Below, piece after piece: positions 1-64,000 of a DNA stretch of 64,000 bases. Numbering within the stretch: the stretch's first letter is position 1; every line of letters starts with the position of its first letter. Position numbers and translations under genes: made by a program. This stretch comes from Chara braunii. Its lineage: Eukaryota; Plantae; Charophyceae. Location of the stretch: assembly GCA_003427395.1 (NCBI GenBank), contig BFEA01000036.1:3849747-3913746 (forward strand). Reading direction: 5' to 3'. The notes under the pieces were generated by a model. It was not told the origin of the DNA and did no database searches. It was given only the letters and a program-made list of their open reading frames with translations.

Positions 1-13960: not shown

Positions 13961-15493
13961 TTTTATGTTATGAGTCTTCGCCCTTCTCCATTTACACTAC
14001 TTGAGTATCAACTCTACTCAGTTTTTCCCTCCCTTTTTTGACTCTTGCACTTGACGAGGTACATGCATCTTCTCTGTTGCCTTGCTTCGACGTTGTTTCC
14101 GGTGACGGGCTATTGACGGCGGCCCTTGCTGATTCTCAGCATTTCCTCTTATCTTAAGGGGGCGTTGCTTCGTCGTCTTCAGCCTCGTTGTCTTAATCAG
14201 AACCTGATGATGGTCGCAGAGCCTTCTCTTTTTTTTTCTGGCATCCAATGACAACTCCTTTCATATTCGTATTCACTATCTTTGCTAATCGTTTTTCATA
14301 CTCCTTTTGTTTCACTAACAATTTTTTCATCTCCCATTGTCTCCTCTGCTCCTTTTCTTTTTTCGCAAGGTTTTTTGCTATCTCGACTCTGGCTTGCTCT
14401 TCGTTCGTTGCCTTCTCATCCTCCTCATGTTTCTTCTTTTTATCAACTTCGCATTTATCGTCCCCCGCTTCTCTTTGTTGGTCTATCTGCTGGTTCGCCA
14501 TACGACCTACTGAGCTGAGTGATTCCTCGAGTTCTCTGCTTAAGGTCACTACCCCAGACGACGTTCCTCCTCCATATCTTCCTTGGAGCCTTAGACACTG
14601 GCTCTTATATTGGCCTATATTATCGCACTCGTAACACTTCATTTGTTTTTCACTCCCTCGTTCACTATAGCTCCATCCATGGTCATCAGAACTGTTTTAT
14701 CGTGGAATCCGACCTGCTATTAATGTAGGATTGACAACCATCTCCTTCGGTCATCCACCCTTCTGTTACGTCTATCATCCCGATATCTTTCTCTCCTCCC
14801 TTCGCTTCGATTGTCTCATCCAACACAGTGGTAACCCCTTTGTTCATCCCTCCTTCCCCGTGATTCTTCCCTTCGGTAACTCATCCTGAGCCGTAACCTC
14901 TTTTTGTAGTTAGATCTTAGTTTGAAGCTTCCTTCAAAGTCTTGCCACACGGTCACTAGAAGATCGTTTTAATGTTTGAGAACATTAAATTTGTACACCG
15001 CCTTCAAAGCGTTTCTAGTGCTTACCACCAAACTCCAAGTAACCTCCCTTGGTTGGTTGAGGCACTCGATAACAGCTTGATAAAGTTGGTTGGTGCAACT
15101 TTCTCGCAGTGAAACACCGTGGTATGTGCAACAAATGCAAATATCACACAGTGAGTCACAACGGATTGTGCAACGAGATTGTTCACATAGAAATGAACAA
15201 AGATAAATGAATTCAACACAGAATGTCAGTTCACAACAAAGTGGCGGAATAGTAGGAAGAATTAACATCATAGATCGACCACCATTGACACCTCTTGACC
15301 ATGCACCTAGAAACCTCCTTTCACTCCCGACAAAACCGAGGCGGCTGTTCACAAACGACGCGAAACGTCGGCTGTCAGCAACAGTTTTAAAACTCGCTGT
15401 AAAAGAGAACTAACCCATCATCATACTGCTATTAATAGTGGCCTGACCTACTACAATTTCTTCCGATAAGACATGTACCTGAGGTCCTACAAA

Positions 15494-16258
15494 CAGTGAT
15501 GTACCCCTCTTCACCGTTCACAGGATCAGTGAACGCTGACCGGTCATCCGGCCGATCACGAAAAGTTCAAGGACTTCACAAAGAGCAGGATTGTTTTTTT
15601 TTTTTTTTGGCGGGGGGGGGGTGTTTTTGTTTGTATAGGAGGGTCGGGGTCACCAGAGGGTACCCCCCCATAATTTTTTTATTTTTTCATGAATAATATA
15701 TTTTTTTAAATTGGTCAAGGGCCACTTACCCTGGACCCAGGCAGCCTGGCTGGTAGCCTAGTTTTTAACTTATTTTTTATTTTAAATTTGGTAAAGATTT
15801 TCGATGTCACCCTGAGACAAGTTGTTCGTTAAATTTAATTTTCTGGATAACATAGTTTTTCTATGTTTTTTTTGGGGGGGGTGGGGCCTGGCCGGGCAAG
15901 TGACCCTGGGCCACTCTGGTAGCCTTGTTTTTTTTTTTAATTATTATTTTTTTTTTGCTAGGACCTTCCCTTGGCCGTCCGGAGAAATAGGGTGACCTGG
16001 GCGGCTTGGCTGGTAGCCTAGTTAAAAACGAAAAAAAGAATGAAACCAGCCAAAATAAGCATTTTTGTTTGTTGTTTTATAGGTTATTTCGATTTTCTAT
16101 TTTTCAATATCATCAAATTGAGGGACTTGAGGCGACTGTACCTGGGTGAGATCCGAAAAAAAAAACAAAAAAAAAACAAAAAAAAACAAAAAAAAAACAA
16201 CGCTCTTTCGTGGTCTGGTCGTTCACAGATGTCGGTCACGTTCGAGGTGACAGCACTG
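15494..16258. mobile_element. hAT-like insertion within the upstream PLE repeat, with CTAGGCTACC-MITE fragments inside
   Basis: CAGTGATGT...ACAGCACTG termini. Absent from the other repeat copy (9775-9790). Partial CCTAC/TCTAC duplication. Confidence 0.6.
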
Positions 16259-16769
16259 TCTACTACGAATTACCTACTCAATAGAAAATCCCATAAGGTT
16301 CCTACCGTACGACGAACGGATACATGTCTGAACAATAACACCTACTTCAAACAGGCCTACTTCAAGGGTAGATAATTTTGACAACTCGTTCCTATTGAGG
16401 GGCGCAGGTCCTCATAAAGCGGCAAATGACTCTTTGGAATATTTTATCCAGGTACGACTGTCTCCTTAGATCGTGAATCAACGTGAGTAGGCTCTCATCG
16501 AATTTATCCAATTTAAAATAAAAAATAAAAATAAAAATAAAAATATTTTTTATTATTTTTTAAACTTTTATTATTATTATTATTATTTTTTTTTTTTGGC
16601 CCGGCCGAGCAACTTGGAGCAAGTGGTCCCGGGCCATTCTGATAGCCTGGGTTTCTTTTCATTAGAATGCTTGTTGTTTTCTGTTTTATATTTTTTAAAA
16701 TAACGAAAAACGTCAGAATCCAAGAAACAAAAATGGGGATGGGTTTTTCAGGGGGGGACATGAAGACGT

Positions 16770-19585
16770 TCCGGTAACGCTCACGTGCGCTATCATAACG
16801 CTATTCCGCATGCTGGACCTAGCGCTGCAGTAGCAATCGCGGAGCCGTCGGCGTTTTCGATAAAGTGTTCGGCGCTGCTTCATGGGATCAGTTGGGGAGA
16901 GCGCAGAACCATGCCTAGTAGTCCATATGGCGAAGCCATACCGACGGGAGGTTATGTCGAACTACCTCTTGAGTGAGGTAAGAACGCCGATGCGTTCATG
17001 ACATGGTCCCTAGTCGTTTCCCTTTTTCTATCATCCAAACAGCTAAACAATTCAATGTAACAGATATGCTAAGGGACGTCAACGAGGCGACTGATGGAGA
17101 GTTGAAGTACGAAGGGCTCGTGCCTGCAGAAGCAGGCCCGAGATGTGGAGGATAAGATTTCTTGTGTTGAAAGAGATCCTTTCTGCCAAGCTACAAGAAG
17201 CGGAAGGGACAAGAAGAAACCAAGAAAAGCAGAACACGGGACTATTTTGGGCCTTGGATGTATCTGGCTGCAATTACGTCCAAAGCTAATAGGAGCTGCG
17301 AAAGGGAGCTGTGAACCAAGAGCTATAAGCGCTAGTTATGGAAGAATGATTGGGACGGTGTTGAGGCGGGCAGTGAGAGAGCGTGCAGCAACAGTGGGAG
17401 CGTGCCATAAGTTCCAAGAACAGAAGTGCAACCCCATCGGGCGATCTATGGAATATATGGAATTTTCAGGGTTTGTGGACTATGCTGACACACTGGTTTG
17501 CATTCCTATGCATGGTATCTGGTTGTATGTGTTGGTTAAATCGTATAATAGTACTTATCTTTTCACTTAGATGAGTATGCTCTTCGACGGTCATATAGAT
17601 TCTGCACGTTCCTTCGATTATCTGTCGTGTTTTGAAATTGTCGGAACTCCTCTGGCAAGTGTGCGGAGAGCGAGCTCGTGCGCGGTTGGGGTTTTGCTTT
17701 GCTCGTTCTGGTGCGCGTTTCTTGCTTGTGGTTATGTTCACTGTGGTGTGTCGAGCCTTCCTTTGAGTAGTGTGTCGTCGTCCATCACAAGGTTAATGTT
17801 GTTGTTATTCCGGCGCACTCGAAGCTGTGTACACTCCGCGTGAATTTGGCGGCATATTCGAACGATTCACTTCCCTACCTTCCGTCTAGATCGACAGGTT
17901 TATGGACTAGTTGGTTGTATCTGTTGGTTCAATCGTAGAATAGTACTTACCTTTTCATTTAGATGAGCATGTTCTTTGATGGTCATATAGATTCCACTGT
18001 GTTATGCATCTATTAGACATAATAGATTAGATTAATGGGCTGCTCTATTTCGACACTTTCCTTGAATTCAAGCGGTATAATGTGCGTTTTAGCACACGCT
18101 TCTTACTTGAAGGTAGTTGATGTCACACTTCACTAGAAAGTGTTATTCTAGGCGCTTTCTTCATTTCTGTATTTGGAATCTGGTTGGTTCTGTGAAGAGT
18201 GACCTCCTTGTTTTCTCGGTGCTTTCTAGGCTAGTATTATCATTTCTGTCACATGTATTTTCTCTAGTGTTTCGTAATTAGAAACACATATTTAGGGTCG
18301 GAATGTTTGTAGTAATTCAGAGTCTTAGGTATTTTTGCCTCTTGATAAGTTGATTTTCTTTGTGAGAATAGTCAGTACGAAGGAGCAGTGGGAATACCGA
18401 TGGTTGGACGATAAGAGAGGCCCGGTGAAGAGCAAACTAGAGTTGTATCCATTGGGTGCGTGGTGGGAAACCCGCCTTGGCAACAAAGGTTTTTTACAAG
18501 TTTTTTAGATAGTGTGAGTGCTATCATCAGTGGTGGGAGCGTTAGTCGATTGTATTTATTATAAGTAGTAGTTAGTACGAGTGAGCAGTGAGAAAACCAA
18601 CAGCTGGACGAAATGAGAGACCCGATGAAGAGCAAACTAGAGTTGTATCCATTGGGTGCATGGTGGGAAACCCGCCTTGGCAACAAAGGCTCTTTACAAG
18701 TGTTTTGGATAGCCATGATAAGAAGGTATCCCTACAGCCCATTCTTCCATGAAGTTCTATCGACGGCGGCACTACGGGGGCAGTGTGAGTGCCGTCGTCA
18801 GTGGTGGGAGCGTTAGTCGATTGTAGTTATTATAAGAGTAGTTAGTATGAGAGAGCAGTGAGAAAACCAATGGTTGGACGAAACGAGAGACCCGGTGCAG
18901 AGAAAACTAGAGTTGTATCCATTGGGTGCGTGGTGGGAAACCCTCCTTGGCAACAAAGGCTCTTTACAAGTGTTTTGGATAGCCATGATAAGAAGGTATC
19001 CCTACAGCCCATTCTTCCATGAAGTTCTATGGACTGCGGCACTACGGGGGCAGTGTGAGTGCCTTCGTCAGTGGTGGGAGCGTTAGTCGATTGTAGTTAT
19101 TATAAGAGTGGTTAGTATGAGAGAGCAGTGGGAAAACCAATGGTTGGACGAAACGAGAGACCCGGTGAAGAGCAAACTAGAGTTGTATCCATTGGGTGCG
19201 TGGTGGGAAACCCATCAAGGCAACAAAGGCTCCTCACAGAGTGATTGGACAGTGATGATGGGAAAGTAATCCTACAGCTTCTCTTTTTGCCCAGTTCCTG
19301 ATCCTTGAGTTTATAGGCAGTAAGTGGAAGTTTGTCCTTAGTTTGTTCTTAGTTTTCCGATGCCTTTAGCGCTGGGGTATGTCTGCAGGAGCTTCAAGTT
19401 TTACCTTTTTGAGAAGTTCTTTTTTCACTTCTTTTGAGAGAAGAATGGTTGGGACGCTGGACCCGGTTTCCAGCATGGTTCCCTTGTGACTTCCGGGTTG
19501 AATTGTGAGGTCCCCGGCCTCGACCACAATTATTTCTTTGAATATAAAGCGACAACTTCTCAAAAAAAAATAAAAAATAAAAAAA
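16770..19585 (+). mobile_element. 3' portion of a decayed L1-type LINE
   Basis: Degenerate ORF2 C-terminal-like peptides (LLHGI..GER..PSSPY; ILGLGCIWLQLRPKLI), a T-rich 3' UTR, tail motif 19492-19522 shared with the LINE at 56257-58102, and an A-rich tail at 19562-19585. The 5' boundary is approximate. Confidence 0.55.
18368..19290 (+). repeat. ~270-bp tandem repeat, about 3.5 units
   Basis: Units start at ~18372, 18572, 18842 and 19112. The first lacks ~70 bp. Shared core AAACTAGAGTTGTATCCATTGGGTGC. Confidence 0.9.
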
Positions 19586-19772
19586 TGGGGATGTAGGGAT
19601 TTCCAAACCATGCAATTCCGTATATATATCTTTTGTTTTGCCTATTTTCCTGGGAAATAAGTATACTGTAAATTTCGCGGCCACACACAACCGTATGCGG
19701 TTGGGCCGGCGGTCACAATCCTGACCACATGCGGTCAGCGGCCCCGCAGTCATGACCGCGGGGGATACATAG
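19586..19772. mobile_element. Right end of a CTATG-family hAT-like element
   Basis: Ends GGGGGATACATAG like position 917. Shares the GGGGATGTAGGGATTT subterminal motif with 47461-47480. Confidence 0.6.
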
Positions 19773-19791
19773 CAGGACTCGGATTCCTACC

Positions 19792-21450
19792 TGATACAAT
19801 AAACAACAACATTTATCCAAAGGATAAACTTTGAGGAAGATAGACCAACGACCGACTGTCTACCTGCAAAAATTGTCGCGGTTCTATCATCTGTGTTACT
19901 TCCTGATTGCCGATACTGACCCACGCATGTGAACCCAAGAGAGAAGGTATGAGCAAGGAAGGATGGGCAACAAAGGTCACCATGAAAGAGGCTTCTGAAT
20001 AAGAGAGATTACCACCAAGGTAAGTTCGTTGTCTAGACGCTGGTATTGAACGTTGCCTCCGTAATAATCTTGCTGTGCGGTAGCCGCTGAAGTCAGGTAC
20101 AGCAGCTGAGGTTCTCTCGCTATACCGGTAACGGTGTATCCATAGGTCGTTTTCACAGCATCCTGGTTGGGGGGCGGAACAACCATCGGGGGGCGGAACA
20201 ACCATAGAGGTAAACGGGCTCATGCGTGAATGGCCATCAGCATAGAGAGATGCCATTACCGCGGTAACTAGCACAGTGATAACGCGAGTACCCCCTGATG
20301 GGCCGACCAATTACGCGAGAGGCGTGTTCCAGCGGGCGGCGCAAGCCACGAGTGCTACACCAGCACCGTCGGCAGCGCCACTCCCCCTTCTCTGGTCATT
20401 AGCATTTTGTCTGCCTAGACTAGAGGTCGACTCTACTAGTTCAGTCCCAGATAGCCAAGTAGCGGATACATAGGTCACGATAGGTGGATAGCTATACAAG
20501 AGATTTTTGCGACTCTGTTTGTGGAAAGTGGAGCAATGAAAACCTCTACAAAATTGTTGAGTGGAGAGTAGTGGATCGAGACCCTATATCAATAGTAGAG
20601 GAGGACTAGAATCCGTGTGGAAATGCTGGCCGTCTCCCTTGTATTCCCATTTCTGCTGTGGGATGCAATAAAATAATTGGTAGGTAATAATCGAAGCCCC
20701 CTCCTTTTCCTCACTGAGCCCCCACCCCCCCCCCAATCCCCAGCAATTCCGTGTAATACCCCTTTTCTCCCGAGTCATCNCCCCCCCCCCCCCCCCTNCC
20801 CAACCCCTGTTGGAGGACCCCTTCCACACCACCCTATCGCCTGTGCCTAGCCTCGCTGAAACTCGCGGCCCCACCGGTGCATGCACCTACGCATGCATCT
20901 AGTAGCCCGGGTACATCTGGATCCCGAACCTCAACCCGTACTTCCTGGTCTGGTCCAGACTGCAGTCGACATCCTAAAGTAGCCGCCCGCGGGCTTCCCG
21001 GATTTTCGGGGCCCGAGGCCGTCTCTCCAGTGGCGAACACCTTCCTTCGTTCCGTCGGGACTTCAGTTGGAGCCCGTCCCGTACGGTCCACTTCAGGTCC
21101 CGTCAGCGCTCCCCGACAGTCTGCACCGGTCCAACTAAAAGTAGTCGCAGCGCGGCGTGCCTGCTGGCCTGATGGCCTGGCCCCGCTACCAGCCAAATTC
21201 GAGAACTAACGAGTGCACTGTCCGCTTCTCAGTTCCCACGTTTGGCGTCTAGTGCAGCGAGTCCCGTCTGTTTGAGTCCGCTCTGAGCGGTAATCAACCG
21301 GTTCGGTCCAGCGCGGTCCAGTCCGCTTCAGTCCGCTTCAGTCCGGTGTACTTCGGTCCAGTCCCGGTTTGAGCGGAGTCGGTCCGGTGCGATCTGTTCC
21401 CCCCGCTTCGACTCTTCCCGCCTCGCGGGTTGCTCCAGTTTTTCAATTTA
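19792..21450 (-). repeat. Possible LTR remnant
   Basis: Minus strand ends ..TTTATTGTATCA, an LTR-like 3' terminus. Clustered CAGTCCG repeats at 21290-21390. No partner LTR, PBS or pol was found. Confidence 0.25.
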
Positions 21451-23151
21451 TTTTTATCGAATCCTTGCCCCGCCTTGTCGCGGGCTCCCGGCTTGTAGTT
21501 AGCATGCCCTGCATATGTTTGTCGCTTGTGGGTTCCATTTTTTTTGGTTTTTTTTAATTATTCTTGGTTCGTTGTTGTTTCGCCAGTTTTTTTTTTTTTT
21601 TTTGTGTTTGTTTTCCTTTTCCGTCGGCTGGGCTTTGTCATCCCGCCCGTCGGTCGTCCGCCAGTCCGTCCATTCGTTGGCCGGTCTCTCCTGCCGAGGT
21701 TGTCCGCTTGTGCCCGCGCGCGTGCGCCTGCCAGAGCTAACCTTGGCTGTCCGCCGGCGCGCCTGCCTGGCTGGCGGAAGTTGGCGGGGTAGTTGCGCTC
21801 GCGGTGGTGCTCTCCGTTCGTCGTGCTTGTCCCGGCGTGGGGCCGCGAGAAGACGGGCGCGTGCCGGACTCGTGCGAGCGCTAGCGAGGGTCGGAAAACG
21901 ACAAGCTCGAGGCCAGGCGGGCGGCCGGGCGGAAGAGAGAGCGGCCTGGAAGGGGGGGGGGGGGGGTGAAGGGGGGTAGGGTGCGCCAGCTCTGCAGCTG
22001 GTGGTGCTGCTACGTCCCTGGATCTCCTGGCCGGTGGGTGGGGTGGCTACCAGGAGGCGGAGGGACGGGGTGGCTATCTACAAGCGGGTGGGAGTCGGAG
22101 TGGCCGTGGGGGAGGTGGAGTGACCCATGGGTCGCGCGGCAAACCGCTTATGGAGGGCGCCAAGCTGGCGCGCCTATGGGTAGCCGGCCGGGGGTATGGG
22201 GGCGCCCTCCTGCCCCGAGCTGGCGTAGGGAGAACTTTCAAAATAGTGTGCCCCGATGGTGTCAGAGCGACAGAGTGGATGGACGAACTGGACTAATAGC
22301 CACTGCTTCAGGGGGCATGAACTTCCACCTCCCAGTAGGCAGCGAATCCCGTCTCCGCGCGTTTGTGCGCGATGTTGCGCTGAGTTGTGCGCACTGCTGG
22401 GAGCTCCGCGCGCGGCAAGTCCAGCAAACACCCATTGTCCGGCTTTCCACGACACAACCGCGGTGGCTCAGACGCTTCCTATGGATACGCCTCTCCCCCC
22501 AGAAGGCGACGTCGATGATTATTACCACGAACGGCACGCTCATGGCCCGCGTGCGTTAGCAAGACACGCAAACAAAGCGGAAGACACGATGAGAGCACCC
22601 CGCACATAGACGCGGACACACACGCTCGCGCACGCGTACGCACACACGCACACACACGCACACACTCACACACACAGAGAGNNNNNNNNNNNNNNNNNNN
22701 NNNNNNNNNNNNNNNNNNNNNNNNNNNNNNNNNNNNNNNNNNNNNNNNNNNNNNNNNNNNNNNNNNNNNNNNNNNNNNNNNNNNNNNNNNNNNNNNNNNN
22801 NNNNNNNNNNNNNNNNNNNNNNNNNNNNNNNNNNNNNNNNNNNNNNNNNNNNNNNNNNNNNNNNNNNNNNNNNNNNNNNNNNNNNNNNNNNNNNNNNNNN
22901 NNNNNNNNNNNNNNNNNNNNNNNNNNNNNNNNNNNNNNNNNNNNNNNNNNNNNNNNNNNNNNNNNNNNNNNNNNNNNNNNNNNNNNNNNNNNNNNNNNNN
23001 NNNNNNNNNNNNNNNNNNNNNNNNNNNNNNNNNNNNNNNNNNNNNNNNNNNNNNNNNNNNNNNNNNNNNNNNNNNNNNNNNNNNNNNNNNNNNNNNNNNN
23101 NNNNNNNNNNNNNNNNNNNNNNNNNNNNNNNNNNNNNNNNNNNNNNNNNNN

Positions 23152-23214
<63 letters not shown>

Positions 23215-23894
23215 ACTAGGCACATCCGGTTCGTACGTCGTCTGTTGAACTCCATTTGATCTCCAATCGACTTCTTGTGTAGCTAGACTGACGAGCGTAG
23301 TTTAGTCACGTTAGTGGAGTGGGTTGCGCCTGATCCAATGGGCTCGGTAGGAAGGTACAGGAGAGGGGAAGGGAACCATTGAATGCGCTGGTGGGTGATG
23401 GAGGAAGTGGACACCCGCCGAAGCAGGCAGCCAGGCAGATTGCGTGTGGGCCCGGGAGGGGCTGCCGTCATGGGACCTTGGGAGCATTCTCATTCGTGAT
23501 TAGTTATCGGGCGACTCCTCGAGACGCCGACAGCGGCATAGACACGAAGATAAGTTTATGAAAACTGGCCCAGTGCAAGTCGATAGCTGATAAACCTGAT
23601 GGACGGATGGTCTGTCAGCTTTAACCTTGGCATTATCAATAATGATATGAAAAGGTCCAATCGTATTCGTATGATGAGTGGCACCACCGCTACGGCGGCA
23701 GCAACAGCAGGCGTTCTAGTGTTTATCCGACAACTGTTTGCTGCCGTTCTAGTGTCTCTACGAAGACAAGAGAAAGTGGGTGCTTACTGCCAATCAATCG
23801 AATCACATTAGTCATTTCCCAATCGATAGTGATTACTGTGTCTGTCGTTCCATTGCCCGCAGTCGCCTTGCCAGCCGCCTTGAAGTTCTGTGCT

Positions 23895-26800
23895 ATGGAC
23901 TCGTCCAGGAAACGACAAAGAGACGAAGATGACGATGATGGACGGCTTGGGGGAGATGAAGATGGTGGCAAGCATTGGAGCAGTGGGAGGCATGGGGGGG
24001 GAGTGATCTTGGGGAAGGCAAGATTGGCCCCTTTGCAGCTTTCGCCTGAGAGTGGGTGCTTGCAGTCAGCGACCCGTTTTCAGGTAAGCAAGGGGGCAGC
24101 AGGTAAGACGAGCAACCAGATAGTGGAGCACTGTGCGCACCTGGAGCTCGCTTCCTTTCTCCGGGCGGATTGTGGGGATGGAGTGGGGGAGGCTGATGGG
24201 CAAGGCCGCTCGCCGGCAGCAGCAGCGATGGGCACGGGCGGCGTGACGAACATTCTTCCATCGTCGAGGGTGTCCGGCCCCTGCTCCCCGGGGCTGTGCA
24301 GCAGCTCTCGGGGTCAAGTATCGTCCAACAGCTGCTCGACGTCGGGCGCAAGGGAGAGGGAACGGGAGATGGAGAGAGCACTAATCGATGTGAATGAAGT
24401 CCCGAGGACTGAGGACGACGATAACCTGCTACAAGGGAGAAAGGGAAGACGTAAGAAAGAGAGCAGAGTGGGGATTGTCAGGGTGGCGAGAGCAGCGGAG
24501 GACGAGGGAGAGGGGGAGGGGGAGGGGGAGGAGGGGGTTGTCCAACTGGAAGGAGACTGCTGTTTCGTAAAGCTGCCTGCAGGAATGGCACCAGGAGCTG
24601 CTCGGGAGATCGACGAGGAGGAGGGGAGCGCCGCTAGCTCCTCCCCCTGCGAGTCGGAGCTGGTACGTGCACGAGTAGCACGCTCTGGAATGGCTGATGA
24701 TGGCAGCGGCGGCGAGCCATGCACTGCCGATCTGCGGTTGGCATGTAGCGGAGGGGGGTGTCCGACTGCCACGGTTGGGTGTAGTAAACGGCTCGAGTCC
24801 GTCGAGCGATTGAGGAAACGAGTTGATATGGGCTTCAAGAAACTGGAGTCAAGGGAGCACATCATCAATTGCAGTGATTCCGTACGAGTGAGCTCAGGAG
24901 AAGAAGGGGTGTCCGCTGCTGACCCTCCTGCCAAGGTAGGAGCGGGAGCAGCGACCAAGATGCCAATGCAGCTGCTTCTGGGTCCTCGGGGTTCAAAGGA
25001 ATACACAGAAGAGAACGGAGGAGGTGGGCAATTTCAGGCTGCGCCCTCGATCGTTGGCAGGCGGTCCAGCTGCAGGGAGAGCGACGAAGCGGCTGACACT
25101 CTTCTCCCCTTTGGAGCTCAGCAGGTAACCACTGGTGGTGGAAGCATGGTTCGAGCGGCGGAGATGAGCAGATGGCCGCAGCACGGTGGCCGCCAGCACC
25201 AGGCGTTGGAACAGCCGATGCTCGCCTTCAGGGAGTCGTCAGAGGGACGGGATCCAAGCTCGGTGGTGTTACGTCGCCGGCCTGCTCAATTAGGACTGTT
25301 GGAAGTGTTGGGGGGGGGAGTGGGAAGCGAGGAGGACACGCACTGCACGACCACGGAAGGGACGTCCATCATGGGGAGGACAGGAGGGGAGGAGGGGACT
25401 GCTGGCAGGTCGACCAAGCTGGACGAGAGCGTTTCCGAGGAGGAAGAGCAGCAACGGCTGCAATGGCCGTCTCTGCTCCATTTTGGGGGACAAGAAGAGG
25501 AAAGTCGGGTCTCGACTATGCTTCGTGTCGGAGTGGAGCCGGGGACGGAGACGACAAGGAGCTACGACCGAGACGTGCACCAGGAGCAGCACCAGGCGAG
25601 GGTTGACAGGCAGGGAGAGCGATGGGCGGGATCTCCGCCCTCGGGGATGCCGTCCTCGTGCTGCACTCGGCGTTCTCGGGAGTCAGGCGGCCATTGTGGA
25701 GTGTCCGGCCGGGAGCACAGCCCCACCTATGCATTGTCAGCCGTTGGGCGCCATGCTTACGGTGGAGGGGACGCTTTGGGAGGAGCATCCGGTGCTATCG
25801 CCGGTAGCCGAGGTGTTAGAGGTGTGGAGGATACCTTGAGCGTCTTCCATGGCTCAGCCTCGCCTACCGTGGCCTGCTTCCAAGTCAGCGACAGGACTGT
25901 GGGGGGGGAGGGAAGGGGGAGGGGGAGGGCAACCACCACCACGAGTGAAGACCCGCAACGCTCTTGGAAAGGACCAACCATGCCAGAAAGACGCGTTCGG
26001 AACTCGTCAGACTCTAGGGATGGTACGCTTGGTGGGGGCGCAGGCCTTCGATGCGAGCTGGTTACCAGGGACCAAATCCACACGCCGTCGTCTCTCGTCC
26101 GGTCCGCCTCTGCAACAGCCTCCACATCCGCTGCTGCTCTGCGTGGAGACATTGCCGTCGGTGGGGGGATAGAAGGTAGGTCAGATGCCAAGTGTCCCTC
26201 GGATGGGGGCACAGAGAGCTGGACACGGGGATGGGGCGTCGAGAACGTGGTCGACATCGGTAATGCTCGGCGCTCAGGCAACCTTGCTTGTCACTCCCCT
26301 GGATCTCCGTCGGCTGGCCCTCTTCCGTACGCAATCGCCTGCTCCCGTCCTCATGACGCATGCGCTAAGCGCAGAGGGATGGGAAGGGATTCGACGGAAG
26401 GAAGTGAAGAGGGGAAAGTCGAAGGCGATGAGGGGATCAAGAAAGTTCGCCGGTTGCTGATTGGGAAGACGAGGGAGGGGCTCGATTTCGTCTCCTCGCC
26501 CGCGAAGACCGATTGCGAGAGAGTGCGGGAAACGTTCTTCTCGTCGGCGGCTCAAAATCATCATCATCGTCATTACCGCCCGGAGGCACATCTGCAGCTG
26601 CTATGGCTGCAACAGCAGAAGCAGCGTGAGCAGCTTGAGCATGACCGGGTGCTGAGGGAAAAGTTGGAACACAGCAATGTCGTGGAGGAGAGGGCCGCAA
26701 GGAACAGAGCGTTTCTACAGATGGACGGGGCACATCACCAGCACAATCGCCTACGCCGTTCGTCGGTGCCTTTGGGTAGCAGCGATGAAGACCGTCACAG

Positions 26801-29648
26801 GCATGCTCCGACGGAACGCAACTCCTCCCTGTTTTCTGTTCAATCTTCGGGCAGGGTTTCCTCGCTTTCCTCCCTTTCTTCTTCTTGTCTCGCTTTTGAT
26901 GCGGCAGCAGCGCCCACAGACGGCCCTCCGGGATTATCAGCAGTCGATAGACATGCCGCTGGCGGCTCTCGACATCTCCCATTTGCTGTTCCCTCTCGGT
27001 CGAACATCGAGAGGGGGACGTCGGCGGACTTGCCCGTCAGGGACGACAAAGAGCATTCGATCGAACCAGCTGCGACGTGGCCGGGGGCCTTGTCTTCCCC
27101 CGTCAACGCTCGCGCGTTGGCCATCCGTAATTACGACCTGCCGGGTGCAATGTCGGTCTCGGCGTCGGCGGGATTGGGCGGGATCGATCTGTTCCGCTCC
27201 GCGGGGGCGCACGCGGAGGCAGCTGTTAGCGGCGGAGGGGAATTCCGCCGTCAAGCACAGTCTTTGACGCCTGTCAATGTCTCACTAGCGGGGTTGGATG
27301 TTGCAGCTCCAACGGCTGGATACGAGAGAGAGATCTCCTGCTCCTGGGCAGTCGGAGCAGGTGGGGGGGGATTGCAAGCAACTCCGTACCTGGGTATGCT
27401 GCCCTTCCTGACGCGCCAGCAACAGGGTTCAGGCCACCCCATTCTGGAGGCATCATCGGGGTGTCGCGCGGCGTGCTTGCCCTCTCCGATTATCTCGTCT
27501 AGGCATGGCCGTTGTAGTGCAATTCTGTCCTCCGCCGCCAAGTGCTTGTCTAGACGGGTAGGGGGACGGGATGGGGCGCAGATGCCAGCAGCTGGCGCAA
27601 CAGCGTCCGCAGCGGCAGCGGGAGCTTCCCCATATGCGCACGGAGCAGGCTTCGGAGCGATTCCCATGGGCGAGCTCGTCCGAGGAAGCGAGCTCAGAGG
27701 AGTCAATAGTTCCCCCTCTCGTGTTGGGCGGAACGCGGAGTTCATGCGCGAGATGTTCCGCCTACGGGGTACGACGGATCTGACAGCCATGTGCATGCGA
27801 TCGATGGAGCCATCGACGGCGTGTTCTTCGTCTTGCACGGCTCCTCCCGGCCTTGAGCAGCACCAAGGCCAGCAGCAGCAGTCAAGCGACCAGGGGGGGG
27901 TGTCGGCGGCAACAGCCCTCGAAGCTTACAAGTCTTCAATGGCCATGCGGAGAGACCTTATTTTCAGGGTGGACGGGCCGACGGTGCAGCACAAGGTGGG
28001 CCCTCTGAACCTCAACTGGACGCCCAAGGAAGCCATCTACAGGATTATAATCGGTGGGCTAAACCCCGTTCCAAGGAAGGAGTACAGCGAGGTCTATGGA
28101 GCGATTCCCAAGGTATGGATCAACGCACACGGCGCGCACAAGAGCACTCGTCTTCTGCAGACACGGGGGATCTCAGAAGAGACGCTGCTGGGCGCGTACA
28201 AGCAGTGGTTTGGGAAGAAGCAATGGGGACCGAAGCTGAAGAACCGTCAGGCGGTCTTCTGTAGAGTCATGGAGAAGGAGAACGGGGTCGCTTTCTCGAT
28301 TGGTGGGTGCGCTCTCGTTAGGAGGAGCGTCAGACCAGACGTGCAATTCTACAAGGACCAGCCCATTCACTGCGATGACGAGCCGGGTATGTCTTGGTTG
28401 TGGCTGTGCCGGGTCGAGAAGCTCTTCTCTCACAGGGGAGACGATGACAGAGTGTACGCTTGGGGAACAGTCCGTTGGTTCCACAGGCACCCGCTGACAT
28501 CCGCCGCTGAAGATTCTTCCGCAGTTATCAAGGGCAACAATAACGAGAGCAACAACAACAATAACTGTAACGCCAACAACAACAACAACAAGAACGTTAA
28601 CAGCAAAGGTTTTCCTCCTCCTGCGCCTCGTCCTTCCACTTCTTCTCCTCCTTCATCCACTTCTCCTTGGGCAGGTCGTTCGCATAGCCAGCACCCTGCA
28701 CGAGCCCATCGTTTCTTGGAGTCGACGGAGCAGGCCTCGGACCACGATGTGCCGCCTGCTCGGTACTTAGAACGATTTCCCGCAGACGATAGATTCGCAT
28801 TGTCGATGAACAGTAGTCGTGGAGCAGATGAGGTAGCGGATGTAGAACTAGGAGTAGGAGTAGGAGTAGGGTTATTAGGGAGGGGGTCGGGCGTAGTATT
28901 AGGAGGAGGAGGAGGTGATTCGCTCTCTCCGCGACGGAGGAGAAGTGCACGCGACGACGACGACGAGGAGGAGGAGGAGGAGGAGGAGGAGGAATTCAGT
29001 GCGCCGGCGATTGAGCATCCTCTCTGTTATACCTCTTCTCCTCACCATCGGCGTCAGCAGCAACAGCTTCAGTTACTTACCAACTCCAGCTCCTGCGCGG
29101 AAGGGAGAACGAAGATGGCGGGTAGCCAGACCACCACGACGACCACGACGGGCGGGTCAAGCGCCAGCACGCGGTCCTCTTCCGCGGGAGGGGGGGTGAA
29201 GCTTCCGCTGCGCTTGGACGAAGTGGAGGACGCCTGCCCGGTGCCTCTCCATTTGTTCGTCAAGGACATGAAACTTGTGCACGACTGCAAGTGCGAGATG
29301 CTCGAGAGAGAGAACGATAGGTCATTACAGGAATGGGCGGAGAAGAAGGGGCATTGTAAGACGGCCCCAGTGTGTGCAAAACATGAGTTGCCTGAAGGGT
29401 ATTGCGTCTGCCAGAGACGACCTCTCAAGGGGACTGCTCATGCCGACTGGAACCGAAACTACTGGTGGTATACTGCAGGGGGACCACCTGCTGTCTCGCC
29501 CGTGCAATACTCCCCCACGCTTGCATTGTCCGACACGACAAGATGTGATCCTGCTCCTCCCCCTCCTCCTCCTCCTCCCACTCTTCGTTCCTCCTCGTCT
29601 TCCTCCCAGCAGCAGCACCAGCACGCTAATCTACCGCTTGGTCTCTAG
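23895..29648 (+). CDS. Large, mostly disordered probable nuclear protein (1917 aa) with a C-terminal split BAH-like and Cys/His-rich module
   Basis: 5.75-kb uninterrupted ORF. First ATG at 23895 (MDSSRKRQR, NLS-like). Globular region 27939-28481 ends in GVAFSIGGCALV..WLWLCRVEKLF..DDDRVYAWGTVRWF. It resumes at 29202-29471 (LPLRLDEVEDACPVPL..KLVHDCKC..C..C..H..CVC..H..N.YWWY). Domain calls are by eye. Confidence 0.85.
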   Translation: MDSSRKRQRDEDDDDGRLGGDEDGGKHWSSGRHGGGVILGKARLAPLQLSPESGCLQSATRFQVSKGAAGKTSNQIVEHCAHLELASFLRADCGDGVGEADGQGRSPAAAAMGTGGVTNILPSSRVSGPCSPGLCSSSRGQVSSNSCSTSGAREREREMERALIDVNEVPRTEDDDNLLQGRKGRRKKESRVGIVRVARAAEDEGEGEGEGEEGVVQLEGDCCFVKLPAGMAPGAAREIDEEEGSAASSSPCESELVRARVARSGMADDGSGGEPCTADLRLACSGGGCPTATVGCSKRLESVERLRKRVDMGFKKLESREHIINCSDSVRVSSGEEGVSAADPPAKVGAGAATKMPMQLLLGPRGSKEYTEENGGGGQFQAAPSIVGRRSSCRESDEAADTLLPFGAQQVTTGGGSMVRAAEMSRWPQHGGRQHQALEQPMLAFRESSEGRDPSSVVLRRRPAQLGLLEVLGGGVGSEEDTHCTTTEGTSIMGRTGGEEGTAGRSTKLDESVSEEEEQQRLQWPSLLHFGGQEEESRVSTMLRVGVEPGTETTRSYDRDVHQEQHQARVDRQGERWAGSPPSGMPSSCCTRRSRESGGHCGVSGREHSPTYALSAVGRHAYGGGDALGGASGAIAGSRGVRGVEDTLSVFHGSASPTVACFQVSDRTVGGEGRGRGRATTTTSEDPQRSWKGPTMPERRVRNSSDSRDGTLGGGAGLRCELVTRDQIHTPSSLVRSASATASTSAAALRGDIAVGGGIEGRSDAKCPSDGGTESWTRGWGVENVVDIGNARRSGNLACHSPGSPSAGPLPYAIACSRPHDACAKRRGMGRDSTEGSEEGKVEGDEGIKKVRRLLIGKTREGLDFVSSPAKTDCERVRETFFSSAAQNHHHRHYRPEAHLQLLWLQQQKQREQLEHDRVLREKLEHSNVVEERAARNRAFLQMDGAHHQHNRLRRSSVPLGSSDEDRHRHAPTERNSSLFSVQSSGRVSSLSSLSSSCLAFDAAAAPTDGPPGLSAVDRHAAGGSRHLPFAVPSRSNIERGTSADLPVRDDKEHSIEPAATWPGALSSPVNARALAIRNYDLPGAMSVSASAGLGGIDLFRSAGAHAEAAVSGGGEFRRQAQSLTPVNVSLAGLDVAAPTAGYEREISCSWAVGAGGGGLQATPYLGMLPFLTRQQQGSGHPILEASSGCRAACLPSPIISSRHGRCSAILSSAAKCLSRRVGGRDGAQMPAAGATASAAAAGASPYAHGAGFGAIPMGELVRGSELRGVNSSPSRVGRNAEFMREMFRLRGTTDLTAMCMRSMEPSTACSSSCTAPPGLEQHQGQQQQSSDQGGVSAATALEAYKSSMAMRRDLIFRVDGPTVQHKVGPLNLNWTPKEAIYRIIIGGLNPVPRKEYSEVYGAIPKVWINAHGAHKSTRLLQTRGISEETLLGAYKQWFGKKQWGPKLKNRQAVFCRVMEKENGVAFSIGGCALVRRSVRPDVQFYKDQPIHCDDEPGMSWLWLCRVEKLFSHRGDDDRVYAWGTVRWFHRHPLTSAAEDSSAVIKGNNNESNNNNNCNANNNNNKNVNSKGFPPPAPRPSTSSPPSSTSPWAGRSHSQHPARAHRFLESTEQASDHDVPPARYLERFPADDRFALSMNSSRGADEVADVELGVGVGVGLLGRGSGVVLGGGGGDSLSPRRRRSARDDDDEEEEEEEEEEFSAPAIEHPLCYTSSPHHRRQQQQLQLLTNSSSCAEGRTKMAGSQTTTTTTTGGSSASTRSSSAGGGVKLPLRLDEVEDACPVPLHLFVKDMKLVHDCKCEMLERENDRSLQEWAEKKGHCKTAPVCAKHELPEGYCVCQRRPLKGTAHADWNRNYWWYTAGGPPAVSPVQYSPTLALSDTTRCDPAPPPPPPPPTLRSSSSSSQQQHQHANLPLGL

Positions 29649-30248
29649 ACGACCGACGAGTACAGCGTGATCGGTAACCACCCAGTGTAAAGGTAGAGAG
29701 ACACACCTTCAGGTTGAACGAACGGCCAATTTTTGACGTTGTACGTTCGACGGATTTTCCATTTTCAATACGATGCTTTAGTTGCTTATAATCCTTGGAT
29801 CGGTTATTCTGCGTTGGACGGAAGGCTATCTCTTCTGAATCCTTTCTCCCAGAGGACTACTGCTTTCTGCTCAGTCGAAACCTGCGCATACCACAGCTGA
29901 ATGGAGGGCCATTCAAGTTGATTCAACTACACTGACACGCCAAGCCCTGGCTTCAAAAACAGCCTTTCTTGACGTCTACCCTGAACTCAATCGCTGGAGT
30001 CGCTCCTCCCTCTTGACTTTATCAAACATGTATAACCAACACCATACTCCTTCATTCGTCATTCATCCACTTAACCTTGCAATTTATCGATGCTCCCGCC
30101 AAAACCTAAGGGCTGTGACCTGTCCGTTGTCATCGTGTGACACCAGTAGTTTGTGCCTGTGTTTTTGTGCATGCACTTGTACACGCTTATCTGTGTCCGG
30201 CTTTATGGCAACGCTCGCTTGCACTTCTCTGTGTGCTTGTGTGCGTGC

Positions 30249-30295
<47 letters not shown>

Positions 30296-31144
30296 CGTAG
30301 GTGCGCGCTCGTGTTTGGGTTTGAACGGGACAGCATCCTCAGTCCTTGAAGGAAGCATTGCCACAGGAGTGGATCTACATCGGTAATCCTTGACCTGCAG
30401 GATGGGAGTAACTAGTCCGTCAGAATGAGCCCACAGGACTACCGACTAAACGTTTTCTGCTTCAGCTCCGCATCCGCATTCCTATGTTCTTCCTTGTCCT
30501 ATTTATCCCTTTCTACCCACCTCTTGATCGACTGCTCATCCAAATATGGTGCAACATACTATTAAAAGCCGGCCGTTCCTGCTCAAGNNNNNNNNNNNNN
30601 NNNNNNNNNNNNNNNNNNNNNNNNNNNNNNNNNNNNNNNNNNNNNNNNNNNNNNNNNNNNNNNNNNNNNNNNNNNNNNNNNNNNNNNNNNNNNNNNNNNN
30701 NNNNNNNNNNNNNNNNNNNNNNNNNNNNNNNNNNNNNNNNNNNNNNNNNNNNNNNNNNNNNNNNNNNNNNNNNNNNNNNNNNNNNNNNNNNNNNNNNNNN
30801 NNNNNNNNNNNNNNNNNNNNNNNNNNNNNNNNNNNNNNNNNNNNNNNNNNNNNNNNNNNNNNNNNNNNNNNNNNNNNNNNNNNNNNNNNNNNNNNNNNNN
30901 NNNNNNNNNNNNNNNNNNNNNNNNNNNNNNNNNNNNNNNNNNNNNNNNNNNNNNNNNNNNNNNNNNNNNNNNNNNNNNNNNNNNNNNNNNNNNNNNNNNN
31001 NNNNNNNNNNNNNNNNNNNNNNNNNNNNNNNNNNNNNNNNNNNNNNNNNNNNNNNNNNNNNNNNNNNNNNNNNNNNNNNNNNNNNNNNNNNNNNNNNNNN
31101 NNNNNNNNNNNNNNNNNNNNNNNNNNNNNNNNNNNNNNNNNNNC

Positions 31145-31229
<85 letters not shown>

Positions 31230-31359
31230 CCGCCCTTCATTTTTTTGTCGAAGGAGCGTGCGACTCTCGGGACGGAGGTCGCTGTGTGTAGCTGCGCACT
31301 GTTGCACGAGCAAATGATCGATTTGCATCCTCTCTTAAACACACACACACACACACACA

Positions 31360-31422
<63 letters not shown>

Positions 31423-32337
31423 GCACGCACACGCACGCGCGCACGCACAAAGCAGAACACACACGCAAACACATACAAACGCACTCACTCGCACACACAC
31501 AGACACATAGAGAGAGAGACAGAGAGACAGAGAGAGAGAGAGAGAGAGTATATAAGGACGAAGCATCCGATGTGGATATCTAGGAACCACGTCCCTTCTG
31601 TGCGGTGGAATGGTGGCGGTTGGATAACATACTGGTAGAATCCTTTTTCAGCTATACTGCTGGTTGAGGACTCGCAGGCAGTTCAAGGCGCCGACGGCTA
31701 CCATCAAGGGCGTCACTGAAAGACGGAGTTGAAATGAATTTCACGAAACAAACCGGACAGAAGTTGAAGTCGAGCGGCCCCATGCACTCTCCTTTTATTC
31801 CTCTTCTTCAACTTACGGATGAGCAGAGAAGAAGATGGTTGAAGACTTGAAGTCGTCATTTCGAAATGCTTGCCTTATCATTTTCTTCACTGTTGGATCC
31901 CCTAATTAATACCCAGCTAACTTACCCATTTGATGGGTGTGAGAACCTTTTTTTCTGCTGCGTGCGGGTGAAACCGTCAAAGAGGGAGGGCACATGTGTG
32001 CATGTGTCGGATGGTGGACGTGGACGTGGACGTGGAAGTCCTGGGGATTGCATGCTTCAGTTTATTTGCGTTCCAGTGCTTGGCTTTTTTTTTTTTTTTT
32101 TAACTGCTTGGCTTCCTTTTGAAAGTACTGGGCTCGATTCGGTTGTCGGGCTCTGGATTTAGACGACCGTTCGTCTAGATGCATCGACAAGACGAAAATA
32201 TGAGGGTTTAGCCCGGCCGGATCAGCCACCTCCGCTCTCGACCTTTTGTACAAGTTGTAGAGAAATCGCTTCTGAAGTTCTGATTATTCTCATGGAGCGG
32301 GAGTTGGTTGCTTTTTGCGGAATCTTTTGTCATTGAC

Positions 32338-32630
32338 GGGATCGGGTTGAGGTCACGTTGATGATAAGCAGAAGAGTGTACGTACAGCCGTACGCTCATG
32401 TTGTCGGGATCGGGTTGAGGTCATGTTGATGATAAGCAGAGTGTACGTACAGCTGTGAGTTGGTTGTTTTGTATGATGATGACGATAAGCAGAGTGTACG
32501 TACAGTGTCCGTACACTGGTGTTATCGGGATCGGGTTGAGGTCAGCTATAACAGATGGCAAATGCAAGAGCGGTCAAGCCGTACGTACAGAAGTCGATAG
32601 CGCGGCAGTTTGTCGGGATCGGGTGGTGGT
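32338..32630. repeat. Degenerate tandem repeat, about 4 units (GGGATCGGGTTGAGGTCA / GATAAGCAGAGTGTACGTACAG)
   Basis: Repeated motifs directly visible. Confidence 0.8.
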
Positions 32631-33227
32631 CACTGGTCAGTGAGTAAATAGATAGGTTGATTAATCAGCTCATATAGCTCGTTTGGTGGGTCTCTTTCGA
32701 CCCCTCTCTTTTTATTTCTCCCTCAGAGTCTCACTCGTGCACGTTTCCATACGATATTTGAGCAACGATTTTGGTAGTAAAAAATTAGACTTCTTGAGGA
32801 ACGATTCCGTACGACGTGGGTAACGTACGTCGTCCACGTCGTACGGACGGGTACGGACGGGTAGAGCTACGAGAGCGGACGTGTGTGTCTTCCTCGTGGA
32901 CAACGATGGCTGGCGTCGTGTGAGAGTCTTCGTCGGGGAAAATGCTTCGTCGGAGTGATAATGGTGGAGATGGAAATGGGGCGGGGAGTGGGAGGAAATC
33001 ACGGCGTGCTGAGGTAGATGTACAGAAGTAGGCATAAATTTTTCCCAGGAGGAACGGCAAACCGAGCGATGGAGGGTGCAGCTGAGGCGCCTCTCTTCCA
33101 AAAATTGATTCTTTCCGTGTTGTAAATGCGGTTTATGGTGCTTTCTTCCTCGATCTTCTGCTCTTGAGAACATGACATTGTTGTTTCATTGGTAAGCCCT
33201 CAATAAGACAGAAACTACCTTATTCTA

Positions 33228-33293
<66 letters not shown>

Positions 33294-33366
33294 GCCTCCT
33301 TTTTCTGTCCCAGTGTCCCTCTCTCTGTGCCCCCTTTTTTCTGTCTCTTTCTGTGCCCCTCTTTTT

Positions 33367-33453
<87 letters not shown>

Positions 33454-34404
33454 NNNNNNNNNNNNNNNNNNNNNNNNNNNNNNNNNNNNNNNNNNNNNNN
33501 NNNNNNNNNNNNNNNNNNNNNNNNNNNNNNNNNNNNNNNNNNNNNNNNNNNNNNNNNNNNNNNNNNNNNNNNNNNNNNNNNNNNNNNNNNNNNNNNNNNN
33601 NNNNNNNNNNNNNNNNNNNNNNNNNNNNNNNNNNNNNNNNNNNNNNNNNNNNNTCTCTCTCTCTCTCTCTCTCTCTCTCCCTCGCCGCCCCCCTCCCCTG
33701 CCCCTCTCCCCCTCCCTATTTTATCTTGCTGTTTGCAGATTCCCCTGCTCGCCTGTGCGAGGCTATGTTTTCAGTTTGTTTCGTCTGTCCCCTCTTCTCT
33801 TTTCTTGCAGCTTTCCCTGGGTGGTCACGTACATTCCCTTGGGGTTCTTGTGGTCTGTTGCTTGTCATTTTGCGAAGCTGTCGTTTTCTGTGAACATATG
33901 TATGCTTATTATTGTGTTGTCGTTGTGATCATTTTGCATGTGATTTTGGCGCTCGAAGCCGCCGCTTTATAAATCATGTGATTCTGTCGCTCGTCCGTTT
34001 TCTATCCAGGCTTTAGTTGTGTTCTCGACGAGGGTGTCGTGACCATGGCGTTGCTGCCCGCTGCCCAGTCCTCCTACACGGAAAATTTTGTTTCCTTCTT
34101 TTTGTTTCTCTTTTTTTTTTGGCCCCGACGTTGTCCTTTTCCAAAGCTACTTGATTTCGTCTCCGTCACCAGAAAGTTGGCTCATGTCTGCAGAGTCATC
34201 TCTGATTTAACAATGCGAAGAAGAGCCCTTTAAACTTATGGGACTGGCACTTCAAGCCCGCACGGGCTATCATGGCAAGCTCTTCTTCGCATTGTGCCTT
34301 TTTGTCTTATCTTCTTTTGGCTCGTTCTTTTCATTTTTTAGTTTTTTTTTTTTTTTTCAATGACGGTAAGCTACGTTCTTCTCTCAATTTTCTCGTTCTT
34401 TTCT

Positions 34405-34481
<77 letters not shown>

Positions 34482-34836
34482 GGTTGTCTTTGTGTGTTCT
34501 TTTGTTCGTTTGTTAATAATCCTTTCCTTCACTCCGAGGGATCAGGGGGCCTATTCCGACCGTTCTGACGAATGCCATCCAAACATCGGACTCGCTCCAT
34601 TAGTCACCAAACGTGGAAACTTTGAATGAATCTTCCCCTAGAACATGGACAATTACAACGCTATTTTTTTTTTGTCTCTTCTGCATCTCCTGAGTATCGA
34701 AGTGAGCCCCCTTTATTGCACTCCACGGGTACCTCTTGTCGATGCAATAGGCAATAGGAGTTTGCGGCCAGTACTTTCCTTCGCTTTCATCACTTGGAAA
34801 TGTCATCTTTCTGCAGCTGAAGCAGTGTGATAATAT

Positions 34837-34921
<85 letters not shown>

Positions 34922-36028
34922 GACATGATAGCTCGGAGTGTGTTTTCTTCTTCAGACTTCAGTCAGTTCTTTCGCATTTAGCTGCTGCATTTTGCAATGC
35001 CGGGAGAGAAAAAAATACAGCGAAGTCCTCAACTTGCTGCTACGGGGTTCCCCGTAATAATACTATAATGACAATAAAAAAGGCCTGAAAGGCCGTCCTG
35101 TCCAGATTTGACAGGTAATTCAATTGGTTGGGCTTAAACAATTAGCCCTTTTAGAAAAAAAAAAAAAAAAAAAAGTTACAAGTTGGCTCCGCGAGTAAAG
35201 CCGCAGAGGAAATAAAGTGTGTAGTGCAAGAGAGCGCGCAAGTTCGACTCTCGCCTCTCTGAAGTTTGGACTGGCCTGTCTGTCCACAGGAACAGGAAAA
35301 CTCACAGATCGCATCTCTTGCGCATCAATCAGCAATCTTGTTCCCTCTTTGTTTACCCGAGAGCCTTTACGTCTAAACGTTCTCCATTGGCCTCGCTCCA
35401 CTACTGAGCATTTTCTACACGTATCTGGACAGTCCCGCAAAGTAGATGCATTTCGATTGATGGACCATTTTTAATGTATTGGCACCACCATGAGGTCAAC
35501 ATACACTGGAGCGGGGTCCCGATTCCCGGGTCATGTCCTCAACTTGATCTCATTCCCCTGCTCTTGTAGAGTACTTTAGCCGCTGGTCCCAGAACCGCCT
35601 TGGCTCCTGGAACACCTGCTTAAAGCTGTGGCTTTGGGAACGTCTCTTCTTCAGAAGTCATGAGAGATGGCTGTTTGGTGCGTTAGCTTCAGAACTGTCG
35701 ATGGGTCAGGAGCAAGACGTCCATCACGTTGGGCTTTCCCTGTGGATGGATATTGTGCATGTCGCAAAAAAACAAAAAAAGGAAGGAAAAAAGGAGTAGA
35801 TCATTTCGCATCTTGATCTCGTCGTGTGCGGTTTCTCTCGAGTCCTTATACAGGGTGTTTTATGGAGAATGGTCAGGTTGGTTGGATCCATAATCCATGT
35901 ACAGTGGCTGCCTGCCCGCCCGTTTCCGTGTCACCAGCAAACTCGTGCAAGCGCAAGGTCGTGCATACTCTCCGAGGTACCCAAGCTCGCCCGTGCCCCC
36001 CTCCCCCACACAACCACAAACACAAACA

Positions 36029-36102
<74 letters not shown>

Positions 36103-36120
36103 NNNNNNNNNNNNNNNNNN

Positions 36121-36183
<63 letters not shown>

Positions 36184-36903
36184 AGCGTTACAGTAATGTT
36201 ATGCATGAGCTGAAGGTGCCGTTGCGCTAAAGATGTCGGATACAAAGTAGCTGGTAGTAGCCTGGTACTTTCTGACTGGTGGTTTTATGACGAATTGGTT
36301 ATAGCTAACTTTCCTTCAACTGTCAGGGAGCTTCGCTGGCTTGTAGAGAACTGCCATTATGTGCCATACTACCTAAGCTTCTCCTTTGCACTACCCAACC
36401 AGTAGTTAGTCTGACGAAGCCTGCTTGCCCGCTACACCGCGACACTTCCCTTCGGTCTGATGAACTGTGTGGGCGTTGTAGTGTCGTGGATGACGCATCA
36501 TCAACGGCCATGTTTGCCTCCCCTGCGGAGCAATCCTTCCCTCCTTCCCGTGCTTCCCGATCTACTTCTAAATGATACTACTACAATAGTGCCATTGGTT
36601 GGTTTCGTTGTAGACTCGATACATTGTAACTCAGCTAAGGAATGTTCGATCCCTCACGAGAGGTCAGCTGACTCAGCTCCACTCCCTGCAGGGCCTGCAC
36701 TCGATATAGAGCTGGTCATTCACAGTGATTCACTTGATGGATGAGACCTTTTTTTCTTTTTTGGTTTGTTTAGAGAACTTTCGACTGATCATTATGCTTG
36801 TATCGACGGAAGCAAGTATGATTCGCCGACATCTGCTTCTTCTTTCTGACGCTCTATCTATGAGGCTATGAGCCTTCCTCCCCTCCCCTCCCCTTCCTTC
36901 TAG

Positions 36904-36997
36904 CATTTCTCGATTTATGGGTGTCATCCTTGCGCAGGGGCCATGCGTATTTTCTTTCTCTGTGTCGTTCCAGTTTTTAACTGATGTCCCGACGGAC
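36904..36997 (-). pseudogene. U6: U6 snRNA-derived copy A
   Basis: Minus strand reads GTCCGTCGGGACATCAGTTAAAAACTGGAACGACACAGAGAAAGAAAATACGCATGGCCCCTGCGCAAGGATGACACCCATAAATCGAGAAATG. This matches plant U6. The AGC triad is mutated and there is no T-run terminator; a purine tract follows. Confidence 0.9.
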
Positions 36998-37884
36998 AAG
37001 ATGAGAGTTCATCGTTTAGGCGCTTAAGAGGTCAGTTTCACGTAGACGGGAGTCATATGCTCTTTCTGTAAGTCTCTGAGAAAGGCGAGCTGGCGACTGC
37101 CAGCTGCTTCTCGACCAATCAGCTGCCCCCCCCCCGCACCAGCCGCACGAATCACATACCCGCCAATTCGCATGACCGTTTGGGTTCTTTGAGACTTCAA
37201 GAAAATTGAATAAATCGAGGAAGAATTGGAAGACAAGTGGTTTCAACGGAGAGCGAAGCACGTGTGGGACCAAATAGTTTGTTCCTCTACATGCCACTTA
37301 GATACTTGTCTGTTTTCTCCTTGTTGCCACTGATACTTCTCTGTTTTCTCCTTGTCGATCAGCCACTGGATTTGAACGTACGTTTATTCGTTTCCTTCTG
37401 CAGGTATTTATTGTGGCTTCCCTTTGTTTACTCATCTCGCGGGCTTCTGGCGAGTGTATCACTGTATCGACCTTCTTTGCCACTAGTCTTGCTCCCACAG
37501 TCCTACTCTTGCTCCCTTTACTTAAAACCACACGTCGGCTATCATATCTTATAGAAGCCAAAGGCCATAGCTTTTGGTGAAAGAGAATCGAATAGAAGAT
37601 AACTTAAGCTTAGCTCCGAGATTCGGAGGCAAGAGTTTTGCCGTCCTTCACGTGATACTAGAAGTCTGGAAAGAACCAAGCAACGCAGTTGGGGTGGAGT
37701 CGATGCCCGGTCTTGTATCGCTGCTTACGCAGTATGCATCTCAGGGAAGTACCCTCGAGTCTCGCTTCTCGAGTAAGAGATGTCATCATGTCAGTTCACG
37801 GAGTCGCAAACGCAGTGAGTCGTCGAGAGGACGGATCAAGGATGTACATCTCAACCCTCCAGGTTGGGAATAGGTTTGCTCCGT

Positions 37885-38250
37885 TCAAACCTCGGTTACG
37901 TATAATCTGTTATGCTTGTCTTTTGAGGAGAGCCTTGACGTTTGGAGGTTAAGTCAAGGTTATGGAGTCAGTTGATCCTCAGGCTCATTACGATTGAATC
38001 GGATTGATGCTCTCAGCGGCTAAGGGGCCATGGTTGCCAGAGGGGATGTCTATACTCTGCTGCAAACCTCGGTTACATATTAACCGTTATGCTTGTCTTT
38101 TGAGGAGGGCCTTGACGTTTGGAGGTTAACTCAAGGTTATGGAGTCAGACTCAGTCAGTTGAACCTCAGGCTCATTACGATTGAATCGGATTGATGCTCG
38201 CAGCGGCTAAAGGGGCCATGGTTGCTAGAGGGGATGTCTATACTCTGCTG
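37885..38250. repeat. Tandem duplication of ~180 bp
   Basis: CAAACCTCGGTTAC...GGGATGTCTATACTCTGCTG occurs twice (37886-38062, 38063-38249). Confidence 0.85.
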
Positions 38251-38373
38251 ACTCTGTCTCTGCACACCCAAGTGACCCAACACTGTTGTTCCGACTGTGT
38301 CTGGGGGTATATTACGCACATTCAGGCTTGTTTTCTAGGTCTGACCCCTCTGAGCCTCTGATGTGTGCATACG

Positions 38374-38484
38374 CCGTCACCCGAATAGAACGCCCGGTCA
38401 TTATGGCTGTATTTGATGGAACTTCCGGTCTAGATAGTAGATACAGCTATACTGACCGGGCGTTCTATTCGGGTGAAGACGGTA
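38374..38484. mobile_element. Tiny hairpin MITE (Tc1/pogo-like TACCGT terminus)
   Basis: Perfect 24-bp inverted repeat 38377-38400/38453-38476, extendable to ~39 bp. A related degenerate copy lies at 38841-38958. Confidence 0.65.
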
Positions 38485-39607
38485 GATGGGGCAGATGAAG
38501 GATGAACCTCCTGTCTCCCTGAATGCGAGTCAAATGGGGGGGGGTCTTAGGTCTAGCTTGGCCTCGCTGGCTGGCTTGCTAGCAGACTAGAACTGTGAGC
38601 GGGCTTCTATCCTTGCCTTGCTGACGCTCAGCCGTCTGCAGAGTCTGCATAAGTTCTTCACAGTGTACCTGGTCACTATGTTTCCTCTTTCAGAGGAGAC
38701 TCAGGAGAGAGGCTTGCAAAGCAGACTACTTGCCAGGGCTTGGTGCATTCCCAGTTTGGCTCCCTGCCCTGCAGGCTGCAGCTTTGTGGTCTCCTGGCAA
38801 GTTTCGCTGTTAATGTGTCTTGCCCGGCCCATCCCAAGGCTACCGTCTTCACCGGAAGAGAAGAACGGTCGGTCGGCCGCATTTGGGGCAGCTTTCAGTG
38901 TAAATTCAGTCTAGAATCTAGATACAACGATTATTTCGGGGCGTTCTTTTTATTCGGGAGCCCAGTCACTGCCAAATTGCCATTCTTTATGGCTGGATCT
39001 CTTCCTGGCCGCCACCTGTCCGAAGTCCGCCATGCTTGATATCTCTCTGCATCCCCTTTGTTAAGTACTTGACTTGCAACTCGCAGCTTGCTTACTCTGT
39101 TGCCTGCTTAGGCTGCTTCGTTTTTCGTCCCCGCCACCTCATTCACTGTTTTCTAGTCTTTGACATGCATTTTAGCTTGGATTCTGACCACATACCTTGG
39201 TATGACAATCTTGCTCCCTCCGTTCTTTCTGCAGGAGCTGCTACCCCTTGGGCCCTCGGGGTCCCAGGCGATACACAGTGAGAAGCACAGACCTTGTTCA
39301 TCTATATTTAGCAAGAGAAGCTGCCTGCTTTTCTTGGATTGACGTTTTGTGTTTCGCAGGCTCTTGCTATGCTTGGCAGGCTCTCGTCTTGCCCATTTTC
39401 TTTGCCTGCAGCTATCTTCTTGGCCATCCTGCTGTATTCTCGGCTGGCTATCTTCATGGGCTACATTGCTGTTTGCCGTATCATGTCATGCCATGCCATC
39501 TATCGTCCTTCTTCTTCTTCTTCTTCTTCTTCTTCTTCTTCTTCTTCTTCTTCTTTTCTTTGACATGATGCCGTCTATCTTTCTTCTTCTTCTTTTTTTT
39601 TTTTTAC

Positions 39608-39709
39608 TGGACCATTTCTCGATTTATGCTTGTCATCCTTACTTGCGCGAGGGCCATGCTAATCTTCGGTCTTTGTATCGTTCCAATTTTAACGGATGTC
39701 CCGATGGAC
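39608..39709 (-). pseudogene. U6: U6 snRNA-derived copy B (full-length retrocopy with A tail)
   Basis: Minus strand reads GTCCATCGGGACATCCGTTAAAATTGGAACGATACAAAGACCGAAGATTAGCATGGCCCTCGCGCAAGTAAGGATGACAAGCATAAATCGAGAAATGGTCCA, followed by A13 and (GAA)n. Flanking ~25-bp imperfect direct repeats at 39557-39581 and 39710-39734. Confidence 0.92.
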
Positions 39710-40698
39710 TCTTTGACAAATTGACATCTATCTTAATTGCTAGTTTCAGACATTTAGTGCGAGGCTTCCTTAATAATCCTTATAAACCTGCAGAGGGCTC
39801 TTTCTGCCCTTCTTTCACTGATTAGCGCTCCGTCTTCCTGAATCTTCAGTGTGCTCTATTCACTTTTTCCTTAAAGCTTTCTGGTTTTGTTTGCTGACAC
39901 TGTCAGTCTCGCAGACTCTCGCTTAATGACAACTGTGCTTTTGTCAGGACTCAGAATATCTTGCTGCTTATCTTGCTCGTGAAATTACTGTCCGTCCTTC
40001 ACAGTTGTGCAGCTAGCCGTCAGGCCCAGCACTTCTCACTCTGCACTTTGCTACTAGGTCTTTTGTATGCTGGGGTATGTATTTCGCTGTTCCGTAGCTC
40101 ATAAGAACTAGGAGAGAGACTGCACCAGACTCGCAGAAAGGAGTTTTAGTCTGTTGCGCGCAGCTTGGAGATTGCATTCAAGTTGATTCAACCATTGCTG
40201 CACAGAGGCACGAAGGGGAAATGACCGTGGAGGATAGATGAACCCAGCTCATCACGGACCTCTCAAGCTGCTGCAGTTCTCCTGTGGTTTCTTAGGTCTT
40301 CACATTGACATCACTCAATTACTAATCACATACGATTACGACGACAGACTGCGGACAGTCATATGACGTATGTCACCCCTCTTTCGAGAATTATGATCCA
40401 CCACTTAGTTACAGACAAATGGTTTCCACTCTTAACAAATGGAAACCAGACGACGGGATTAGAGAGAAGTTCAGACAGCCCATAAGGAGCAGTCATTCCT
40501 TCTGGGGTTGTCCTCTCGACTCCTCTGTTCCAGGACCAACACATGGTCCTTCTCGATAGCTCGCCAGTGCCCCCACTGCACTGCAGTGGCTGCGCAATGT
40601 GACAATGTTTCTCCCCTGGCGGCTGGCCCGTTGGTTTCCAGACACTCTCGCGAGTCGTGAGTCGTGAGTCGTGACTCGTCAATTGCATCACTTCAGCT

Positions 40699-40912
40699 TA
40701 AACCACCAGTACTTCCAAGGCACTTTTCTCCTGGGCTGGAAACGACCTGTGCGCGAGAGATGGTTAAAGAAATGAACCAGCACGGGCCACCTTCTGGCCC
40801 GTGCCGCCAGCCATTTTGCACCGGAGGCCGAGGCCCGAAAGTCGCGGGGGTATACGCATTGCGCGATTGATATCGTCCCACGGAAACATACTGATGCACA
40901 GTGGTGGTTTAA
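40699..40912. mobile_element. TTAA-flanked MITE (ACCACCAGT terminus)
   Basis: TTAAACCACCAGTACTTCC...AGTGGTGGTTTAA. Same terminus as the 42059-42226 copy. Confidence 0.55.
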
Positions 40913-42039
40913 TCTCTAGATGGCAGAGGCTGTAGAGTTCAGACTCTGTCAGACTGACTTACGGTTGTCCTGGACTCCTGGGCGGCTGGGCCCTGGCCAT
41001 AGCAGCAATGCAGACTGTGTATCCAATCCTTGTGCCAGCCGCAACGACGACTCAACGAGGGTTGGATGGACTGCACGTGCATGTCCAAAAATGACGAAGG
41101 CCTTGGGAATGCACAGTTTCATGTCGTAGGGGGGGTAGAGCTTTTGTGGAGAGGCTGGGCGGGTGAGGAGATCACCAGTGGTGGTTTTGAGAGTAGGAGG
41201 GATGGGAATGGGGGTGGAAAGAAAAAGGAGAACCCTTTTCTTTTCTTTTGTATTTTACCTCCATGCCTGCATTGACGTGTAGTCCACTGACTGCCAGTGA
41301 CTGGTTGAGCGCGACACGTCAGACTCTCCCAGATTCCCACTGCTATGATCCTACCTCCTTCCACCTTGAGTGTTCCCCACACCTTCACGCCGTCGAATAT
41401 AACTGCCATAATGATCCTTAGGCTAGCTCCTTCCACCTTGAGTGTCCCCCACACCTTCACGCAGTGGAATAGAACACGGAGCAGCAGCTGTACAGTGAAT
41501 AGAACACAGTGTAGTGCCCCTCCATGAGAATTAGGACAACTTTAAGCATCACTACCACACTATTATGGCGTCTGCTATCACAAGGGAAAGATGGCAGCAG
41601 CTGTTCAGTGAGTTATCCTTGTATTGTTGGCTCCCTAAACAGCAGACCTGTAGCAGTCTCCATCATGTCCTTTCCTGTAAGCGGAAATGGAAGAGTTCAA
41701 GAGTGAGTCAAAGTAACTTCTCAATACCCAAAAGTAGCTGCCCCTTATTTTATCAAGGTCCTAATACTACAAATGAACCTCATCACAGGAAGCCCCTATA
41801 GCCTATAGGCTATAGCTAGCCGAGGAGTCAAACGCAGTAGATCCCGCTAGTCTGACCATACTGGTCTTGTCTTCATTATGGTTGAGTCGGGGTTGAGTTG
41901 GCCTGACCTTTTTTTTTTTTTTTTGTTTTAATCTAGCTAGATTTGAGTGTGCCCACCTCTTTTTCCCCAAACTACCCAGGGTTGAGTTATCCCCACTCTT
42001 TTTTTCAACTTCATATTATTGCCGCTGCTCAGTATATAA

Positions 42040-42610
42040 GCTGAGTGTGGACAAAAGTTTAGACCATCAGTACTTCCAAAAGTCACGGCTTGCATGCTGC
42101 AACCCATCGCTACAGTGACGCGATGTTTCCACTCGACGGAAGTTATCCCACCGTCCCCAGGCCCATTCATCCCGGCAAATTGCGGCATGCTTGCTGCCGC
42201 GACTTTTGGAAGTACTGGTGGTTTAAGCTTGCGAATTTGCCCTTGCATGAGCACATTTCGCACTGGATTTTACTCCTTTCGTGGCTATCTACAATACTCA
42301 TGCCAGCCTGGTTTTCTGGTTGAGTGCGGACAAACGTTTAGACCACCAGTACTTCCTGAAGTTGCAGCTTGCGTGCTGCCACCGTTTGCTACGGTGACAC
42401 GATGTTTCCACTTGTCAATGAATGAATTTATCCCAGCACCCCAGGTTTGTTCAGCCCATCACGCCGCGGCGTGCATGCTGCCATGACTTCCGGAAGTACT
42501 GGTGATTCACGCTGAGAATTTGTCCTTGCATGAGCACATTTACTGCTGGATTGAAGTGGACTCTACTCCTCTCCTGGCTATCTACGTTACACATGCCAGT
42601 CCACTTTTCT
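42040..42610. repeat. Tandem duplication (~280 bp x2), each unit containing a TTAA-type MITE
   Basis: Units start TGAGTGTGGACAAA and TGAGTGCGGACAAA. Each has inverted ACCAYCAGTACTTCC...GGAAGTACTGGTG arms. Confidence 0.8.
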
Positions 42611-44000
42611 CCAAGCTGTGGCATCGGCCTCACATTTTCACATAGTCACAGAGTCGCACAGATCTCATGGTACCATGACCGCTTGTGAGGTTCTTCAAGT
42701 CCTGATATGGTGTCTGACAGATACTTCCAAGTAAGCTAGGAGTCCTGATATAGTAAATCTGAGAAAGGAAGGACGGCCGAAGGTAGCACAGAGTCACAGG
42801 GTCAACCGTTGAGCCGCATAATCTCTATTCGATTGAGCGTAAGGGAAAATCAGTTTAAATCACTGCTTCAATGACACATCATTAGCCGGAAAACCACTTC
42901 TTTTTTTTTTCAATGTCACCACCACTATTTAGTGGTCGTCCCGTTCACCAAAAAAACACCAAATGAACGGCCTGTCACGTTCACGGGATCGGCACTGGTG
43001 GTTCATATACTTTAAAATGTTCAAATAAGATTTTGAAAAAAATATTTCGAACATTGAAAGTTGAAACTTTCATTCATAATATAGATAAGGAATTAATTTA
43101 AAGCCGCAAAGTTACAACATATTATTTTCCTATAGTTTTTTTGCTTTTGTTTTTGTTTTTTTTTGGGCTGGAGCTGCGTGGAACCCTCTTGGGGTCATGC
43201 CCGGCCGGGCACCTGGGCGTGTATCCAGGCACAAGTTGGGTGCCCAGGCGTGTGGAAAAACAGCCTAGCTGATTACCATAATCATTTGATTTTAGACGAG
43301 TCCGTTCCCTTTCTAAAATCCTAACTTACATGCGTACATAAACACACATACATTGATTGTCAAATAAAGGGTGCATTGTTTATCTTATGTATTATTTTCT
43401 ATTCAATTCATGCATGAAACAATCAAACTTTATTAATATGGATATCGATTGCTATGTATGAGAAATACAAAGATGGAGCACGCAACTTTCACTTCCTATC
43501 AATTGATAAATATGAAGCATTATACATGTTAATCTCTAGAAGTGGTTTCGTCTCTCTATGTGCAATGGAATGTATGTGTAAACGAGTGAGAGGGGAATAT
43601 CAAGAAAAGAATCGAGAGAGAAAGAAAATAGAGTGAAGAAAATCTTTGACCACCGAGAGTCCATCAACGTATCGAGTTTATGATTTATTTATTGTTATGG
43701 AGATGGTAAAGAAATAGTGGGGAGATAAGAGTAGTCTTTACAAGTGTATGAGTACTTCTGCATTTACTTAATGTAAATGTAGGCTGCAATCTTTGGTTAT
43801 GAGTAGCACCCTGTAAGCGTACGCCAAGCGTATGCATACGTATTCCGACACACACATGTATACCTAAAAACGAGCATATGTATACGTAAACAAAACGAAG
43901 CAAAACACATCTCAAAAAAACGTATGTGTGCAGATTAATAATGCAAACAACTTTAATCCAAGAGTCATCCTGAAATTCTTAGCCCAAATCCACTTAAAAA

Positions 44001-44274
44001 CTAGGCTACCAGCCGGGCCGCCCGGGTCCCGGTGGCCAGCCCGTGCAAGGACCAGGGAAGGTCCCAGCAAAACAAAAAAAAAATAAAAAAAATCCGGAAA
44101 ACAACTATGTTATGCCAAAGAATAAACTGAACAACTTTTGCCTCAGGGTCACATCGAAATTCTGCACCAAATTTAGAAAAAAAATAAAATTTAAAAATAA
44201 TTGTTTTATTTTTATTTTTTTAATTGTTTTTGGCCCGGCCCGGCAAGTGACCCCGGGCCTTTCTGGTAGCCTAG
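44001..44274. mobile_element. hAT-type MITE, CTAGGCTACC family
   Basis: Perfect 12-bp TIR CTAGGCTACCAG and 8-bp TSD CTTAAAAA. Confidence 0.9.
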
Positions 44275-44892
44275 CTTAAAAATAAAAAACGATAAAGAAA
44301 CTTTTAGAGAATAAAATTTTTAAAAAATGGTTATTCAATTTTATGACAATCCTATCTTTTTTTTTGTTTTTGATTTTTCACTCGAGTTTGGTTGAGAATG
44401 TCATGATGGGTCCGAAACAAACGTTCATTACATTATTATTTTTCATTACTTTTTTTTTTTTTTTTTAATTTTTTTTATTCCACGCGTGTCCCGCCACGTG
44501 TCCGAGCCCCGTTGCGCTCGACCCGTTGATCGAAATTCAACGGGAATCCCCCGTTATACCATTCAACGGGGATTCAACGGGGATTCAACGGGGACCCCGT
44601 GGGTGTTCAACGGGTACAACGGCGTTGTACAAAACCCGTTGCCCGTTGAATGGACACACAGTCTATCAATATCAACTTTAATCTTAAAGTACGAGTCATA
44701 GTATCAAGGAATGGATTGACGAGTGTCAAAAAGTTCATGTGCATTCAGGTTTATGCATAGTCGTGTTTCTTCATAATTTGTCAAACCTATCATTGTTGTC
44801 GCTTTGTGAGTAGTTTCGAGAAAGACGATTTCATAAAGCTTACGAAGTTATGAGCATTATCTCAATTAAAGTTTCATATTGTTTTTAAATAA

Positions 44893-45084
44893 GCGGTAAC
44901 TTCAGTAGAGTAAAAAAAACGAGTTATAACTGCACTATGTGGCAAGATAGAGTTTGCAATTGCACTTCGAACACACCTGACCAGAAAGTTGGGTTGTATA
45001 CATTGCCCAAACTGCAAGTTGAAACTGTTTCTTGACCCATAGTGTGATTATAACTCGTTTGTTTTACCCCCGCGTAGTTTCCCC
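44893..45084. mobile_element. Mutator-type MITE
   Basis: Long imperfect TIRs starting with G and a perfect 9-bp TSD TTTAAATAA. Confidence 0.8.
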
Positions 45085-47305
45085 TTTAAATAAACATCAC
45101 TAAGTGTCAATCTTAACTAAATAGTAACCTAGTGGAGGGCTAATTTAAGGCAAGCTTAACCTCTTACCCGGAAAAGGATCAAATTACTATCAATGAACCT
45201 ATCTTTGTAACATAAGCACGTTGAAGTTTTTCTTGCAAGGCTATAACGCATATACATATATATATCGGTTGTGAGATAGTCGTATGAATAAGCGAGAGAA
45301 GGAAGAAGGTAATAAAAAAATGATTTGTCATAGTATTATATCTTTTAACACACTATAACCATGATGATTTGTTCACTAAGGCCATGGCGTAATTATATTT
45401 TTCAGGATAGAGAGGCAATGATGGATTGTAAGGGATGAAATTACTATATAATAGTATAAATTACTAGAAGTTTTAGGGACCCGCTTAGACATAAAAAAAA
45501 TTCTTAAGGATAAGGGTCAATTTCTTAAAGGAGTCGCAATTGTATCTTTCATAACCTAAGTTCTTGATTCCTTTCATCGTTTATAACCCCTTGTATGGTG
45601 TAATGTAATCGGCGAGTTAAGGATGCGAATCAAATGACCAATGCAATCTTTTCATGAAATACTATCTTGGTGAATATGTGTTTTTGACCCTAAATCTTCG
45701 GTTATATCAAAGTCATCACTTGGGAGTATCTACGAGGGTCTCGGAAATCGGAGTTGTGTAGCAATATGTCTCATGTTAAAAAGTGGGGTAACAACATTAA
45801 CTTGTCTCTACAGAGCGGTTCCCTGTAAAGGATAACCACCGCCTCCACCTGCTTCATCTCCTTCTCCGTTATCATTGTCACTTTTGCCCCTCTGCATGGA
45901 GCAGCCACTACAATGTGGTAAAGAAGTAATTTAAAATTAAAAAGGAAGAAAGGAGACTCTAGAAGGTAGTCGAATAATGCTAAGAAGGAATAAAAAGAAG
46001 TTCAAACACATGCAGAAGATAAGTAAGGGCGTACTCACAATGAACAAACATTTAGTTAAACTTGACAAATTTCATTAATATCACGAAATTCGCCGCCCCG
46101 AAAAAAAACGGTATTTCTTCGTATTTTTTTATCCTCACGACATCAGACTATTGGTGGTCCGTCGTCCTGGGATGCTGGACCATCTGATCCACCTTGAGAT
46201 GTATCTTGAGATGCATACGATGGTTCGGTATCGTCGAGACTCCAGACCATCAATGGTCGACGTCGTGGGGTCAAAAAGGCGATTGGCCTTTGGTTCAATG
46301 GTTAGAACACCAGTTGGAAATGCGCATTGTATGAGGTTGCATGTTTAAAATTCCGCTGCCCTGTGCACGGAGGCCTACGAGCGCTTTCATTGCGCACTGC
46401 TTTTCACACACCACACCTTGGTATAACGCATGGTGAGCTTATATCGACACTGCCTGTGCACCGCTGAAGGGGATTGGCCCATCGTTGTTGTAGGTCGGAG
46501 TTTGGTTGTAGGAGGTCTGCCTAATGTTGTTTGGTCCATGGGTTTTGGGTGTGGTCCACGGGCGGGAGGGGGGCGTAGTCCACGCGGGGGAGGGGGGGGT
46601 GGCGGGGCCTTAGTTATGTTGCCCAATGACAATAGGTTGGGTTTTGGCTGTGATACACGGGCGGGAGGGGGGGTGAAGGGGCCTTAGATAGGGTAGATAG
46701 AGGGTATGGATATAGGCCTGTTGGACGAGTTGCAGTTGTTGAGATAGTGTAACAATTGAGATGTTGGGCTGTGACAATGAGTTCAGATGGTTGGATTGTT
46801 CGAGTCGTATCGCCCGTGTAGAGTCCTGAACTCAGCGTTCGCCTTCCATCCCTGCTAGGGCGTAGATCAATGGGGTATTCCTAGAGTAGTCTGGGTACCA
46901 TTAGGAGTTGCTTGTGCATAGAGGGGCCACCCGGGGAGTCCTCGACCTAGGGATGGTTGGTAGAGAGCTGGTAGATCAAGGTACTGCACACAGTCTGAGC
47001 AGGCTCTGCCCCGAAGTCTGCTTATCAACAACAAGGGATGAGTAGGTAGTAAGGGAGTTGTAGGTGGGCGGAGGTATGGTACTTACGATTCCCAAGGGTG
47101 GACTTTAAGGTTAGCTTGCGGGATCCAAGGACTGTGCTTTAGGGGCAAGATAGACGTCATCTCTAGGAAGGTGCTTAAGATGAACGAGGGGGAGGGCAAG
47201 GTTACCATATAGGTAGAGGGTGGTGGGTTGGTGGGAACATCGCACCTACTAGAAAGGAGGGTAGGGTCCCCCTTTAACTCCTCTAGTTGGGAAGCAGGGA
47301 GTAAC

Positions 47306-47815
47306 CTATGAAACACCTGCGGACGCGTCCAAGGGGTCGAGATCGGAAGGCGGCCATATTCATGTCCTCATCCGCGGCTGGCCTTGGCCGCGCCGCAGAC
47401 ATGAATTTACACAAATTTTCCTGAATTAAATAATGGGTAAAAAATATATAGATATATATATGGGGTTGTAGGGATTTTCAAGCCCTACAACCCCATTTTT
47501 TTTTTTTTGGAAACAAATAATTTTTTTGAATTATAAAAAATAAAAAACAGAAAAGGTGGAGAAGAGAAATAAAAAAATAATTAATATATATATATATTTT
47601 TTAATGGATGGGTGTGTGTGTGTGTGTGAACGTGTGTGTGTGTCTGCGTGTGCGTGTGCTCCCACGCATGTGTGTGTGTGTGTGTGTGTGTGTGNNNNNN
47701 NNNNNNNNNNNNNNNNNNNNNNNNNNNNNNNNNNNNNNNNNNNNNNNNNNNNNNNNNNNNNNNNNNNNNNNNNNNNNNNNNNNNNNNNNAGAGAGAGAGA
47801 GAGAGAGAGAGAGGG

Positions 47816-47848
<33 letters not shown>

Positions 47849-47854
47849 CCCACG

Positions 47855-47944
<90 letters not shown>

Positions 47945-48054
47945 CGCGCGCGCGTGGTGCGTGGCGGGGGGGTGGGGCGACCCCTCCCCCACCAATCAAT
48001 CAATCAATCAACAAAAAAATAAAGCAAAATCGATTGAATGAATGAATGAATCAG

Positions 48055-48090
<36 letters not shown>

Positions 48091-48163
48091 CAACAACAAA
48101 AAAGAGCAAAATGGAATGAATGAATCAATCAATCAACGGGGGGGGGGTGCGACTCCGCCCCAC

Positions 48164-48198
<35 letters not shown>

Positions 48199-48493
48199 CG
48201 AAAAAAAGGGAAAAAAAAAAGCGTTTTTTTTTTTGTTTTTTTTTTTCAATTATCTTCACTCATTGCCAAAACCCCCAACCCAAAAATTTATATTTTTTAA
48301 TTTTTCTTTGTTTGAGGGGGTGGGGCTGGGGTTGCGCCGCCCCATGGCACTTCCCAAATCCCCAACCCCCCTCCCCATTGGCCGCCATGCGGCCGCAAAG
48401 TTGCACGATCGCGCAGACATGTCCGCGGGGTCGCAGACCTGACCGCGGCCACGGACTTGGCCGCGCTTGGCCGCCGCCGAGGGAGATTCATAG
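47306..48493. mobile_element. Non-autonomous hAT element (CTATG TIR family) carrying (GT)n, (GA)n and (CAAT)n arrays
   Basis: CTATGAAAC...GATTCATAG termini with a perfect 8-bp TSD GGAGTAAC. Confidence 0.85.
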
Positions 48494-49170
48494 GGAGTAA
48501 CTACCTGCAGACGAGTTGGCTTCAATAGATTCGGGGTTACCTACGGTAGCACACCTGGGGGTGCAAGTAATTGGAACTCGTTAGGAGATGCACACACGCA
48601 TATCCGTAAGACGGTCACATGGCTGTAGGGTCGGCTCGCGATGTAGATGTCAACGTTGGAAAACTGGTTCTCTTTGGTAGGCTAGGAATCCCCATAGGCC
48701 GTCTAGGCAACTAGATGGATGTGGGTTCAAGGCTAGACTGCCAGGCCAGGCATCTAACCTCTACAACAACCACCTTTCTGGGAAAAACAAAAAGTTAAAA
48801 AATCCTAAAAAACACTTTTTTTCTTTTTTTTTACCAACCATTTTGTGAAATTAATAAAAAATGTCAAGTTTAACCAAATGGCAGTTAGTAGGACTTTCCC
48901 GGATGTATGTGACCACTTTTCTGGGTGTGCCTGGATACACTCGACCACAATTACGTGCAGAAAGAAGTGGAAAAAAACACAATTGAAAGCATGCCCTAAC
49001 CTTGGTGATGATTCCACAAATGTGGCCAGGCGCAAAACGATGGGTTGAAACTGCAAGGACTATTCTCCACTTTACTTTTTTTTTTTTTTAATATATATGC
49101 GGGCGGCTCCCGGTTTTGAGTGAGGCATCACCGGCCTTTCTCTTTGTGTCTTCTAATAACATGGATTCAA

Positions 49171-49251
49171 GCTACTTGGGGACATCCGTTAAAATTGGAA
49201 CGATACAAAGAAAGAAGATTAGCATGGCCCCTCCACAAGGATGACATACAT
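49171..49251 (+). pseudogene. U6: U6 snRNA-derived copy C (3'-truncated, A-rich tail)
   Basis: GGGGACATCCGTTAAAATTGGAACGATACAAAGAAAGAAGATTAGCATGGCCCCTCCACAAGGATGACATACAT, followed by (AAAT)n. Confidence 0.9.
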
Positions 49252-49893
49252 TTAAAAATAAATAAATAAATAAACTCTAGGGTATAGACGAGAGGTCAAA
49301 TCCATGGGTGTTAGGTTTGTGGTTTAGGCCCTTTAGGGTTTAGAATAGGGGCCAAAGGATTTCTAGGGTCGAGGTCCCTCTAGCAAAGAGGGTTGGATTT
49401 AACACCTGAATCTGGACAAGTTCCATGGTGAGATGCAGAAAAGCAGATCAATCCTGGTTTTCTACACCTTGCCGCATAACACGGCCATCTTCAGGGCACT
49501 CATTCCAATGCTCACTATGGGCCCATATTGTTTGTTTTTGAAAATTTCGACGAATTTCGCACCGAAATTGTTGGCGAAAACGACGAATATTTAGCCCCCC
49601 GTTAACTATCTCTCAGACTAAGGAGCGTCACTCAAGTAAGTTAGTTTAAAAGTTTTAAACACCTATGAAAATCACAACGTTCTCCGATTTGCACATTGCT
49701 CAAATATACAAGACACAACAAGTCACACCATGCGGATAGAGAAAGGGAAGGAGGACAAGGAGGGGAGGAAGAAGAAGAAGAAAGACAAGAAGAAAGGGAG
49801 AAGAAAAAAGACAAACATGTGTCCCGAACTCGACTTCATTTGAAAATAAAAACATGAAGATGAAGCGAAAACCGAAATTCTTGCATGCGTTAT

Positions 49894-49940
49894 AGCCCGA
49901 CCGGTTTCACCTGGTCTGCCAACTAGGATCATTAGAGGCC
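49894..49940 (-). ncRNA. Minimal type I hammerhead ribozyme motif, 3' repeat copy (core mutated)
   Basis: GGCCU-CUAAUGA-U-CCUAG-loop-CCAGG-U-GAAA-CCG-GUC-GGGCU, with palindromic ACCGGU stem III. Confidence 0.75.
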
Positions 49941-52900
49941 TAAGTCGGTTTGAAAAACTACTGTTTGTATAGGCCTATATACTACCAAGAACTAGTAGAG
50001 CAGTCATTAGTCAACTTACAGTCCGTAGCCTGATCAATTCGTCACGTTCACATTATCACCCAAACGTCGAAGGTTTAAAACCGTACTGCCAAAACACTAA
50101 AAACAAAACAGTGAATTCTATAGACTGTCGATATCCAAAAAATGCAAAAAATGACAGATCACGGGATCAAACTTCGACGACCAGATTAACCAACTAAAAA
50201 CTCTAACTACGAAAGTCAAAAGTGAAGGAAAAAACAGAACGTTGCTGAAGGTACAGACCCCCTCGTCATATTTATGTTACTACCCAAGCGTCAACGTTCA
50301 TAATCTTACTCCCGAAACACCAAAACTGAACCGTAGATTGTAGAAACCACCGACATTCAAAAAACACCTTCTTGAAGATACAAACCTCTTAGTTTCATTC
50401 ATGTTATTGCCCAGACGTCGAGAGTTTGGAACCTTACCACCGAAACACGATAACCGAACCATGGATTCTAGAAACCGCCAATATATAAAAGAAGCAACTA
50501 ACAAGTCTCTAAGTCGAACTTCCAAAAGGGTTATTACCATAACCAACTAGGTTTCTAAATATAAAAAAACAAACAAAACAGAAACGAAAAACAGCAATCA
50601 AAACCTAGCCACACATCAAAAACTACCTGGTCAGCAAACATTCTGCAGAGATACACAGCCCGAACCCACAACACGGATGGTACAAAACAGACCCGCTAAT
50701 ACGAAGGTCTCAGAAAACGACCCCAATTCGTCAGCACCGGTAACCATTCCTTCCATCGACCTGTCAATTTTCTGAAATTTTTTATCACAACTTGATCAAA
50801 GAAGTCATTGGGATAACCCCTTTTCCATAGTTTGTGCTTCAAAGAGAAGAGAAAGGGAAAGACCATCCCATCAATGGATGAATAAGTTTTAGCTCGGTGA
50901 AAGAAAGAGGTGGCCACAACCATCTTCTGTTGACGGTTGGTAAAAGACACATAATCCTGGATGCTCTGAAACGCAAGCTTACCATTCACATCTTCCCTTT
51001 GATTTTTAGTGACTGGGAAGAACATTACACTTGTCTTCCCTTCGAAAACTTTGAGAATACAGTCGAGAAAATCTCAACAGCAACCATCGTTAGTCTTCTC
51101 TAGAACTAAATTGTTATTGTAACAGTGACTGAAGGACTCAATGAGTTGTAACCCCTTCGCGCAAGAATCCTTATCCTCTTTCCTACAAATCACTAAAAAA
51201 AGGACATCGTCGACTGATCTAATTCCGTGGAAAAGCTTCTAATCTCCATATAAACTGGACAAAAATACAAACTCATTGAAGACACATAACAAGCAAGCCA
51301 ACGCCGGACTGGATGACTTTCCAATTGGAATTTCAATTTCCGGACGCAGTAGCCGACCAGCCGCCTTAACGTAGTTATGACCAAGTTCGAAACAGATGAA
51401 GTCAACGATCAAAGTAAGTGGAATACACTTCCATCCTATTTCATTTTGCCCTCTTTGCAGTTTGACACCCCTGCCTTGCTTCTTAACCAAGACTCCTGTC
51501 ACACCACATTCCAGCCAGAAAAACACTACTCATTCTAACTCCTTCATGATCGAATTGTGCCGCAAATATGAAAACATCTCCTTGATATCGAAGGAGGTCC
51601 CCACAATCTCATCATTCTTTGTCAACCGCTTATTGACAGATTGGATAGCAGCCAACAAACCATCAGCAGATCGAAGATTCAAGTTCGAACCTTTCGGGAG
51701 AGACTATAATAAAGTATTAAGACAACGAGAAATCACCTTACCACCAACAGCAGAACACTTAGGATACAAGGGGCAAATCGACCTCCAACATGTGACATCC
51801 TTATGCTTAGGAATCCAGTAGGCTTCACCAAACTTACCCTGCTTCTTCGATGCACCAACCCGGAGTAACCCACGTTTGACATACTCATCCTTGCAGTTGC
51901 TCAACACAGCCTCGTCACTATCCTGACACAAAGTGAAAGATGGTTTCCCAAAGAAAAGTTTCTGCATACCATCTTCGTAAATCAACAGACAAGAGACAAA
52001 GATGTCATCAGAGTTATGATCTATTATACTACACACAAGACCGCTCAGAAGAGAACGAAAGGAGAAAACTTCATCTTCCCATACAAAGTTGGAGTGTGGG
52101 TCGTATATCCTCACGAGACAAAAGACCAGGATCTACAGTCAGTAAGGAGGGATGAGATTGAAAGGCTGGGAGCAGTTGCAAACGTAGATTACGTTGTCTG
52201 TTCGTGTGTTTCCTCGGAGCAGTTACAAACGTAGATTACAAAACGCACGATCCTTGGAAGGTCGTACAACGTTCTTGGAATTTTGCATGAACGGTGGAAA
52301 TAAAGAGTCAACGTCATTGATCCGAAAAGCGACATGACCGTTAGTACGGGGGAGGGAACCCTCCGAGGAAACACACGAACAGACAACGTAACCCAACCTC
52401 GAAAACTTTCAAAAATTGTGAACAAGGTCACCCACAAACAATTTTTTGCGGCACACTACTCCCATCATCGAGTCACATGCGGTGAATGAGCATCCCTTTC
52501 AATTGTTCCAACGCTGTGGAATGTTTAAGCTTGCAACAACATTCGCACACAACCTCCTGATCTTTGCTTTGCAGATATGATCATCATAAATAATTTTGAC
52601 ATCCAATCTCTTCCTAACTTGGATCCTAAATCTGGTCAGGATATGGTGAGATAGAAGGCATCGTGAACGAAATCGGGATCGCTTCTCACTAAATGTACGA
52701 ACAACTGTATAAGCAACAATCGAACCATCAAAACTCCAAAGCTTAAGGTCACAACGACTCACAGGATTGTTCAAAAAAATAGATAGCGGGGCTTTCAAAA
52801 ACAACGAACGACTCAAGAAGGACACGACAGGATCAAACAAAAGGGTAACACCACTCTTAATCCAACCAAGAGTATGGCGCAACTCTTTTTTACCAAATTC

Positions 52901-55440
52901 AGAACAAACCAAGCTACCTCCGAACAGCGTTCAAGGGATTTTTCAGCGGTCAACCAACCGACTGCCGCCAGCACATGTGACCACGACACAATGCTTAACC
53001 TGAGTGCAACAGTGTTGAAGGATTTTGATCAAACTGACAGCAGAGAGGCCCTCGGTGGAATGAAGCACACAAACAGACCCACCAACGTTGACCGAAATGC
53101 AAGGACCAATCACCTGGTTTCTGGCCACTCGCCGTTTCTCCCCAAGTCTTTCTCTCAACCCCTTCCTACATCTCCTTGTCCTCTTTGGCTTGTCCCGAGT
53201 ATTTAGAGTAGGCGATAACAACCGAATGAAGAATTTATCAGTCTCTAACACATCATCAGTGGAACATCAACAGATCGGTATGATGACGTCTGTATGAGTA
53301 CCGCATTGGTATAATTTTTTGTTTCGTAGTTCCCCCACGACAACTTTTGACTAACAAGATCTGAAGATCGATAGACGTGTTCCCTCCAACGTGAGTAAAG
53401 ATTCCGTTGAGTACTGCCTATACAAAGATGTCGAGACCATGACGAAGCCAAAGCATAAATCACAGACTCTTCCCACTCATCAACCCTTTCAACGTGAGAT
53501 TGTGAGAGACAATGAAAAAAGAAATCGCAAAGCTTCGCACCCCAGGATATTTCTCCACATACAATAAAACCACAGACAACCAGAGAAAAGAGAAGGTTGA
53601 CAGTCTTACATCGCAAGAAATCACGAGACAGAGATTAGCAATTCGCCACAGTAGTGTCGCGTCCGGGCGTGACCCTAAGAAGTAGCAGAGTCATGCCCGT
53701 CACTCGGTTCTGAATTGTTCTCACCATCGTCAGTCACTTTGACCACGGAATCGTCCTTACCTTTATCCTTGTCACGACTACCTTCTTCAAAAACCCTTCG
53801 TTGTTCGTCTTTATGCTACTTCCTCCTTTGTCGGATCCAAAGTAGTGTAATCAACACCCTCCTTGTCGCGGATTCCCATGATTTCATCATTTTTCAGAAG
53901 ACAAAGTTTCTTCCGTTCCTCACGAAGATGGGCATCGCGGACGTTAATCCGAGCAACCGGAGTAGCCATAGTGATACCCTTGTCCTTCCTTGCAAAGGTC
54001 CTGTTGCATCGTCCATCCTGGTTTTCAGAATGGCACCCCGGGTTTTTCTTCCAGTCTTCAAACGCGCCATGACCTCCATAAGACGATCAACCTCCTCCTC
54101 ATTCTGCTGTCAAGCATTGACTTCTCGTAGCCGCATGACCTTCAACAATTCCACTTCCTGTTGGTGTCGTTCGACTATCCATTTAATCTGCTGATTAACC
54201 ACACATGGAGAAACCGTCGTAGTGGCCTTGGCCTTGAGTCTTGCCTCAGTAGTGGGTGTACCACCAAATTGGCACCAATAGCCACGTTGCCTCGCTTGTT
54301 CCCCGGTCTCAAAGCCGTGCACCTCCATACCTCGACAGTGGCCTCCGCTTGTTCACACTGCCTCTGTAGCGCTAGAATGACATCTTCCAAAGAAGCGAGC
54401 CTCTTATCCATAGCTACCTTGACCTCGGCTTGCTCCCTTCGAAGTCGAGCAAGTTCTTCAGCCTCACTGAGATGCCTGCTGACTGTGGCGGAAGTGCTGG
54501 TATCGTCACGACTTTTCAATCGCTCCACCCCAGCACGCAGCTTTGAGACCTCGTTGTTCTCGCTAGACTTCTGCTTGCCCTTTAGATCGCGTTGCAAGTT
54601 GCAACTCCTCGATCTGCAGTTTTAAGTGACTGATAACGCCATGGTCCCCAGTCTTCCTTCCATTAACAGCCTCGCACACCTTGTCCAGTTTGGTCGACAT
54701 TTCCCTGTGCATTTGTGATTGAAACTCTCACGTTGTTTTTATCCTTCTCTCTTCGTTCTTCTTCTTCCCATTCCCTCTGTTTACGCTCATCTTCTTCTCG
54801 TTGTGCCCGCTCCCTTGCTTCCTCCGCCTCATGCTTACTATTAATCTTGCCGACGATCTCTTCTAAGGTGGAGACCCTCCTACCCAGTTGAGATCCGCTA
54901 CCAGTGCCGTTGTACTGATTAGGGTATTACGGAACTATCGTACCCACACCAGCAGCAGGGACAGTGAGAAGAGGTGTGGCAGGCACAGTCGCATTGCTAG
55001 CAGATGGTTGTACGTCGTTTAACCTACGATCCGGTAGAGGACAGTATCTAGAGATATTACCGGGTTGTCCGCAGTTATAACAAGATCGAACACAGGCACG
55101 TTCGGGTTACCGTTGGACGCCATCGTTCAAATAGTCGAAGCCACACAGCCGTAGTATCACCTCTACGTCGGTTACACCGCGTGATAAAGTAAGTTAGCTT
55201 AAAAGCTTTAAACACCGATGAAAATCACAACGTTCTCCTCCGATATGCACATTGCTCAAATATCAAGGAGACAACAAGTCACACCATGCAGGTAGAGAAA
55301 GGGAAGGGGGACAAGGAGGGGAGGAAGAAGAAGAAGAAGAAGAAGAGAAGAAAGAAGAAAAAACAGTGTTCCAAACGCGACTTCATTCGAAAGTAAAAAC
55401 ATGAACATCAAGCGGAAACCGAACTTCCCGCAGGCGTTGT

Positions 55441-55487
55441 AGCCCTACCCGTTTCACCTGGCACGCCAACCAGGATCATCAGGGGCC
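55441..55487 (-). ncRNA. Minimal type I hammerhead ribozyme motif, 5' repeat copy
   Basis: GGCCC-CUGAUGA-U-CCUGG-UUGGCGUG-CCAGG-U-GAAA-C-GG-GUA-GGGCU. Core intact; stems I and II pair. Confidence 0.85.
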
Positions 55488-56511
55488 TAAGTGCGTTTGC
55501 AAGACTACTGTTTGTATAGGCCTATATACTACCAAGAACAGTAAGAACTAGTAGAGCAGTCACTAGTCAACGCACAGTCCGTCATGTTCACATTATCACC
55601 CAAACGTCGAAGGTTCAAAACCTCACTGCCAAAACACTAAAAACAAAACAGTGAATTCTAGAAACCACCGATATCCAAAAAAAGCAAAAAATGACAGATC
55701 ACGGGATCGAACTTCGACGCCTAGAGCAACCAACTAAAAACTCTAAGTACGAAAGTCAAAAGGAAACGAAAAAACAGGGACGTTCCTGAAGGTACGGACC
55801 CCCTCGTCAATGAGTTGTCATATTCATGTTACTACCCAAGCGTCAACGTTCGAAACCTTACTGCCAAAACACCAAAACCGAACCGTAGATTGTAGAAACC
55901 ACCGACGTTCAAAAAGCACGTTCTTGAAGATACAGACCTCTTCGTCCCATTCATGTTATTGCCCAGACGTTGAGAGTTCGAAACCTTATCACTGAAACAC
56001 TAGAACCGAACCATGGATTCTAGAAACCACCGATATATAAAAGTAACAGCTGGCAAGTCTCCAAATCGAACTTCGAAAAGGGTTATTACCATAACCAACT
56101 AGGCTTCTAAATACAAGAAAACAAACAAAACAGAAACGAAAAACAGCAATCAAAACCTCTCAACACATCAAAAACTACCTGACCAGCAAACACTCTGCAG
56201 AGATACAGAGCCTGAACCCACAACACGGACTGTACAAAACAGACCCCCTAATACGAGGGGGCTTTCCATCAAATTCCATGTTCTAGCGAAAGAGTCACGC
56301 TGGAGTGGTCAGACGAATGGATTTTACACAGCTCCGCTCCCCCGAACACGTGCTTCACATCAGGATTGGGCTATGTGGCCCTGGTTTGCAGAGGAGCGTT
56401 ATGGATGCCATCTGGTCAGCAAGAAACGCCAAAGTCTTCTGCAGTTCGGACACAGTGTTCCACACGCAAATCCAACTGATCCGTCAGCTATTCGCACAGA
56501 CTGGGAAAAAT

Positions 56512-57030
56512 GGGATAATTGGTATAAAGAGCCCACGCCAAAACCTTTTCGGTTTTGGCCGCCCAAAGTACGGCCGCTTGGTACTACCGGCCCAAACAAC
56601 TTTCCCCTGGGTCAGAGGCGCCTTCGCGCCGTGGCCACATCTCCCTGGGCCTGTTTTTACCGGTTCAAGAATTTTGCGCTGTTTCTGCGCCAGATTCATG
56701 AACCTGTAGGGCCCTTCTTTTTCAAAATCGCGTACGTGGGCCTCATTCTATACTTCAGCGTCACCACCGCCAGCCTCTTTTACATGAAAATGAATCTGGC
56801 GCTGTTATGCGCCAGATTCATGCTCCGGTAGGGCCCTTGGAGTGACGCGTGGGGTAGTACAGCGCCAGATTCATGTTCCGGAAGGGCCCTTGGAGTGACG
56901 CGTGGGCCTGTAGTACCCCACATGCAAGTCATTGGGCCGGTAGTACCAAACGGCTAAACTTTGGGCGGCCAAAACCGAAAAGGTTTTGGCGTGGGCGTTT
57001 CGTGGGCGCCTTCTACCTGCCGATTATCCC
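56512..57030. mobile_element. Mutator-type non-autonomous element
   Basis: GGGATAAT...ATTATCCC, with ~60-bp inner inverted arms (56534-56593/56932-56993), a perfect 9-bp TSD GGGAAAAAT, and internal GCGCCAGATTCATG repeats. Confidence 0.9.
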
Positions 57031-57744
57031 GGGAAAAATGCCGCTGGTCTAAGGGCAAGGGTCGTACTTGGTTTCTCAGAACTTGGACACTAGGGAACGG
57101 AATGGCCAAGGTGACATCAGAAGGTAAATTAAATTTTGGTCCTTGGCTTCAGGAAGGGGTGGCTGGCAGATTGAAGGACACCGGTTACACGACAGCCCGC
57201 CAGGGTTTTAGGAGTCCTCGTCCAGACACTTTAAGTTCCCGTCTTCCGGATCTGTTAACCAGGCATCAAAGTTCTTTACAGAATTTCAGAGAATGTATGA
57301 GCTAGAGGGTCTCGCTCCACCACTGTCCGCTATACAGAATTTCGGAGAGTTCGTGTATTATACACTGTCAGAGTACCAAAAAACGGAGATTTCGTGTATA
57401 GTCTGCTCCGTCGCTTCACTTACTATCCGCTATACAGCTCTCCAATTCCAGAGTTCACTACAAAACACCCTAAGAGCACTACAAGACAGCAGTTTGTCGG
57501 CCCAGACTCCAGGCGGACTATCCGATTTCGTGTTCGAACGGTGGCCTCCTTCGACCACCCTTCGCAGAGTATCCGAGTAACGACTTTTGCAGGCTGGGAA
57601 CTATACACAAATGTAGAGTGCGATCCAGTGGAGGGAGACCCAGACTCTACTAGTTTAGCTCGTCTTTACTTTGTGCTTCAAGTTTATTTTTTGAAAGCGT
57701 AGCAGCACGGAGCGCTGGACCCGGTTTTGATTTGTTTTATTTTA

Positions 57745-57928
57745 GAGAAAACAACGGCGCAGTCAGGGATTGAGTTTGTAATTGCACTTGAGGCAAAAAG
57801 GCCGGTAATGCTGAATGCATGTGACCTACGTTTCGGGTCCGGTGGGGTCGTGTGGGGGTGTGTTGTATTCGCGGAATTGCCTGAAGTGCAATTACAAACT
57901 GTTTTCGTGACTGCGCCGAAGTTACCCC
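57745..57928. mobile_element. Mutator-type MITE related to 44893-45084
   Basis: ~50-bp imperfect TIRs and a perfect 9-bp TSD TTTATTTTA. Confidence 0.85.
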
Positions 57929-58585
57929 TTTATTTTAATCAGTCGGTTTGGTCATCGAGCTAGGCTCGTAAGCGAAACTGGCTGAGGCTGCCAGCAGGAT
58001 AACTCCGGGTTGAATTGTGAGGTCCCCGGCCTCGTTCAACCGTGTTGTTTCTGTAATAAAATGTCCCGTCTTTGCAAAAAAGAGAAAAAAGAAAAAGAAA
58101 GAGTCACGCACGTGCTGCTCCCCACGAATAGATTGGAGCAATATTAAAAAAAAAAAAAAAAAAAGTCATTCTCAAATTGGCACATTGGTTCGGTAGTGGA
58201 GCGAGGCCCCAAGGGGTAATATCCAAAGATGACGAATATCGACAGCCAGTATGGAAGTGTGACTTCGGCCTGGGCCCTGGAAGGGACAACAAGGCGTCCT
58301 TTGAAGTGGGTATCTGGATGGGAGGGATACCCACCCAGTAGCTATCGACCAGCGAAGTGACTCTCCGTAATTTTTTTTATTTTTTTTATTTTTTTCAGGC
58401 GGGTTACCAAAATTATTGAATGAATGTTAATAATTGTAATCACTCAAAAAAAAAAAAAAAAAAAAAAAGCAGCGCACACGTGTCTGCCACGTGCCATCGT
58501 GTACTCGGTAGCCATGGCAACACCGCAGAGCAATCTTCAGGGGAGGTCCACGAGGAGGCACGCAGCTTTGCCAAACGAACATCAG

Positions 58586-58945
58586 TCCTCCTCCTCCTCC
58601 TCCTCCTCCTCCTCCTCCTCCTCCTCCTGCCCCACTCCTCCTCCTTGTCCTGCCCCGGTTGCTGCATCTACTTACTCCTCTTCTTTAGCGTCACCGCCAT
58701 CGCCGTTTCTATCCCCGTCCTCTCCTTCGTGATGATCTTTAATTCCTCCTCTTCTCTGGCCTCCTCCGTCTCCAACCCCGTCGACGACCTCTGATTGCCC
58801 CCAGCTATACCATCTACACCATCGCCACCCAAGTTTTCTTCTTCTTCTTCTTCTTCTTCTTCTTCTTCTTCTTCGTTTCTTCTTCTTCTTCTTCTTCTTC
58901 TTCTTCTTCTTCTTCTTCTTCTTCTTCTTCTTCTTCTTCTTCTTC
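58586..58945. repeat. (CCT)n and long (CTT)n microsatellites
   Basis: Directly visible at 58586-58628 and 58837-58945. Confidence 0.95.
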
Positions 58946-59227
58946 GTCGTCTACTTCTTCGTCTACTTCTTCTTGCTCCTTGTGCGTTTTCTCTTTTTTT
59001 CTCTGTTTTCTCAAAATTTTCTCTGTTTTATTGCCTCGTTTGGCAGTTGCTCTTTCCGCGCAGACCATTGAGCACCCAGACTCGCATCAGCCGGATACCG
59101 TCGAGTCTGGTCAGAGGCCAAGGCACAGCTCTCCCCGTGGGCCGCGAAAAATGATAGGCTACGCTCCGCAAGGGATTGTAAATTGCATCTCCTGCCCGGC
59201 TTGTCATCACGTTGAGCCGAGGTGACC

Positions 59228-59261
<34 letters not shown>

Positions 59262-59520
59262 TTTCCTCTTGTTTTTAAGGAGAGGTGGTATCGAGCCCCC
59301 TGACACAAAAATAAAAGCGAACGCAACTGAATACCACCGACCAGTTGTTTTCACCAACGAGGACAGCTCAAAGCTTCTAAAATCCCGACGCTGTCCCGAC
59401 GCAGTCGCAATGAACTCTGACGCTTAGCCGCGGGGAAGATGCAACAGAACGCTCATCATTGGTTTACCTGACATCATCAAGAGACTCAACTCTTCTGACA
59501 CGACCGCTCGAACAACCAAC

Positions 59521-59604
<84 letters not shown>

Positions 59605-60253
59605 CGGAGGCATAACAGTCATTAGGTGGGAGCGGATTGCGCTGACAAGTAATTACGCATTCGTACCCGTGCAGACAATGGCACGTTTAATCGTACCTGC
59701 CAGCTGGCGACCGCTGGCGAGGATCCCGATTCCCGATGCTCAACGGGACGGCCACTACGGGTAATAAAGGGATGGAGGGGAAAGGAAAAAAAGAAGAAGA
59801 AGGCCAAGGGCAATATACACGGAGGAAGGCGTGCGCGAATTTATTATAGGCGCGACAGCGAGGGACCAGACCTCGTAGAGGGCCCTATACGTGAACCAAT
59901 CGTTTTTTCCCCTTTTTATTTAATAGTTGTGCCTTCCCGCCTGCATGGCTGTACGCAATTAAAAAAAATAAAAACGAGCGGAAAAAAAAATCAACAGTCA
60001 GTCGCCCTCTGCAGCAACGGGGAGCATCCATCGACAAAAAAAAAAGAAAAAGCTTCAAATTTTATTAAAAAACAAAAACAAAAAAAACACGCTCACTGAA
60101 GGTCGTGACTCGTGACACTAAGATCGGGGAACACTTGACCGAATCTAACGCTCGTTTTCTTTTTTCTTTTCTTTTTTTTTTTTCTTTTTTTTTAATTCTA
60201 TTACTCAGCACACGTTGCTTATTATGCAAACGAGCTACCCTTCCCCCCCCCCN

Positions 60254-60338
<85 letters not shown>

Positions 60339-60991
60339 CTGTGTGTGCCCGTCTGCTCCCCTCGCGTGCACACAACCACAGAGAGAGAAATACCACAATT
60401 ACATCGGTGTTTTCTCTCCCCCCCAAAAAAAGACGTTCTTGCTTATAAAATAAAGGCAACGAGAGCAAGCAACGACATCGGGGGTTTTCTCCCCCCCCCA
60501 AAAAAAAAAGACAAGAAAAACTCTATTTGGGGTCGTAGCAGCCGATGGCTCCGATCTATTCCTGTTTTTAAGCTAAAAAAAAAAAAAAAACAAGACATCG
60601 TGATGGAAAGCGACGATGTGCATTGAAATTTGCAACGATGTGTATGAAAGAGGAGTTGGAAAAAAAAAAGAAGAAGACAATGGCTCCGGTCTATTGGACA
60701 ATCACACCGAGTCCCGCGCTCCGTTGATAGCACACTCACACCTAAACGTTTCCGACTCAGTTCTGCTGGACGTTCTTCCAGTCAGATGCATCCAGCTGTG
60801 GCCGTAATTGCGGTCAGATACGTTTAGGAAAGTGCTACCTAGTTTGGGGCTGGCTTGATAACTCAGAACTTTTTTACTTTTTTTTTTTTTTAACCGATAA
60901 CTCAGAACTTGGTTGTGTTCGCACTGTTACTAAAACTTAAAAAAAAAAAAAAAAAAAACAACTACTCATGGCTCTCAGAGGAGACCTCTTT

Positions 60992-61180
60992 ACCCACGGG
61001 GGGAATGCCACACTAACATAGAGGATTGGACTGAGCGCCTGAACCTGGACGTGATGGAGGGCATGTGCAGAAAAAAGTGATTAATCTGCTCTTCTGCATC
61101 TCTGCTTAAAACGCATCCAGATTCAGGTGCTTAATCCAAATTGAATCCTCTTTGCCAGTGGAACCTGTTCAACCCCGAGG
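60992..61180. mobile_element. Hairpin MITE, AGAGGATTGGATTGAGCGCCTGAATCTGGA family
   Basis: Inverted arms at 61020-61050 and 61117-61152. Further single arms at 49365-49420, 63355-63411 and 63937-63992. No TSD was seen. Confidence 0.6.
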
Positions 61181-61644
61181 CGCCAGAAACGAGGGAGAAC
61201 TGCTCTCTGGGAAGCTAGACTAATTAGGCATCGACAGAGCGACTAAGGGCATACTCAGACTAGTACTTCTTGAACTGATCTTTGTCCGTAATTGCGGTCA
61301 GGTTCATATGTGTCTGGCCGTGGAAGCGGTCAGATACATTCAGGAAAGTCAGTCGTCTGAGCTGCTCTCCTCTCTGTATCAGAGTAATTCTAACAATTTG
61401 AAGAAGAGTCAGTCGAATGGGTTCTCGATTCTATTTCAGAGTGGAAACACAAGTTTAGTCCAGCGATTGCTCTGTGGTTTTGAACTGATCTTTGGGCCTA
61501 ATTGCGGTCAGGTTCATCTGGGTCTGGCCGTAGAAGCGGTCAGATACATTTAGGAATGTTTTCCTGTAAGTATCCCTTTACGAAGAGCTGCTCTCCTCTG
61601 TGAATCAAGGGACCACTGTCCCGAACAGAACACGTACGAGTGGG

Positions 61645-61676
<32 letters not shown>

Positions 61677-61686
61677 GTTCGTGTGA

Positions 61687-61821
61687 GTCCGTTGGGACGT
61701 CCGTTAGAATTGGAACGATACAGAGAACGATAAGATAATACCTCAAGGCCATCGCCCTTGAAAAAAAATAATAATAATAAAAAAAGAATACCATGGCCCC
61801 TGCGCAAGGGTGACACGCACA
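61687..61821 (+). pseudogene. U6: U6 snRNA-derived copy D, interrupted by a ~50-bp A-tailed insertion
   Basis: GTCCGTTGGGACGTCCGTTAGAATTGGAACGATACAGAGAACGATAAGATAATACC, then the insert, then AAGAATACCATGGCCCCTGCGCAAGGGTGACACGCACA. Confidence 0.88.
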
Positions 61822-62549
61822 GCATTCATTATTTTTTTTCATTTTTTATTTTTTTTCACAGCATTCATTATTGGATACTCGGCGATGGTTTCAGCATAGA
61901 GCCAGATTTGCCTTTAACATTACTCTGTAAGCGCCCCCTATAAGGCATCCGACCCATATAAACTACCCAACATGCAAGTTTCCAAANNNNNNNNNNNNNN
62001 NNNNNNNNNNNNNNNNNNNNNNNNNNNNNNNNNNNNNNNNNNNNNNNNNNNNNNNNNNNNNNNNNNNNNNNNNNNNNNNNNNNNNNNNNNNNNNNNNNNN
62101 NNNNNNNNNNNNNNNNNNNNNNNNNNNNNNNNNNNNNNNNNNNNNNNNNNNNNNNNNNNNNNNNNNNNNNNNNNNNNNNNNNNNNNNNNNNNNNNNNNNN
62201 NNNNNNNNNNNNNNNNNNNNNNNNNNNNNNNNNNNNNNNNNNNNNNNNNNNNNNNNNNNNNNNNNNNNNNNNNNNNNNNNNNNNNNNNNNNNNNNNNNNN
62301 NNNNNNNNNNNNNNNNNNNNNNNNNNNNNNNNNNNNNNNNNNNNNNNNNNNNNNNNNNNNNNNNNNNNNNNNNNNNNNNNNNNNNNNNNNNNNNNNNNNN
62401 NNNNNNNNNNNNNNNNNNNNNNNNNNNNNNNNNNNNNNNNNNNNNNNNNNNNNNNNNNNNNNNNNNNNNNNNNNNNNNNNNNNNNNNNNNNNNNNNNNNN
62501 NNNNNNNNNNATAAGCTCCGATCTATTCCTGGTGAGCAGCACGTGCTGC

Positions 62550-62995
62550 TGGCCTTCAACCTGCATTTGTCCTCCTGCTGGCAATAGACCTGGCCTTGAA
62601 CCTGCATAGATTTTGTCCTCCTGGTGGCAATAGACCAGGATGGCCAGGAAGAGATCGGATCCATCCTGGGGAGGGACACATGCGGGTTCAAGGCTGGGTC
62701 TATTGCCACGAGGAGGGCCAGGTCTATTGCCACCAGGAGGACAAAATCAATGCCACCATTCAAGGCCAGGTCTATTGCCACCAGGAGGGCCAGGTCTATT
62801 GCCACCAGGAGGGCCAGGTCTATTGCCACCAGGAGGGCCAGATCTATTGCCACCATTCAAGGCCAGGTCTATTGCCACCACGAGGGCCAGGTCTATTGCC
62901 ACCAGGAGCGCCAGGTCTATTGCCACCAGTAGGGCCAGGTATATCGCCACCAGGAGGACAAAATCAATGCAGGTTCAAGGCCAGGTATATCGTCA
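62550..62995. repeat. 24-bp minisatellite (AGGTCTATTGCCACCAGGAGGGCC, about 10 units) with an inverted block upstream
   Basis: Units at 62697-62992. 62550-62638 is the reverse complement of the same units. Confidence 0.9.
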
Positions 62996-63435
62996 TCGAC
63001 TATTCGACTTGTCCGCCGGTTCCTCCTGGTGTTAAGAGCCCCTGGTGATAGGAACCAGCGGACAAGTCGATGGGTCCAGTCTACTCGTGGGGAGCGACAC
63101 ATGCAAGAGGAAACAGGGTCCAGCATACTCCAAGGTGGGTGCGTACTATGGGGAATTATGCCCCCAGTATCTCTTTACGGGGTCCAAATGTGAGGTTCCC
63201 GGCCCCAGTGGGATAGAATGTCATAGGGGCGGCCAGCTGCATCCCTCCTCCATTACATTGACACGAAAACCAGGGAAACGTTACACGAAGGAGAGCAAAA
63301 AAAAAAGGGTAAGATTGCGAATGTCAATCGCTACATTCTGCACCGTTCCACAAACAAGTCCAGATTCTGGCGCTCAATCCAATCCTCTTTGCTAGTGGGA
63401 CCTCGCCCCTGGTAAACATCATCCATTCACACACA

Positions 63436-63510
<75 letters not shown>

Positions 63511-64000
63511 TACACACATATAGACACACATACGCGCGGATGGACGGTGACCCGATGCCGGCGATGCTGTGGGGCACCTGCGCGGATTCCAAGATGTGGA
63601 CCGTAGATTACGATGATCGACGGCGAGAAACATTTAACTGAGGATGGGGCAGGGTACCGGTTGCTGGCGTCGGGACACGGGGGCCGCAGGTAACAGAGAT
63701 CAACGGGGGGAGTGTCTGTGAATCCTTGGGAAGTCGGACCTCGGTGAGAGGGAGTGACTCTGCAACCGACACAGTTCAATGGGAGGCCCCGACGCCACGT
63801 TCAAAAAAGAAAAAAAAAGAAAAAAAGAAAAAAAAAGAAAAAAAGAAAAAAAAAACAAATTGTGGGGACCACTGCGGCATTAGGGCCTGAAGCCTGTCCG
63901 CACCAGATTGAGCATCGTTCCCCCGGCCCGGTTCGAACCACGGGCGAGGTCCAATTAGCAAAGAGGATCGGATTGAGCTCCTGAATCTGGACGTGTTGTA

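Follow-up and report, generated by a model that had tools for sequence, protein, structure and literature searches.

The window, a 64,000-nt stretch of Chara braunii contig BFEA01000036.1, contains four sequences related to U6 snRNA, which are referred to as copies A to D in their order along the window. Together with an assembly gap and a T-rich filler, they make up the following features.

36892-36998, (-) strand: copy A, a near full-length U6 retrocopy (Rfam score 55.9 bits, sequence, alignment)
39557-39718, (-) strand: copy B with its insertion signature (Rfam score 55.2 bits, sequence, exact 9-nt flanking repeat)
47695-47789, no strand: assembly gap, an N run within a CA/GA microsatellite (from translations of the flanking repeat), between copies B and C and in no U6 copy
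49164-49275, (+) strand: copy C, its 5' stem replaced or decayed (Rfam score 59.1 bits, sequence, alignment)
61687-61833, (+) strand: copy D, interrupted and 3'-truncated (sequence, motif matches, alignment after removal of the inner insert)
61818-61872, (+) strand: T-rich filler after copy D (23 nt, 61834-61856, read directly in the sequence)

All four copies score above the Rfam RF00026 gathering score of 44 bits, which we used as the threshold for U6 (C 59.1, A 55.9, B 55.2 and D 47.4 bits). The corresponding matches span 49164-49275(+) for copy C, 36892-36998(-) for copy A, 39601-39709(-) for copy B and 61744-61847(+) for copy D. Two U6 core motifs were found three to four times each in the window, whereas shuffled sequences lead to an expectation of zero. 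In the case of copy D, the 5' stem of the Rfam alignment is a hairpin that pairs by chance; the true U6 5' half lies at 61687-61726. The assembly gap touches no copy, so that continuity across it is irrelevant here, and the other N runs nearest to a copy (36103-36120 and 61987-62510) lie outside the copies as well.

According to the first-pass annotation, which was made from the sequence alone, three copies carry exactly four extra nucleotides directly after the ACAGAGA box and the fourth carries a larger insert. Both statements can be read directly from the sequence. Copy A has an intact ACAGAGA followed by AAGA (36953-36956). In copy B, the U6 part of which comprises 39601-39709, the box reads ACAAAGA and the insert CCGA (39666-39669), and copy C combines the same ACAAAGA with AAGA (49212-49215), in agreement with the earlier remark that this altered box is common to B and C. 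In copy D, an intact ACAGAGA in the U6 5' half is followed by ACGA (61727-61730) and then by further inserted sequence. A short 5' stem had also been ascribed to A, B and D. This stem, a 4-bp GTCC NNNG GGAC, is present in the three copies but is not specific to them, being the majority form genome-wide, with the loop TTCG; copy C has not kept it.

Beyond the insert, each copy shows its own changes. Copy A has lost the AGC triad (AAATACGC where AGATTAGC is expected), its tail is decayed and rich in purines, and about 13% of its positions deviate from the family majority. Copy B contains a second 4-base insert (AGTA/GTAA) after GCGCAA at 39640-39643, and its tail (about 39566-39603) consists of 13 A's followed by GAA-rich repeats. 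In copy C AGATTAGC is intact, and the 3' third has decayed to an A/TAAA-rich tail. The U6 3' half of copy D extends from about 61785 to about 61824, stops at around U6 base 78 and has lost the AGC triad.

Copy B is bracketed by an exact 9-nt target-site duplication, TGTCAAAGA, at 39557-39565 and 39710-39718, the latter at a distance of 0 from U6 base 1. No target-site duplication of at least 7 nt was found for A, C and D, which would be older or rearranged copies. The flanks had been described as unrelated, and a self-BLAST of the window bears this out, as similarity between the copies ends at the U6 borders. The 5' part of copy B and its flank (39682-40200) were compared to a DNA contig from another run, which showed 0 differences. 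The start at U6 base 1, the unrelated flanks and the A-rich 3' tail agree with what is expected of LINE-mediated poly(A) snRNA processed pseudogenes.

For the genome-wide analysis, Chara braunii DNA contigs were matched at 80% likeness to a reference of 603 letters (39598-40200) comprising copy B and its unique flank. At least 6,586 contigs matched the U6 part. Depth was 14.9 over the unique flank compared to a summed depth of 37,000 to 1,020,000 over the U6 part; depth summed over contigs reflects copy number poorly and serves as a rough guide only, and as such it suggests a family of about 10^4 or more copies. The high local density of about 60 copies per Mb, remarked on earlier for the window, holds beyond it in order of magnitude. 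The borders of the family are sharp at the 5' side, where the matches of more than 500 contigs break off precisely at U6 base 1 (39709/39710) and the upstream consensus is unconserved (agreement 0.35). At the 3' end, the consensus of the loose ends reads AATTTTT followed by 23 or more A's.

The 4-base insert (39668/39669) is found throughout the genome. It is read through at a depth of 99,400 compared to 350,000 at the ACAGAGA box, corresponding to about 28%. Among the DNA contigs matched to copy B, no other insert length at this site (+3, +5 or else) reached 5%, and neither did any entry for bases left out or put in. The commonest form, AAGA, is a clean tandem duplication of AGAA. At the insert, the first letter is A in 79% and the second letter in 56%, so that 21% and 44%, respectively, are non-majority letters, compared to 1-2% or less at neighbouring non-CpG positions. 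Furthermore, 151 contigs clip exactly at the insert site, and the consensus of their loose ends is the canonical junction. Copies with a canonical junction are at least as abundant as +4 copies, and a canonical U6 source therefore exists. The second insert of copy B is read through at a depth of about 6,000-7,600 and left out by only 40.6 of 11,556, which places the subgroup with two inserts inside the +4 group. In the alignment, the family majority +4 sequence retains ACAGAGA, AGC and the remaining core.

These data support the proposal of the first-pass annotation that the copies are not independent decays of ordinary U6 but descend from a variant source, because hundreds of contigs read a 4-base insert at one site, no other length reaches 5% and the subgroup with the second insert is nested. 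As to the nature of the source, either a SINE-like amplifying family or a non-canonical U6 had been suggested. Copy number, A-tails, the target-site duplication and the subfamilies are all in keeping with the SINE-like option. The non-canonical U6 is disfavoured because canonical-junction copies are at least as abundant and because the four window copies show further core damage and no gene features.

Taken together, we regard the four sequences as probable LINE-type U6 retrocopies (probability about 0.68) belonging to a very large Chara braunii family that derives from one or a few variant source genes. A Pol III transcript of U6, starting at base 1 and ending in the terminator U-run, would gain a 3' A-tail, and a LINE-type reverse transcriptase would insert a copy of the adenylated RNA at a chromosomal nick; an A-tail and a target-site duplication would mark the insertion. 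The resulting retrocopies would lack the upstream promoter and subsequently decay. A large subfamily (about one quarter of the family depth at the site) would have inherited the four extra bases from its source RNA, and they would not have been made for each copy. This source would be one or a few variant U6 genes released from splicing constraint, since with the insert ACAGAGA and AGC stand 9 nt apart instead of 5. The second 4-base insert would have been added in a nested subgroup, and A and D would have lost the AGC triad. Several observations count against this explanation. No source gene was seen, and a target-site duplication was found for copy B but not for A, C and D. Letters 1 and 2 of the insert vary much more than the adjacent positions do, which a single master would not predict, and all four copies in the window carry an insert at the site, compared to a depth-based share of about 28%.

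A true U6-derived SINE, in which Pol III would transcribe the retrocopies from promoter elements within U6 itself and the copies would become new sources, leading to nested subfamilies, seems to us an unlikely alternative. It draws on the very high copy number, the precise base-1 ends of more than 500 contigs, the A-tails and the nested diagnostic inserts; high copy number together with diagnostic subfamilies (at least 6,586 contigs, the +4 insert and the nested second insert) is one mark of a SINE, the defining one being transcription of the copies by Pol III from an internal promoter. In addition, a source can evidently do without the catalytic core, as A and D lack AGC. However, one or a few promoter-bearing variant genes explain the same data as well as a self-transcribing SINE does, copy B has no LINE-derived tail, and neither 5' nor 3' ends are discrete in the poly(A)+ RNA. 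No internal promoter is known to us from U6 genes of the plant lineage, and the study describing SINEU states that none had been reported for snRNA genes (Kojima, PMC4494074). In favour of the SINE, a human U6 variant with an internal promoter is on record (Tichelaar et al, cited in PMC5855946).

Alternatively, canonical U6 RNA could be the template and the four bases could arise afresh with every retroposition event, the reverse transcriptase stalling after GAAGA, adding about two untemplated bases and re-priming two bases back. This would place two variable letters exactly at the junction of the duplicated unit, where they are indeed observed and are more than 20 times as variable as their neighbours, and it would account for B and C being alike in ACAAAGA and unlike in their insert letters (CC and AA, respectively). 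We nevertheless consider it improbable, because the length is fixed at +4 without any other class of at least 5%, and because the second insert is nested within the +4 group. We know of no such behaviour of a reverse transcriptase at this site of U6.

We saw no sign that the +4 variant is a working U6, and judged from their sequences the four copies appear to be dead. The spacer between ACAGAGA and AGC, which is 5 nt in a functional U6 gene, comprises at least 9 nt in all four copies, and their cores are damaged either in the box (ACAAAGA in B and C) or by loss of AGC (A and D). A search of the whole window for the land-plant USE motif with up to one mismatch gave no hit; the consensus is that of land plants, and the motif of Chara may differ. 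A promoter with a directly adjoining T-run terminator was seen for none of the copies: copy B ends in an A-tail, copy A in a purine run, and C and D are 3'-decayed or truncated. RNA reads over the U6 part, which come from oligo-dT-selected RNA and cannot show a genuine snRNA, map to both strands, and 93-95% of them continue into unrelated flanks. A functional U6 gene would give a discrete RNA of about 100 nt; no discrete transcript ends, 5' or 3', were present in the poly(A)+ RNA reads of these oligo-dT runs. One further run labelled as possibly RNA (X8) has a depth profile parallel to that of the DNA run, at about 0.11 of its depth across all bins, and was therefore not used as evidence for expression.

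We see very little chance that Chara braunii expresses a second U6 class that enters spliceosomes with a 9-nt instead of a 5-nt ACAGAGA-AGC spacer, the +4 copies being ordinary pseudogenes of this working, non-canonical paralogue. Such a paralogue would be in line with the family majority +4 sequence, whose core, including ACAGAGA and AGC, is retained. The pattern of very uniform positions around the insert and two freely varying inserted letters could likewise result from selection on several constrained source genes with a free spacer. Against this, a canonical source must exist given the abundance of canonical-junction copies, the ACAGAGA-AGC spacing is part of the conserved catalytic core (PMC5855946), and the four window copies all lack the character of a gene. 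It is also at odds with a metagenome scan: among 241 million records, inserts of 1-8 bases at this position came up in one case, a +5 in an unrelated contig; this single case, which comes without a denominator, hints that such inserts are rare. Finally, independent slippage in each copy after insertion, to which the location within the purine run GAGAAGA might lend itself, or spread as passengers in LTR or other elements can hardly be reconciled with an identical length and site in hundreds of contigs, unrelated flanks of the four copies, family similarity ending exactly at U6 base 1 and the target-site duplication of copy B itself.

U6 retrocopies are known mainly from mammals, where they amount to a few hundred copies. 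The streptophyte alga Chara braunii appears to hold thousands to tens of thousands of them, with a large subfamily derived from a source with a core insert. If this is true, U6 would be one of the main retroposition templates in the Chara braunii genome, and the marker series of canonical, +4 and +4 with a second +4 would date the activity of the reverse transcriptase. It also raises the question of whether an externally promoted snRNA can turn into a self-propagating SINE. In practical terms, any snRNA annotation of this genome will be swamped by U6 copies, for which the +4 insert provides a simple filter.

In humans, snRNA pseudogenes extended by poly(A) and flanked by target-site duplications have been described as a class, and U6 yields 906 hits there with an identity of at least 90% (Doucet et al, 2015, PMC4476161). 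The Chara copies resemble these mammalian LINE-1 U6 pseudogenes in being full-length from base 1, in ending in a 3' A-tract, in having lost the upstream promoter, and in the template proposed, a 3'-adenylated snRNA recruited by a LINE reverse transcriptase; the variable target-site duplications of the class are seen here for copy B. They differ in number (at least 6,586 distinct contigs in a smaller genome), in the large subfamily with nested subgroups from a source with a catalytic-core insert, and in the host, a streptophyte alga. SINEU, with heads derived from U1 and U2 (Kojima, 2015, PMC4494074), is likewise an snRNA-derived non-autonomous retroposon, and for both the mode of transcription is uncertain. 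SINEU, which goes back to Pol II snRNAs, is a composite of snRNA head, body and LINE-related tail; copy B, in contrast, consists of U6 alone, with the 3' end of U6 and an A-tail. We found no report of a U6-derived SINE in the literature. The nested sets of canonical, +4 and +4 with a second +4 are reminiscent of the master-gene subfamilies of Alu, in which stepwise changes of the source are passed on; Alu, in contrast, has an internal Pol III promoter, and none is demonstrated for the Chara U6 copies.

Extra sequence at a fixed place in the U6 core is also found with Dada-U6 transposons and with the mRNA-type introns of fungal U6 genes. Dada-U6 targets bases 65-70 of U6 and duplicates 6 bp there, GCGCAA/GCGAAA; as a footprint, a 6-7 bp duplication of this motif would be expected. 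A Dada-U6 footprint was rejected, as the Chara insert is located directly after ACAGAGA with four bases duplicated, so that both target and duplication length differ. A spliceosomal intron or a remnant of reverse splicing was likewise set aside, four bases being far too few for an intron and the longer insert of copy D not starting with GT. CpG decay was discarded as a reason why the second insert letter varies, the matching change of the third letter being below 5%.

The surroundings of the copies were also searched. Pfam scans of 35 window ORFs revealed no transposon proteins near the copies except for a weak GIY-YIG match, and a homology query with a decayed reverse-transcriptase ORF gave 0 matches. 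When the reading frame that stays open through the +4 U6 was taken as a protein query, there was one match, which is fungal and unrelated. A 1939-aa ORF matched the window's own annotated protein only and had no paralogues in the homology query.

Two smaller sequence blocks accompany copy D. Within it, 40 nt (61743-61782) comprising a hairpin and a TAA/A-rich tail lie between imperfect repeats of about 10 nt (61732-61742 and 61783-61792), and from this flanking repeat we infer that the block is probably a later, secondary insertion. Downstream, the T-rich filler is bracketed by an exact 16-nt direct repeat, CACAGCATTCATTATT, at 61818-61833 and 61857-61872; it has the appearance of a tail-only retro-insertion on the opposite strand and not of a U6 terminator.

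In an Rfam scan of the window, the spliceosomal U6 snRNA (RF00026) was the one family to exceed its curated threshold, with four matches; a permissive scan added no further U6, and the two U6 core motifs had three to four matches each in the window versus none in shuffled sequence. Reading and aligning the four sites (copies A to D) bore out the extra bases that the first-pass annotation had described directly after the ACAGAGA box:

36892-36998 (-), copy A: ACAGAGA+AAGA (read and aligned)
39601-39709 (-), copy B: ACAAAGA+CCGA (read and aligned)
49164-49275 (+), copy C: ACAAAGA+AAGA (read and aligned)
61687-61833 (+), copy D: ACAGAGA+ACGA, then more sequence (read and aligned)

The shared insert is real. 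In a self-BLAST of the window, likeness between the copies ends at the U6 borders, so that their flanks are unrelated, as had been stated. A gap at 47695-47789, lying between copies B and C inside a CA/GA microsatellite, touches no U6 copy, and continuity across it is therefore irrelevant to the finding. The window holds ten N runs (2,256 bases altogether) and long GAA/CTT, CTG-like and CA/GA microsatellites at 39500-39590, 58420-59154 and 47531-48045.

Copy B is a textbook retrocopy, starting at U6 base 1, ending in A13 plus GAA repeats and bounded on both sides by an exact 9-nt duplication, which directly adjoins base 1. Copy A is older (about 13% from the family majority, tail purine-rich and decayed), and C has not kept the 5' stem, its 3' third having decayed to an A/TAAA-rich tract. 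Copy D was probably hit again after its own insertion: a 40-nt piece (hairpin plus TAA/A-rich tail) lies between imperfect 10-nt repeats just past the insert, and the U6 part ends near base 78. What Rfam pairs as the 5' stem of D is a hairpin formed by chance, the true 5' half being 61687-61726. Downstream of D, a 16-nt duplication encloses what looks like an insertion of a tail alone.

For the genome-wide analysis, four Chara braunii sets (one of DNA contigs, three of RNA) were compared at 80% likeness with 39598-40200, which holds copy B and roughly 490 nt of unique flank. Of the DNA contigs, 6,586 showed a match to the U6 part, where summed depth ran from 37,000 to 1,020,000 against 14.9 on the unique flank. 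Summed depth is not copy number, as the tool warns, and taken only as a rough order it suggests thousands to tens of thousands of copies; in human, 906 U6 hits at ≥90% identity have been counted (PMC4476161). The local density of about 60 per Mb noted earlier thus holds genome-wide in order of magnitude, its exact value being perhaps few-fold too high. In more than 500 contigs likeness ends exactly at U6 base 1, with an unconserved upstream consensus, and on the 3' side the loose ends agree on the natural AATTTTT and then 23 or more A's. Rebuilt from copy B and the majority letters of the DNA contig matches, the family majority is a plant-like U6 (4-bp 5' stem, TTCG loop, intact ACAGAGA and AGC, usual 3' part). 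The short 5' stem singled out by the first-pass annotation is therefore present but is the family norm rather than a mark of the window copies. About 3% of family depth carries ACAAAGA, the variant that B and C have in common. Over U6 bases 8-28 (39682-39702) summed DNA depth is 1.02 million versus about 350,000 elsewhere in U6, roughly threefold, so that many genomic pieces carry just that part.

Depth through all four inserted bases is 99,400 versus 350,000 at the ACAGAGA box, and the canonical junction, the same site without the insert, is the loose-end consensus of 151 contigs clipped exactly there; both forms are thus in high copy. In the DNA set no class leaving out or adding bases reaches 5% at the insert. 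Its first letter is A in 79% and its second in 56% (U6 strand, by depth), leaving 21% and 44% non-majority, and letters 3-4 (GA) have no variant at 5% or more. When letters 1-2 are AA, the insert amounts to a clean tandem duplication of AGAA, and it is across the boundary between the two duplicated units that the variable letters lie. For comparison, variation nearby is at most 1-2% at non-CpG positions and 5-14% at CpG ones. Several source genes, generation by the reverse transcriptase at each event or several independent origins may lie behind this variability; decay of CpG sites does not account for it. A second 4-base insert in B, after GCGCAA, is read through by a depth of about 6,000-7,600 with hardly any lacking it, and marks a subgroup nested inside the +4 group. 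All four window copies carry an insert at the site versus a depth-based share of about 28%; either dispersed single copies count for too little in the depth, or this region is richer in insert-bearing copies. A scan of 241 million metagenome records for 1-8 extra bases at this U6 site gave a single, unrelated match: metagenome contig VFSW01108213.1 (1931-1961, -) holds a eukaryotic U6-like sequence with five extra bases (ACAGA) at the insert site.

The exact 5' end, U-run and A-tail point to a single kind of template, an adenylated Pol III transcript. A properly initiated and terminated U6 RNA would have been 3'-adenylated and then have served as template for a reverse transcriptase of LINE type, as has been proposed for poly(A) snRNA pseudogenes in human (PMC4476161). 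With LINE-mediated pseudogenes of this kind the Chara copies share the start at base 1, the unrelated flanks and the A-rich 3' tail; a target-site duplication was found for B, and none of 7 nt or more for A, C or D. The copies fit neither a Dada-U6 footprint nor a U6 intron. Copies made in this way would lose the external promoter, and since the same insert recurs at hundreds of unrelated loci, it is implied to have been in the source RNA already, which supports the variant master proposed earlier. There is also a canonical source, since copies with the canonical junction are no less common. Most simply, the +4 copies would stem from one or a few variant U6 genes, still transcribed and freed from splicing constraint. 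The chief rival, plausible in itself, would be a self-transcribing SINE. One U6 variant of human has been described as having an internal promoter (PMC5855946); for snRNA genes in general none has been reported (PMC4494074). In the open full-text literature we found no report of a U6-derived SINE or of U6 amplification in Chara. The case is of moderate interest, chiefly for how extensively U6 has been retroposed in a genome of the plant lineage and for its clean subfamily marker.

A functional variant U6, the other option raised by the first-pass annotation, is now unlikely, since the window copies do not pass as working U6 genes: none is gene-like, because the spacer length is wrong in all four, the ACAGAGA box is mutated in B and C, and AGC is lost in A and D. 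The land-plant USE motif occurs nowhere in the window, although Chara's own may differ. In two raw, oligo-dT selected RNA runs, 540 and 1,272 reads matched, on both strands, and 93-95% of them continue into flanks that are unrelated. Neither discrete starts nor discrete ends are seen, the profile follows that of the DNA, and the reads represent read-through from many copies and not the snRNA. At 39670, poly(A)+ reads of RNA runs X5 and X6 clipped after ACAGAGA go on with a non-canonical consensus (AGGATAATTTG...CCCCTGCG), which is another expressed U6-derived variant.

The one clear gene of the window (23895-29648, +; GC 62%) encodes an annotated 1917-aa protein with no Pfam family, low-complexity in its N-terminal two thirds; the protein maps to record BFEA01000036.1 of NCBI assembly GCA_003427395.1 (C. 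braunii S276). Among the best 8,000 candidates scored in a homology search limited to the C-terminal 560 residues, there was no relative. A decayed Penelope-like retroelement (49634-56256, -) has broken ORFs between 1.09-kb direct repeats (49634-50704 and 55187-56256, 86% identical), and copy C lies about 360 nt outside the left repeat. Its GIY-YIG-like motif (53245-53616) is upstream of reverse-transcriptase-like motifs (about 51530-52114), the permuted order of green-lineage elements according to a paper (PMC8557442) in which Chara braunii is mentioned.
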